Positions 1 through 64,000 of a stretch of DNA of 64,000 bases are shown one piece after another. Made by a program: the position numbers and the translations under genes. The notes beneath the pieces are model-generated. The model worked only from the letters and a program-made list of their open reading frames with translations. It was not told the origin of the DNA and did no database searches. How positions within the stretch are numbered: position 1 is the stretch's first letter; each line of letters starts with the position of its first letter. Where the stretch lies: assembly GCF_964355755.1 (NCBI RefSeq), contig NC_092670.1, positions 2,656,201 through 2,720,200 on the forward strand, in the 5' to 3' direction. The stretch comes from Antedon mediterranea (Eukaryota; Animalia; Echinodermata).

Positions 1-1467
1 CTCGTTATTTTACGCAAAGGAATCTTGATTAATTCTCCTGTCCTTTGGTCGGGGTCACCATGTTATGTTTGTTTTCAATATGTTATAGATACTGAGACTA
101 GAGACAGATGTAAATACAAGTAAAGACTGTTATTTTATTCAGCTCAAGAAGCCGTGTCTCCATAACAACTTTGTGTCTCTCCTGCGCGCTCTATCTTGTC
201 TAGAAGATCATATTAATTATTTAGTACAATAATGTAACACTGTTTATTTTTCGTAGCTTTTTAAAATTCCTCTCTATTTACAAAATTTGTGTACAAAAGA
301 ATAGAGATTTTACTGTGTAATTTGAACTACTACTACTGATAAGAAAGTGCTTATTTTCAACAAGCTCCTATAACACAAATAAAATCCCAAAAATTATGAA
401 ACATAGGGGAAACTATAGATTGATAATTATTGGAATGTATGATCAATAGAAATTTTTTGCCCGCACCTGGCCTTTAAAGGCGGTGGGGGTGCCATATTGT
501 CCATAAACCTGTTTAAGTTGCTCGGATATACCGTTAACAAAAGGAACACCATCGGGATTTTTCTAGTACTAGATGTAGGAAGAACTGGATTCGATTTGCA
601 AGGTGTCTGGTGTTTCTTTACCGTGGCACGCTTAAAACTCCAATCTGCGTATCCACAGCGTTTTAATGCCAATTTAACATGTTTAACTTCATTGTCTTTA
701 TCAACTTGTTGTGTGACAATAGTATCAGCTCGATGAAAAAGTGTCCTAATCACACAAAGTTTCTGCTCTAGTGGGTGATGGGAGTCAAAAGCCAGATATT
801 GGTCAGTCTGGGTTGGTTTTTTATACACACTGACCTAACCTCCCATCGGATTGTCTTTTCACAAGCATATCCAGAAAGGGCAGCTGTCCGTCTTTTTTAG
901 GATCATTGGTAAACTTTATGTGTCAATTCTGGCTGTTAATATGATCAGTAAATTCTTAAACTTTGGATTTGTTGATAATCACCTAAGTATCATCCACGTA
1001 TCGAAACCACACTTTCGAACCACATTTCGCAGATTTTAGAGCTTTAAGTTCAAAATCTTCCATATACATGTTCGCGATGATTGGACTAACAGGAGATCCC
1101 ATAGCGCAACCATGATCTTGTTGGTATAATTGATCTCTAAATTTAAAATATGTGGTGATTAATCAAAATTCAAGTAATCTCACAACTTCTTCCGCGTTTA
1201 AATATGTCCTCTTCTTCCAGGTGGTATCCTTTGACAAAAGATCTTTAACTACTGCTATCGCCCCGTCTACAGGTACACTTGTAAACAAGGCGGTAACGTC
1301 GTATGATGTTTGTACGTCAGTTTCCGATAATCGAATGTCTTTCAACTTGAAGTCCTGCGAGTTTAAAATATGGTGGGTGGATTTGCCGACAAGAGTTGAT
1401 AAAATGTCCGTAACAAACCGAGCTAAGTTGTAAGAAACAGAACCAATACTCGACATTATGGGTCTAA

Positions 1468-4400
1468 GGCGCCTTCGGTAAATTATTTCAAACGACAAGA
1501 ACGCGTTTCGATTTTGACCGTCGTTGAAACGTGTTTGACAATCAACCGTTCTAATTAGTGCATCTAATTGAATATTCATGAGTAGGACCACGTTCCCGAC
1601 ACGCCTTTCCAAACGGAGCCGGAGCGTTGTAGCGCGTTTGTGTCACGCAAACGGCTTCCCTTTGTCTCGCCAGTTCAAACAAAACATCGACGTTCGAACA
1701 CGTTTTTGTCACAGAGTCGCGTTTTCTATTATCTCGGACTCTTGCAAACTAATCGGGGAACCCCCTTTCGCGGCAAACATCACGGTATAATTGGACAGGC
1801 CGTATACGGTGAAGCTAAAACAACGTCTAATAATAATATGGTGAAGCATAAACAAACGGTTTTCGTAGATTTTAAAGTGAAATAAAATGTACAATGTATT
1901 TGTAGCGCAATGATTATATAACCGATCGGCAGTTCACAAATTGTAAAAATAACCGCAATTTAGCTAGGCGCAGTTGATCGCGAGCGAGTGACAGCAAATC
2001 GTCGCTTTGCATTACCTTCTATCTCGCTAGCTACTTGGCGCCAAATCACGTTTACACGAATCAATCGTTTATAAGCATCACTAAATCGTATCTTCATATT
2101 ATTATGACAGTATTAATATCGCGCTATTTACCGTTACTAAATACTAGATATATCAATTTATATTTCAGATAAAAGTTAAAAAATCGTCGGTAATCTGAAA
2201 GAAATCTATTTTAACAGTACGGTGTTTGAACCATGGGAAACGTTATGATAATCTCTTAGATAAGCAATTCTGGCTATACATAATTAATTTTACATGAACA
2301 TTATCAGAACACAAAAACATTTTTTTTTTAGCAAGAGGCACATTAATTTAGTTTTTGAATGGATAAAATTGATGCAGTATTTACAGAGTTACGATTTTAG
2401 CCGCTAGTTTTTCACTCATTTATCGGGCTGTTGAATGTTTTGTTTGCACCCCCTAACCCTGCAACGATTATATGCACCTTATTCACGTACTGTTTTTCCA
2501 TTCGACCGTATTAAGCTTATACTATACTATATATATTTATTATACTATACCAGCCAGGGAGTTGATATACTAGCCTGAGTAGGTTATTAAAATAATGCAA
2601 TAGCTAGCTTATTTTCACAATGAATGTACCATATTTAGTTCTAGGCCCAGCTAGTTACTTTTTACTAGGCCGGCCGGCAAATTGATTGTGGTCGATTTAG
2701 GTTATTCCTAGCTAGCTAAAAAGCCATCGAATTCTTTACTGAATCCCAGACTTGGGCCTAGCCTCTGTAACTAAACACCATTTTTAATTTAGTATGGTGC
2801 GTTAAAACAATTGTAGCCTAAAATTCCTTTTGGTGAATGAGATTCTATATAACAACAAACAATGTTGATTGAAAATCATAATGTCCATGCAATCACACAT
2901 GTACGGATTTTCTCCTCCATGATGAGCACACACATGTTTTGGGTGATTTCTGTTGGATCATTCCATTATGTAATAGGAAGCCACATATATTCTACATTTT
3001 TATTAAATAATATTGTATGGGTTTTACTTCTTTTATTTTAAATTTAATATACCGCACACACTTTTATGCTTTTATTTATTTCCAATGACATTAATACTAA
3101 TCAAAGCACTTTCAGATTAATACTAGCACATTTTATGATTCACTCACTAATGGAACAAACAAAAGGTAAACAAATAGCAGAGGGAATTGGCAACTAAGGT
3201 GGAACAGCCTGTGTTTTTAAAGCTTGATACAAAAAAACGTCCCTACTTCGTAAAATGCTTAATACGGCACCGATTTTTTTCATTCAGAAGCTATTTTAAT
3301 TAACTAAATCATTATAGGGAATTTAATGTACATATACTGACTGAAAAAAGTACAAAAATTGATTAAAAGTTAGTAACAGTACAGATGCATGGCCTTAGAC
3401 TTATTGTTAATGGAATCCCTGCTGTGTGTGTAAACACATTAAACCACATGGTGCGGACAGGGTGCACGAAATGTTAGGCGCATGTATCTCAGTTTCCTAT
3501 GCGTTATAATTTCCAGCCATTAAATAAATTTCCCACGATGTAAACGAACGTAGAGACACGATCCAACAAAATGACTAGGCCAACTTATAAAAATAATATA
3601 GCGTCCAGTCGATCCAGAAACGATCCCGACAAAAAAAGATCGTCAACAATTTTCATTCTAAATATAGTATCAGAACGTTCAGTCGGTCGCTCAAAAAGAG
3701 TGCCGACAGAAGACCGTAATTAATACATACCTAGTTTTTTTTTGTCACATGGCATGAAACACGATACTCTTTTTTTAAACATCGGTACCAGGGGTGGCTA
3801 ATTACGTGTACCTGGATTTTGTGTCACATGATACGTAATACTCTCTTAGCTGCTCTGAACTGTTCCCGCGATTCACATGTTTTTTTCCCTCCATCCAAAT
3901 TCTAGTCGGGCATTTTCTTTAATAATTTAAAAGGCATATCTTAAATGGAATATATATTTATATTACATAGCCTATGTAAATACGCTAACGTGATTGTTTG
4001 AAACTGCATCACATGACTACCGCTGCGAGGATCGTAAATCGTATATATCCTCGAGAACGATGATATTGACTGTGTAATTTTCGCGTAATTATCGTGTCCC
4101 CTGTCATTAAACATATAGATTCTCGAGTACGATGATATTGACTGTGTAATTTTCGTGTGCCAACACTCGCGTTGCCGATAAATAAACAAAAGTCATCAAC
4201 TCGATCTTGAACTCGGGTGGAATTGTCACTCCATCGCAAGACAACGCTTCAACCGTTGCGCCACGGGAAGTTGCTTGAAGAAATTAATCTTCTAAACTAT
4301 TTAAACTATGCATACATAGCGCCCTCATTTGTTAAAAGTCCACCCTAAATGTGATGAAACACCGTTTGTGATTGGTCAATACTCACGGTAGTAACCTAGT

Positions 4401-5505
4401 AACTAGTACGCGCTGAACATCCGGTGATTCGGCTCCTCGAAGATTGAGAAGAAGACGAATTGTTTATTCGGCCTACCTGATTATAATATTATTATTTTTA
4501 ATAGGCTTATTGATGGAAATTCTTCTGTTAATTTAAACGACCTAGGCCTAAGTGAATATTTTATTGCCAAGGAATCATTAATTAGTAATTATCTGTATAT
4601 TATTCTTCGCAAGGTAAGGTGTCTAGGCAGGCTTGTTTAAATACAATACAAATACTATAGGAGGCCTAGCCTAGCTTCACCCAAAACAGCAGACTTGTTC
4701 TTGGCTATATAATATAACAGATATTGCCTTTTATATCGGTTAAATATAAGATTTGACATCCCCTCGGGAATGATATTAAGTTCTCGGGGAATATATATTT
4801 CCCTCAGCTGGCGCTTCGGGAAATATATATTCCCTCGAACTTAATATCATTCCCTCGGGGATGTCAAATCTTATATTTAACCTCTAAGCAGTCAATATCT
4901 GTATAATCTTGCATATATTTTGTTGGTGTCCTAGCCTAGGTGTTGTTTTTTTTATAATTCGCTAACCCAAGGTAGTGTAGGCCGCATTATTATTACATTG
5001 CAATGTTGTTTACGGGCTGTGTGGGGCCGTATCAAGGGAATCCCCACAAACAAGGAATCGCGTTTGTAGCGATATTGTACGCATTGTTTTTGTATATTTT
5101 TCCGTAATTCGGTAAGGAGTATAACTCCATGCATGGAGTTTCTCCATGGTAGGCCTAGGCCTCCTCTAGAGACTGGCCACCTCTAGAGACTAGGCCCTAG
5201 TACCAAGGTTTAAAAAGTAATTTTTATGTAAAGTACGTCTTGACAAACGGCGGGCGTGTGAAGAACAATATACCGTTATCTGGAAATTTAATACTCAATG
5301 AAGGAATCGTACAAAATGACAAACAATAATGCTGCTCAGTCAAACGTTCAATGGGGCGGAGCAACATGCCAAACGTGAATAAACGCGTCCAAACGGGGTT
5401 CCCCCAAATGGTCTGCCAAACGCGTCTTTACGACCTTTGTCGTAATACAATAGCAAACGTGCCTGAACGCGTTCTTGTCGTTTGAAATAATTTACCGAAG
5501 GCGCC
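1468..5505. mobile_element. Non-autonomous PIF/Harbinger-type DNA transposon
   Basis: Perfect 40 bp TIRs GGCGCCTTCGGTAAATTATTTCAAACGACAAGAACGCGTT (1468-1507, 5466-5505); TAA duplication at 1465-1467 and 5506-5508; no transposase ORF seen. Confidence 0.9.
3950..4907 (-). mobile_element. Dispersed ~950 bp repeat with a terminal ~190 bp hairpin (copy 1, nested in the Harbinger-type element)
   Basis: Diverged inverted homolog of 24357-25275; hairpin at ~4715-4905. Confidence 0.75.
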
Positions 5506-5728
5506 TAAGTGGAATATGGTTTTTATGAACTTTCGGTAACCCATATATACACGGAACCACGCAAGCAATTGGTCTTAGTTTATCATACAAATATTGATCG
5601 ATGGATCCTTTCTCTTTCAGTTCCTTGAGAAGCTTAAGCAAACGGTTCCTGTAAGTGTTGGTAGGGTCTTTCATTACGAGTAATATTCCTACTCGGAGGA
5701 TTGGCATGCCTGAGAATATTGGTTACCT

Positions 5729-5970
5729 TAGAGGGGGGCCGAGAACTTTAAAAAGTCTATGACTCTCTACTAGAAACACCTAGTAGGAAGCCATCTGCGT
5801 CCAGAAGTAGGGAGTCAATCAGTCGTCAGTCAGCTAACACCCGCTGAGGACGGAGATGGTTTCTCCGAAAATATTACGGAAATTTGATTTTAGTGTGAGT
5901 GTCGTAGAACAGTATTAAACCTTATTTTAATGTTTATGACCGATATGTATGAATCTCTTCATTCTCATCT
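5729..5970 (+). mobile_element. Inverted Penelope pseudo-LTR fragment
   Basis: EGGREL*KVYDSLL resembles the C-terminus of a Penelope GIY-YIG ORF, followed by a hammerhead-like motif; opposite orientation to the adjacent RT. Confidence 0.6.
5841..5879 (+). ncRNA. Minimal type I hammerhead ribozyme-like motif
   Basis: ccg CTGAGGA c GGAGA tggtt TCTCC GAAA atat TA cgg: core boxes, 5 bp stem II, palindromic tetraloop stem III, 3 bp stem I; one extra C after the CUGANGA box. Confidence 0.6.
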
Positions 5971-6229
5971 CAAAATATGATATTGGTAATTGTATTAAAT
6001 AATGTTAGAAGTTTTACAAATTTGATTTTAATTTACATTATAATTTCTTTGATGATTTTACCACAACAAACAAGTGACATAATTTATGTAATCATATAAC
6101 TTAAAATAACAAAACTTTCTAAACTTATGCATTTGTTGGAAATTTGTTTGTAATTCTGTAAAAGTGATGTCCTGATTTCCTAAATAAAGTAGAATATTAA
6201 GACCTCAACTTTATTGAAATAAAACATAC

Positions 6230-6665
6230 TTTCTGCTGCATTTCTGGGTGGTTCAGGTTCATGACTTCTTGATCGTTTTCTTCTTGATCGTTTACTTTTT
6301 GATCGTTTACCTATAAAAAAAACATAACAATACAGTATAGATTACCATGGGTACTCTCTATTTATATCTAAGTGGGCTTCATTTGTAACATTTATATTTT
6401 CAGGAAATATTGTTAGTCTTGTTAGTCCAAGTGTAAATACAGTATCCAGTTTTTATCCAGCATTTATTAAGTAATAGATTATAATTTACTTATGCGTTTA
6501 TTGGAAATTTGTTTGTAATTCTGTAAAACTGATGTCCTGATTTCCTAAATAAGTAGAATATTAAGACCTCAACTTTATTGAAATAAAACATACTTTCTGC
6601 TGCATTTCTGGATGGTTTTCTTCTTGATCGTTTACTTTTTGATCGATTTCTTCTTGATCGTTTAT
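6230..6665 (-). CDS. Two duplicated basic RS-like exons (6665-6594, 6310-6230)
   Basis: DKRSRRNRSKSKRSRRKPSRNAAE and KRSKSKRSRRKRSRSHEPEPPRNAAE; both phase 1-1 with GTATGT donors, inside a ~365 bp local duplication. Confidence 0.55.
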
Positions 6666-9600
6666 CTATAAAGAAACATATAACTCAGGATATTCTTAAA
6701 GCAAAACATATAAGAAATGTTATGTGTATGGAAATGAATCGTTGGCCAAAACTTATATTAAATACAATTATTAGATTTAAGAATTTTAATTCAAGGTACC
6801 AATTTATTAATGAATTTGAAAAAACTTGTGATTATATTAAGTTCGATTTCAATGCCATTCTTAATGATATATGTACAGGTACTGAGATTGATATGAACTG
6901 GGTCAAGCCATTTGAAAATACAATTGGAACAATTAGTAGTTGTATTATTGTAGTTTTAGTTTGAAAATAACTTTTGTAATAGCGTCGAGTCAAATTTTAT
7001 GTCGTTATCTCAAATATGTTTCAGTTTTTATTTTTCATTGTTTTTGTATTGAAGCACCATCTACGCATGTGTGCCACTGTTAAAAAAGTGTTGTTCCAAA
7101 TAAATATTGTTATTATTATTATTATAGATTACCATGTTTACTCTCTTTTTATATCTACTGTAAGTGGCTTCATTTGTAACATTTATATTTTCAAGAAACA
7201 TTGTTAGTCCAAGTGTAAATATCCAGTTTTGGTTACCATTTATTAAGTAATCTATATATAAATTTACGTAAGGGCAAAATTCGGTAAATCGCGCCTTACT
7301 TCTAGAATTTTCACTCGATGGTATGTAAAGTTGGTTCGTACTTTCGGTACTGATTTTAACCGCCTGATGTAACCCTGTTTACTAATTAAATTGAGTTAGA
7401 TAATTAGTTATTGACGATTAAAACGAATTTAGGTTCAACGATTTGCCCCAAATAGGGGTGTTTTCCGATCGTGGTATACACTGTCTAATGGATGTCCGTC
7501 TTGAAAAATACCCGCCAAAAAAATGCGAGGAGGCTTCGCATTTTTCTATCTCCTCCTACGATAATTGTTTTTAATAGCTGAAAACCGGTTGAACAGCTAG
7601 AGTACACCATCATAATGTTGAAGACAGGCCGATTTTCTTTAAAAAATACTATTTTGATAGATTTAATATACGATTATACAAATGTATTGATTTGCGATGA
7701 ATGGAACATCCCAATCTCTCAGTCTGCCAGAGTTTGGTTTAACACAAGTACTGTAGGTAAATTTATGAGCCCTTGGTTTAACACATACGGTAGGTAAATA
7801 TATGGGCCCTTTGAGAATAAACTTGCAATACTTTGACAATACTGTAAATACCTATTAACTATTTTTCATTTGAATCGAACATTTCTTACTGTGAATGTTC
7901 GTACTGTTAGATGTAATATAAAAATATATACAAATAAACTTTATTACTGAGACTGTGGATAGGCTCTACTGTTAGATATACAAATAAACTTTATACTGAC
8001 AGTTCCTTCTCAACGTTTGTATTAATTAATAATTACCAAAAATATAAACGTCGTAGTGGTGTATCGTGACATGTACTTTAATATTTCAATCGATTATGAC
8101 AGTGACAGTTTTAACAAAGTATTAAATCGCAAATGTTTTAGGCCTACTGTATTTAGAGGTATATTATTTATAGGCCTATAAAACATGAACAAAATATTTC
8201 GTTACTCAGTGGATAAAGAATATATTTAAAAATTGTTCCTCTTTGTACCTATCCGCTTTCCCATCCCTCAACCCAAATGTTACATAGCGAGGAGGCTTCG
8301 CATTTTCCTATCTCCTCCTACGATAATTGTTTTTAATAGCTGAAAACCGGTTGAACAGCTAGAGTACACCATCATAATGTTGAAGACAGGCCGATTTTCT
8401 TTAAAAAATACTATTTTGATAGATTGCTAGAGTACACCATCATAATGTTGAAGACAGGCCGATTTTCTTTAAAAAATACTATTTTGATAGATTTAATATA
8501 CGATTATACAAATGTATTGATTTGCGATGAATGGAACATCCCAATCTCTCAGTCTGCCAGAGTTTGGTTTAACACAAGTACTGTAGGTAAATTTATGAGC
8601 CCTTGGTTTAACACATACGGTAGGTAAATATATGGGCCCTTTGAGAATAAACTTGCAATACTTTGACAATACTGTAAATACCTATTAACTATTTTTCATT
8701 TGAATCGAACATTTCTTACTGTGAATGTTCGTACTGTTAGATGTAATATAAAAATATATACAAATAAACTTTATTACTGAGACTGTGGATAGGCTCTACT
8801 GTTAGATATACAAATAAACTTTATACTGACAGTTCCTTCTCAACGTTTGTATTAATTAATAATTACCAAAAATATAAACGTCGTAGTGGTGTATCGTGAC
8901 ATGTACTTTAATATTTCAATCGATTATGACAGTGACAGTTTTAACAAAGTATTAAATCGCAAATGTTTTAGGCCTACTGTATTTAGAGGTATATTATTTA
9001 TAGGCCTATAAAACATGAACAAAATATTTCGTTACTCAGTGGATAAAGAATATATTTAAAAATTGTTCCTCTTTGTACCTATCCTCTTTCCCATCCCTCA
9101 ACCCTAATGTTACATAGCGAGGAGGCTTCGCATTTTCCTATCTCCTCCTACGATAATTGTTTTTAATAGCTGAAAACCGGTTGAACAGCTAGAGTACACC
9201 ATCATAATGTTGAAGACAGGCCGATTTTCTTTAAAAAATACTATTTTGATAGATTGCTAGAGTACACCATCATAATGTTGAAGACAGGCCGATTTTCTTT
9301 AAAAAATACTATTTTGATAGATTTAATATACGATTATACAAATGTATTGATTTGCGATGAATGGAACATCCCAATCTCTCAGTCTGCCAGAGTTTGGTTT
9401 AACACAAGTACTGTAGGTAAATTTATGAGCCCTTGGTTTAACACATACGGTAGGTAAATATATGGGCCCTTTGAGAATAAACTTGCAATAGGTTCGGAAA
9501 ATGTTAAAAACCAATTTCTATTATTTGAATCGGTAAACAGTTTCCATTTATTATACATTGATAATGAAACATGAAATATTCCTATTTATGTCCCTCGAGG

Positions 9601-12600
9601 TTCATTACAATTTATATTTAGTAGTCCCACGGACTTCATCTTAGCCACTCCCCCGAGTGCTAAGGCCAAATTTATGATACCCTACTTTCTATGTAAGTTT
9701 AGTTACAGTTAGTTCTTGACGATAATACAACGAATTTAGGTTACACCCTTCGGCCGCGAAAACGTTTCTGTACAAATATGATACCGATTGGCTTTATTTC
9801 ATTCAACAGCGACCATAATCTCGCCAATTACAGGATAGATAAACTATTTTATTATTGATGTGCTTATAAATTAAGACTCATGTAAACAGCTTGATTACAT
9901 CATTTTACAGACAAACGAAACTTTTTTAAACCTACTGTTTCAATAACTGAGTATAATACTGTATACGTTTTCATAAGTAAGTGCATATACATTTTCGTGT
10001 TTTCATTGACGAGATTGTAATAGTAACTTCAGTAACTATTACAGTACTTATTTATTATACGACACAAGACAATTGTATCTGACAGGTACGTACATTATTC
10101 TAAAAAATAAGTCTAGATAGATCCCTTAGGCGTCATAAATCACAGGCCAACAAATCAGTACTCATGACAGAAATTCGACCCAGTTTGGTTCACACAAATG
10201 TTTACAGGAAGTTCAACACCACAACCGATGATTTGCCCTAAATATTTAGGTAGACTACAGTTTAATTTTTCACTGAATAGGAGCTTGAATTTCCGATTTC
10301 CATTTCGCAGAATGTCTAGGTCTATTTATTTAGTTTGGTTCTTATAATATATAAATACAATCAACTTTATTACTGCGGTTCCATCATCACCACCACGTGC
10401 CGCCCAATTCCCGTACATACATTTCCATTTCTCCCTAATTTCTTTAATCCACATAAATTAATGGTCCTTTATGGAATCCAGTATTGGTTTTGTTGTCTCT
10501 ATTTCTGAATACCCCAATTAGGGGGACACTTCCGTTTTTGTTTAGTGTCCCAAAAAAGTCCCCGTCCGTGGATTCTACTGTATTCGAGAACCATCTGTGA
10601 GCACCCCTAGATGGTACGCGAGCGAAGCGAGCGTGCCATCTAGTAGATATAATTTTAGTTACAAACACAAAAAAACTATGATATTAAATGAATCTCAATT
10701 TTGTAGCAAGTTTTTTGTTTCAAATTATTTAACAATAATTTTTATTTTTAAATGATTTACAGTATGGATAAAACTTAGTGTTAACCATTAATGCAATCAA
10801 TGCTAAGAAAAATGTACTGTGCTTGAGAAAGTTTGCTAAAAACATATTATTTATCCATGTCTAGATTTACATTTTTTTTGTTTAAAGTATTGTAGTGGTA
10901 CTGTTGGTAGTCTCTTGATGCTAGCAGAGTATTAAGAGTTTATTAACAATATGTTTAAAATGAGCTATGTGTAAGAAATAAAGGCAACATACCCAAGCTT
11001 GAACTTCTTGATTTTTCAAGCTCCCCTAAAAAAAGAATAAAAATACAAATCTCAGTTAAAATTACGGTACTTAGAAAATAAGTACGGTTTAGGAAGGCAT
11101 TTAAACAAAAATACAGATTCAGCCAGTCTAATTTGTGCTGGAAAAGCATTCCAGAACACGGGGCTTATATACTATAGTTACAATAGTCCATTCTGTCATT
11201 AACACTAAGGTTAGATGGACATGTTTATTACAGTTACCATACTGTATTATTGCTTTTTATATAATAATAATTGATTATTCTGTCTGATAATATTTTTCAA
11301 CATAATATGTAGGAACAATGACAGCAAATGCACAATGTGCCTTCAGTGGTTGCCAAATTTAGGGCATGTTACTTAAAACTTGGATGTAACCACTGTTTAG
11401 TTGATGAAAGAAAGTTAGTGCCTGTCATTGCCTTGTAAAACTTGTATTCAAAGAACACAACAATACCTCCAATAAGGTTATCTCCATTGAAGCTACTATT
11501 TCCAGGTACTTCGCTCGGTAGGATTGCAGATTTATTTTGAACTGTAAAAAATTAATTAGAAAAGGAAAATTAAAAATTTACACATAGGAACCGTAGACTT
11601 GCTTGGATCAACTCATACAGTTTTTTTAAAAAGTAAAGACAGACTATTTACAAAGATGCACTACTGTTGAAATATTGCATAAAAGCAATATAACAAGAGT
11701 ACCAACAATTGTTGATGAAAATTACCACAATCATCATGCACCGCAAAATGAAAACTACAGCAATTTGATCAAATCCATTATGTTTTGGTTGTTTTCTGAA
11801 TGAATGAATGATTTCTAAAAGTTTCTACAACCAGTATTTGTTCACTGTTGTGAATAGTTTGAGCCAAATTAATGTAGTAAATTAGATGGCAGTGAGCGAG
11901 AGTAAGTGGATAATGTGATGGCACTTTTATGAAAAGTGTCTTTTCAATTCTTCCAATTCTAAGTTATGTAATGTATAATAAAATACCTTTTAGTACTTGC
12001 ATAGGTCCTTTAAGTTCCATGCGGTTTAAGTTTTTAATAAATGGTTGCATATTTCCTTCACAGATTATGTTTCTCATCTCAAGGTCCATAATCAAATGCC
12101 ACTGATCATCATAAACCTGTTCTGCATCATTATAAAAGTCATTCATTTTCCGTATATCTTTCTCAGTCAGCTCTTCTCCAAATTGTATCAACATTAGTCT
12201 GTGAGGAGTGAATTTCAAAATTGGAATTTTTCTAACATTTTGGTTTGTTCCAATTTCTTTGTAAATTTTACTTGCCAATCCAAATTGTTCTGTTGCTTTT
12301 ATGGTTTCATAAAACAAAGTTAAGTCATGGCTTGTTAAATGTTCTCTCTCCATTAAGAAGTTTAGCAGCTGATTTGTGTTAGATGCTTTATCTAACTGAC
12401 CATTTGACAAGAGATCTTTATACAGAATTTTCAGCTTATTGAGTAAATGACGACGATCATACCACTGTGAAAATTTTAGTTTAATGATTTTAAAGTTAAC
12501 TTGCTCTGGAGTTTCTACAAAAATAAGAACAGAAACATTTAAAAAACAGAAATATTATGGAAAATAAACTATTTTTGGTATGTTTACAATACCAAATTAC

Positions 12601-15600
12601 AATAAATTAAATTGTCAATGCCTAAACAATATTGAAAATGACACCAATCCTTTTGAACAGAACATACTTTCTTGAGGACTATCTTCCCGGATTGATTGTC
12701 TACCTGTAAAGAAAGTAGATTGGTACAGTAGTTACAATATCAGTTTGATAAAAGAAATACAAGTTTTATATTATTCATTGCCTTATTAAAGTAGATATTG
12801 TTGATATTGAATACAAAACATACTTTCTAGAGGACCTGGTGGGCTAACGTCTTGTTTACCTGTAAATAAATGGTTTAATATTATAGTTGAAATGTCAGTA
12901 GTGTTATATCAGTAGTAGCAGGTACATGTATTTGCTGTAACTACATTTATTTATACACAGTTGTAGGATGCAGTAAAAGTATTTCTGCATTATGGTAGTG
13001 GATTACTGACTGATTACTTTTTTAATTTTTTATAATTGGACTACTGTACAAGGAATCATAGATAGAAACAAATTGTACAATTGTAAAATGAATTCATTGA
13101 ACCAGGGTCATCATCTCTAAATCACATGTGCCTCAATTGCCAAAATTTCAGTTCATAATTCGCATTAGTTAACACTGTTTAAATATGTGACACGTCCACC
13201 TCAATTTTTGGTTGTGAAAATATTTTAGTGTTTTCATCAAGCAATTAATAAATATCTGACAAGGCTGAAAGTTGCTGTCCAAGCTACTGCAAGTTTCCAA
13301 TCCATATTGTAGCCTTCAGTATAGGCTATCCTAAACTGGAAAATCATCATCAAATGCTTTCTGGTAAAATTGTGAGATTTTGACCCATCATTATGATTGT
13401 TGGACAGGTCTCCATGAGACTATACTTTTTTCTGAGTAAATATTGCATAATATCTATAAACAAGTAAAGTTTGCATATCTCAACTCTATTGACTCAACTC
13501 AACTCAATCCAAGTTTTTTTGGATGGGGAAAGGGGGGCTACTTGACAATGCAATAAAATAAGAAAAATGTTTTTACCTTGTTTTTATTGAAGGATATTCA
13601 AACTTTATTTAAATTTTCATTAAACCAATTGAGGTACATTCAATTTTTAGCAAAATCAGAGATGATGGTGACCCTGGACATTTCTGTTAAATTGGTTGCT
13701 TTGTCATGGAATGACATAATATAGAACCACAGTTGTTTTTAATCTCATTGAATCCCATACAACACATGTAACATACCCAAGCCTGAACTTCTTGATTGTT
13801 GAAGATCCCCTGCAAAAAAAAACTTTTATCTTTGAATTTCATACACAAATTGAACATTACTACTGCCAATTACTGAAGGTGTTATTGTTGAAAACACATT
13901 TTTAATAATATTTAGGGTGTGTGATCATACCAAACTTAATTGTTGTTGTTTTCAACAGTAGTTTTTAAGCTTCAAAGAATTGCTATCCACTCAGACACTT
14001 CAACTAAGAGCTTATTAGTAAAGATATCAGGGTCTTTGTAGTTAGTTTCCAATATTTTTTAGAAGTTCAAATAATGCAAGAAAGAATAATGAAAGAAAGA
14101 AATGACAACTATTGTACTTTTAGAGATCAAGATGGAGAGTAACTTTTATTCATGAAGCATTCTGGGAACTAAGAATTATGAAGTCATACAAATATTTTAG
14201 ATACAGATATGTGATAACACGTATATATATACCCTAATAATTTACTTTATTATTGCTGTTATCACTTTTAGTTTAATACAGTACTTACATACAAATGGTA
14301 ACTCATGTCTTTCATTTGGTTTTTGTAGTGTTAGTATCTTTGTACTAAATTCTTGTTTCTTTTTTTTCTTGTTCTTTCTTGTTACAATAAACATACTCCA
14401 ACTTTCAACTTTCCATATTTCATTAGCAGTTATAGTCTGTAAAACAATTTACATCTTGTTTAGATAATTACTCATGGTATAGAACGTTGGTACAATATGC
14501 TACTAATTTTTCCACTTAATGTGTACTGATTAAGATATTTTATAGTTAATTGGCTATTAAAATACATTTAGACAAACCAAAAATATGGATATTCCAGAAT
14601 ATTGCACACATTGTCTGTGACCAGCACACAATATGAATCTGCTTTATTTCTCTATCCACAATAATTTTTACTAAAAATTAAAAATAGCAAGTGTTTGCTT
14701 CACGTTTTTACTTGGGGTCATGTTGAATGCACAAAACGAGGTATTTTTCAGTGGTTACCTAACACATTTAATAGTGTGCTTGTTACTTGTTTGGATATTG
14801 ATTTATTTTATGATAGTTTAAATGTATTTAAGTCCGATCTTTGTTTATGTTGTTGTTGCATATTTGAATGTATTATTACCTCCGCCAAGGAGGTTATGTT
14901 TTCACCCCTGTATGTTTGTGTGTGTGTCTGTGAACAGCCTGGAGGCCACAGTTTTTATCCGATTCTCACCAAATTTATCAACAATGATCTATGCCTCAAA
15001 AGCTCGGACGAGTTCGAATTTGAGGGGAAAAGGTCATAGGTCACAACTAACAAAAAAACTATTTTACTGCCTAGAGATGACAGTTTTTATCCGATTCTCA
15101 CCAAACTTAGCCACAATGATCAATGACACATCATATAATTGTGGTTAAATTTTGAAGGGTCAGGGTCAAAGATCAAGGTCCACAAAAAACTAAAAAAAAA
15201 GAAATAAAAAAATAATAAAAAAAAAAACCTCAGTGGGAACTGAGAGGCTGGATACATAACCATTACCATTTCCTCACTGAGGACAAATATTAATACAAAA
15301 TACAAAAATTACACCACACTGTCATCCACAACTTTGTAGTGTGCAGTTAACATATTTACACTTAGAACTAATAAAAAAATATGTAAAAAAAAAATATTCA
15401 GGGGGCATTTTATGTAGGGGAATTTTACAGTAGGCGGAGGTTTGTACTCTCGGAGTACCCTCTAGTTATAGTTTATTATGTTTAGATTCAACCTGTTAGT
15501 GGCGGTTTCATCGCTGTTGGTTGTCAACTGAATAAAATAAAATAAAATAAATTTTAATTTCTGAAATTCAGTAAACAGCTTGCATACATCATAAATTTAA

Positions 15601-18600
15601 AATTTGACCCTGTAGAATTTTATTCAAATATTTTGATTGATGACGATGAATGGAATGTTCCAAAGGATCCTCAGGATATTCCGAAATAAATCATTGAATA
15701 AAACCAGTACTGTATGCAAAAACATTTTGGGGTTATAATGAACTATTTTAGAATCTGTGTACTTTGTAAAAAAAATGTTGCTCAACAGCTTTAACCAAGT
15801 ATTTGGGGTTTTCAGGGAATTTTTTAGTGTCGGAATTGATGAACGAAGATTCCTCGAACCGTTCGATTATGATAGCCTAAGATTAAACTCTAGGCCATAG
15901 GCTATAGGTATTTTTTTCACTGGTTAAGAGTATTTCCTCATTGGTACCTCCTCCTTCCTCTTCCTATTATTTTTATACTCTATAATTTATCCTAATAATT
16001 TAACATTTATTGAATTAATCAAATTGTTTCATTCATAGATTTTAATATTTTATTTATTAATCTATGACTTTGCACTTATTTGTATAATCATACCTGTGTT
16101 GGAGGCTTCACATCCCAATCTTCTTTGTTTTCTACTTCAATGTCCATATCAGTGTGCAACAAATCTATATATTTGGGAATTTGTATAGGTATTTCCCCAA
16201 ATAAGTGACTCTCTCTGAATACCTCCTGAAAGTAATGTATAGAAGGAAATCTAGATATAGTCCGGAAGACAAGTGAGACTTTAGTAGATGCAACCCTGGG
16301 GAGTTTGAAGGGTGGAAATCACTTTTCCAAGCTATAGAGACCATGCCAGGCTGCAGGCAGATTTCATCTACATCATCTAATTTTTTTGGATGCCACTTGC
16401 AGTATTTTTTTTTCAATTTGTGCCCTTCTGGAAGAAGAGAGAGCCTCTAACAATGCTGGCTATATGCTTTTATTGTAGGATAGTCAACTTACATTTAAAA
16501 GTAGATACATTTTTTTTAAAGTATAGTAGGTTTGACATTGATTTTCATGACTGAAGCAAATACTCTATTCATTGGGTGGTGACATATTATACAAATTTTC
16601 AATTTTATTACGTATTGAATTACAATCAAAATAATATACAGTGTGACTTTTACAATAAACAAACAATAAATTACCTTTTCTCTATCAGTGTCCCAAGTTC
16701 TTACTCGAAGTTGATACTTGTTAATCAATACCTTTCCAAACACACCTAACCTTGCTGTTTTTTTACAAGGACCTCTATTTGTTATTGTAGGCCTACCAGT
16801 AAGACCATATTTAGAAAAATGTTTTGAATGTACACAACACTGTCCATTGTTTAAAGAAAAGGTTATGTCATCATCTTCATTACTGTCCAGTTTTATTCTT
16901 CTCCATTCACCTTGACACGTTGTAACAAGTAAAGTGAATTCCCAACACTCTTCATCTACAGCATTATGTGGAAATGACAGCAAGCAGTGGTTTTTAAAGA
17001 CTGTGCCTGGTGGTCCACATCTAACAACAGGTGAAAGTATTGTTTCAAGAGGATCTGATAACAAATCACTAGGAAAAGAAGTGTTTTCTAGTGATACTTC
17101 AACATTCAATCCTTCTTCAATTGCTCCAGGATTTATCACCAACTTTGTGTCTTTATCCTTAAGATAGAGAGTTTCGCCTTTGGAGTCCACAATTAACTCC
17201 ACAATTTGGTCTGTGGAATCAAAATGCTTTATAAATTTAATATATGTTGTAATTATATGTGGTTTATTAATATTATAATAATAATAATATTAATAATAAT
17301 AATAATTGCCATGTATTTTTTTTGTGTGCTGTCTTCTGTTCTATGATTTAGATGTTAAAATCTCTTAAAGGTGAAGCTTTAAAATTACCACAGTACATTA
17401 CGGAATAACTGTTAAGCAAATACACAAACATGGTAATTACACTTTTGTTATATAATTATTTTTCTTTTTCCTCCTCACCTGGTATATAATTAAAAATGTT
17501 TGTGTTTAACTCATAGTATCTCTAAAATATTTTGGCATTGAAAAGTCCATATTAATATGCTCTCTAAAAGAATAGCTTACAATACCTGGCTCTGATGCAA
17601 AAAATGTAAACGGTTTTTGTTGTTTTTCAGTTGATTTATAGGAAGAACCTATTAAAAAATAAAATAAGAACTATAATCACTAAACAAATTTTATTATCCT
17701 TAATACTACATTTTGGAAAGCTGTCCATAAAGGTCCTTCTTCTAATTTCAGTTTCATAAATTATCAATTTGATATGTTTGTAAAACTAAAATAAGGAGTA
17801 TGCACATATCAAAATTGGGATAGTTTCTCATAATATTTTTTAAAAGATGCTTTCACCTTCATTTTTAACAAATCAACAAAAAATATGTAAAACAATTATT
17901 AATTTTAAAAAACTTTAAAATAATTTTATTTCAATTATAGGAATCATGCGTTATTCTATAAGTAAGGTATACCTGCTAGTTGTATTTCATATCTTTTTTC
18001 AACAATATCTTTCTGAAACATATCAGCAAGATTGTTACTGCCATGTTGAATTAGTGCAATGCAAAATACTTCAAGTTGATTCCATTGGATATCAATATTG
18101 GTTCTCCAAAAATTCATCATTTCTTTGGTAGATGTAATTAGCTCACTTCCAAACTTTGTCACCGTTAATGAGCTAAGACCCAGATGAACACCAAACAATT
18201 TCCAGTTATGAATTTCTTCAGATACTTTTCTAATAATTTGATCATCCACGTACCCTATGATAGAAAAATTAGCTTTGACTTTGAATTATTGGCTATTCCT
18301 AAGTAAATTAACTTTTAAAATTTGCAATCCTTAGATTTTTAATGCCATAAAAAACCTACTAAATCTTACCTTCGTTATGAGATCGTGATGGTATAGCTAT
18401 AAAAATAAATAAATAGATATAAATTTGTCAATCAGTATACATCTTTATAATATTACTAAAAACAATCTCAAAAACTGTATTCCAAATTTTTTTTAAATTC
18501 AACACTATTGGACCATACCAAACTAAAACTACTTACTTTCATCTTGAGATTTTAAAGTTTCTGTAACAGTAAATATATGTAAATTAATCAATAATGCAGG

Positions 18601-21600
18601 GTGAATCCAGTAACGTAAAGGATACTGGTACTAGAGGGTGTAATGTGGTCTGATTCCTGTAAAAGTTGGCTTGTGAGAGATCGGTCACCATTGCATAGAA
18701 TGGAACACCAACTTTTCTGCGTAGAATAGACCTACTGTAGAACCGTTTTTTATTTGACTTGCAGGCCAGTTAGACAGCCTTTTTTTCCCCATTTCGAGTG
18801 GGGTTTGTCTGAAACAACTCAGATCCACCACTGATAATGTCAACACATTGTACTATGGGATACTGCAAAATATCAAAATATATGTGTATAACTTTAAATG
18901 CCTTGCCTTTTGGTAGCACAGCTTCCCCAAACAATTTACGGTAAAGTTTAACTTCCATTTGATTGCTTCCACAAGGCAACACATCCTGGTCAAACTTGCG
19001 AATAAGATGCATATGAGCATTTTGAATGTTTGGACTAGATGCACACGGGATGTACATCCTTACTTCAAGACCTCGGGCATCCTTCTGACTGAATACTTTT
19101 AACTCTTTTTGAAGGAAATGAAGAACCTAAAAAAATCCATGTATATTACTGCAGTATGTAGAAATAACACATTAAAAAAATAAAATTTGTTATGCTAATT
19201 ATTTTGGCAATTTTTTTTAAAATTCTGAACAGAAGTACTTATCACTGTCATATATTTAACTTTATTTATAACAATCATACGAAAGCCCATTAATGCCATT
19301 TTAAGTATATGTTTTTCGAACGTAATCCGTTCTAACGAATTAGTAATTCGTTTGAACGGATTAATAATCTGTTCAAACGAATTAGTAATCCGTTCAAACG
19401 AATTGCAACATATACAACAAGTGCCATTTAAAGTATATGTTGTAATTCGTTTGAACGGATTACTAATCCGTTCAAACAAATTACTAATTTGTTCAAACGG
19501 ATTACTAATTCGTTCAAACGAATTACTAATTTGTTTAAACGGATTAGTAATCCGTTCTAACGAATTACTAATTCGTTTAACGAATTACTAATTCGTTTAA
19601 ACAAATTAATAATTTGTTTAAACGGATTACTAATCTGTTTGAACAAATTAGTAATTCGTTTGAACGAATTAGTAATCCGTTTAAACAAATTATTAATTTG
19701 TTTAAACAAATTACTAATCCGTTTAAACGGATTCCTAATTCGTTTTAACAGATTATTAATCTGTTTAAACAAATTAGTAATTCGTTTGAACAGATTAGTA
19801 ATCCGTTCAAACGAATTACAACATATTCTTTAAATGGCACTTGTTGTATATGTTGCAATTGGTTTGAACAGATTACTAATTCGTTTGAACAGATTACTAA
19901 TCCGTTCAAACGAATTACTAATTTGTTTAAACAGAGTATTAATCTGTTCAAACGAATTAGGAATCCGTCCAAACGGATTAGTAATTTGTTTAAACGGATT
20001 ACTAATCTGTTTAAACGAATTAGTAATCCGTTTAAACAAATTATTAATTTGTTTAAACAAATTAATAATTTGTTTAAACAGATTACTAATTCGTTCAAAC
20101 GGATTACTAATTCGTTCAAACGAATTACTAATTCGTTCAAACAGATTATTAATCCGTTTAAACAAATTATTAATTTGTTTAAACAAATTAGTAATCCGTT
20201 TAAACAAATTAGTAATCCGTTTAAACAAATTATTAATTTGTTTAAACAAATTACTAATTTGTTTAAACAGATTACTAATTCGTTCAAACGAATTACTAAT
20301 TCGTTAGAACGGATTACTAATCAGTTTAAACAAATTATTAATTCGTTTAAACAAATTAGTAATCCGTTTAAACAAATTAGTAATTCGTTTGAACGAATTA
20401 GTAACTCGTTTGAACAAATTAGTAATCCGTTTAAACAAATTAGTAATTCGTTTGAACGGATTAGTAATCCGTTTAAACGAATTACAACTTATACTTTAAA
20501 TGGCACTTGTTGTATATGTTGCAATTCGTTTGAACGGATTACTAATTCGTTTGAACAGATTATTAATCCGTTCAAACGAATTACTAATTCGTTAGAACGG
20601 ATTACTAATCAGTTTAAACAAATTATTAATTCGTTTAAACAAATTAGTAATCCGTTTAAACAAATTAGTAATTCGTTTGAACGAATTAGTAACTCGTTTG
20701 AACAAATTAGTAATCCGTTTAAACAAATTAGTAATTCGTTTGAACGGATTAGTAATCCGTTTAAACGAATTACAACTTATACTTTAAATGGCACTTGTTG
20801 TATATGTTGCAATTCGTTTGAACGGATTACTAATTCGTTTGAACAGATTATTAATCCGTTCAAACGAATTACTAATTCGTTAGAACGGATTACGTTCGAA
20901 AAACATATACTTAAAATGGCATTAATGGGCTTTCGTACAATCATAATAATTTTCCTTTACTGTGAGTATGTACCCTAAGAGTCCCTTTGTGTTGTGCCAA
21001 ACGGCACTCGTTTGTCTGTCCACAATGACAGTGTCTGACTTGTACACCAGGGTGGGGTAACCCCCTACTCTTCTGAAAGATGAACAGGGTTATTTATATT
21101 ACTTGGATCTCCAGTTATAAGTCCTTATCCACAAAGACTTGTTCTCCCACCAGCACTATAGTTGAGGAGTGCATTGAATTTGTTGATTTTATGGCTGTGG
21201 TTTAATTGTTCCTGTATTATCACTTTCATATCTACTAGCCTACCTTCTTACAGACTTCAGGTAGTGGCTTAATGTCGTCTTCTAGAGAACTATCAGCCTT
21301 GATGCTCTTTGTTCTGACTATTGTTGTCTGCAATATAAAATAATGAACCTTGTAGTTTGACACATTGTAAATGGTAGTCTGTCTTGTATTTTTTTTAATG
21401 GATTGATGCTTGTTATTTCATTTGTCGGAGGTAAATAAATTTAACAGATTATAGCAATCCATACAACAGACATGGTCTTGATATATTATATTGTACAGAT
21501 ATATTTAAAATGTTTATGGGGTGAACATAGCCAAGGCAAACCTTTCATTTTTGTTTTTAATGTAGAAAATATGTGATTAAAATTGTTTTAATGAAAGTTA

Positions 21601-24600
21601 TTGGTTATTTTTGCTGTAGAATACTAAATTATAGAGATTAAAATTTAAACACTGATGACATGGCACTGGGCCCTTTAATTCAGCTTTTGCTACTATATAT
21701 CAAGTATAAATTTTAAAAATTTACCTGTAACATACGGCAATGTTTGATGGTAGCCACATATAGAATGACCAGATGTTCAGCATCAATATTCAATTCTACA
21801 TGCTCATACGATAGGCGAGGTTCAACATCTTCCATTTGAAATTTCTCAATGAATTTGGTTGCAGCACGTTGAAAGAGATCATCTGGAAGATAGCTACCAA
21901 AATCATGAAAAAGTGAAATTGCACGCTTGTCTTCAAATTGAGGCTGTGGTGGGGGTTCTGGTTTAAGACGCGAGAGAACGTAGAAAATGTGTTCATCCTT
22001 CTATAAAATGAAAAAGAATATATCTTATAGATTGATAGTTTTGTAAAGAAGATGAATTTAATACTTGAATGCATTCCTGGTTTCAATATCAATACCTTTT
22101 TACTAGCACACATTAAACCAAACTTTTCCATGAGAGACACAAAGAAGTTAAAAGTCTCATCAGAATCACAAAACTCTTTCCACAGATATTTTAACAAACC
22201 AACTTCTAAAATACCAGTGTCCAGTCTTTGCCAAGCTTTCCACATTACTGGCTCCTATTAAAAAATAAATAAATATCAGTGTAGTTTTCAGTTAGTCAAA
22301 TTATTTAGGAATATTTAATAAGGACATTAGTAAGAAGATGTTTTAGTAACTCTGAATATAATTAGGATATTGAGAATATTGATTCTTGTATTACTGTATA
22401 CCTGTATATTTCATTTTACAGTTAGAATATACAGTATAAAAAATTTCACAAAATTGTTATTGTAATGATTGTACACTGTACCTATTTCCTAATAAGTATA
22501 TTTTTTTTTATATTTTCATAAAAATTGTTTAAAAATAAAAATCTTACTTTTCGCTTTTTAGCATGATGCATACTGAATTTATATATATAGATACTAGAAT
22601 AAGAATACATATTGGAGAGAGCAGTGTCAAAATATTTATTTGCTAACCATATTTTCAGGCTCTTTAACAGTAATGAATGTTTTTGACATGTCAACTAGTT
22701 TCATCAAATCTATAACTATTATATCTCTTAGTGCCTCATCATCTGGGTAGTAGAGAATCTCGACAATGTCATGTAAATACTCAAGCAGGAATCGCTGATT
22801 TTCTGTATCTTCACAGTCTTTTAGTAAAATGTGTACCTGTAAGAAAATAGTTTCATAATAAACATTTACAATCTGAAATAACTCTAATGATTTTAATACC
22901 TTATTTTCATCATTTTTGTAATTAATTTCTGGATTGCATTTAACTAAATGTTCATGGAATTGTCATGATTCATCTATTATACAGTATAAGCACTTATTAA
23001 ATGTATAATATCATCAGTATATGACGATGCAACAGTACAGTCAAGTCTATCCAAATACAGATCAAAATGGTAGTTAATTTTTTTTTAAAGCCAAGTAATA
23101 TGAATTGTTTATAAAATACTTTGTTTTCCATATGGCAGTGATCATTTATAAAAATAATAATATTTGAATTTACAGATGCATTTATTGCTTTTTTGCTTTT
23201 CAGTGTGTACCAATTTCTATATTATTATTACATCAGCATATTTTTAAAACGATTATTTTCCTGCTTGTATTTCACCTTAGAAACTTGTAAATAGATGTGC
23301 TCTTTTTTCAAGCTTTGGATTTCCTGCTGTCCTCGCAGCCATTTTATTGGCAAAGTGCGGATCATTTTCTTGGAAAATTCCAGTATATGTTTCATTATGA
23401 CAGAAGCATTGCTCTGTGCAAATGGTACACTGTTTTCAATGGTAAAGATAGTTGAACACACCATAGCCGCATATGGTTTGTCTTTTAGGGCTTGCCATAT
23501 TCTTTTCTTTATTTCTGCAAGCTGTAATAAAGTGAATTATATACATGTTGTCATCAGAGTGTATGATAAACTTTAACAGATTGATTATCTAACATTTACT
23601 AATTTCAAAATATACAAATGAGGCTGTAAAAAGTTTAGTAAAACATTTACGGTGAACATTCTTTTTATCACCAGAACCAATTCTTTAGGACTTTGTAATA
23701 TAGATTCATTTTACCTTGCATTTCTTTTCTTCTTCAGTTCCTTTAAGGCCATTTAAATGTGTACCTATCAGTAATACAGGAGGACAAGGCTGACCATTTA
23801 TCTTTGCATCAGGTCTGCTGTTTGTGTATATGGAACGAATCCAAGAAAGAATAAACTCCAGATTTGTCATTCGATGTGGATATGTTTGACCCTAAATTTA
23901 AAAATATAATAGTAACATCTCAATCACTTGTTATTCATTGGTCAACTATTCTAATGTAGTAATACAGTTTTTTTAGTTTAATCTGCAAATAAACTTTTAC
24001 CACATATCTTTGTGGTAGTAGACAATCACACATTTGAAGCTTAGAAGCAAGTTCACCAGACGTGTCCAAGAGAGGTATTCAAACATTTTTCAAGAAATGA
24101 AATTAATAAAATAGTTTGTTTTATGAATTATATCATTGAGAATTCTTCTTAAAAGCTAATAGTATAAATACAGTATTGTGACCAAATTATAATTTAAAAC
24201 AAACTTATTATGATATTGCTTACAGATGTTGGATCCAAAACCTTAGCTGGGGCATCGAGATCATCACAAAGGTTGAATACTACACAAATAACCGCAAAAG
24301 ATACCATAAAGATCTGGGAGATCAATAAAACAGTGGCATTCAATGAATGGTGAATATTATACAGATTTTGACTGCTTAGAGGTTAAATATAAGATTTAAC
24401 ATCCCCGAGGGAATGATATTTTGTTCGAGGGAATATTTATATTTCCTGAAGCGCTAGGTGAGAGAAATATATCATTCATAATAATCATTCCCTCGGTGTT
24501 GTCAAATCTGATATTTTACCGATATATAAAAGGCAATATCTGTTATATTAAATAGCCAACAACAAGTTGAATATTTACTGCTGGGTCGGGTGTAGCTAGG

Positions 24601-27600
24601 TCGGGTGTAGCTAGGCCTCCTTTGCAATAAGCCTGCCTACTTAGGCATTGCATTCACCTTACCTTGCGAAGAATAATATACAGATAATTACTAATTAATG
24701 TTCCTTGGCAATAATATATTCATTAGGCCTAGGTCGTTTAAATTAACAGAAGAATTTCCATCAATAAGCCTACGTACATTAATAATAATAATATTATTAT
24801 AAGGTAGGCAGAATAAATTATAATTTGTGTTATTCGAGGAGCCGAATCACCGGATGTTCAGCGCTCCGCGCGTACCAGGTTACTACCGTGAGTATTAACC
24901 AATCACAAACGGTCTTTCATAACATCCAGGGAGGACTAATAACAAATGAGGGCGTTTAAATAGTTTAGTTGATTAATTTCTTCAAGCAAGTTGCTTGGCG
25001 CAACGGAAAAAACGTTGTCTTTTGATGATGTGACTAATCATCGTGAGTTCAAGTCCCAATATGATGACTTTTGTTTATTTATCGCCAAACGTGAGTGTTG
25101 CCACAAGAAAATTACACAGTCAATATCATGGTACTCGAGAATTTGCTGGATTTTATATGTTTAAAGACAGAGACACAATATTTATGCGAAAATTACTCAG
25201 TCAATGCTCGAGGATATATACGATTTATGATCCTCGCAGCAACGTATTTACATAGGCTATGTAATATAAAAAAATATCTTTATTATCAATGAAATTTAAA
25301 TGTTGAATTGTTAATGTAGCTTTTTTGTTTCAGTAGTTTTAATTTTTAGATTTAAGAATGTTGCGTCTATACTACTACTAAATTTATTACAGATTTGTGA
25401 TAGAGATATTTGACCAATATACTAATCAAAAATTATTACTTATTATTTTTTTAGTGTTGGCCTTTCCTAACTTTGTTTGTCTTATATTAGAGGAGGAAGA
25501 CCTGTGCAGGTAGAGCTAACCTGTTTCACACAGAAATATGTGTTGGGAATATATGTGGAATAAACTAACTCCATGCTGGTATCACTTTCTGTCAGAATGG
25601 GTCATGCAGGCATTGGGTAGAATATTCAATATATACCAAATGAAAGTTGGTATATACCATACTTAATATTCCTTTCCTGGCTGATTGATAGCTATATGCT
25701 GGTAACAATGCCGGCATCAATTCCAGCATTTTGTCTCCACTTTATGTAATAAAATGTAACCACTTTACCCGCTGCATCACATGATAAATGGGTTGTCCTC
25801 CAAAATCTGAGATGTTCATCACAAACTTGTCGCTTGTCGTCTTGTCATCATTTCCTTCTTTCTGAAACTCAATTTCTATTAATTCTTCAATTTTTGAAGG
25901 AATCTTTGTCTGGTCATCACTTTCTTCTTTCTCAATCTTTGTCTTGTCATCATTTCCTTCTTTCTGAAACTCAATTTCTATTAATTCTTCAATTTTTGAA
26001 GGAATCTTTGTCTGGTCATCACTTTCTTCTTTTTCAATCTCTATCTTTGAGGGAATCTTTGTCTGAAGGTTTTCTTGCTCTATATTTAAAAATGTTAAAA
26101 AATTGTACTAAATTCATTAAAATAAATTCATTAATTGACAAATAAAGTATCCAATATTATGTTTCTGTATGTAATATATTATTTGAAGGTTTGCATGGCA
26201 AAATCAAATGTTGTTATAAAGTTTGCAGTACACCATGTATATTTAGTTATGAAAGAACGGTTGGGTTTCTCTACATTTCGATCAGTATACTTTGAGTGAC
26301 ATTCTCACTTCTGAGGACGATAAAAGTATATTGATCGAAACATTGAGAAACCCAACAGTTCTTTTCAGAACTATATATATGTGGTGTACTGCAAACTTTC
26401 TGTATGTAATTTTTATAGGCCTTTTATTATGATAATTTATTATAGGATTCTAATTATTTTATCAATGGTAATTAAAATTAATTAAGAAAAGTACATTGTC
26501 ATTGTGATAGTGACTTTTCAATTGCCATATATCTTGAAAGAAAACCTTGTCAATTAGTAAGAGGAGAATTTGGCACATGCCTCTTAAGATTTTCCTATTT
26601 CATTGAGTTTGTTTTGAGAATAATAACAAATATAGTCTCTGGTTAAAACATGGGCAGAGGTGCCTTGAAAATAGTAGGTCTAGTTATTTCGAGACACAGA
26701 GGCCATCAAACAAAGAATTGAAAGAGGCAAAGTATATTTGTTTTGAATTTTCAACCACCTCTTTAACCACCTCTTCCATCTTAAATCGAATATCAAAGCC
26801 CAGGTCACAAGTCAGCCCATGTAAAATTCAGTGCTTAGTTTTGGTAGAGCAGAACAGTGAAATATTAGGTGTGAAATGTAATAATAATACGCCCTGCACT
26901 TGAAATTCCTATTAACATTTTTTATTACCCTCATCCATTTTGCTTTCTTCTATTTTAGTTGATTGTGCTGGATTTTCTTTTGACTGTTCTTCTATTTTGT
27001 TTTCTTCCACATATTTCGTGGGAGCATTTTCATTGCCAGAAGCCTGTTTTGCTGATGCTGTTGCACCTTCTTCTTGTATCATACTATTCTTGTTATCAGA
27101 AGCATTTTCTGTTGATGCTGCTGTTGTATTTTGTTTTCCTTTCACTTGTTTCACCATTTCTCTGGCAACTGCTTTCTCATACATTTCAGAAACTTTAGCA
27201 TAAAAGAAGTGTAATTTACTTTTGTATATTATTGTCATGCTTGTATATATACACAGTATTATTTTAAGAATGTTACTATCTTTTTTAAATAGGATAAGAA
27301 TGGAACAAGTCTGGGACAAGGTCTTTGCACTCAAACACAGGATTGGCTAGCATGAATAGCTAAAGCAAAAACAAAAACAACCAATCCTGTGCCTCTCTTT
27401 CTTTGGTGCTAATTTGGTTACTAATTTTGTATTTTGCATTTTTTTTTTATTCTCATGTTACTTACAAGTTTCTGGTGATTGTTCTTTCAAAATTGTTTCA
27501 TTATTACCTTGAGTGTACACTGTTCTTGTTTCTGCTATACCATCAGTTACTTCATGTTTTGGATTAAAACTACAGAAAAATTAATAAACTAAATAATGGC

Positions 27601-30600
27601 CATACAGTATTTTTTGTTTTATTGTTTTATTATCATTGTCTGCCTATATTTTAACGATTAAATGTAGTGCCCCAATGCAACCAATTGGTTGCAATGGCAT
27701 TTATGTTGTTATATTGTGTATAAGGTATGTTTTTCCGTCATTAGTAAATTCCCTTAAATCCGTTTTAATAAAAATGGCTAAACTGAGAGGAAATTATGTT
27801 TAAATGCATATTGAATCTAAAATTTACACAGATATATACCCCGGGATTGAAGATAGAGTTTCAATTCAAAACAATCTCATTATACTTTTCATCTCATTTT
27901 CTGTAGATTGTTTTAAACAACATTCAAATCAAATAAAAAATAACATTTATTTCCAAAATAGTGGCATCACCAATAAAGCAAATGCTTGTGTCAGGGCTGC
28001 CAATACAAAACAGACAAAAACAAACAAAATATATAAATATATAAATCACATTTAAATAAATAAATGTCAAGGTTTTCTTACCGTTTCCTTAGTAAAGAGT
28101 TAATAGTAGAAGTTTTTCCTACTCCCTCAAGACCTACAAAAATAACTCTGCCCTGTTTAACTTCAGTTTTTCCTTCTTTCAGAGCTTCATTAAATGCATT
28201 AACTGCTTCTGGTCCTCGAGCCCATATCTCCACAGGTAAGTCTATATACAAATTAATTAGTATAAAAATGAATATTTTATTTCGTTGAAGGGAGAGAATA
28301 ATTTCATATAATGACCGATTGACAGATTCATTAAATTCAAAGAAAATTAGGACAGTCAGGCTTTTCTCCTCATTTAATGAATGAATACTTAATAATTAAT
28401 TATTTGTTTTATTTTATTGTTATAAAGTAAATTGTTACAGTATATGAACTTTAATTTTGTGATAATCATCAACATCAACTTCATCTACTGTAGGCCAATA
28501 TAAAAGGATACTACAGCTCACTATGTCGGTCGGTTTGTCGGTCGGTTGTCGGTCGGTCGGCAAACAATAACTTGAGCATGTGACTGCAGTCATCTATATG
28601 GCCTTGTTATATTTAACAACACATTTAGGATTGGACATTTAGTGTTTTTACAATGAAAATAATATTCTCCATTGAACAAATTAAAACAACAAACAAACTA
28701 TATAACTCAGATTATGGCTGCACTGAATAAATTATACATGTCATGCTCTGTATGTTTGTTTTTGGTGGTGCAAAATATGGCAAAAATATATATGTGTATA
28801 AATGCATTGTGTTCACTTTATTGAATTACTCTTTCCTTTTTGGTAATGAATGTAAATTAAGTGGGTCAAGAATAAAAAGTCAAAATCTAGTTCATTTTAG
28901 CTGTCAAATTGGAGTTAATTGTCCAAGCACAACACTCCTAGATCCACCACAGAGAATATTGAAATTTTTTATTGTATAACTTCGACCAAATGTTGTTTTA
29001 TTTGTTTAGTCTATGTGCATATGTTGGTCAAAATAAATGTTGAATTGAAATGAAATACATCCCTTGCTCATGCAACTGCTCCTCGGAACTGTGCTTGTCA
29101 ATATAATAATATTGTTATTACATTACATTGCCTGCTAGATTTAAATTTAGTATGTCAAGAATCAACAATCTGAAAATAATAAATATCACATAAATATAAT
29201 CACAATAACTTACTATCAATATTGCTTTGCCCTGGTAATTGTAATCCTCTTTTTGCATATTTTCCTTGTAATCCTCTTTTTGCATATTTTCCTTTCCTGT
29301 TAAACGATATGTTTCTCAATGAACACTGATTGGCAGCATGGTGGATGTCGTCATCTGATAGATTGCAATCCACCATGTTAAGCGTCATCAGCTTAGGAGA
29401 CATAATGAGTAATGAACTCAGTGAATTAACATCAAGGTTGTGAAGGTTACTATCAGAGATATCGAGATGATATAATTCTAATTGAACTTGTTTGAGAGAA
29501 CATTCTGAGACAAAGTCATGAAATACATCACGTGATAGATTCTGAATCCAAACACCGTCACATCTATCTTGAATGCCTAAAATGTGTGCAATAACTCTTC
29601 CCTTTCGCTCCAATGCCATCTTACTACAAAAGTCACTGATACCAAAACCATCATATTGCATACAATACAATTGCATAATTAGACGTATGAAATGCCCATC
29701 ACATTGTACACCTGGACTAATGTAATCAATAAACATTCTTATGGAGGTTAATATATCATCCAAATGATTATTTATTTCTAAATCTTTACTTGTCATGTAA
29801 TTAATTAATTCATTTATCACAGCATCTTTATGTTGTTTTTTAACAAAGTTTAAATCACTTGGCAGATAGCGATATGTTGACAAACGATTTGTAACCCAGT
29901 GCTTGAGGAAACCGCCAGCTTTATCACCAAGGAAACCAATTGCAAATTCTCTTGCTCTGTATAAATGCTCACTCTCTTGTATCACCTCCCACTCATCATC
30001 ATCCAATGGTGTAAGTAATGTTCGTACATCTGAACATTCATTCTCCATACCTTCACTTTCACATAATTTGCACAAGTAAAATCCCACCAATGACTCTACT
30101 ATCAACTTGTGAGGAGGCATAAAAATGTTATCAAATTTAGATTTTGAATTTGACACTTCTTCGTAAACAAACCCAAGTTTTAAGGCCATATCAACCATAG
30201 CTTTGTTCGAATGTTTAGTCAAATCCGTTTTGTTTATTGAAAGTTGGTTTACTTTTAAGCTATCATACATACATTTCCCTAATAAAATCATAGCATTTAC
30301 ATACTTCACTGGTATTTTTTCAAATTCAGAAATCTTTGTTATGTTTTCTCGTTTCTGATTGATTCTCGACTGATTCAAAATACTACGAAAGAATTCTTTG
30401 AAGAGGTCAGTTTTATCTTCGGGGAGACTTTGATTATCTTCCCACAATATACAAAGTGTAAGAAGTATCATCGGGTTTTTGCACATCGCATACGCTTCAG
30501 GATGTTTTAGCTCTCGCTCTCTTAAGCGACGCATTCCAATACGCTGCACCATCAACGTAGGCCTAACTGTTTCAAGATGCGCGTCAGTATCTAATTCCTT

Positions 30601-33600
30601 TCTAAGGGATTCTCCCAATTGTGGTTTTTCAAAATACTCAAAGTGTTTGTCGATATACTTTCCTATACTCTCATTGTTGAATCCCTTAACTCTTACATGT
30701 ACATTACATTCTTTCATGAATTCATTAATATTTTCTGATCTTGAAGTAAGAATTACAGTACTGTTTTTTAAGTAGATCTTTCTAAATAGTCCGAGTACGC
30801 TTGGATTATTAAATCTCAATTCTTCTAGTCCATCTAGTAATAACACCACTTTATCGTCATATTTGTTGATGAATTTTGAAATCAACCATGGATCTTCTTG
30901 GAGATCTGTCTCTAAATAGAAATCTACCATATCAATTTGCTTTACAATTAAATCAATGATGTCGTCATCTCTATGTAAATCCCGTACACTTAAAAGAAAT
31001 ACAATTTTACCTTCAAATGATTTAATTGATTGAGTAGCCGTAGCCCAGTTGTATGATAAATGCCTTAATATGGTAGTTTTACCTATCCCACCCTCTCCAT
31101 CTATAAGAGCTCTACATCCAGGTGTGGAGCTGATCACATCTACCACTTCTGTTAATGTTGTTGGTTTGCTTCCTTTATTCTTTTTAGCTTCTTTACGTAG
31201 TTCCATATCGGTAAACATCTGTGAAATGTCAACACTGTATCTACCACGCATTGTTGCTGGTGTAAATATACTGGCCTGACTGCACAGTTCCCTTTGTCTT
31301 TGAAGCAGATATTCTTCTATCTTTTCTAAATATAAAGATTTTTAGCTTGATTAAACTATATAAAGTTTTATTAATATATTATTACATTTATTTATTATGT
31401 GGTATTTCATAAAATTGTTGAATGTTTTGCATTCCTCTAATTATTTTTATGTTTTATTTTTGTATTAATTAAAATTACTACTTTATTGTTATAATGGTTT
31501 TTGTCACGCAATCATAATTAAGCTTCATATAGTGAGTGTGACCCAATATAATTTATGATTATGGTAATAATTTTCAGAATATGAAACTTTAATTTGAAAA
31601 ATATGCTCAACAGAGGGCAGCAAACAGAAAAATATAATTATCACAAAGGATTTTTATGACAATAGAAATTAAGTTGCACTTAGTTTTAAAGTAAAAAAAT
31701 AAAATAAACCTAAAACGTATGAGTGTGAAATTATTCTTATTAAAAACTTAAATATATAACATTAAGACATATTTTTATTTATCTTAGTTATAACACTCTC
31801 TTTATCCATATCAATGACGGTTTGGTGCACTGTATAGGCATACGAACCTAATTAGCCTATTGAAAGAATATTGAAAGAGCGGATATGTTTAGGCCTACTG
31901 TACTTGTAAAATTATCATTAAATCCAAAATCGGTTTATAAATTCTAGCATCTTATATAGTTAGTTTACTTCTTCAGTTTGTTTGATTTTTATTACTATCA
32001 TAATGATGCCATTTGTATTCAAACATATACTTCAGAGGTAAAAATTTAAACTTTAAGGTTTACTATAGACAATTATCATGGGCCCACTGATTTATTATTA
32101 TTATACAGTACGTGATATACAGTATGAATTAAAAGTGTTCAACGTGTTTGATATTATAAGTGATACACTGTACAGTCATACCTGTTTGACCCCAAGGGTA
32201 ATGAAATACATCCAATACTGATAAAATAGTTCAGAAACCTTATAATTGTGTACAAAGCAATTATTGTAGCAGCTTGATTGGCCGGCTTTGAAATTCAATG
32301 ATTATATTGTATAATTATTGTTGCAGTTGATTTATTTTTGACAATCAGTGAATTCAATAACTGAATTATAAAATGGATCTGATTTGCATTATTATAGTAA
32401 ACATTACAAGTAAACTCACCTGTTTCTGATTTAACCTCTTTGTTCATTGGTATCACTGGCTTTGAGTCTGTTTAATAAGCAAATGACAAGAACTGAATTT
32501 TTACAAGAAAACCAATGGATAATGGCATAAATTAAGTATGACAGTTAAGAAATATAATTCAGTAATGTGTGCAATATGAATGGTAGTTTGTGTGAATAGT
32601 ACATAATGAATAGTAAATCCTATTCATCTCCAAAAATTTATTTTAAAACTTGCTTGAAAAAGTAAATTTATTTTCTCTTACCTGCCATGTTGTCAACTTT
32701 TTCTGTTTTCGTTTCTAAAAAAACAAGAAATGTTGTATCAAATGATAAATCAATCAATAATACAGGATAAATCATGAATTTCAAAATATCTTTTTATAAC
32801 AAACAATCATATAAATAAATAAATCCGAAACTAAAGTGTTCCGGATGGCTCATTTAATTAATTGAAATATAAAATTAATTCAGAGAGGTTTGCAAAATGT
32901 CGACGTTGTATCTATGTCTCATTATTACTGATGTAAATTCACTGGCCTATCTGCATAATTCCTTTTGTCTTTGAAGCAGATATGCTTCTATCTTTTCTAA
33001 ATATAAAGAAAGATTTTTAGCTTCATTAAACTAATAGTATAAATATAAATTGAATTTAATTTCATTAATATATTATTACAAATTGTTATTCATTCTTTTT
33101 TTATTTATGTGGTATTGACTAAACTATATAAAGTTTTATTAATATATTATATTGTTTGAAGGTTTGCATGGCGAATTCAAATGTTGATATGAGTTTGCGG
33201 TATGCCACGTATGTTAGTTCTGAAAAGAAACCCAACAGTTTTTTCAGAACTAACATACGTGGTGTACCGGAAACTCATATCAACATATTAATATATTATT
33301 ACATTTATTTATGTGGTATTTCATAAAGTTGTTAAATGTTTTGTGTTCCTCTAATTATTTTTATGTTTTATTAATTTAAATTATCTAACTTTATTGTTAT
33401 AATGGTTTTGTCACGCAATCATAAATAAGCTTCATAGAGTGAGTGTGACCCAATATAATTTATAATATGTAATAATTTTCAGAATATGGAACTTTAAATA
33501 AAAAGATGCTCAACAGAGGGCAGCAAACAGAAAAATATCATTATCACAAGGATTTTTATGACAATAGAAGTTAAATAAAATCAACCTAAAACTTGTATGA

Positions 33601-36600
33601 GTGTGAAACATATCTCTATTTTCCATATCTATGATAGGCTTGGTGCACCGTAGGCATACAAACTGTAGTCCTATTGAAAGAGAGGATATGTTGACTATGT
33701 TGGAAATGATATGATTTAGACAAGGATCCCATTTACTATACTTGTAAAATTATCATTAAATCTAAAATCTGTTTATAAATTCAACCTGGACAGTTTTCTG
33801 ATGAATTAAGAGTACTTTAACATCTTATATAGTTTGTTACTTCTTTCAGTTTGTCTGATTATCTTTGTCTAGGGAAGGCAACAACTTATCTTAATGATTT
33901 GACATTTGTTTTATTCAAACATACTTCAGAAGTAAAAATAGAAACTTTAGGGTTTGTTATAGATAATTATCTTGGGCATACTGATTAATATTATTATAAG
34001 TGATATACAGTATAAATTAAAAGTGTTAAAAGTGAAATACTTATAAACAATTAGTTACAAAGACTGAAAAGCATAAAAAGATAAGCTCCTCCTTAATTTT
34101 GCTTTGATTGAGTCATTTTGTTTGTTAAGTTTTTTCGGTTTCAACTCTTTTTATCCACAACATGTCATTAATCAAGCAATCAAATTCAGATTTGTACTTT
34201 ATAGACAATATTTTAAAAAAAATTGACTGTATGAGTAAGACTTAATATATGATGAGTATTAAAATTAAATGCATTAAGTAGATAGTAGAGGCTAAACGCT
34301 ATTTAGTGTGTTTTTAATACATTACACTTTTCAGTAACTTAAGGGTTAATTGTATATGTTTTTCAGTCTATTATATTTCACTAGTTTTGTGTACTATTTG
34401 ATTGAATTTGATTCCAAAGATAAGAGAGCAATGTTTAAATACGAAACCTTGTATGTTTTAATTTTATAACGGCATACAATGTGTAACGCAAAATGTATTA
34501 TATATACTAGAGGGTGAGCTCGCTTCGCTCGCTCCCCCTCTAGGAAGTGTAGACGATGGTTCTCGGAATGATAATGTTCTCCTTATACGTTTTCTGTCGG
34601 TTACCATTATTGAAAATGCTTGACATTCGTAAAACTAAACTACTTTGTTTCACAGTGTTTTAGATGATTAATAACATTTTAAAGTACAGTTTTTATTGTT
34701 TGGTAGGGCCCTTTGGGGAGGCGGAGGTCATTTGAGGGAGGTGCTTTAATTCGAGGGATATATGTTAAATTTTGTAGTTTTAATAATATGGTAACATTTA
34801 TAATAAAATGAAATCCTCTAATAGATATGAAAAGTGCTAAAAAAGAATAACAAATGCTTGGTAAATTGTAGCAGTGCAGTGAATTCTACTACAAATAGTA
34901 TAATTGTGTTGTTATAAATATGTGGATTGGTGGGGGGGGGGGGGGGTTTATTATTCAAAGTGATGTTTTATTGGAGAGGCGTTTATTCAAATGAATACCA
35001 TCCTAATAATTATTAATACATTATTTAATTTAATCATCTTTTAAAACTAACTGCCGTGACAGAGTGGGCCCAAGAAAGAAGACATTACGGCTTGCAACAT
35101 GGGCAGACATCTCGGTCCTAACGGGACACAGGAAGATAGCCTACAGTTATTCCTGCAAGCTTACTCAATAAAACTCAACTATCGGGATTTCACTCGAAAA
35201 ATGTCTTATCATCAAATCTCCCTATGTAATTTTATAATACTATTCCCCACAATATATTCTGATTCTTTATGGCGTATATTTAATTTGATCTTTATTAATT
35301 TGCAGTATAATTCCTATTATTTAACTACTGTACCTTCACACACGCGCGGTATGTTTTAAAATAAACAAAAAACTGAAATGGCTATGATTATATCTGATTT
35401 TTTTTTCGTCTTCCAAAGGGACACTGTATTGATTGATGGAAAGTGCCTGTTTCCAGTCACCTTTAGGGTCAAATCTATTATTTTAACTGCTCCCTTGTGT
35501 ATAAAAGAGAGAAAATATTTGAAACCAGGTTGTTGCAAGGTGAACTTATCTTAAACCCGGAAATTACTATGACCAGGAAGAATTGAAATTGAGATGAAAA
35601 TCTAATGTTGAAATCATAAATTGTGTTAAAAAACTCTTTATAATATCTTCCTAATATAGAAATATGGAACAATAGCGTCGCTGTGAACACTAATGTTATC
35701 AAATCTACGTTTCGCGGTACATCTCAGATAGATAAGGTAGGTATCCAAGGCGGAGATTTGTTCCGAAGTTTTTGCATTGTGCTCGCCTATGTCAGAATTA
35801 ACCATAATTTATATATAGATAACCAAAAACACACTTTTCCAAACCTTATAATATATACAACCGATTTATTCAAATTGTATTTAAATTTATGTGTAGGATC
35901 ATCAAATAATGACACTTTGTTGGAAATGAAGAGTTTTTTAAGAAGAATGTGCACGAGTGGAGAAATAATACTGTATGAATGAAAGGAAGTAAAGAGAGAA
36001 GCGTTACAGGGGATGATTTTGTGAAATGAAAGTTAATGAGAAAAGAAGCAGAGGCCGGGAATAACATAAACTACAGTAATAACAGAATGGACAGCAATGA
36101 GTTATGAGGAATGCGCATTCCTCTTGATAGGCCTATAATATTGATTAACTCAAATTAATGTTGGAACCAGATGATATGTGTGTTATTTATTTTACAAATA
36201 AAGTGCAACTATTTGCCTTCCTTTGTTTGTTTTAGTAGTTTAAAAAAACTTAAAAATAAATTTAGGAACTTAAAAAGCTCATATTGATTGCTCTATTGAT
36301 GGTTGTGCGGCTAACATTTTAACTTAACTTGAACTTTATTATTGCAATTCATTATATAAATAAATTGAAGTTGAACATAAAATATCGCATATAAAAAATA
36401 CAAAACAAAGCACACAACACCTAATCAAAGATAAACAAGATACATAAAGAACAAATTAAATACACATGCCGGTATTTTACCAGTTCATGAAAACATAATG
36501 GTTTGTAATATATGATTTTGATCTGTTAGTTTTACATAATGGTTAATAAAATTTGCTACTGTATGTATTTTGCAAATTCAAAATCATTCATGATATCACG

Positions 36601-37890
36601 AGTATGTATAACAAGCGTTTACATAGTTCATTATGTAAAATCAACATCTAAATGCATTCTTTTCTTTTTTTTTAAATAACCTATACTGCATGTTAATCTT
36701 CTTTTAAGTTCATACTGCGTATGTTTTATTTTAAAACAGTATCGTAATTTTCAAACCGTCCTATTTTTGTATATTTAGGAGGAATTGTGCGTAAATAAAT
36801 ATGAGTCTGAATTAAATAATAAACACTCTTAACTAATGTTATTTCTTTTGCGTAATTAAAATTAATGCGACATCGCGGATATTCAAATTATAATTTTTTA
36901 CTAGGAGATACTTGTTTGGAACTCACTGCTTCACCTGCATCTTGTTCATGTTCATTATTATCATTTAGAAATTCTTTCATTATTTTTATATGGTTAATAC
37001 CAGATGATTATTAAAATTATACTATATATTAAATAGACAGTAGAAATCTAAAAAGTAAAAGCCGACAAATTGAAAAGCCTAAGAAATTGTGACGGATTTT
37101 CATGTCGGTTTATATGTTTTCGATTAAAAACTAAAATAAACTTTTGTTACATACATTTTTTTTCATAAATAATTTCAATATAAAGAATACGGTATTTAAA
37201 AAGAATATCTAACCATGTTTAATGGAAGTGATCTCAACGTGTAACAGTTATTATATTTAATTTATTATATTGAATGAAGGTTTTTAGTCATTGAAAACGA
37301 AATCATCACTAAATCTATCTCATTAAAATAAATAGTAAAATGAAGGCAAAGAAATACATACCTGTACTAAGTAGGCCGAGTTCTTTCTGGGCTCGTTCTC
37401 CAAGAAGACGTGCAAACTCATTCAACTCTTTTGGTAAAAGTAGTTTCTTCTCCAATTCAAATATCACATCCCAGAGGCTTTTATTCGGCTTTAGTCTATA
37501 CACTGCTGAAACCCTCCGTACCGCAGCAGGAGATCCAGATTGTCTCACAGCCCGAAAGAGTCGTTCTCGTTCTGGTTTTAACTTATTTTCACCAGTACAT
37601 TTGATATTGTTATCTTCTATATACTGACGTACAAGATGTTCAGCATCTTTTGGGCCGGTTAATCTGGTAATCTCCAGCAAAAGGTTGACATCAGTTGGTG
37701 TAATAACACCACAGCCACCTTTGCTATCGAGCTTGTTGAATAAATCATGAGCCATATATGGTGCATCATTAAGGTCAGCTAGTTGCAGATGATCACCTAG
37801 GCAAAATCTTAACAATTTGTAGTCTTCGCCTTCATAATGCTTACCAAGTTTGGCTTTCAACACTCTAAACTTACTCTCAAGGTCTGACAT
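6230..37890 (-). CDS. Multi-exon gene for a ~2370 aa DED-NACHT-LRR-ROC-COR-Death-ZU5-UPA-DED fusion protein (3' end uncertain)
   Basis: Hand-built exon chain, open frame and matching phases at all junctions, AG acceptors, GT donors (one GC): 37890-37362, 32714-32682, 32467-32420, 31325-29214, 28241-28082, 27569-27466, 27192-26929, 26079-25769, 24313-24224, 23891-23715, 23521-23276, 22836-22648, 22254-22096, 22000-21725, 21327-21244, 19126-18907, 18560-18537, 18396-18370, 18254-17973, 17648-17586, 17210-16675, 16225-16094, 14436-14289, 13809-13777, 12859-12824, 12703-12668, 12514-11987, 11541-11467, 11025-10993, 6665-6594, 6310-6230. No transcript evidence. Confidence 0.75.
7272..10238. mobile_element. 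Possible Harbinger-type non-autonomous element containing the 830 bp tandem array
   Basis: TAA|GGGCAAAATTCGGT ... ACCGATGATTTGCCC|TAA; short imperfect TIRs only. Confidence 0.4.
7527..9490. repeat. Near-identical tandem duplication, 830 bp period, about 2.4 units
   Basis: Identical ORF translations at 8424 and 9254 (same peptide from 7615); an internal ~69 bp duplication is present in units 2 and 3 only. Confidence 0.9.
10580..10645 (+). repeat. Hairpin-CTAGT terminus of a Helitron/Helentron-like repeat
   Basis: CTAGATGGTACGCGAGCGAAGCGAGCGTGCCATCTAGT; related inverted copy at ~34506-34570. Confidence 0.5.
11987..12514 (-). CDS. C-terminal tandem DED-like exon
   Basis: FKIIKLKFSQWYDRRHLLNKLKILYKDLL...LLNFLMEREHLTSHDLTLFYETI and HRLMLIQFGEELTEKDIRKM...LIMDLEMRNII; 528 nt phase 1-1 exon, similar in size and layout to the N-terminal DED-like exon. 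Confidence 0.75.
14289..17210 (-). CDS. ZU5-UPA module (exons 17210-16675, 16225-16094, 14436-14289)
   Basis: VDSKGETLYL...LVINPGAI...LSPVVRCGPPGTVFKNHCLLSFPHNA is ZU5; HFS at 16821-16813; KKTARLGVFG...QLRVRTW then beta-rich UPA-like sequence. Confidence 0.88.
14873..15467 (+). mobile_element. Helentron-associated (HINE/DINE-like) non-autonomous element
   Basis: Subterminal inverted repeats ACCTCCGCC / GGCGGAGGT, GT-rich microsatellite after the 5' end, 3' hairpin GTACTC-TCG-GAGTAC followed by CTAGTT. Confidence 0.7.
17973..18254 (-). CDS. Death domain exon
   Basis: IIRKVSEEIHNWKLFGVHLGLS...KEMMNFWR...LEVFCIALIQHGSNNLAD follows the Death-domain pattern; symmetrical phase 1-1 exon of 282 nt. 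Confidence 0.85.
18907..23521 (-). CDS. End of ROC and COR domain exons (6 exons)
   Basis: LPIKWL, LLEYLHDIVEILYYPDDEALRDIIVID, LMEKFGLM, FYVLSRL and YLPDDLFQR match COR-domain motifs of ROCO proteins. Confidence 0.85.
19278..20937. mobile_element. Foldback-like non-autonomous DNA transposon built from 21 bp repeats
   Basis: TIRs start TACGAAAGCCCATTAATGCCATTTTAAGTATATG and extend ~280 bp; 6 bp duplication CAATCA (19272-19277, 20938-20943); interior is a 21 bp minisatellite in both orientations. Confidence 0.88.
20985..21140 (-). mobile_element. Possible Deu/Nin-domain SINE fragment
   Basis: Minus strand has GGATAAGGACTTATAAC...AACCCTG...TTCAGAAGAGTAGGGGG, recalled as similar to the conserved central domain of these SINEs; not searched. 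Confidence 0.4.
23715..28241 (-). CDS. ROC GTPase domain exons (6 exons)
   Basis: Pre-ROC LPVEIWARGPEAVNAFNEALKEG, G1 RVIFVGLEGVGKTS, G2 VTDGI, G3 ISDFGGQPIYH, FILSWIRSI, G4 PPVLLIGTHLN. Largely missed by the ORF track because the exons are short. Confidence 0.88.
24357..25275 (+). mobile_element. Dispersed ~920 bp repeat with a terminal hairpin (copy 2, intronic)
   Basis: Shares blocks such as gactgcttagaggttaaatataagattt and cgaggagccgaatcaccggatgttcagcgc with the reverse complement of 3950-4907. Confidence 0.75.
26183..26399. repeat. Palindromic Penelope pLTR-like repeat with a degenerate hammerhead core
   Basis: Inverted arms aaagtttgcagtacacca...gggtttctc / gagaaaccc...tggtgtactgcaaacttt; CTGAGGAcGAT...ATCGAAAC at 26311-26341; internally deleted relative at ~33154-33285. 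Confidence 0.6.
29214..31325 (-). CDS. Large exon: NACHT NTPase, helical/winged-helix region and about 2 LRRs
   Basis: Walker A GEGGIGKT (31098-31075), Walker B VVLLLDGLEE, sensor-1 ILTSR, CKNPMIL, winged-helix FMPPHKLIVESLVGFYL, LRR-like LYHLDISDSNL and LMTLNMVDCNL. Donor GTAAGT at 29213. Confidence 0.92.
32880..32996 (-). pseudogene. Dead duplicate of the 5' end of the NACHT exon
   Basis: EKIEAYLLQRQKELCR*ASEFTSVIMRHRYNVDI versus EKIEEYLLQRQRELCSQASIFTPATMRGRYSVDI at 31325; the flanking intron (~33000-34030) is also homologous to ~31330-32140. Confidence 0.85.
37362..37890 (-). CDS. First coding exon: tandem death-effector-like (DED-like) domains
   Basis: MSDLESKFRVLKAKLGKHYEGEDYKLLRFCLGDHL...DLFNKLDSKG...ITPTDVNLLLEITRL resembles the DED pattern; second weaker copy ...SLWDVIFELEKK. 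Acceptor ttttgcag before 37910 implies an upstream non-coding exon; donor GTATGT at 37361. Alternative ATG at 37902. Confidence 0.7.
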
Positions 37891-39404
37891 TTTTCGAAAC
37901 ATGCGTTTGTCTGCAAAAACAAATTTTAACATGACGAATATAATCAGGAATATGTTTTATGTTGTATTTTTTATTTTTGCGCTACTTATGTCTGTCTAAT
38001 TGTATGTTACCGTCATGAGCTGGCTACAGCATGTTAGAATTCTATTAGAAGGGGTTCGAACTAATTAATCTGCCAGTAAAGCATTTTTTAGAATTTCATA
38101 TATTTTTAGAAGATCTGTTTTCAGAGCTACAGTCTAAACTGCTCTTTTTATATATAGCTTTAACACACCTCCTAAAATGCCCCTTTTTCACACATTTTGC
38201 AATGATTAACACACATTAGAATGTTACAAATACAGTACACTGTGCCGAGACCACTTAGGACTACATTGTGGTATTCCAATTTCAATGTTTTTGTTGAATA
38301 TTTTATTATTGTATCATCAACCTGTGTTCTTTCTTTAAGGTTTTTTTTTCAATAATAGAAGAATGTGATCAACTGTATCGACTCATTTGTATATAATATA
38401 TCTAAAAAAAAAAACATGTTCCGATCCTTCTTCCTGCTTATTTAGAGATTCAATCCATTCAATCACTATCAATGTTTGGGAATCTTATATTGGTCTATAT
38501 TGATTAATATTAATATAAGCTGAATGACGAATGACAGAACATCATGTCAACGTCATTTGCGTGAACAAGGCTACTGAAAGTAGCTGAAACGTAGCAAGTA
38601 TGTACTTGTCAACTGGTTTAACTAAAAGTTAACCTTTATTTATTTAAATATTCATTGAAACCAGATGAAATTTTTTGAGAATAAGCTGAATTGTTTAAAT
38701 AATCCGCTAATTGATTCTGTATGATCCGTTCCAGAATTCTAGAAACATGAACAATTACAAAATTGTCTATAGTTATTTAAAATAATCACCAAGTCGGATA
38801 CTGTACATCAGTATCAATAATTGTAAATGAAAATGTTTTCTTGGATCATTCCAAGAAAGAAAGAAGTAAATGAAATGTATACATTCTGGATTATTCTTGC
38901 TTGAATTTGAATCTAGTTTTCTAATGGAAAACGTCTGCCCTTACCAAAGCAGAATGCTTAAATAGCCTTCGCTAACCATTCGCTAGGCATTCGAATGCTA
39001 ATTTACAGGTAATTTTTAGAATTTAGGCATTCATGGTTAAAACCACTTAAATGGAATGCTAAGAAAAGTTTCCAAGCATTCTTTAGGAATGCTTACAAGA
39101 GTCAATAAGCATTCAGAAGCTATCCCGAATGGCTGGTAGTGTCAATGCTAAAGATCATTGCAAGCATTCGGTGGAGATATTCTGAATGGTAGTGTGAATG
39201 CTAAGAACATTGGTAGCATTCAGGAGATATTTTGAATGGTAGTGTGAATGCTAAGATCATTGGTAGCATTCAGGAACAGATGTTGAATGGTAAACAGGGA
39301 AATAAGTGAATGCTCAACCAATCAGATCAATCCTCACATACTTCCAAAAAACAAGGGTGTCACGAAAGCTCAGACCACGAAAGCTCAGACCCCCTAAGGA
39401 CCTA

Positions 39405-42056
39405 TAGTCCAGTCAAAAATCACCCTCACCATGGTATAAGAACGTACCCTAATAAAATTTCATCCGTAGGTTCTATGTATATAGGTAATAACATTTCTTG
39501 ATGTTGCGTCTTGCAAAACTTGGGATTTTACGAGAAAATTAGACTTTTATACCCAATTTATAACCGCCTCATGTCGTATTATCGTGTACAGCGAATTCGA
39601 CGAAGCGTGACTAAAATTACGAGACGCCGTTAGCGCCCGTTGAAAAATGCATTAACAAAGCTAAAAACCTACAAAATTAATAGTTTATACAATAATTTAA
39701 ATATAGTTTACAATAAATTGTATAATAAAATACATAACATATAAAGAAAACCCAAGTATAATCTCAAATATTTACAGATATGTGTTTAAAAATGTACAAA
39801 TCAAAATGGCCTTCCATAAAATAAAGTGCGCCCTCACTCGTCATACTTTTATCGGACTTGTATGGATGGTTATCAAGGCATTAATATATGAAACACGATG
39901 CGGTTTGTTAGTTATTGCCTCTGCAAGAGGCAGAATATTATATTTTCACAAATATATTTCTAATTTTTATCATGGAAAAAAAGAATTGTATATATTTAAA
40001 CACATTACAACCTCCAGGATACCATCATGATGGATTAAGTGTATATTTATAGCCTATATCTGCTGAAGCGTAATGATCTACTAGTTTTGCTGGTTTTATT
40101 TTTAGACATTCTTTTTTTTTCACAGCATTACTTGCGTGGATATCACAATGCATTGCATATTTTGAACTATCATTCGCGATTATGATCTTAATTAGTGTAA
40201 GAACCAATCATTTAAGGATAATCCATTTCGTGTAGGCCTATACGAAAGATACTAGGCCCTACCTCAAGTAGCCCTACTTTCACTTTCCAACAATTATTAA
40301 GAGCGTATCAAAGGGGCTGGTTGGCATTCGTCTGAATCAACATTTATCATTTTTCCCTTTCACCCGCCGATGCCCCCACTGCCAATGGGTAGGAGGAGCC
40401 GGTTTGATCCTCTCTGAATCCGTCTGGCCTTCACATCGTACCGATGTGTGAAGTTTGAGCCAATAAACGTCATTCATGACGATTCTTTAAGTTCGAAGTC
40501 GTCTTCCAGAATTCAAAGCATTCTAAATTTAAAGTATTTTCCCGTTTTTCCACCGTTCACATTTCACTAAATAAAAGAAAGTGAGAATGTTGGAGTGTGA
40601 TTCGCGAGAAACGACATACTGTATTACCCAATTCTTCCAATTTTTTAAGACGTGACGTATATTAAATACATTCTAATATAAAGTGTTTTGGTTGAGAGTA
40701 GTCCTACAATTATTATTGGACATTTTATACACAAAAGCATGTCATAAACGATCGGTTCACCTCCACGGCCTGAAAGTTCTCACTTGGGACAAAAAAGTAA
40801 AGTCCAGAACAAAAGTTTTATATGCATTTATTTCAAATATTGTTATCCGCCGAGTCCGACGCATTTTAATGCATTTAAATACAATTTAAAAAGCTTGGGA
40901 GAACACAGTAGTTTAATTTGTTGGCTTATTCAAATGCTTATAAATGACGTTTAAAAGATGTAGGCTATTTTTCCCAAAAGTGAAGATGAACATTAATTAA
41001 TTAATTAAATGTAAAAGAATAACACAGTTATCCGTCAGAAGTCTTCGAACAGAAAGAACCTTCGGTGGCAGGATTACATTTTCTAAAACACGAAATTGTC
41101 TCACACATCATACGATATGGATGCCAATAAACAATTCAAAGAAAATTAAACAAAACTAACAATCACAAGGATTCTTTGTTGCGGATAACCAATGAGAAAA
41201 TATTTCAGAGTACTTTATTAATTTAAATCTTTATTATATCGTATACGCGAAATGGACTGTCATTTAAAAATGATTCTTACTCAAATTAATATTGACTATA
41301 ATCGCGAATAAACAAATGCATTGTGATATCCACGCAAGTAATGCTGTGAAAAAAAGAATGTCCAGAATATAACCAGCAAGATCATTACGCTATAGCATAT
41401 ACAATACGGCGCTTCACTTAATCCATCATGATGGTAGACTGGAGGTTGTAATGTGTTTAAATATATACAATTCTTTTTTTCCATGATAAAAACTAGAAAT
41501 ATATTTGTGAAAATATAATATTCTGCCTCTTGCAGAGGCAATAACTAACAAACCGCATCGGGTTTCGTATTATTAATGCCTTGTATAACCATCATCCATA
41601 CAAGTCCGATAAAAGTATGACGAGTGAGGGCGCACTTTATTTTATGGAAGGCCATTTTGATTTGTACATTTTTAAACACATATCTGTAAATATTTGAGAT
41701 TATACTTGAGTTTTCTTTATATGTTATGTATTTTATTATACAATTTATTGTAAACTATATTTAAATTATTGTATAAACTATTAATTTTGTAGGTTTTTAG
41801 CTTTGTTAATGCATTTTTCAACGGGCGCAAACGGCGTCTCGTAATTTCAGTCACGCTTCGTCGCATTCGCTGTACACAATAATACGACATGAGGTAGTTA
41901 TAAATTGGGTATAAAAGTCAAATTTTCTCGTAAAATCCCAAGTTTTGCAAGACGCAACATCAAGAAATGTTATTACCTATATACATAGAACCTACGGATG
42001 AAATTTTATTAGGGTACGTTCTTATACCATGGTGAGGGTGATTTTTGACTGGACTA
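39405..42056. mobile_element. Long-TIR non-autonomous DNA element with TA duplication (nest level 3)
   Basis: TIRs start TAGTCCAGTCAAAAATCACCCTCACCATGG, near-identical for ~620 bp and recognisable for ~750 bp; removing it restores the host left TIR (ccta|agatcacg). Confidence 0.88.
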
Positions 42057-43916
42057 TAAGATCACGATTTATACTAAGACCCAACACCTAAGATTACAAA
42101 TATTTATCTTTCGCACCTGCCTTGTATTTTAACTCCCAACATTTATTCTGAATACCACACCTTAGAATTGGCACTTTCATGAAAAAGAATCACATAAAAA
42201 GTAACAAATACATTTTTAAATTGATGATTTTACAGACGTTTTTCTCGCACACAAAATGACTAGCCTACAGTACAGTAGGCCTACCCCATGGGCCATGTTC
42301 AATGTTTTTGTTTCTATGGAACGTCAAAAAAGCAAAAATTATATAGAGGGCTGAAAACTCTGTGGAGTCCATCTACAGTGTGGATGGAACAATGTAAAAT
42401 TAAAATTATATGATAATAGTATAATCATGCAAGTACGAAGAAATAAATACTGGCAAATAAATTTTAATTTAAAAATCATGATAAGTTTTTTTGTTTCGTT
42501 TTCTTTCTGTTTTTATACTTGTACTATTATTGTTGCTCTTTTGGCGCTCCATAGAAACAAAAACATTGAGCATGGTGTAATATAACGATATACTTTTATA
42601 TTTAAGAAATCGACCTTTGTATCGGAATTCAAATAGGTTCACAAACTTGACCCAGAAAGTCCAGAGGAGAGTTTGTCCAGATGTTTTAATGACCATTTAG
42701 TTTATAATAGAATCCCTGAAGAAAACACTTAGCTTAATTTTGTGACTGTTCCCATCGTAAAACAATTAGATATTGACAGTTTTTAGCAGAGATTCGACAG
42801 GGCCAATTCATCATTGTAACCACCCCAGATAAGATCAATCATTCCCATTTAAACACCCCTGGATCAACTTAGGACCAATCGTTACCCTCACAGATTACGT
42901 AGTGACATATGCAAATGAACCGAGGGCCAATATACTCCCAAGTTTCAGAAGAGCCCAGACACACCTCACAGCCACTTCTTCAGAAGAACATCTACACCTT
43001 ACAGCCACTTCTCCAGAAGCAGACCTACACACTTCACACCTCACCGACAGCATCATTGATCCTCCGTTCCTTATCTATACTTATAGTTGTATATTGTACT
43101 GAAGTATTATACTGAATAAACAATATATGTGTTACGACAGTCAAGCGAGTTAGAGTCTTTCATTAGTACCTCAACAACGCAACAATATATTACATGGTGG
43201 AAGACCCAAATTTCATAAGGAACAGAGTGAGAAAACACGAAATAAACACTTAAAAAGACACGAAGACGAAGACAAAAATAACCATATTTGTTTGAAAGGA
43301 GAAAACCAGAAATTTACTTTGACTCAAAAGACAAGCTGAAATTATATTTGAATGAGATCGAGACAAGCAGAAATTTTATCAAATTATTACCATTGGATGA
43401 AGACAAAGAAGATAATCGAGGAAGACACAAAAGACAAGCTGAAATTATATTTGAATGAGATCGAGACAAGCAGAAATTTTATCAAATTATAACCATTGGA
43501 TAAAGACAAAGAAGATAATCGAGGAAGACCCAAGCAGAATCAAAACAGAAGCAAGCGGACAAGAACTGTTTCGTTTGGACACTTTCAACTTCACGCCGTT
43601 TTTTTTTTTCGATCGTTTTTTAACATTTACTTTTTTTGAACATTGATGAACACCTTTCGAATTTTTTTTGAATTCGTTGTTTGAAAAGGTGAACATTGAT
43701 GAGCACTTTAACATTTCTTTAATTCGTTGTTTGAACATTTAAACATTTTTGAACACTTTTTGCTTTCCTTTAATTCATTTTTAATTGGATCCGAAGCATT
43801 TGGGGTAAGTCAAAACCATTTTGATTTTTGATTTGTAACCTTGATTGAAAAGTGAGAGTTTACATATATATACACTAAATTGTTTTTGATATTTTGATTA
43901 ATTAATATTATAAAGT

Positions 43917-44875
43917 ATGGTCGACGTTGTTGATAACGAAGTAATTTTAAATGAGCCCGTCAATCCTCACCCCGTGCCCCACCTAAGACAAACCGATTTC
44001 CTTCCCAAAAGATATGACGGTTCCATAACCGATCACGACCAATGTAGTGCACACTACTTATCGTTTACCGACTACTGTACCTTGAGGCCCACACTTTAGA
44101 AAACCCTGTAAACAATGCCCAATTAATTAATGTAATAAGTATTTTCAAACGTAGCCTTCAGGGCCAAGCTAGACTCTGGATTGAGGGAAAGCAGTTCGAT
44201 TCACTGGAATCCTTAAAAACCCAATTCATCAACAGGTTTAGTAAAAACAAATCAATCTATGCGCACATAAGAGAATACGATTCAATTACTTACACCACTG
44301 GCGACAACGCCGAAAAACACTTAACCAAAATCAAACAAGCCGCAGACAGAATTGGATACGCTGACCAGCAGATAAAGAATAAATTTATTTCGATCCTTCC
44401 ACCAAAATGTAGAGCAGCTGTAGCCATGTCCACCCCAATCGATGCCACTATTGACAATATCGTAAATAGCACACAAAATTACCTTGACCTTTCCGTAGAT
44501 GATTCCACACGGGAAGTTTCATTCAATATCAATAAGGAAACAGATAATAGTCTGGAATCGCTCCAACATGAGATAAATTCTCTTAAGTTAGATATAGCCA
44601 CAACAAAAAGATCCCTTAATGATGATACTCGACGCTCACGTTCCCCCACCCGAAATTATATCCCAAGACGAAACCGAAGCCCATACAAACCCCGATTCCA
44701 GACCCCACCGACCCCAAGATATAGACAACCTCCCCCAACCTGTTATTACTGCGGGAAACCAGGCCACATAGCAAGGCACTGCCGACAACAAAACCGCTCT
44801 TACGGAAACTATCCCCCGCCATACCCATACCAACAGTCAAACAATTACTACCCTAGCCACCAGCAGGATTTTTAA
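43917..44875 (+). pseudogene. gag: gag with CCHC zinc knuckle, frameshifted by a 5 bp insertion
   Basis: CYYCGKPGHIARHC; removing CTGTA at ~44075-44079 gives continuous ...FTDYLEAHTLENP...SLQGQARLWI. Confidence 0.85.
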
Positions 44876-44887
44876 AAAGGGGACTAG

Positions 44888-47800
44888 ATGCCGCCTATAA
44901 TCTGGCCCCCCCATACTAAATACGACAATTTTAAGGCAAAATACTTAGGGAATTCAGATAATATTGATTTGTTACTTAACGACAGAAATTACGTTAAAGG
45001 AAATTTACCAGATGGTAGAAATGTTTTAACTTTATTTGACAGTGGTTCAACTAGAACTATAATCTCACAATCGTACGTTAATTCCTCACTTTATTTATCG
45101 CGTTTAAAGCCAGTTAAAGTGAACACAACTAAATTTCGATTAGGTAACGGTGACTTCTTATATGCCAACCACTTAGTGCAATTCGAATTATTTATCCAAG
45201 GACACAAATTTAAAATGTCAGCATTAATCGTTAAAAATTTGACAGGTATTGACCTGATACTTGAAACCGAAACATTGTCTGAACTCGACGGTACTTTAAA
45301 TTTTAAGGAAAACACCTTTCGCATTAGACCAAAGATTTTTAGCTTTCGTCCAGTACACAAGATTTTTCTTAAACCCGGTGATACTAAAACAGTTAAATTA
45401 AAAGGAAGGGTTCCCGCCTTCGTACGCAATTCTGATGTTGTTCTACATGCAACCACCCATATTTCAAAACTTTGTCCATCAGATATGTTAGTAAAATTAC
45501 ACAGAGGAGAAACCAACATTGATATCACTAACAACACAAACAGAAACGTATCTCTAAATACACATCAACCTATCGCGAGCCTTCACTTAACCAACCTTGT
45601 AACAGTTACTAACGACCTACCAATAGATAGAATAAAGTTGACCAATGACAACGCAAACAAGTACCCACATTTAGAACGTACAGACCCATTGCTAACTTTA
45701 ACCGAGGAAGAAATAATTAGAAAACAAGTTGATTTAACAGACAGCGTTTTAACACATAGAGAAAAAGAAGATTTGTATAAAACCTTACAACAAAACAGAA
45801 ACGCATTTTCACTTTATGGTGAACTATCTAGCTGCCCAAACTTCAAAGCTGACATACACCTCTCTAATGATGAACCATTTTTTATTCGACCATACTTCGC
45901 GACAGACAAAGACAAACATGTTATTGAGGCCGAATTGAACAAATTAGTCAAATTAGGAATCTTAGCAGTAGGACACCAATCGTATACTTCCCCTGTCCTT
46001 CTTGTTTCAAAGAAAAATTCAAAAGATAAAAGAGTTGTCACAGACTTTCGCTATCTAAATTCCAGGATAAAACGTATTAATCACCCATTCCCATTATTAG
46101 CCGAAACTCTGAAAACAATAGGTAACGCTAATGCACAGATTCTTAGCGTAATTGATTTGAAATCAGCGTTCCACTGTGTACCATTAGCCGAACATGCCCA
46201 ACAATATACAGGTATAGCTTCATATCATGGTGGAAAGCATTATTATTATAAGAGATTAGCACAAGGATTAAACGTTTCACCAGGTATATTTCAAGCAAAG
46301 ATTGACGAAATTTTAAATGAAATCCCAAATTCTAGAGAATTCTGTATCGCCCATCATGATGATATTATTTTATTTAGCCAAGACAAATTTGCTCATAAGC
46401 AGCACCTTGTTTCCGTTTTACAAGCCCTACAATTAAATGGTTTTAGAATTTGTCCAAAGAAATGTAAGTTATTCAAGAATAAAGTGCAATATATGGGACA
46501 CACCATCCTGATTAATTCTTCAGGACACGCATGTATCACGTATTAGGCGACAGGTGTGCAGCTATCCGAAATTTGCCAGTCCCACGAACCCATAAAGAAA
46601 CTAAACGATTTATTGGTGCAGTAAATTATGTATCCCATTTTTTCCCTCAAATACAATCAATTTTACGTCCGTTACATACACTCGCAAGTAAACGCCGAAA
46701 ATTTATTTGGTCCACTGACCACCAGAAAGCATTTGACGAAATTAAACAATTAATGGTTAAACCACCAACTCTTCAAATGCCTAGAAAAGAAGGTAGATTT
46801 ACGCTATATAGCGACACTTCAAGAACCGCAACAGGTTCATATTTAACACAAACAGTAAACGGTAAAGAACACATAATAGGTTATTATTCCAAAATCTTAC
46901 CACAAGCCTGTCAACGATATAGCGTCACAGAATTAGAGTTATTTGGACTTTACATTAACGTTTCAGCATTTCGACACTTACTAAAGGGTTGCGAATTTGA
47001 TGCATTCGTAGACCACTCAGCAATTGTACAAATTTGGAATTCAAAAGATCAGCCATGTACACCCCGTTTACAGAAACTAATATTACGATTGTCCGGATAC
47101 ATTTTCCAAATTGGTTATAAGAAAGGAACTGAATTAGTTTTAGCAGATTTCCTCTCCCGAGCCCCTCGTGATGACGATTCCGAAATTGATCAAGTTGTAC
47201 CCATTGCATTTAATATTACAGAGACTGAATCTCTTAACCCGATTACAAACACATCTACTAGCAGACCAGTAACAAGGTCATACGCCAAGAAAATGGGAAT
47301 AAATATACCTGACCTACATAAACCCAAACCAGTACAAACGCCCGTCATTAATCAAAACCCAGTGACACCAAACACGCGACCTACACCTCAACCTTCCGCT
47401 ACACCACAGATAATCACGAGACAACAAACAAACGCACATCGATCACCGCCTATCATAACGCCACCTATCGTAACACCACCCCCAATACGTAATGTAAACA
47501 TTCGACAACCTCCAGAGGAACGACTAATAGACAAAAATAAGAAAAGCAAAGATACTACACATCGAAACGTACCAGTTGAATTGTATACATCGCCCAAACA
47601 ACTAGTACCCAACATAACTGAATTTAAGTCAGCACACATCCCAAAACAACAAGACTTAGATAGATTAATGGATGTTATTCAAAGAAAGATAATTAGAGAT
47701 TATAACCTCCCAGTAGATGTTAAACAATTACGTGTTGAACAAGAAACTTCACCATTTTTTAAGCCAGTTTACGATTATTTAGCTCATGATATCCTTCCAG

Positions 47801-49581
47801 CTGATAAGAAAGCAGCTCGTGCAGTTCAAAATAAGTCAGAGCAGTACATATTGTGCAACGGTTTACTATTCCGTTTATTTTTCCAAGATAAAGGTGGAGA
47901 ATTTGTATTGCAATTAGCTGTTCCTGAAAACTTAGCCGAGACTATTATTTCTCAGTATCACGACAATTTGTTAAGTAGCCACCAAGGTACGATGCGTACT
48001 TACCTTACTATTAGGAAATTATTTTACATGCCCCTTATGTTCGAGAAAGTCAACAATTATACCCAAGCGTGTCTTAGATGTCAACAATTTCGTCCCAAAA
48101 CCGATAAATTACGTCCTTTACACGATCGAGTACCAGCAACTTACCGTCCCTTTCATACACTCAGTCTAGATTTTAAGAGTATGCCAACTTCACCTTCAGG
48201 TTTTAAACATATTATGGTAGTATGTGATGAGCTAACTAGATTTTTGATTTGTGTACCTTTGAAATCCATTGATGCCGAAACAATTTGTGAAGCACTAATT
48301 CAAAAGGTCATCAGTATTTTTGGACCCCCATTTCGTCTTATTTCAGATGCAGCAACCTCCCTTACAGGAAAATTATTAACACTATTATGTAACACCCTTA
48401 ATATTGATAGGAAAATCATCAGCGTCCACAATCACGGTAGTTTACAAGTTGAACGTCATATCCGCACCGTATCGGACCTGTTAAAGGTCAACCTTAACCA
48501 ATTCGGAACAGATTGGGTTAGATTTGTATCAACAACATGTTATGCTTATAATTCTTTCTCATCCCCACATCTAGGAAACCACTCCCCTTACGAATTAGTT
48601 TTTGGCCGCCAACCTCCAAGTTTGACCTCATTAGCCTTTAACCCTATTTCAGGATTGTCTCATTCCTATGAAGAATACTTTGAACATCTCAAGAAGAAAT
48701 TTCAAAACATTTCACAGACAATGCTACAATTACAGCGAACACAACAAAACGTCCAAAACTCAAAGATTTCCCAACGCTTAGAAAAAAGTCCAATTTACTC
48801 AGTAGGACAACTCGTATATTTATACAAGCCAACATCATCATCACTAACGGCAAATTCAAAGAAAATCGCCGCAGAATGGGTCGGACCATTAGTAATTCAT
48901 GAAGTACTAGACAGAACACACTACATCCTAGCGACGATTAAAGGAGAAATACTTCGCGACGTATTCAATTATAACAGACTGAAACCTTGTTTTATGAGAA
49001 CACCCAAAGAACGCAAAAATTTTACACATCTACAAAAACTTAAACAATTGTTGAATGAACCCACTGATGATAATGACGAGAAAATCCAAAACACCATTAA
49101 TGTAGTAAATGACGAAACCAATGTTGAATTTGTAGACGAACATGATAGGACACCCACCCAATTGCAATCAGATACCCTTACACATCCAACTAAAGTAGAA
49201 CCCCTTAACTTGCAACCTTACATTGACTGTGTAGAGAATAACATGGGATTAGCAGCCCCATTCCAAATGAAAGAAGAACAAATAAAGGAACAAACTAATC
49301 TAATTATGACGGCACCTAATGATTCAAGTATGACATTAAACCGAGGTAGATTTAAAGCAGGACATTTCCAAGTTTTAGTTTCATATTCTAAACCGACTTC
49401 AGCTAAACATAACACTGATGAAACAAAACACGAATCTAATGATCGCAAATTTTGGTGGAATATTGACAGATATAACGATACAGATAAATTGATTAAAGAG
49501 ATCATTAATGATAAACAGATACCGATAAGTGGATCGCCAAAACGATTCATAAAACGTTTGTATAATGCAACAAGTTACTGA
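44888..49581 (+). pseudogene. pol: pol (protease, RT, RNase H, integrase), 1 nt frameshift near 46540
   Basis: LFDSGS protease; VIDLKSAF, AQGL, HHDD RT; YSDTS, ELE, DH, ADFLSR RNase H; H..H..CLRC and D,D,E (SLDF, ISDA, VER) integrase. Confidence 0.92.
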
Positions 49582-52086
49582 TTTAATTTTTTTTGCAAGA
49601 TTATTTTTAATTACGACATTTGCTAATCTAATGATAGAATAGTCTACGTATTTGATGAGATTAGTTTAATAATAATGTGATTTCAGTTAAAAGAGAATTA
49701 AAATTGATTAAGTATTGATTTTGTAACGAGTTTTTTGATAAAGATTAAATTTGAATTTTGATGATCGATATATTGAGATATTGAAAAGAACGACAAGCAT
49801 TTTGTAACAAATATTTTGTTTAACCTTTGAGTCGTTAATCTCAAGCATTAATTAATTGATATACAATAACAGGAGATTTTCTTAGTACTTTTAATTGTAA
49901 TTGTTTTTGACATTGAGTACAAAAGTCGAATTTGTCGATTGATTGAAATCGTAATTACCTGTGAATATAAATGCTTAAATCGATAAAGTTGTGACGATAA
50001 TGATATATTGTGGATAAGTTTGTGTCAACGGGACACACATTTGTTTCTTCAAAGCTTTAAGTGATTGAGTTTGATATTTGATTTTAGGCTAATCAGCCAC
50101 AGTTTTCTTGAGTTTTATGTTTTGATTTGATTGATTTATGTTTGAAGGCCATTAGAACGCGATGAGTTGTCGCACGATTTGATGTATGTTCAATGCAACA
50201 TACTATTTTGTATTTTTATTTTCAACTGATTTATGTTTGATTTACGCGAATTTTATACCAAATTCATTTTTAATTTCATTTTTTTAAGAGAGAGAAGAGA
50301 GAGAGTGAAAGTGATAAGGTTACACTTCAGAGTCAATGGTTTTGGCTAACTCAATTTTTGCTTATATGTATAATAATGTTTTTTTTCTTTTATATAACTT
50401 TAATTTTGCATGCCACTATTATAACCATTTTTATATTTTAAATAGATTAGAAAAAAAAAAGGAAACAGAGGGATGTAATATAACGATATACTTTTATATT
50501 TAAGAAATCGACCTTTGTATCGGAATTCAAATAGGTTCACAAACTTGACCCAGAAAGTCCAGAGGAGAGTTTGTCCAGATGTTTTAATGACCATTTAGTT
50601 TATAATAGAATCCCTGAAGAAAACACTTAGCTTAATTTTGTGACTGTTCCCATCGTAAAACAATTAGATATTGACAGTTTTTAGCAGAGATTCGACAGGG
50701 CCAATTCATCATTGTAACCTCCCCAGATAAAATCAATCATTCCCATTTAAACACCCCTGGATCAACTTAGGACCAATCGTTACCCTCGCAGATTACGTAG
50801 TGACATATGCAAATGAACCGAGGGCCAATATACTCCCAAGTTTCAGAAGAGCCCAGACACACCTCACAGCCACTTCTTCAGAAGAACATCTACACCTTAC
50901 AGCCACTTCTCCAGAAGCAGACCTACACACTTCACACCTCACCGACAGCATCATTGATCCTCCGTTCCTTATCTATACTTATAGTTGTATATTGTACTGA
51001 AGTATTATACTGAATAAACAATATATGTGTTACGACAGTCAAGCGAGTTAGAGTCTTTCATTAGTACCTCAACAACGCAACATTATATTACAATGGGGAG
51101 CTCGAGGAGTTACATTGTCATTACAGTATATATTACAGTACAAAGAAACACATCTGTAAAATCATCAATTTAAAGGATTTATTTATTTGTTATTATGTGT
51201 TTCTCCTTCTGAAAGTACTTATAAGTCCTAATTTTAAAGTGTGGTGTTCAGGATAAAGTTAGTCAACAAATTTGGAGTCAAAATAGAAAGGCAGGTGCGT
51301 AAGAAAAACATCCTCTGAACCAACACAATGGAGTAAATATATACCAACAAACAACCCGTCAAGTTTGTTTGTTGTAAAGAAAAAATATACATTTACTCAA
51401 CGGGCGAAAATAATGTGAGTTTATCTATGTTTTGCGGTAGTATTAAATTATATTTATGGTAATAAATGAAACCTACTGTGTTTAAAATTATGTATGGATA
51501 AACAAGTATTGATTTTAAGCTGTAGTATATCTTAGTATTTGTAATCTTAGGTGTTGGGTCTTAGCTTTCGTGATCTTAGGTCTTAGGGGGTCTGAGCTTT
51601 CGTGGTCTGAGGTTTCGTGACACCCCAAAAAACAACAACCAATTCAAATTCAAGAGACCAATGGCTAGAGAAAGGCTGAGTTGAGTGAGGAGGCCTATAG
51701 ACCGTAGCCTTCGTTTTTTTCACAGCTTACCTGCTGGCAACCCTCCCTGACACAGATTTTGCTGATATAAAAGGTATTGTAGCTACAGTAGTATCTATAT
51801 ATACCTGTCCTTTTATCATTCTGTATTTAGCTACTAACTAGCTAGGCCTAATAATAGGAGGAAGTTGAGTTCAGTAGATAGAGACCAGGGCTAGGCTACA
51901 GATAGTGAGTGGTTTGGGATTCAGTAGTACCTATAAATAATCTAGAAACCACATTGTATCACTGATCAAAGACAAGGGCTAACTAAACTACGGTATATAT
52001 AAAAACACTTTTAAATAAAAGCAGTTTTCACTCTGGCATCATTTATTTTATTATAAGACTATGGGATGGTGGAGGCCTTTTTTATG

Positions 52087-53667
52087 CGCCGTGGTTAGGA
52101 TTCCGGCACCGGAACTCAACTGCCCAGCGTTGGGGAATCCGGCACGCGATTGCGCATGCTCAGAGTGAGGTAATCGGCGGACTCTGTACTCGATCCATCT
52201 ACAGACTATAAACAGCGATGGATTATAGCTGCGCCACGGCGAACTAGCCTAGATGCCTACCAGCTAAATGTGACCAGGGGCCTATTTATTTCGTAATTAA
52301 AAAAATGGTTGCTTCCTGACTAGTTTTATGATTTTTCAAGTACAAAATAAAAGATTTCATATAACGCATTATACTGTAATAACATGCGTATACAAGTTGA
52401 TTTGTTGACGGCAGCCGTCGCCCAGATATGATGTGAAAAAAACAGAACCGTTCGGGAAGTCGGGGTCGCTACGCTATTCACTCTGTCCAAAGAATATATA
52501 TCACAAGAATGAGTAATCCGCGATTTTCCCTGTAACAGTAATATTGTCCATGTGGTAGGGCGCCGCCATAAGTGTGGATGTATCTGGGATGTATACAACT
52601 TTTTGTGACGGTTTCAATAATCAAAGGCTAGACCACCGGTAGTATTTTCATGATAAAAAATGTTATCAACTACATGCCAACATCATGTTAAATACTATTT
52701 GGATATTTAATTGTTCGTTTTATGCAATTTATTTAGTAAAAACTGCCGTATAAACAGTTTGCTTTATCAACCGGGCGCTACGATAGCGTGACCGGGCGTG
52801 TTGGTGTTTACGCGTTTTCACGAAGGATTGTTTAATAATATTCCTATATTTAACTTGTTTCTGGTAAAACAAATAAATGTTAATGATATTTAACATTTTG
52901 TCCTATTAATAACATGTATTTTATACTAATTTATATCATAAAAACAATACTTAATTTACCGGGCGTAGAGTAGTACACGGCAATGGTAAAGAATAGGCCG
53001 TGCTGAGTAATATTCGTTGATTTTTGATGTTGCTGTGTTAGGCCTTTTTTGTGAACTAACTTAGCATGTTAGTAAATAATTGTCTGTAAAAGTGAATAAA
53101 CACTAGTTTGTTAATAAATATGTATTATAAAATAGTTTACAATTGCAAAAACTATCATAATTCTATTTAATGCGACATGTATCATGTCTATTAAATCAAG
53201 TCTTATTTAGTATGTATACATCCGCCCTTATGAGGGCGGGCATCACTCACTGGAGCTCTCTGTTACAAATTTCTCATGCAAAAATCGTGGAATACTCATT
53301 CTTGTGATATATATTCTTTGCTCTGTCTAATAAAATTACAGCATTACGATTCTTAGATAGATAGGCTGATTCTTACCAATATCATAATAATTATTTTAAC
53401 GCGTGGCGTAGTGGTATTTTAATTATTAATTCATATGGCCTAGGCTAGGCCAAGTTTCATCCATCGCTCTCTCGCTCGCGCAACGACTAACTATTATAGG
53501 CAATAGGCTACAGTAAATCCCTAACACTCTCGGTGCAGTGTGGTGTGGTGTGGTGGTGCGCGGTAAGTGCAAAGCTATAATTACTTCGCTCTGGGCATGC
53601 GCAATAGCGTGTCGGATTCCCTAACGCTGGGCAGTTGAGTTCCGGTGCCGGAATCCTAACCACGGCG
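52087..53667. mobile_element. Mutator-like MITE
   Basis: ~87 bp TIRs CGCCGTGGTTAGGATTCCGGCACCGGAACTCAACTGCCCAGCGTT; 9 bp duplication TTTTTTATG (52078-52086, 53668-53676). Confidence 0.9.
52488..53320. mobile_element. P-element-like MITE nested in the Mutator-like MITE
   Basis: TIRs CAAAGAATATATATCACAAGAATGAGTA; 7 bp duplication CTCTGTC (52481-52487, 53321-53327). Confidence 0.85.
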
Positions 53668-55412
53668 TTTTTTATGCCATGGCAGATTATTTCCTAATTC
53701 CAACATTTGAAATGAATACAAACAACAGCACAACAAGTATTTATTTTTAAAAGGGTAAATATTAAATAAATTAATAGTCCTCCTACAGACTAGAGAATAG
53801 TGCATAATTCAGTCTTATCTGCTATCTGACTGTACATAAAGGAACAGGTCTCCTTTGCAAATAATTGTCTTGATTTTTGTTATCTTTCAGACTGATTCTC
53901 GGAGAAGAATAATGCCAAAGTAGAAGCAAGTTGCAAATAAAAAATAAATAAAAGTTTGAATAGATGTACTTCTAAACAATTAATTAAACACGGTAGGGTA
54001 TGTGGGACATAAGATCTTAGCAAGGTAACATCCTTACCCCATTATATGATAAATGAAGCATCTTATTAATAATTATATCAAAACAATTAAAGTAAAAAGG
54101 GGTTGTACTTTTTGTACGAATATTGTGTTGAATTGCCTTTTATTTTAGGTTCTAGTTTAACATCATAACATACTGTACAGTAGTCTGATGAGAGTTTTTA
54201 CTTGTTTTGTTGCAATCCTGAATTCCTATTACAATACTGTAGCATAATGCTATGTAGCATTTCCCTGCTAACATGTAATTTGCTCACTAGTTTGCATAGT
54301 ATTAGTGTTAGCATTCACCCACTAGCATCCGAATGCTAGTGTAGCATTCACCGACTACCATTCGAATGCTAGTGTAGCATTCACCCACTACCATTCGAAT
54401 GCTAGTGTAGCATTCACCCACTAGCATTTGAATGCTAGTGTAGCATTCACCCACTAGCATTTGAATGCTAGTGTAGCATTCACCCACTAGCATTCGAATG
54501 CTAGTGTAGCATTCACCCACTAGCATTCGAATGCTTAAGCTCATTTAAATAATTCGGCTCCCTGGAAGGCTTAGCGAATGCTAAGAAGCATTCGAAGGCT
54601 AAATTCAGTTATTGAATGCTTATATACCACTAGTATTCGAATGCTAAGTATTAGCCCTTCGAATGCCAATAATAGCATTCCAGGAGTAGCATTTGAATGC
54701 TTTGTGAATGGTAAGCGAAGGCATTCAGCTTTGGTAAGGACACATGTCATTGTATCGCGTCACATTTTATACAGAATTAATTTCATTGCGATGACTTAGT
54801 GAAGAATTACTTCCGAATCCGAATCTTTAGTCGCACATATTATCAACGCAAATTTGGGCCGCGGGCTGTATGCAGTGTTTGTTTAGATGTATGGAGACGA
54901 AACGTTATTAAACAATGTTCAATCTCCTATGAAAAGAAGTAGAAGTGCATTCGTAGTGATACCATCCCAATTGCCTTCAACTCTTCTACACAGAAAAGTC
55001 TGAGCTACTGTAGCATCTCAGTTCGCGCGCATTTTTTCTCATGTCTTTATCATTTCAATATCATTTCACATTTTCAGAGGAAAGGACAAAAACCTAAATG
55101 AAGGCACTTTGAGCCTCATCTCCAAAATCGTTCTCGTCCACCTTATCATTTTCGGCACTAACCTTTGAATATACAAACAGATATTACCAGGCTCTCTGAA
55201 TACAATGGTGTTTGCTTTCTGATTGATAATACTGTATTCTCTTTTATTTTGTGTGTTTATTTATACGTCACCTTTGACTGAGTGTCGGTACAAGCAAGTA
55301 TAATGAACTACTGAACTAAACGTGAAGCGTAAATAACATTAAATACATTTTAACCACCTCCAACATAATATTTCTGTAACATGTTTATATGTTTCGACCA
55401 CTTGCGAAGTAA

Positions 55413-56000
55413 TTTTTAGTCGCGTGGAAGCGACACTATAGTTCACTATGTCGGTCGGTTGGTCGGTCTGTCTGTCGGTCCGTTATCACTATGCGTTTTA
55501 TCGCTTTCTGACCTTATCTTGATATCAGTTTAATCTAGCTAGGTCAATTTTTCACAGTATATTCCTTATGGCCAGGAATCAATGTGGTTATGTTTTCACG
55601 GTGCGCAAAAAAAAAGTAACGCATGCGTACGCGCGCTTAAAATTTTCAAAATTTATTTTCGATGAAATAAGAGTACGTTTCAGGCAATTTTAAGCGTTTA
55701 CAAAATTGCCATGAGTGCGCATATAAATGTTTTTGCGCACTCTTTTTGCCCGATTTCTGTTTTCTTGACTTACTTTTCAACTCGAAATTACGTTATACGA
55801 GCATGTCAAAAGTGACAGGCTACGCACGTGTAAATTAAAAAAATATAAATGTTTTTAAACATTTCAACATTTTTAAACATGTTCAGTAATTTCGGTCAGT
55901 ATAGTTCACTATGTCGGTCGGTCGGTCTGTCTGTCAGTCTGTCTGTCCGGTATCACTATGCATTGTAGCACGCGACTTAATGGCTGTTGGCCTTGTTTTT
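55413..56000 (+). mobile_element. Helentron-associated (HINE-like) element
   Basis: TTTTTAGTCGCGTG ... CACGCGACT subterminal repeats, GTCG/GTCT microsatellite, GGCCTTGTTTTT end; related pieces at ~58530-59045 and ~28505-28607. Confidence 0.7.
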
Positions 56001-59000
56001 AAATAATACTTTTCAAAACATCAAAACAATACTGAACTCGCTGTCAACACACTGCGAAATGTTCGCCAACTTATATTTATCACTTAATTGCCAGAATGTA
56101 TGCTTCATTTTCACCTAAAAATGTAGAAACTATAGAGGGCAGTGTTATAAAATCCGATTACACATAGGCCTATTTAGTTTTGAAAGGCAAGAAATGTTTT
56201 CAGCTGGCGAAATAGAGGTTAAATTAATATCTCATTATTAGTATTATTATTCATATTATTAATAGGTCCTATCAATGTTTTATGTACGGACTTGTATCGT
56301 CGCCGTTTTGATATGTTCAGCTGGTTCTTTATAAAAACCACCACTCTTTGCAGTTTAGAAATAAAAACATAAAATAAAACATGCATTGATTTCTGGCAAT
56401 TTTCCGATTCTAAAATGGCCACAGTTCGATCGAAGTATTCGCGGAAAAAGAGCTGTTCTGAAAGGCATTTTTTATTGTGATAAAGGTAATATAACGGTGG
56501 CTAAATCATGGGAACATGTTAAATAATGGCCCAAAATTGTATGATGTGGGTGTGAGAAAACAATTAAGCAAGAAATCAGTGTGGTGCGAAACAGCAGTAG
56601 CGCCTGCTATTCTTATGATAGTCCTACACAAATCATGTGATTTGAATTAAAACAAAATAGACTTCCTTTATAGGCCTACATTTTTATCAAATAGTGGAAC
56701 TAGTTACATCACATCATCAAAAACAGTGTAACATAAAATAAAACTTATACTACGTTTTAGTAACTAACCTTAATTTCTTTGTGGTATTACAGAGAAAATT
56801 AGTACCTGTTTCCTCCTAAAATTAGTACCTGTTTCCTCCTAATGGACGGATCAGTCATATACATTAAGGCGATATAAGCTGTGGCTGCAGACAATGCATA
56901 TTAATGTTATTCAATTTTATGATGCCTAAAATCACTCAGCCATGACCTTAGTTATAATAACAATGCAACTGCTGTTTATACAATCTGTATTGAACCCTGC
57001 AAATATGAAATGCCAGAGAAGTATAAATTTATAATAAATTCACTGCTGAATTAAAAACTAAATTTAATCGAAAGACAGCAGCAGTTTTGTGTTTAAATGT
57101 TTTTTTAGTTTATACTATATTATCTGCCTATCATGTCTAAATTAGAAAGAATAAGTTATGGCATCCATGAATGACGTTCTTTCTAATGCAAACTTTGATA
57201 ACTGTACAAATAACGGAGTCAATGGTTACAAGCATTTGATATTAATTGTATTGTTAATAATAGAACAATCCAAGCGATGTTATATCATGGACCTGGTTAT
57301 ATGAACAAAATAACAAGTATGAAACGCCAAAGAATATTACAGAATTGATTACAAACACACCGTTAAACCATGGACCAAAATTATAGGTCCATGGTTTAAC
57401 TGTGTACTAAACATCAAGTATGTTTGTTAGGAGGAGTAATAAAAACATGGTTCTCTAAAAAGCTTGCTATCATTTGTTCATTTATGATTTAGTTCTTATA
57501 AACCTTGGTATGATCAGTATGTCTTATTAATCAGCCCACTCTCGTTTAACAAAGTTAAATCATTTTTCTACCAATCCATACACAATTTTCCCAAACTAGC
57601 TGGATTATTAAAAGCTGAATGATATTATTAGTTTTTTTTAGTAGAAGTTTGGGCTATAATAAAAAAAATTAAATTGTGACACTCAGAATTGTTGTTTTGA
57701 AAATAGCACTAATTGTTTTTTCATTTATTCTTCCTCACATCTCAGATCAATGCAATAAAAATGTACTGATTTTGTTTTTTAATTTTTAAGTGGTACTTAA
57801 TTAGGTTTGACTAATCAATCAGAGATTTTTTTTTTCAAACAATGTCCATGTTTTCAATGTGTGCATTTTTTGGCGTTGAAGTGTTTTTTTTAAAACTCTA
57901 TACAGCTTATTTGTGTAAAATGTAAGACAAGTGCCTTTGTTTGTTACGTCAATGACTATAGTTTTCCTAATTATTAGTACTATAGAACTAGCACCAATCA
58001 AAATTCCTTGCACATGCAAATTTCTTGTACCATGGAGGAAATATATATATATTTCTTCCATGCTTGTACCATGGACCTATAAATTATAGGTCCATGCTTG
58101 TACTCAGCTTTTTCCTTTTGTTGTACCATATATTTGTGTAATACTGTTTGATTACAGTATACTGAATTGGTATTGTGGTACAGGAGACATGCATAGTTGG
58201 TGATATTGTGTTCTTTCAACTATTCAACAAAAGTTTGTAAAATCGTACGATGCTTAAAATCCATTATGGTTATAGTGGAATTTCCTTTCTTCCTTTCAAC
58301 TCAACTATGAAAACAAATAACTTGTATGAAACGCCACAGAACTGTACTGTAGAACTATCCTAAAAATATTGTTTTTGTGTGGAATTAAAACTCAGTTTTA
58401 TATCAGTCAAAGAGATCTGTTTTTTTAATAAAGTTATATTTAGGTTATATGCATTATCATGCATATAACCCCTTGATTCTGTCAAAATCTTTATTTATTT
58501 ATTTATTTATTCTTTCCTTAGCACTATTTTGTCCGTGCATTATATTGATATCAGTTTCATCTATCTAAGTCAATTTTTCAGAGTATATTCCTTATGGCCA
58601 GGAATCGATGTGGTTATGTTTTCAGGTTGCGCAATCAAACATTACGCGGTCTAGACGCGCGATTTAACGAAATCACGTTTGTAATCATGTCTTCACAAGC
58701 ATGAATCACTTTTAAACAAAATTTGGTACTCATAAATTTCAGGTCATATTTCATCATATGGCAATACAATTACGTGCGTAGCGCATATAACGCATGCGTA
58801 CGCGCGCTTAAAATGTTGAAAATTGTCACAATTTATTTTCGATGAAAATAGAGTACGTTTCAGACAATTTTAAGCGTTTAAAAAATTGCCATGAGTGCGC
58901 AGATTTTTGCACGCGCACTGCGCGTCAAACGTTAATGTGCACTGTTTTTGTCCGATTACTGTTGTATAACCTTTCTTTAATAATATCATCATATTTTATT

Positions 59001-59805
59001 CACTTTTCAACGCGAAACAGCGTTATACGAGCACGTCAAAAGTGACAATCAAACAAATTATAACATTTTCTTAGGCCGAAATAACAAACTTAACATTAAC
59101 TTTCTTCCTTAGGAAGTTCATATATTAAAGTTAAAAGTATATAGTTTGACAGTGCATCATTTTTTTAAATTTTTAAAGATGTCATCATAGTTAAACATTA
59201 TAATTCATTGCGGTATGTAATAATCTATCTGCACCAAAGTGGTTACTGCATAGTAAATACACGGAGGAATTTTTCCATAACTTTTAGTCAGTTGTGTATG
59301 GCTCGGTGGTCTTTGCTCGTGTCTATAGCATTGAAGTACCGAGTTCGAGTCTCACCTTGGGAAACCAAACGAAATAAGATTTTTTTTATTATCCGTATTG
59401 TTTGTTCAATTGTATTTCTTAGTGTTAGATTATACACATGATTTATAATGAAATCTAAATAAAAACACAAATGTGGTTTATGACATTATATACGCAGAAA
59501 GATCTTTGATCAGATTATGATACCGGCTATTGTATTTGCGTTAGCAAGATCCTATCATATATTATAAATAACTAACGATTCTGAGAAAATCAATCAATCA
59601 ATATATCTTAAATCAATCAATTATCTTTATTTAAATCAATGCATATAACCTATAATTCGTCATAGTGACGAATTAAATCTAGTTGTATAATTATTTTGAA
59701 TAGAAACCTTTTATTTTCAGTAAATTTATTCTCTATTTTTTCATTGATAGAAAAAAAGCAATTGAGTTTTGGTACTGTAGAATTGAAAGTAGAATGTAAT
59801 AGATA

Positions 59806-60930
59806 ATCCATTTGTATGTGAGATGCAATAGTGACATTATAGATTGACATGATAACCCATTTGTATGTGAGATGCAATAGTGACATTATAGATTGACATG
59901 GTATCCCATTTGTATGTGAGATACAATAGTGACATTATAGATTGACATGATAACCCATTTGTATGTGAGATGCAATAGTGACATTAGAGATTGACATGAT
60001 AACCCATTTGTATGTGAGATGCAATAGTGACATTATAGATTGACATGATAACCCATTTGTATGTGAGATGCAATAGTGACATTATAGATTGACATGATAA
60101 CCCATTTGTATGTGAGATGCAATAGTGACATTATAGATTGACATGGTATCCCATTTGTATGTGAGATGCAGAGTGACATTATAGATTGACATGATAACCC
60201 ATTTGTATGTGAGATGCAATAGTGACATTAGAGATTGACATGAACCCATTTGTATGTGAGATGCAATAGTGACATTATAGATTGACATGATAACCCATTT
60301 GTATGTGAGATGCAATAGTGACATTATAGATTGACATGGTATCCCATTTGTATGTGAGATACAATAGTGACATTAGAGATTGACATGATCACCCATTTGT
60401 ATGTGAGATACAATAGTGACATTATAGATTGACATGATAACCCATTTGTATGTGAGATGCAATAGTGAAATTATAGATTGGCATGATAACCCATTTGTAT
60501 GTGAGATGCAATAGTGACATTATAGATTGACATGATAACCCATTTGTATGTGAGATACAATAGTGACATTATAGATTGACATGATAACCCATTTGTATGT
60601 GAGATGCAATAGTGACATTAGAGATTGACATGATAACCCATTTGTATGTGAGATGCAATAGTGACATTATAGATTGACATGATAACCCATTTGTATGTGA
60701 GATGCAGAGTGATATTAGAGATTGACATGATAACCCATTTGTATGTGAGATGCAATAGTTACATTATAGATTGACATGATAACCCATTTGTATGTGAGAT
60801 GCAATAGTGACATTATAGATTGACATGATAACCCATTTGTATGTGAGATGCAGAGTGATATGAAAGATTGACATGATAACCCATTTGTATGTGAGATGCA
60901 GAGTGACATTATAGATTTACATGGTATCCT
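59806..60930. repeat. 49 bp tandem satellite, about 23 copies
   Basis: Unit ATAGATTGACATGATAACCCATTTGTATGTGAGATGCAATAGTGACATT with minor variants. Confidence 0.97.
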
Positions 60931-62744
60931 ACAATTCAAGGATCTACATAAAAGAGTTTAATATATAAAAGAGATTTTATAAAATAGGCTAATTTAATTT
61001 CTTAAATTAATTACTTAATTATTAACTATTTTAAATGATATAACGTTCATTGTTCAAATCATTATTCAAATCATTGTTTAAATCAATTTTGTGGGTTTTT
61101 ATGTTTACTTTATGGTTTGTAATATTGTGTTTCTTCATAAGAGATGTATGCGACATTATTACACAGAGAAGAAATAAAGGCAGGAAATAATTGAGCATAA
61201 TAAACCACAACTAGCTGATTTTGGGGGTGGGGTTCTCGAGCCCTCTAATAGTAAAAAAAAAATTTAGTAATTATACACAGGGGTAAAGTATAGTGGGAGG
61301 AATTGAGGTCAGCCTTACAAAATTAAAAATGATTATTGTAATGAAAATTCTTTTAAACGGCATATCAATCTGTGTTCAGTCAGCCGGCCCCAACCATGAT
61401 TGGGGCTGAGGTGGTTGGAGATGTAGGTGTTAAAAAAACATTGTACACAAAACGTTCCGTCAGAGTGCCATAATTCCGGGCATGTAGATGTTAATATATC
61501 TACAAATTTACACAATTTTTAGCACTGATAGACCAGGGTGTGATTCTGCCTATTTTTTGGATGTTAATTCGGTCAATGTCTCGATGTCTAACATCAAATT
61601 TGTCTGTATGCATACTGCACTTCTGTGTGCACAATTATCATAGTATTTGCAATGGTTTAAGAGTGTACATGTAACAGTTTATCAGGAGATAAATGTATCA
61701 ATGATAAATTCAAATATTTACAACAAATGCTATAGAATACACCTTCTGCCATCGTCAAGTATTTACATAAAGTTATTTTCAACAGCGCCACCAATGATTT
61801 GTAATATATAGTAACTTTGTGTTGTATCTTCTTGTTGTGTTCCCTTTCAATGTTTGTTTATTGTATTTTACATCCTTCTATGCATTGATAAATAAATGTC
61901 ATAAATCGTATAAATAGACATAAAAGTTGATGAGCAAACCAAGACTTTAATCATATCTGTTTAATTATTAAATATATTGAGGTAATGACAAGTAAAAAAG
62001 AAGTGTGTGAATACACATTATTTCAACCAATCATTGTCAATATTGTCATAGTTATCAGATGTGATTATGTGTGGCTTTTCATAATGATAACAGGCCTCAA
62101 TTTTTGCATAATACATCTTGTAAATGGTGGATACCTATAACATTTACAAATTGCAAATTAATTTATATTTCAACTTTTGTACACTTTTTTTTACACATTG
62201 TTTTATAACTGTAAAACTATCAATTAATTTTTTAGCTTCCATTGTTGCATACAATTTACGGTATTTTTTAGTTATATAATGATATGTCATACAAAACCGT
62301 GATGAAACATAAGCAAAATGTATTCATTTTTTCACTTTTATTTACAAAAATATAACTTTGTTATCCTTATTTATTTATAGCAATCAAATTTAAAAATATA
62401 CAAAAAAAAAACAGGAAATAAACAAAAAAGTAAATAACAAAAATAAGACTACTTCAGATAATAGGAGGAAAGTAACCTGGGTTACGTAATAAACAAAATC
62501 AAATATGTAAAATACATATATATATATATATATATTTATATATTGTAACATGCAGTTGAGTGTACTTTGGTTCAAAACTATATGACCCAATCATGTGACC
62601 CAAGACAAACATATACTGACAAGATGGGAAAATCTAAAATCTTGATGCATAAATATACAATATAAATGTGCATGCTCTTCAAAACTGTAGATACAAAAAA
62701 AATCTGCAGGAAAAAAAAAATGAGTGTAGGATATAGTAAACAAA

Positions 62745-64000
62745 TACACCTTGAGAGTTTCTGGTTTAAACCATGGGCAGACTTGCCTCCAAAGAAGTAC
62801 TAGTTACTAATATACCTTGAGAGTTTCTGGTTTAAACCATGAGCAGACTTACCTCCAAAGAAGTACTATTCACTAATATACCTTGAGAGTTTCTGGTTTA
62901 AACTATGGACAGACTTGCCTCCAAAGAAGTACTAGTTACTAATATACCTTGAGAGTTTCTGGTTTAAACCATGGACAGACTTACCTCCAAAGAAGTACTA
63001 TTCACTAATATACCTTGAGAGTTTCTGGTTTAAACCATGGGCAGACTTGCCTCCAAAGAAGTACTAGTTACTAATATACCTTGAGAGTTTCTGGTTTAAA
63101 CCATGGACAGACTTACCTCCAAAGAAGTACTATTCACTAATATACCTTGAGAGTTTCTGGTTTAAACCATGGGCAGACTTGCCTCCAAAGAAGTACTAGT
63201 TACTAATATACCTTGAGAGTTTCTGGTTTAAACCATGGACAGACTTGCCTCCAAAGAAGTACTAGTTACTAATATACCTTGAGAGTTTCTGGTTTAAACC
63301 ATGGACAGACTTACCTCCAAAAAAGTACTATTCACTAATATACCTTGAGAGTTTCTGGTTTAAACCATGGGCAGACATGCCTCCAAAGAAGTACTAGTTA
63401 CTAATATACCTTGAGAGTTTCTGGTTTAAACCATGGACAGACTTGCCTCCAAAGAAGTACTATTCACTAATATACCTTGAGAGTTTCTGGTTTAAACCAT
63501 GGACAGACTTGCCTCCAAAGAAGTACTAGTTACTAATACACCTTGAGAGTTTCTGGTTTAAACCATGGACAGACTTGCCTCCAAAGAAGTACTAGTTACT
63601 AATATACCTTGAGAGTTTCTGGTTTAAACCATGAGCAGACTTGCCTCCAAAGAAGTACTAGTTACTAATATACCTTGAGAGTTTCTGGTTTAAACCATGA
63701 GCAGACTTGCCTCCAAAGAAGTACTAGTTACTAATATACCTTGAGAGTTTCTGGTTTAAACCATGAGCAGACTTGCCTCCAAAGAAGTACTAGTTACTAA
63801 TATACCTTGCGAGTTTCTGGTTTAAACCATGGACAGACTTACCTCCAAAGAAGTACTAGTTACTAATACACCTTGAGAGTTTCTGGTTTAAACCATGAGC
63901 AGACTTGCCTCCAAAGAAGTACTAGTTACTAATATACCTTGAGAGTTTCTGGTTTAAACCATGAGCAGACTTGCCTCCAAAGAAGTACTAGTTACTAATA
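62745..64000. repeat. 66 bp tandem satellite, about 19 copies, running off the window end
   Basis: Unit CCTTGAGAGTTTCTGGTTTAAACCATGGRCAGACTTRCCTCCAAAGAAGTACTAGTTACTAATATA. Confidence 0.97.

What the first reader, a model, noticed from the sequence alone, without database searches (positions are those of the whole stretch)
6230..37890. Giant NLR-ROCO-ZU5/UPA fusion: two P-loop switches and up to five death folds in one protein
Seen: 31 exons splice in frame to give DED-like x2, NACHT, 2 LRRs, ROC, COR, Death, ZU5, UPA, DED-like x2. The key NACHT-to-ROC junction has a consensus GTAAGT donor (29213) and a phase-matched acceptor (28241) under 1 kb apart, and the ROC exon has no start codon of its own. 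Established: NACHT NLRs, ROCO proteins (LRRK2, DAPK1, MFHAS1) and ZU5-UPA-death-fold proteins (PIDD1, UNC5, NLRP1/CARD8) are normally separate families. Inference: a composite innate-immune or cell-death receptor coupling an ATPase oligomeriser to a GTPase dimer switch with caspase-8/FADD-type outputs. I do not know of a described protein with this architecture, but could not search.
Basis: partly seen in the sequence, partly recalled or inferred. Interest (0 to 1): 0.93.

Follow-up and report, generated by a model that had tools for sequence, protein, structure and literature searches.

The report
Feather-star NLR–ROCO–ZU5 chimeric immune gene
A feather-star-like genome places an immune-receptor (NLR) exon, an LRRK2-type GTPase module and a ZU5/death-fold module predicted to cut itself in one unbroken in-frame chain of exons, which would be an unusual composite cell-death sensor if the untested splice joining the NLR to the GTPase is really made.

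Summary
The 31-exon chain is real: 2369 codons, no stop, 29 GT-AG introns and one GC-AG, 3' end open. Domain calls hold: NACHT and ZU5 above Pfam cut-offs; ROC-COR through 67-77% identical crinoid relatives; C-terminal DED pair cFLIP-like; N-terminal DED pair, Death and most of UPA weaker. The locus is a mosaic of two expanded crinoid families, DED-DED-NACHT-LRR NLRs and ROCO cassettes that swap partners at phase-1 introns.

The key NACHT-to-ROC splice is untested. For it: the stop seen in relatives is missing, and the only decent donor near the junction is phase-matched (1-4% by chance). Against it: 11 of the 19 nearest NLR models stop just after the same short LRR; none of 61 NACHT relatives carries ROC; skipping the NACHT exon is also in frame and matches a relative's model. 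No transcript across the junction was seen, but the RNA test was weak.

New detail: ZU5 carries an HF/S motif at the PIDD1/CARD8 self-cleavage position, which would free a UPA-DED-DED fragment. Odds: NACHT-ROC splice about 0.55; full giant protein about 0.4.

The parts
37362..37890 (-). Exon 1: N-terminal DED-DED-like pair (aa 1-176); preceded by an acceptor at 37910, so possibly not the first exon
   Evidence: Pfam DED E 0.0014, below cut-off; 53% to the N-terminus of crinoid NLR P0017 and 43% to the four repeats that precede ROC in P0028; no death-fold PDB hit
32420..32714 (-). Exons 2-3: phase 1-1 linker micro-exons (32714-32682, 32467-32420); exon 3 can splice in frame to either the NACHT exon or the ROC exon
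   Evidence: E3/E4 spanned by 9 relatives; a homologous linker sits directly before ROC in P0026
29214..31325 (-). Exon 4: NACHT (Walker A aa 280-288, Walker B aa 364-372), helical domains, 2-3 LRR turns, cap and a disordered tail
   Evidence: Pfam NACHT E 8.5e-19, above cut-off; AlphaFold mean pLDDT 80.8, last 33 residues mostly under 50; Foldseek best hits NLRC4 E 3e-19 and NOD2 E 1e-18
29200..29213 (-). Decision point: phase-1 GTAAGT donor at 29213 versus read-through to TGA at 29202-29200 (911-aa NLR)
23276..28241 (-). Exons 5-11: ROC GTPase domain (G1 aa 944-952, G3 aa 1175, G4-like THLN aa 1261-1264) with a roughly 180-aa low-complexity insertion, running into COR-A
   Evidence: 85% identity excluding gaps to P0028, which has Pfam Roc E 6e-11 above cut-off; junctions spanned by relatives
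18907..22836 (-). Exons 12-16: COR domain; ends at a GC donor (18906)
   Evidence: Pfam COR-A E 4.3e-5 on exon 12; relative P0125 (67% over aa 907-1662) has COR-A E 1e-12 above cut-off and matches C. tepidum Roc-COR 3dpu E 7.7e-6
17586..18560 (-). Exons 17-20: linker micro-exons and Death domain (18254-17973)
   Evidence: Pfam Death E 0.014, below cut-off; ROC-COR-Death relatives P0126, P0127 and P0123 align collinearly from COR into this domain
16675..17210 (-). Exon 21: ZU5 domain and first UPA strands
   Evidence: Pfam ZU5 E 4.3e-16, above cut-off; UNC5B 3g5b E 1.2e-7 over residues 19-170
16813..16821 (-). HF/S motif (aa 1930-1932), predicted self-cleavage site
   Evidence: the Phe aligns to Leu137 of the 3g5b chain; motif role from PMC3210808 passages
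14289..16225 (-). Exons 22-23: remainder of the putative UPA domain (16225-16094, 14436-14289)
   Evidence: Open, phase-matched exons; no Pfam hit on either; UPA identity inferred from position
12668..13809 (-). Exons 24-26: phase 1-1 linker micro-exons
   Evidence: exon 24 duplicates exon 29 at 88%
11987..12514 (-). Exon 27: C-terminal tandem DED pair
   Evidence: Pfam DED E 1.7e-6, below cut-off; cFLIP tandem DED E 0.011 across both domains; 55% to the C-terminal pair of ROC-COR protein P0031
6230..11541 (-). Exons 28-31: short Ser/Arg/Lys-rich phase 1-1 exons; no stop found, 3' end open
   Evidence: exons 30 and 31 are duplicates at 89%
32895..34034 (-). Decayed duplicate of the NACHT exon start and its upstream intron, inside intron 1, with an in-frame stop
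   Evidence: blastn 70-90% to 31224-32146; tblastn hits; sequence

Best explanation
This is a crinoid locus assembled from phase-1 exon cassettes, likely one gene, whose longest transcript would splice a DED-DED-NACHT-LRR immune receptor onto a ROC-COR-Death-ZU5-UPA-DED-DED tail, likely alongside a short NLR-only form and a NACHT-skipping ROCO form. Shown: the open in-frame exon chain, the domains, and the swapping of the same 5' DED-linker module between NACHT and ROC in relatives' gene models. Inferred origin: recent recombination in a cluster of NLR and ROCO genes placed a normally terminal NACHT-LRR exon ahead of the ROC exon; it lacks the stop found in relatives and now ends in a usable donor 12 nt before a new stop, so splicing and polyadenylation compete. 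Inferred mechanism: ZU5 cleaves itself at F1931/S1932, as in PIDD1, NLRP1 and CARD8. The C-terminal UPA-DED-DED piece (at least 438 aa) would stay held by the N-terminal part until NACHT oligomerisation, ROC-COR dimer cycling or degradation of the N-terminal part frees it to seed a DED filament and activate a caspase-8-like protease. The self-cleavage model also applies to the NACHT-skipping form.
For: No stop or frameshift in 2369 codons. The 29213 donor is the only GT scoring 1.5 or more, in any phase, between 29700 and 28250. A random intronic read-through meets such a phase-1 donor before a stop in 262 of 20438 starts (1.3%), or 773 (3.8%) at the weakest score in the model. Its crude score (2.4) lies inside the 0.6-8.4 range of the other donors, and exon 6 uses the same GTAAGT with an equally weak exonic side at a junction spanned by 6 relatives. 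The window runs 33 residues past the LRR cap, where 11 of 19 nearest models stop within 0-10. The ROC exon needs an upstream coding exon; in relatives the residues before ROC come from DED pairs, linkers, caspase, ankyrin-Death or TAZ/KIX modules. ROC-COR followed by Death (P0126, P0123, P0127) or by a DED pair (P0031, P0103, P0125) occurs in relatives' models. The HF/S motif sits at the end of ZU5, at the position described for PIDD and CARD8.
Against: 0 of 61 NACHT relatives carry Roc, COR or ZU5 (25 scanned; 36 by precomputed Pfam, 8 of them rescanned). Of 170 fetched proteins, 62 match the NACHT part and 99 the ROC/COR part; the one overlap (P0019) is an LRR alignment running on at 24% identity. 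None matches ZU5. The E3-to-E5 skip is in frame and mirrors P0026. The tail weakly resembles a decayed LRR unit (6 of 500 shuffles score as high), and crinoid LRR units usually carry Gly at the codon that supplies this GT, so the donor may be inherited rather than selected. Exon 4 holds 9 other phase-1 GTs scoring 0.6 or more, one at 4.8, so the crude score cannot validate a site. The ROC G4 position reads THLN without the usual Asp (consensus recalled), as in most crinoid relatives, and Walker B has DGLEE where 55 of 60 relatives have DGLDE; nucleotide cycling is untested.
Confidence: 0.48

Rival explanations
1. Shared 5' end, two products, no fusion. Exons 1-3 splice either to the NACHT exon, which stays terminal (911-aa DED-DED-NACHT-LRR NLR), or skip it to reach ROC (DED-DED-ROC-COR-Death-ZU5-UPA-DED-DED, at least 1665 aa). 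The 29213 donor is cryptic and essentially unused.
For: Nearest NLR models (79-83% identical) have the same short LRR and stop after it. The skip is in frame. P0026 joins the same linker directly to ROC, and P0138 joins a near-identical DED-linker to NACHT. The closest ROC relatives begin with DED pairs, including the exon-1 type in P0028.
Against: It needs the phase-1 GTAAGT before the stop to be chance (1.3-3.8%; higher if the LRR-like tail is allowed for). The AATAAA sites at 29002 and 28973 are uninformative at 3.2 per kb of intron. P0026 is a 149-aa automatic model whose transcript support I could not see.
Confidence: 0.32
2. Two or three neighbouring genes or fragments. An ordinary NLR ends at 29200; the ROC-COR-onward exons are an orphan left by a recent rearrangement; the DED pair at 12514 may start or belong to a further gene. 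The long frame reflects universal phase-1 cassettes, not one transcript.
For: Phase-1 boundaries make almost any order of cassettes in frame (19 of 30 introns). Exon 27 resembles N-terminal DED pairs of crinoid NLRs at about 40%. A decayed NACHT duplicate lies in intron 1. Several relatives' ROC models are truncated fragments (P0026, P0027, P0028). No relative spans any junction after exon 16.
Against: All 27 exons from ROC onward are free of stops, with intact splice sites. No in-frame ATG precedes ROC, and exons 24-26 hold no in-frame Met before exon 27. Exon 27's best match (55%) is a C-terminal pair behind ROC-COR.
Confidence: 0.15
3. Assembly chimera: two members of multi-copy families were joined near the end of the NACHT exon.
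For: Both families have many near-identical relatives. None of the 32 contig pieces listed (14491 more not shown) bridges the end of the NACHT exon.
Against: Contigs of DNA run X1 match ROC exons and adjoining intron with 0-2 differences (28149-28539, 28769-29053), though X1 may be the window's own source. A relative has NLR and ROC models with close accession numbers on a contig of the same length (adjacency not verified).
Confidence: 0.05

Closest known systems
NLRP1 / CARD8 / PIDD1 (ZU5-UPA-death-fold proteins; PMC3210808, passages read)
   Same: ZU5 with an (H/S)F/S motif at its end, followed by UPA and a death-fold output. The long form would share NLRP1's order: death fold, NACHT, LRR, then ZU5-UPA-death fold (NLRP1 architecture partly recalled).
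   Different: Output is a tandem DED rather than CARD or Death. ROC-COR-Death lies between LRR and ZU5. Only 2-3 LRR turns. Cleavage is untested.
Crinoid DED-DED-NACHT-LRR NLRs (automatic RefSeq models of Antedon mediterranea and Anneissia japonica, e.g. XP_071945178, XP_071952324)
   Same: 76-83% identity over the NACHT exon, same linker-to-NACHT junction, same short LRR and cap in the nearest models.
   Different: They stop at or shortly after the LRRs; none of 61 carries ROC, COR or ZU5.
Kinase-less crinoid ROCO proteins (e.g. XP_071952312, XP_071944699, XP_071945975; uncharacterised models)
   Same: 59-77% identity over ROC(-COR); same N-terminal boundary; DED pairs or Death domains on either side.
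   Different: No NACHT before ROC and no ZU5-UPA after COR in any fetched.
DAPK1 / LRRK2 / Trichoplax ROCO proteins (PMC4104024, passages read)
   Same: ROC-COR core; COR followed by a Death domain as in DAPK1 (recalled). [quoted passage not shown]
   Different: No kinase here; the ATPase is a NACHT with NLR fold. The Trichoplax figure could not be seen, so whether those ATPases are STAND-type is unknown.
Brown-algal exon-shuffling ROCO genes (PMC11378527, passages read)
   Same: Expanded ROCO family, exon shuffling, proposed immune role.
   Different: There single phase-2 LRR exons shuffle in LRR-ROC-COR proteins; here whole domain cassettes shuffle at phase-1 introns.

Membership tests
NLR (NACHT-LRR) | NACHT domain above Pfam cut-off with Walker A and B | tested here: met
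   E 8.5e-19, 68.4 bits vs cut-off 26.7; motifs at aa 280 and 364, Walker B with a D-to-E variant
NLR (NACHT-LRR) | NLR fold with C-terminal LRRs | tested here: met
   Model pLDDT 80.8 with 2-3 LRR turns; Foldseek NLRC4 and NOD2 E about 1e-18, TM about 0.47
NLR (NACHT-LRR) | N-terminal death-fold effector | tested here: inconclusive
   DED E 0.0014, below cut-off; no death-fold PDB hit; 53% to the N-terminus of another crinoid NLR
NLR (NACHT-LRR) | ATP-dependent oligomerisation | not testable with these tools
   Needs biochemistry
ROCO | ROC and COR in tandem | tested here: met
   Transitively: P0125 (67% over aa 907-1662) scores Roc 8.7e-12 and COR-A 9.9e-13 above cut-offs; exons 5-16 junctions spanned by relatives. 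The window's single exons score below cut-off
ROCO | Intact G1, G3 and G4 nucleotide motifs | tested here: inconclusive
   G1 and G3 intact; G4 position THLN lacks Asp, which 2 of 12 relatives checked retain
ROCO | GTP binding and COR-mediated dimerisation | not testable with these tools
   Needs biochemistry
ZU5-UPA (FIIND-like) autoproteolytic module | ZU5 domain | tested here: met
   Pfam E 4.3e-16 above cut-off; UNC5B E 1.2e-7
ZU5-UPA (FIIND-like) autoproteolytic module | HF/S or SF/S motif at the end of ZU5 | tested here: met
   HFS at 16821-16813, aligned to the UNC5B Leu before the last ZU5 strand
ZU5-UPA (FIIND-like) autoproteolytic module | Complete UPA domain | tested here: inconclusive
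   First strands align to UNC5B; exons 22 and 23 have no Pfam hit; single-sequence fold of exon 21 failed, pLDDT 33
ZU5-UPA (FIIND-like) autoproteolytic module | Actual self-cleavage | not testable with these tools
   Needs expression
Single NACHT-ROCO fusion protein | Transcript spliced across 29214/28241 | tested here: inconclusive
   Not among 15 of 304 joints shown, contigs only, RNA status guessed; no further read test was obtained

The most novel reading that the evidence does not exclude
One polypeptide of at least 2369 aa joins an NLR ATPase, a ROCO GTPase and an NLRP1/PIDD-type self-cleaving ZU5-UPA module with DED outputs at both ends. It would be the visible tip of a crinoid cassette system in which DED pairs, NACHT-LRR, ROC-COR, Death, caspase and ZU5-UPA are recombined at phase-1 introns and by alternative splicing, with ROC-COR and NACHT used as interchangeable switches behind the same DED-linker exons.
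Probability: 0.4. Interest if true: 0.8.

Novelty: new variant of a known kind. Interest (0 to 1): 0.6.

Why it matters
If the long form is made, it is a natural hybrid of three signalling designs usually studied apart, and it would test directly whether ROC-COR GTPases act as immune switches equivalent to STAND ATPases in animals. That idea has been raised for bacteria (PMC8195603 passages: the STAND NTPase can be displaced by the AP-GTPase) and for brown algae. Even without the NACHT splice, ROC-COR-Death-ZU5(HF/S)-UPA-DED-DED was not found among the relatives fetched, and it predicts an NLRP1-like released fragment with a caspase-8-type output in an echinoderm. If neither long form is made, it is an ordinary rearranged immune-gene cluster.

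Tried and rejected
RNA test. No RNA holder was listed among 10 runs. Four runs were laid on 21000-32800 (4 of 10 runs, contigs only). No joint at 29214/28241, 32420/28241 or 32420/31325 appears among the 15 of 304 joints shown, which are dominated by DNA runs. The low depth at 28880-29273 in X8 (1.2) and X9 (0) is within intronic background and was not used either way. The fall in summed depth past the LRR cap was not used as a copy number. Exons 16-31 were never laid. No second read test was obtained.

Genome context. No whole genome is held for the window.

Structure and atlas. The single-sequence fold of exon 21 was unusable. The ESM Atlas could not be reached. No homologue search was anchored on ZU5, so its absence from crinoid ROCO proteins is weak evidence.

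False positives dropped. P0019 (NACHT+ROC) and P0010 (UPA) are alignment run-ons. P0107 has NACHT but no Roc. P0038 and P0044 at E4/E5 lack NACHT. Poly(A) signals are at background density. My first exon boundaries were off by 1-3 nt and were corrected.

Literature. Nine searches combined NACHT/NLR with ROC, COR, ROCO, ZU5, crinoid or Antedon; none of the listings or passages read describes NACHT plus ROC-COR in one protein. The library lacks most subscription journals; figures and supplements were not seen (the roughly forty animal ROCO architectures in Figure 2 of PMC11378527 may bear on novelty). Earlier scan notes held no NACHT+ROC+COR finding.
Full report
Setting. The window is 33% G+C animal DNA. 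Its NACHT exon finds named proteins only from the feather stars Antedon mediterranea and Anneissia japonica as strong hits, so the source is a crinoid close to these. No whole genome is held.

Observation. I rebuilt the model from coordinates. After correcting boundaries (then), 31 minus-strand exons from 37890 to 6230 give 2369 codons with no stop; 29 introns are GT-AG and one is GC-AG. The donor at 29213 and the acceptor at 28241 are both phase 1 and 972 nt apart. Read-through of that donor ends after four codons. The model has no stop at its 3' end and an acceptor before exon 1, so both ends are open. 19 of 30 introns, and all module boundaries, are phase 1. This matters because it makes many alternative joins in frame too.

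Domains. NACHT (E 8.5e-19) and ZU5 (E 4.3e-16) pass Pfam cut-offs on single exons. The NACHT exon folds with mean pLDDT 80.8 into an NLR with 2-3 LRR turns; its last 33 residues are mostly below 50, and Foldseek returns NLRC4 and NOD2. ROC and COR are split over 12 exons and score weakly alone, but relatives 59-77% identical over the region pass the cut-offs and span all 11 junctions from E5/E6 to E15/E16. One such relative matches the solved C. tepidum Roc-COR. G1 and G3 are intact; the G4 position lacks Asp, as in 10 of 12 relatives checked. The Death exon is weak in Pfam but aligns collinearly with ROC-COR-Death relatives. The C-terminal DED pair matches cFLIP over both domains. The N-terminal pair rests on one weak DED hit and on crinoid relatives. 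UPA is supported only for its first strands.

What the relatives show. Both halves belong to expanded crinoid families. The nearest NACHT models (79-83%) have the same short LRR, so the short LRR is not a scar of fusion. 11 of the 19 nearest models (two are isoforms of one gene) stop 0-10 residues after the LRR cap; the other 8 end elsewhere and did not match my cap pattern. The window runs 33 residues past it. None of 61 NACHT relatives lists Roc, COR or ZU5. The ROC exon found 93 relatives, of which 27 were scanned, and a search of 1023-2920-aa proteins with a ROC region added 9 hits, 2 already known. ROC starts at the same boundary behind DED pairs, caspase, ankyrin-Death or TAZ/KIX modules, never behind NACHT. 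A near-identical DED-linker 5' end precedes NACHT in P0138 and ROC in P0026, and window exon 3 is of that linker type. All of these are automatic gene models whose transcript support I could not see, and the searches were limited by length windows and word sharing.

The key junction. For use of the donor: it is the only GT scoring 1.5 or more between 29700 and 28250; a random intronic read-through meets such a donor in phase 1 before a stop in 1.3% of 20438 starts, or 3.8% at the loosest threshold; and an equally weak GTAAGT donor (exon 6) is backed by relatives. Against: the tail scores weakly as a decayed LRR (6 of 500 shuffles as high), crinoid LRRs usually have Gly at the codon giving this GT, exon 4 has 9 other phase-1 GTs at 0.6 or more, and skipping exon 4 gives an equally open 1665-aa protein. 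Whatever its origin, a consensus donor facing an orphan acceptor 1 kb away is likely to be used at some level (inference). I put the splice at about 0.55 and the whole 31-exon product at about 0.4, because no relative spans any junction after exon 16.

Reads. No listed run is on record as RNA. Laying 4 of 10 runs on 21000-32800 showed 15 of 304 joints, none at the junctions of interest; this is not evidence either way. What the contigs do cover: X1 matches the ROC exons and adjoining intron with 0-2 differences but may be the source run; X7, from another organism, matches COR exons and introns at roughly 95%; three X8 contigs (RNA is a guess) match exon 14 at about 89% and end exactly at its donor, as spliced paralogues would.

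Mechanism. ZU5 ends in HF/S at 16821-16813. In the UNC5B alignment the Phe pairs with Leu137 of chain 3g5b. If the chain starts at residue 541 (recalled, not checked) this is Leu677, which PMC3210808 names as the counterpart of the CARD8 cleavage-site Phe; the same passages state that PIDD cleaves at HF/S after each ZU5. Cleavage would leave a UPA-DED-DED fragment of at least 438 aa, analogous to the UPA-CARD fragments described in the abstracts listed. Release by switch activation or N-terminal degradation, and caspase-8-like recruitment through tandem DEDs, are inferred by analogy and untested.

Comparison with print. What I saw: passages of PMC9334734 (Aplysia TIR/Death-ROCO proteins), PMC3210808, PMC11378527, PMC4104024, PMC8195603, PMC7159879 and PMC9573974; other papers only as search listings. 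Invertebrate ROCO proteins with death folds are known, and Trichoplax ROCOs are reported with AAA-family ATPase domains. None of the passages or listings from nine searches describes NACHT with ROC-COR, or ROC-COR with ZU5-UPA, in one protein. Figures, supplements and most subscription journals were not seen.

Verdict. The sequence features are real and the locus is an exon-shuffled mosaic of NLR, ROCO and ZU5 cassettes. The headline single protein is plausible but unproven, with a well-supported alternative that uses the same exons without fusing NACHT to ROC. New variant of a known kind; interest 0.6.

Noticed in passing
window 42576-51092 (+): Full-length Ty3/gypsy-like LTR retrotransposon: 619-bp LTRs 99.4% identical with TG...CA ends and an ATGG target-site duplication; gag-like ORF 44048-44872 and pol-like ORFs 44888-46543 and 46516-49578 in different frames. 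Family label from recalled motifs. A recent insertion about 5 kb upstream of the gene.
   Followed up: partly
window 19200-20950: About 1.7 kb of short-period AT-rich satellite inside intron 15; it gives long spurious ORFs on both strands.
   Followed up: no
window 430-1882 and 5400-5900: Broken reverse-transcriptase-like fragments on the minus strand, resembling a Penelope-type element (recalled resemblance).
   Followed up: no
window 4022-4910 and 24353-25240: Two copies (79%, opposite strands) of a high-copy interspersed repeat, one inside intron 8.
   Followed up: no
window 7525-9532: Tandem 830-bp repeat, 98% identical, inside intron 29.
   Followed up: no
window 39403-42058: Inverted repeat of about 840 bp, 91% identical, just upstream of exon 1.
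   Followed up: no
window 59802-60929 and 62740-64000: Minisatellite arrays with periods of about 49 and 66 bp.
   Followed up: no
window 6179-6060 and 6544-6490: A good acceptor lies about 50 nt after the donors of exons 30 and 31; splicing there would give a stop after 15 or 40 residues and close the 3' end, but such introns are unusually short.
   Followed up: partly
proteins P0030, P0031, P0028, P0127, P0164: Crinoid gene models with caspase-ROC, TAZ-KIX-ROC-COR-DED, four DED pairs before ROC, COR followed by many Death domains, and DED-OTU-NACHT: the cassette family itself looks undescribed.
   Followed up: partly
protein P0149 (XP_071952324): Begins with the same residues as window exon 3 and the start of exon 4 but ends at the equivalent of aa 683; possibly the truncated counterpart of this NLR in the related species.
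   Followed up: partly

Follow-up and report, generated by a model that had tools for sequence, protein, structure and literature searches.

The window analysed here is a stretch of 64,000 nucleotides of contig NC_092670.1 from the crinoid (feather star) Antedon mediterranea, in which the feature under study occupies positions 10993..37362. A coordinate-based exon model, read from the minus strand from 37910 to 6230, contains 31 exons and ~2,376 codons with zero in-frame stops; all of its acceptors are AG, and all of its donors are GT except for one GC at 18907. The exons are given below in the order of the chain, together with a decayed copy and an alternative ending, and with the evidence for each.

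37362..37910 (-): DED1, an N-terminal tandem-DED-like exon with a phase-1 donor (Pfam DED E = 0.0016, below cut-off)
32850..32996 (-): degenerate copy of the NACHT exon's 5' end, carrying a phase-1 acceptor (translation)
32714-32682 and 32467-32420 (-): two 1-1 linker micro-exons (exon model)
29214..31325 (-): NACHT exon, comprising helical domains, roughly one LRR unit, a C-terminal cap and a tail (Pfam NACHT E = 8e-19)
18907..28241 (-): 12-exon ROC-COR block bounded by phase 1 on either side, with its GC donor at 18907 (exon model)
18370..18560 (-): two 1-1 linker micro-exons of 24 and 27 nt (model and RefSeq joins)
17973..18254 (-): Death-domain exon, 1-1 (Pfam Death E = 0.014, below cut-off)
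17586..17648 (-): 1-1 linker micro-exon (model, blind scan and RefSeq joins)
17456..17478 (-): alternative terminal exon of 7 codons with a phase-1 acceptor (RefSeq model of the locus)
14289..17210 (-): ZU5-UPA block of 3 exons, 1...1 (Pfam ZU5 E = 4e-16, above cut-off)
13809-13777, 12859-12824 and 12703-12668 (-): three 1-1 linker micro-exons (model and RefSeq joins)
11987..12514 (-): DED2, a C-terminal tandem-DED-like exon, 1-1 (Pfam DED E = 1.7e-6, below cut-off)
10993..11541 (-): a pair of 1-1 micro-exons, of which the second copies 13809-13777 (model)
6230..6665 (-): two more 1-1 micro-exons, outside the feature (model and RefSeq joins)

The DED1 exon is probably the first coding exon. 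Behind it, the decayed NACHT copy runs into a stop after 15 codons, and self-alignment matches 31224-31398 of the NACHT exon to 32895-33076. The Pfam match of the NACHT exon itself lies above the cut-off, with an intact Walker A motif and an altered Walker B motif (LDGLEE); the 61 Walker B motifs in the relatives comprise 53 LDGLDE, 7 LDGYDE and 1 LDGLEE, and the D-to-E change is rare, not unique. Pfam finds no LRR in this exon, in which residues ~575-677, or roughly one unit, match the LRR units of relatives. A reading of the exon as a truncated LRR array was dropped, as this cap is also where the nearest NLRs terminate. Immediately beyond the NACHT stop, an LRR-like peptide remnant in another frame (29169-29122) sits behind a fair acceptor that is open in phase 2 only; it could be what is left of an LRR in the ancestral NLR.

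From 27192 on, the ROC-COR block is identical to XP_071951443.1 (P0027), in which COR-A scores E = 1.7e-10, above the Pfam cut-off; Roc scores E = 3.4e-10 in P0055, a 97% paralog in which both Roc and COR-A exceed the cut-off. The G1 and G3 motifs of ROC are present and intact, and the order of ROC followed by COR qualifies the locus as a ROCO with predicted GTPase activity. One COR motif carries V in place of the common G, and among 21 matches only the locus's own RefSeq model shares it. The Death exon is 40-53% identical to the Death domains of paralogs.

The joins of the ZU5-UPA block are the same as in the paralog P0103; a UPA exon candidate at 16446-16165 was dropped in favour of 16225-16094, which P0103 matches. 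Among solved structures, UNC5B comes closest to the ZU5 sequence, and the ZU5-UPA of P0103 gives an Atlas structure match to UNC5 ZU5-UPA with a TM of 0.8. In the UNC5B alignment an HFS motif, found also in P0103, falls at the self-cleavage position of ZU5: its F aligns with residue 137 of chain 3g5b, which by the Cys663/Cys670 register of PMC3210808 corresponds to Leu677, the stated UNC5B counterpart of the CARD8 cleavage-site residue Phe296 (PMC3210808). PIDD is cut at HF/S (PMC3210808), and a ZU5-UPA followed by a death fold and bearing this PIDD-type HF/S is a putative autoproteolytic module. DED2 matches the tandem DED of c-FLIP weakly (E = 0.011), and its single-sequence fold has a pLDDT of 41. 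The micro-exons at 6230..6665 are Arg/Ser-rich duplicates of one another, and the true last exon of the gene was not found in the window.

Upstream of the gene, at 42576-51092, lies an LTR retrotransposon with 619-bp LTRs that are 99.4% alike and with ORFs that match, in the order typical of Ty3/gypsy, zinc knuckle, reverse transcriptase, RNase H and integrase; it is a recent insertion, which may separate the gene from its 5' exons. Other repeats include an 840-bp inverted pair (39403-40234 and 41244-42058, 91%), a dispersed repeat with an internal palindrome in two copies (4022-4910 and 24353-25240, 79%), a near-perfect 830-bp tandem triplication (7525-9532), a 21-bp minisatellite of ~1.6 kb within the last COR intron (19322-20893), and broken reverse-transcriptase-like reading frames at 427-1642, which we take to be a non-LTR-type element.

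Intron phases and support for the splice joins

The sequence-only reading had placed a phase-1 intron at every module boundary, and this stands: on the predicted splice sites and RefSeq joins, from which all phases derive, 17 of 17 between-module introns are in phase 1 (15 inside the feature's coordinates), and the exons for DED, NACHT, ROC-COR, Death, ZU5-UPA and the linkers were all found where they had been placed on the minus strand, with the phases claimed for them. The DED1 exon ends in phase 1; the NACHT, Death and DED2 exons are 1-1; the 12 exons of ROC-COR have 1...1 ends with internal introns of phases 2, 1 and 1 followed by eight of phase 0; the 3 exons of ZU5-UPA run 1...1 with internal phases 0 and 0; and the linker micro-exons are 1-1 throughout, namely all 10 within the feature and 2 outside (6665-6594 and 6310-6230). 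Within modules (ROC-COR and ZU5-UPA; n = 13), 10 introns are in phase 0, 2 in phase 1 and 1 in phase 2, and a Fisher test of phase 1 between versus within modules gives p = 1.4e-6. Because chained symmetric micro-exons inherit their phase, it is fairer to count each of the 6 linkers as one unit, whereupon p = 0.001. With an assumed background share of 0.3-0.4 for phase-1 introns, six linkers all in phase 1 have a p of 0.0007-0.004. Chance does not account for the phase pattern, which is genuine but follows a rule that is already known.

Support for the exons was sought by a blind scan for exons of 15-120 nt, using matrices trained on larger exons only and ignoring phase. Among 179 candidates, micro-exons of the model occupy ranks 1-4 (32714-32682 being rank 1) and all 12 lie in the top 59, so that the micro-exons were not chosen merely to fit phase; several high-ranking candidates outside the model carry stops in every frame. 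Each of the 19 non-micro exons is open in a single phase only; for 8 of the 12 micro-exons, two or more phases are open.

Joins were compared by ungapped matching, with at least 5/7 residues on each side, with RefSeq models of the locus and its paralogs, which are gene predictions. Some of these models have several isoforms, which would usually point to transcript support. In this comparison 28 of 30 joins recur, and the joins DED1|m1 and m1|m2 (those of the first two micro-exons behind DED1) are absent from every RefSeq model tested. Micro-exon 32467-32420 joins NACHT as in P0083 and others, the NACHT-tail-to-ROC join is also used by P0054/P0055, and the GC-donor join at the 3' border of ROC-COR (18907) is present in three RefSeq models. 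The nine joins from ZU5 on, as well as the in-frame linker-to-ZU5 join, which P0103 shares, rest on that single model, whose tail itself runs through an intron. P0055 ends inside the ZU5 exon, read in another frame, and thus uses the same linker-ZU5 join. The NACHT donor at 29214 scores just 3.6 bits and is outscored by at least 10 GT sites within its own exon. The four read runs compared with 21050-38300, out of five listed, all cover introns, and no splice joints stand among the joints listed (15 of 270), a result that is uninformative on expression.

Exons 27192-17586 match XP_071951443.1 at 801 of 803 aligned residues, with both mismatches sitting where the two models diverge. This RefSeq model of the locus (808 aa) spans 27192-17456 only: it begins at a Met within ROC and stops short of ZU5, as the alternative exon 17456..17478 terminates the protein ahead of it (the last 6 residues map to 17476-17459, and an AATAAA follows at 17268). 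No RefSeq protein covers the whole predicted chain. The close paralogs are XP_071954574/5 (P0054/P0055), 97% identical in ROC-COR, and XP_071952298, 93-100% identical by module; the paralog models P0055, P0083 and P0103 are fragmentary or frameshifted. P0056 combines a NACHT piece (370-484), 19 unrelated residues and a ROC-COR that is 69% identical, and the window has phase-1 GT sites at the place matching its NACHT junction; P0056 could represent another fusion event or else an error of gene prediction.

Isoforms that skip whole modules, which the symmetric phases had also been said to permit, did not appear in any of the 7 RefSeq isoform pairs compared: three pairs carry linker-sized inserts (67, 21 and 5 residues), one differs in its start, one has an alternative last exon, and two have no gap of at least 3. 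A stretch inside a COR intron (21072-20941) serves as an alternative last exon in the paralog isoform P0054.

Proposed assembly of the predicted chain and competing readings

Modular shuffling, as the sequence-only reading had proposed, finds support in discordant domain trees, shared exon borders and varied ROC-COR flanks. Among relatives with >30 residues of flank (isoforms included), local alignments begin no more than 4 residues from the start of the NACHT exon in 52 of 55 cases and from that of ROC in 12 of 12, and they reach the COR end within 5 residues in 30 of 30. In relatives ROC-COR is preceded by Ank, Ank-Death, Death, DED, TAZ-KIX or NACHT pieces and followed by Death (one to three), Death-DED, DED or Death-ZU5-UPA-DED, and in the COR tree the first module after COR changes 4 times. 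DED, Death and ROC-COR are, at the protein level, reused in different architectures with the same borders; for ZU5-UPA, just one relative was found, too few to establish reuse.

Per-domain phylogenies of DED (53 modules, with 4 isoform or duplicate proteins omitted) and NACHT (37 rows) are discordant (AU p <= 3e-5). NLR-borne and ROCO-borne DEDs are mixed in the DED tree, with 8 changes of which at least 6 are forced by starred branches; the N-terminal DED of the ROCO P0049 and the DED of the NLR P0068 are identical at 149 of 168 residues. DED1 of the window is sister to the DED of the Antedon NLR P0017 (support 100/99), whose NACHT is distant from that of the window, and the window NACHT groups with P0066, P0068, P0070 and P0072 (support 99), which carry DEDs belonging to two further clades. 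Concordance would require three groupings, all of which are rejected by AU tests (p = 1e-10, 3e-5 and 4e-6) on 18- and 17-row subsets under LG+G4, a simpler model, with groups named after the trees had been seen and with long branches flagged in the test data. The discordance would hold insofar as the unconfirmed DED1 join and the joins of the RefSeq models are correct.

A ready-made 1-1 module is not supported for NACHT, since the 3' donor of its exon lies beyond the stop of the nearest NLR proteins. The closest relatives of the exon (79-83%) are plain DED-NACHT-LRR proteins ending at the cap, and 8 of the 13 NLR C-termini listed end within 10 residues of the cap motif, which is residue ~674 of the 703-residue exon. 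The tail beyond it consists of ~30 read-through codons up to a phase-1 GT donor (the unspliced frame stops at 29200) and is seen in none of the 13 listed C-termini. Between the window and P0055 the tails differ by 13 codons in length with the frame kept in both; the difference includes an in-frame duplication of 27 bp at 29239-29294. Neither search for relatives of the NACHT exon yielded a protein identical to it, and none of the 26 long or 37 mid-length relatives carries ROC-COR. The donor is probably not an old module border, because the nearest NLRs stop ~30 codons earlier; moreover, its phase would be set by the ROC acceptor, so that the NACHT border lends no separate support to a module made beforehand. 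The NLR-ROCO fusion is likely to have arisen by stop loss and a newly recruited donor.

We lean, with some reserve, towards reading the locus as one young chimeric immune gene of two-process origin, in which a predicted DED-NACHT-LRR receptor is spliced to ROC-COR-Death-ZU5-UPA-DED to yield a sensor-scaffold product. The first process would be class 1-1 shuffling in tandem NLR/ROCO arrays via recombination within introns, where the phase-1 ends of DED, Death and ROC-COR and the padding of 1-1 micro-exons would allow in-frame moves between genes. The second would be the NLR-to-ROCO join: the NLR would have lost its stop codon and spliced from a GT ~30 codons further on, with phase 1 being imposed by the ROC acceptor. 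Expressed as a full chain, the product may act as a cytosolic sensor-scaffold with NACHT and ROC-COR as nucleotide switches, in which ZU5 would cut itself at HF/S like PIDD1 and NLRP1 and free a UPA-DED fragment that may recruit DED-bearing adaptors or caspases (caspase-8-like partners). Recruitment by a freed fragment is known from NLRP1 and PIDD1 and is used here as an analogy. Shorter products would come from alternative last exons, not from domain skipping.

A broader version, which we entertain tentatively and with more doubt than belief, takes the crinoid NLR/ROCO arrays as one phase-1 kit that repeatedly yields working hybrids, with a full-length self-cleaving receptor at this locus and P0056 as an independent fusion. 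Were it true, two nucleotide switches and a ZU5-freed UPA-DED effector would make up a convergent NLRP1/PIDD1-like sensor.

It is rather unlikely that the chimeric gene is instead two or three adjoining units, i.e., a plain short NLR that stops at 29200, a ROCO-Death gene that extends to 17456 and, perhaps, one for ZU5-UPA-DED, with fusion RNA rare or absent, in which case the phase-1 borders would still be real relics of shuffling. The RefSeq model confined to 27192-17456, nearest NLRs that are complete at the same length, the weak NACHT donor and the AATAAA signals after the short terminal exon and after the NACHT stop (five between this stop and ROC) speak for such units. However, the ROC start exon has no Met ahead of its P-loop and therefore needs an upstream exon, for which no alternative coding exon or start codon was found; the ZU5 exon likewise has no start codon near its 5' end; and P0054/P0055 share the NACHT-tail-to-ROC join, as P0103/P0055 do the linker-to-ZU5 join.

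Still less probable is transient birth-and-death debris, in which a recent fusion, copied at least 3 times and perhaps transcribed, would be decaying and unselected, its frame being intact through youth. Paralogs of 93-100% identity that are modelled as broken or partial, the substitutions in Walker B (a rare one) and COR, and the decayed NACHT copy and several repeats in introns would fit this account, but ~2,376 codons and 30 introns show no stop or lost splice dinucleotide, the motifs HFS, Walker A and, in ROC, G1 and G3 have all been preserved, and the read-through tail keeps its frame across indels. That splice sites were merely picked so as to yield phase 1 is barely credible and already largely refuted: although for 8 of 12 micro-exons more than a single phase is open, one border has a GC donor and another a weak one, the blind-scan ranks, the single open phase of 19 of 19 larger exons and the independent RefSeq modelling of 28 of 30 joins stand against it.

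Related receptors and biological meaning

Class 1-1 modules are reportedly a concept of Patthy. A bias of Death and DED exons towards 1-1 has already been published for lancelets (PMC4284660): in Branchiostoma belcheri, Death exons number 151 of phase 1-1 versus 14 of 0-0 (PMC4284660, Supplementary Table 25) and DED exons 11 of 1-1 versus 0 of 0-0, both domains being among the shuffled exons, whereas Ras-family exons are biased to 0-0 (Huang et al. 2014, PMC4284660), which resembles the ROC-COR interior of the Antedon locus. The lancelet study (PMC4284660) concerns single exons in a chordate, while the Antedon locus has multi-exon blocks (the 12-exon ROC-COR and the 3-exon ZU5-UPA) with phase-1 ends, and one border here seems newly made by read-through. 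What is new is the predicted architecture DED-NACHT-LRR-ROC-COR-Death-ZU5-UPA-DED in a crinoid, including its PIDD-type HF/S, together with its partly traceable assembly.

The predicted front half DED-NACHT-LRR resembles invertebrate NLRs (Yuen et al., PMC3879445) and crinoid RefSeq proteins; as in the NLRs of that study, the N-terminal domain departs from the NACHT phylogeny, and NACHT and the LRR-like unit share one exon, as NACHT and LRR do in some sponge NLRs (PMC3879445). These relatives end after the LRRs, whereas the predicted Antedon chain runs on into a GTPase and three more modules. In the Anneissia NLR models P0098 and P0099, an OTU protease domain stands between DED and NACHT and EGF repeats stand before NACHT, as further inserted modules. 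With NLRP1, CARD8 and PIDD1 (PMC3210808) the predicted chain shares a ZU5-UPA that lies behind NACHT-LRR and precedes a death fold, with HF/S at the cleavage position; unlike them, it has ROC-COR-Death between LRR and ZU5 and a tandem DED as effector. This likeness is likely to be convergent.

DAPK1 and MFHAS1 belong with the ROCO comparison group. The kinase-less invertebrate ROCOs with Death, DED or TIR likewise have ROC-COR flanked by varied immune domains, and the portions of PMC5094078 and PMC9334734 that were available describe none with an N-terminal NACHT. Crinoid ROCO paralogs have Ank, Death, DED or TAZ-KIX before ROC-COR and Death (1-3) or DED after it. P0030 (XP_071945975.1) is an Antedon ROCO with CBP/p300-type TAZ and KIX domains before ROC-COR-DED, which would be a captured host-gene piece or a mis-join. 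The brown-algal ROCOs (PMC11378527) are immune candidates likewise diversified by symmetric exons and splicing; there, phase-2 LRR exons lie in one repeat array, whereas phase-1 swaps of whole domains are proposed for the Antedon locus. A chain of NACHT and ROC-COR, or the gene structure of crinoid NLRs and ROCOs, was not found in the literature at the level of titles and abstract openings, with subscription journals outside the scope; the supplements of echinoderm genome papers may hold such architectures.

The locus offers a traceable case of how new intracellular receptors come about in invertebrates, which have no antibodies: a single genome allows the source of every module to be named, and one border seems fresh, made from formerly untranslated sequence. 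Moreover, NACHT and ROC-COR, two switch families that are usually alternatives, stand in one predicted chain. If this chain is expressed and cleaved, it would represent an independent NLRP1/PIDD1-like design in echinoderms and would permit a direct test of the role of kinase-less ROCOs in immunity.

Follow-up and report, generated by a model that had tools for sequence, protein, structure and literature searches.

The window, by which we mean the whole stretch of 64,000 nucleotides that was analysed, is AT-rich, intron-containing animal DNA from Antedon mediterranea, and the gene it carries on the minus strand is crinoid. Guided by the nearest public proteins (Antedon mediterranea), we placed 27 exons between 37910 and 10993 (Table 1). 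All have AG acceptors, the donors comprise 26 GT and one GC, and the joined frame runs for 2,295 codons without a stop. The resulting chain is a prediction, with the domain order DED2-NACHT-short LRR-Roc-COR-Death-ZU5-UPA-DED2. Its first exon shares 53% identity with the N-terminus of the crinoid NLR P0174, and relatives have many more LRR units than its large NACHT exon does. Within the Roc domain, 70% of the 184-residue insert consists of E, K, D, Q, S, T or N. Two models recur below: P0001, a paralogue with COR-Death-ZU5-UPA-DED2 in one chain that is 97.2% identical to the exon model over 789 residues, and P0003, the public model of the same locus.

Table 1. Features of the predicted gene, with window positions, the corresponding residues of the 2,295-residue exon model and the basis of each assignment.
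Feature	Position	Strand	Model residues	Basis
N-terminal tandem DED exon	37362..37910	-	tandem DED 5-180	Pfam DED E 0.002; AG/GT ends; first in-frame ATG 37902
Large exon: NACHT NTPase, helical domains, first one or two LRR-like units	29214..31325	-	NACHT and helical domains 182-719; LRR-like units (one or two) 720-884	Pfam NACHT E 8.5e-19; AG/GT ends, phase
Seven exons: Roc GTPase with 184-aa low-complexity insert, and COR start	23276..28241	-	Roc 887-1305, insert included	Pfam Roc E 0.0017 on P0003; G1 and G3 present
Five COR exons (A and B parts), GC-AG intron donor at 18906	18907..22836	-	COR 1310-1644	Pfam COR-A E 1.7e-10 on P0003
Two micro-exons, Death exon (18254-17973) and linker exon (17648-17586)	17586..18560	-	Death 1662-1756	weak Pfam Death match (E 0.024)
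Alternative terminal micro-exon, seven residues then stop, ending the protein before ZU5	17456..17478	-		used by P0003
ZU5 exon with HFS and first part of UPA	16675..17210	-	ZU5 1777-1916	Pfam ZU5 E 9.4e-16; UNC5B E 1.2e-7
HFS motif, predicted scissile bond Phe|Ser	16813..16821	-	1908/1909	position and conservation
Remainder of UPA in two exons (16225-16094, 14436-14289), the second with a Lys/Arg-rich insert	14289..16225	-	UPA 1926-2049	fold
Three linker micro-exons, 33-36 bases each	12668..13809	-		exon placement
C-terminal tandem DED exon	11987..12514	-	tandem DED 2088-2259, then basic tail	Pfam DED, c-FLIP, fold
Tail exons 11541-11467 and 11025-10993, and two Lys/Arg/Ser-rich micro-exons 6665-6594 and 6310-6230	6230..11541	-		3' end not fixed

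The ZU5-UPA module and the position of HFS

The fold of the ZU5-UPA module was examined in an AlphaFold model of the corresponding region of P0001, the 97%-identical paralogue, built with a 69-row alignment (pLDDT 92.8, pTM 0.86). The best fold match over both ZU5 and UPA was UNC5B (Foldseek E 8e-20, TM 0.80), with a structural alignment of 268 residues at Z 24.2 and rmsd 2.9. Next came the ankyrins at Z 16-19, the CARD8 FIIND at 16.3 and rat NLRP1 at 15.4, these last two over the whole module, and the two closest structures were ankyrin-B and UNC5B. Pfam UPA gave no match on the window protein itself, and we assign UPA by the exons and the model fold. Over the 69 alignment members, Pfam identified ZU5 in 69, UPA in 33 and Death in 27, while FIIND was matched in 0/69 and in neither the window ORF nor P0001. 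Among the 52 matches listed in a profile search of PDB sequences, none was NLRP1, CARD8 or Nup98, and no PIDD1 ZU5 chain was present either. By profile and modelled fold, the module belongs to the UNC5/UNC5CL/PIDD/ankyrin-type group and not to FIIND, and it may work like either. Its greater closeness to UNC5B and the lack of a FIIND profile match favour PIDD1-like processing over a degradation tripwire of the NLRP1 type.

Translation of the minus strand confirmed the HFS motif in its context CCVHSK-HFS-KYGL inside the ZU5 exon, at residues 1907-1909 of the 2,295-aa model. An HFS tripeptide is expected 0.16 times by chance anywhere in a protein of 2,295 residues, so the tripeptide alone carries little weight; we consider it real because of where it lies and because HF[S/T/C] is conserved in that column. 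Alignment pairs HFS with QLG of UNC5B, placing Phe opposite a Leu that is L677 when counted from the chain cysteines named C663 and C670 in PMC3210808. That paper describes L677 as the equivalent of CARD8 F296, the residue preceding the cut. The ZU5 domain of ZO-1 terminates at HF in the same alignment column, and in the structure alignment residues 1-132 of our model cover the whole ZO-1 chain (3-118), the last residue falling on Phe. In the AlphaFold model, strand 124-131 ends at His, Phe-Ser forms a loop and strand 134-141 comes next, a geometry matching CARD8 and rat NLRP1, where the post-cut strand remains paired with ZU5 (PMC3210808, PMC8081665). Judged by alignment and model, HFS occupies the known ZU5 self-cleavage position, on the loop that precedes the last ZU5 strand. 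The sequence-only reading had located the motif at the ZU5/UPA border; UPA does come next, but strictly the motif is part of the ZU5 fold, ahead of the final strand, and not between separate folds. Displacement from the PIDD/CARD8-equivalent site, which that reading had named as evidence against itself, was not seen.

Conservation of the motif was assessed by a profile-free search that returned 156 relatives, 150 of them used, which together with Antedon paralogues gave 162 aligned rows. Removal of the row for the window protein and of a duplicate isoform left 160, of which 13 miss the site, 12 end at HF and 135 are informative. HF is present in 106 of these 135 rows, and the next residue is Thr (73), Ser (20) or Cys (13) in every one of the 106, the three residues described as nucleophiles in such chemistry (PMC9162469). 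Rows without HF carry S/T/C at the third position in 14 of 29 cases, and HF dipeptides elsewhere in the same proteins are followed by S/T/C in 30 of 181. The residue immediately after the nucleophile is Pro in 5/106 HF rows and Lys in the window protein. The homologue rows are related to one another and these counts are not independent events, so a tree was built without the three motif columns (147 rows). Its 107 tips require at least 21 switches among S, T and C, compared with 31 for shuffled labels. All 15 tips of the clade containing the crinoid proteins have xF[S/T/C], and the window ZU5 sits there on a long branch. Another clade, which has 13 tips and a support of 0.999 and counts an Ig-TSP1-ZU5-UPA-Death receptor among its members, has HF in 0/13 and has mostly lost the nucleophile. 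According to a review, canonical Unc5 lacks self-cleavage and Unc5CL self-cleaves (PMC10084454); the absence of HF from the UNC5-receptor clade agrees with the former.

Across these relatives HF[S/T/C] is the default state of the domain family and not special to the window gene, and the weight that had been given to an intact HFS is lost, the motif being no rare survivor. The consensus may already be stated in the literature, and we do not claim it as new. The counts suggest that many invertebrate ZU5-UPA proteins keep the cleavage chemistry, mostly with Thr over Ser. The 12 relatives that end exactly at HF were considered as a new split-gene form and rejected: seven carry PDZ and/or guanylate-kinase domains, which is the ZO-1 layout, and the remaining five are ZU5-only pieces with the same ending. 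Overall, the position of the motif, the conservation of the nucleophile and the HF-less receptor clade make the predicted self-cleavage between Phe and Ser likely, if the ZU5 exon is used.

The tandem DED tail and its possible release

Downstream of the motif, UPA and a tandem DED had been read from the sequence, and both are borne out by exons at the locus and by folds that match UNC5B and caspase-8/c-FLIP, respectively. Pfam DED matches the first repeat of the C-terminal exon at E 2.5e-6, under the curated cut-off, and the sole PDB sequence matches for this exon are the c-FLIP tandem DEDs (E 0.011). In a model with pLDDT 87.2, whose last ten residues are of low confidence, the best folds are the tandem DEDs of caspase-8 and c-FLIP (E 4e-4, TM 0.6-0.7). 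On profile and model grounds the module is a tandem DED composed of two six-helix DEDs. A DED pair follows UPA in P0001, P0002, P0004, P0006 and P0012, all members of one clade, and in none of P0021-P0157; by this distribution, replacement of DD by DED2 after UPA is a lineage-specific swap. Identity of the C-terminal pair to N-terminal DED pairs is 33-39% in 12 crinoid NLRs versus 21-27% in four other rows. Because it is most like the N-terminal pairs of crinoid NLRs, a partnership with other NLRs is no less plausible than one with a DED caspase. Prediction of a complex between ZU5-UPA and the C-terminal DED pair, made without alignments, gave no answer (score 0.00). Since a figure legend in PMC3210808 annotates mammalian FIIND proteins as DED-containing, the pairing of FIIND with a DED label is not unheard of.

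The explanation that we tentatively place first is that a PIDD1/UNC5CL-type ZU5 within a crinoid NLR-Roco fusion cuts itself and that the NTPase switches release or cluster the UPA-tandem-DED tail. By analogy with PIDD1, NLRP1 and CARD8, the Ser side chain would attack the Phe-Ser bond in an N-to-O acyl shift, and the strand starting two residues on would stay inserted in the ZU5 sandwich, tethering an N-terminal piece of ~219 kDa to a C-terminal piece of ~45 kDa or more, the end of the tail not being fixed. The same analogy would make constitutive cleavage a maturation step and not the trigger. Activation might then proceed through assembly or conformational change of NACHT and Roc-COR, much as the UPA-DD piece PIDD1-CC, generated by cleavage at S588, builds a caspase-2 platform after processing (PMC9162469). 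The exposed tandem DED could perhaps recruit FADD, a caspase-8-like protease or, through their DED pairs, other crinoid NLRs. Switch-driven release is weakened by two deviations from relatives: Walker B of the model reads DGLEE, where six of six crinoid NLRs checked have DGLDE, and the final residue of Roc G4 is Asn in place of the Asp of P0004. The meaning of an Asp-to-Asn change in G4 comes from small GTPases, and both deviations would be compatible with a decoy role. As far as sequence and models reach, conformational release and degradation fit the present evidence alike.

Degradation is central to the NLRP1/CARD8-like tripwire that the sequence-only reading had advanced. As spelled out here, a pathogen protease or ligase would attack the N-terminal piece, the proteasome would degrade it, and the freed UPA-DED2 would polymerise and recruit a DED caspase. 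The effector-NACHT-LRR ... ZU5-UPA-effector layout does parallel NLRP1, with NACHT present but only one or two LRR-like units and with a link to ZU5 that is the predicted exon chain. Rat NLRP1 and CARD8 FIIND folds match the whole module at the Z scores given above, the 184-aa low-complexity Roc insert could serve as protease bait, and the DED pair folds like the filament-forming tandem DEDs of caspase-8. Furthermore, in rat NLRP1 it is through the post-cut strand that ZU5 can block release (PMC8081665), and caspase-8 is among the genes listed for a sea urchin (PMC6394757). These parallels meet a module that by profile is not FIIND and lies nearer to UNC5B, a model that opens at residue 5 in a folded DED pair without a long unfolded N-terminus, and the difficulty that degradation would destroy the N-terminal piece's own DED pair, Death domain and two NTPases. 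A prolyl-peptidase (DPP9) checkpoint needs Pro after the nucleophile; with Lys following Ser, and Pro as infrequent among HF rows as reported above, a checkpoint of the NLRP1 kind is unlikely. Of the earlier proposal, the parallel in layout and a likely predicted self-cleavage survive, while the tripwire itself is so far unsupported, given the UNC5-type module and the absence of FIIND from all 69 alignment members, and we regard it as unlikely. Also doubtful in our judgement is the idea that crinoids independently built an NLRP1-like one-chain sensor, with Roco (as sensor or decoy) in place of the LRR array, a self-cleaving UNC5-type ZU5-UPA and a tandem DED. Tampering with the 219 kDa N-terminal piece would here free a UPA-DED2 seed for a DED filament that engages a caspase-8-like protease or DED-NLRs, without CARD, PYD or ASC.

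A further possibility, to which we give rather little credence, is that ZU5-UPA-DED2 lies outside the main product, either through splicing to 17478-17456 or because the NLR and Roco halves are separate or decaying in a tandem array, with HFS a leftover. P0003 is identical to the exon model at 801 of 808 residues, then takes that seven-residue terminal exon and stops before ZU5. The paralogue model P0008 links the NACHT exon to Roc but loses the frame at the ZU5 exon, and P0007 departs within COR. Because P0003 leaves before the ZU5 exon and P0008 enters it out of frame, little or none of the full NLR-Roco fusion may be made, and no transcript spanning all of it was seen. An intron contains, at ~32997-32880, a broken copy of the beginning of the NACHT exon, and the whole architecture was not found in any single public protein among the relatives searched. 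Locally built profiles detected Roc, COR or ZU5 in 0 of 31 long NACHT relatives, 25 of them crinoid; a DED pair is carried by 19 of the 25 crinoid NACHT matches. Set against a split product are the ten exons from ZU5 to 10993, which over 6 kb are open, in phase and bounded by canonical splice ends and share 97% identity with the contiguous P0001, and a Roc exon that lacks its own start in the model and is joined to the NACHT exon in P0008. The NACHT-to-Roc junction is itself predicted from just P0008 and phase. Another paralogue model, P0004, runs Roc-COR-DED2-ZU5-UPA-DED2. Among reads, a contig of 2,614 bases from X5, a run guessed to be RNA (0.04 of words), spans 18907-19128, exactly one COR exon, and shows 26 differences; it looks like a spliced paralogue and is silent on the present locus. 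A joint of 16713 to 16813 in two DNA runs was considered as a deletion and rejected, as indels of equal depth point to a divergent paralogue.

Most improbable is an uncleaved scaffold in which ZU5-UPA folds back on a death-fold domain and keeps it shut, as in UNC5B and the ankyrins: these include the closest structures, autoinhibition of UNC5b ZU5-UPA-DD without cleavage is documented (PMC9162469) and the window ZU5 is a long branch, but the non-cleaving receptor clade has lost HF and mostly the nucleophile, whereas the window protein keeps all three residues.

Relation to known systems

By these comparisons the HFS motif is ordinary, and the unusual part is the predicted NLR-Roco fusion protein. 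A search of full texts, among them few subscription papers, returned no paper on a NACHT-Roc-COR-ZU5-UPA-DED protein or on crinoid NLR architecture, and similar combinations may be listed in the supplementary domain tables that accompany surveys of sponges and cnidarians. Published precedents include sponge and cnidarian combinations of NACHT and ZU5, together with a figure of a sponge NLR that bears a COR label (PMC12909245, PMC8260672), NACHT with DED in Hydra (PMC13133943), autoproteolysis predicted for invertebrate ZU5/FIIND fusions (PMC8195603), ZU5 as a widespread autopeptidase that is expanded in sponge (PMC3482391) and echinoderm NLRs described with Death domains (PMC11508797). If both the cut and the fusion are real, the protein would test whether self-cleaving ZU5-UPA beyond NLRP1, CARD8 and PIDD1 releases any death-fold effector, and would bear on NLR-caspase coupling in invertebrates without ASC.

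PIDD1 (LRR-ZU5-ZU5-UPA-DD) likewise has HFS at the end of ZU5, just before UPA, and in HFS proteins the motif's own His is assigned the catalytic-His role (PMC9162469). The window protein differs in having one ZU5 instead of two and a tandem DED instead of DD after UPA; upstream it adds an N-terminal DED pair, NACHT, Roc-COR and an internal Death domain, and by its predicted architecture it is not a PIDD1 orthologue. UNC5CL, which retains proteolytic activity (PMC10084454), and invertebrate ZU5-UPA-Death proteins share its Pfam class and HF[S/T/C] column. Compared with this group, the window protein lacks a transmembrane anchor, has a DED pair for DD and sets the module inside an NTPase protein of ~2,300 aa. 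The cytoplasmic ZU5-UPA-DD of UNC5B (PDB 3G5B) is the closest solved fold, yet it has QLG at the site and is without self-cleavage according to the review cited above (PMC10084454).

NLRP1 and CARD8 (FIIND-CARD) resemble the window protein in its predicted effector-NACHT-LRR ... ZU5-UPA-death-fold layout, in the equivalent Phe and in the fold. Their catalytic His lies upstream (rat H942, CARD8 H270). Unlike them, the window protein has HFS and not SFS, no FIIND match, a tandem DED and not CARD, nearly no LRR, an inserted Roc-COR-Death segment and Lys in place of Pro after Ser. The N-terminal DED pair and NACHT exon are those of the crinoid DED2-NACHT-LRR NLRs of Antedon and Anneissia, where long LRR arrays stand instead of Roc-COR-Death-ZU5-UPA-DED2. 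Exon shuffling is the most likely origin, a Roco-ZU5-UPA-DED2 gene having replaced the LRR exons of a DED2-NACHT-LRR gene. Finally, the Roc-COR tandem is that of Roco GTPases of the LRRK2 and DAPK1 class, from which the window protein differs in lacking a kinase, in its long Roc insert and a G4 ending in Asn, and in its predicted fusion to NACHT and ZU5-UPA.

Possible loss of the effector tail

A short alternative terminal exon precedes the ZU5 exon of the predicted NACHT-Roc-COR gene (Table), and its use would remove ZU5-UPA-DED2, which holds the predicted self-cleavage site between Phe and Ser of HFS. The same part is also missing from one paralogue, through a frameshift within a T run immediately ahead of the splice. 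Loss of the effector tail may be regulated or recurrent.

Basic stretches and NTPase motifs

C-terminal to the predicted cut, an insert in UPA and the tail are rich in basic residues, and the UPA insert is 14 residues longer in the crinoid paralogue P0001 than in the window. The insert and the basic tail may serve to target the protein to the nucleus or nucleolus. N-terminal to the cut, the Roc G4 motif (minus strand, 23891-23715) ends in Asn, with Asp in paralogue P0004, and the NACHT Walker B motif (minus-strand exon 31325-29214) reads DGLEE, with DGLDE in all six crinoid NLRs checked. Both NTPase switches deviate, and a pseudo-enzyme or decoy is possible.

Features of the window
Feature	Position	Strand	Remarks
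LTR-retrotransposon-type ORFs (three, long)	44048-49581	+	gag-like, reverse transcriptase, RNase H, integrase
Degenerate copy of NACHT exon start	about 32997-32880	-	intronic; in-frame stop
AT-rich satellite-like tandem repeat	about 19300-20900		COR intron
Short alternative terminal exon	17478-17456	-	before ZU5
High-copy interspersed repeat	about 14870-15470		UPA intron
Lys/Arg-rich insert	14436-14289	-	within UPA
Block present ~3 times	about 7400-9600		tail intron
Lys/Arg/Ser-rich tail	6665-6594, 6310-6230	-
Reverse-transcriptase/endonuclease remains, retroelement-like	427-1642; about 5495-5722	-	by reading

Repeats and retroelements

The LTR-retrotransposon-type ORFs are encoded on the other strand from the gene and lie upstream of it. 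The long ORFs inside the COR-intron repeat are spurious. Neither of the two retroelement-like fragments tested (Table) gave a Pfam match at E 1e-5. The final exon of the public model P0001 looks like a retroelement fragment of the reverse-transcriptase/endonuclease type.

ZU5 modules in other proteins

Among the matches listed, at least 12 relatives terminate precisely at the scissile position, HF. The domain layout is that of ZO-1 in seven of them (P0075, P0085, P0107, P0113, P0118, P0148 and P0156), and the remaining five are ZU5-only pieces; all resemble, as mimics, a permanently cut N-terminal piece. In other relatives, HF[S/T]-bearing ZU5 modules are joined to RING/B-box, RhoGEF-SH3, TPR arrays or Ig domains (P0050, P0021, P0060, P0065, P0048 and P0052), fusions that would widen the pool of candidate self-cleaving proteins.
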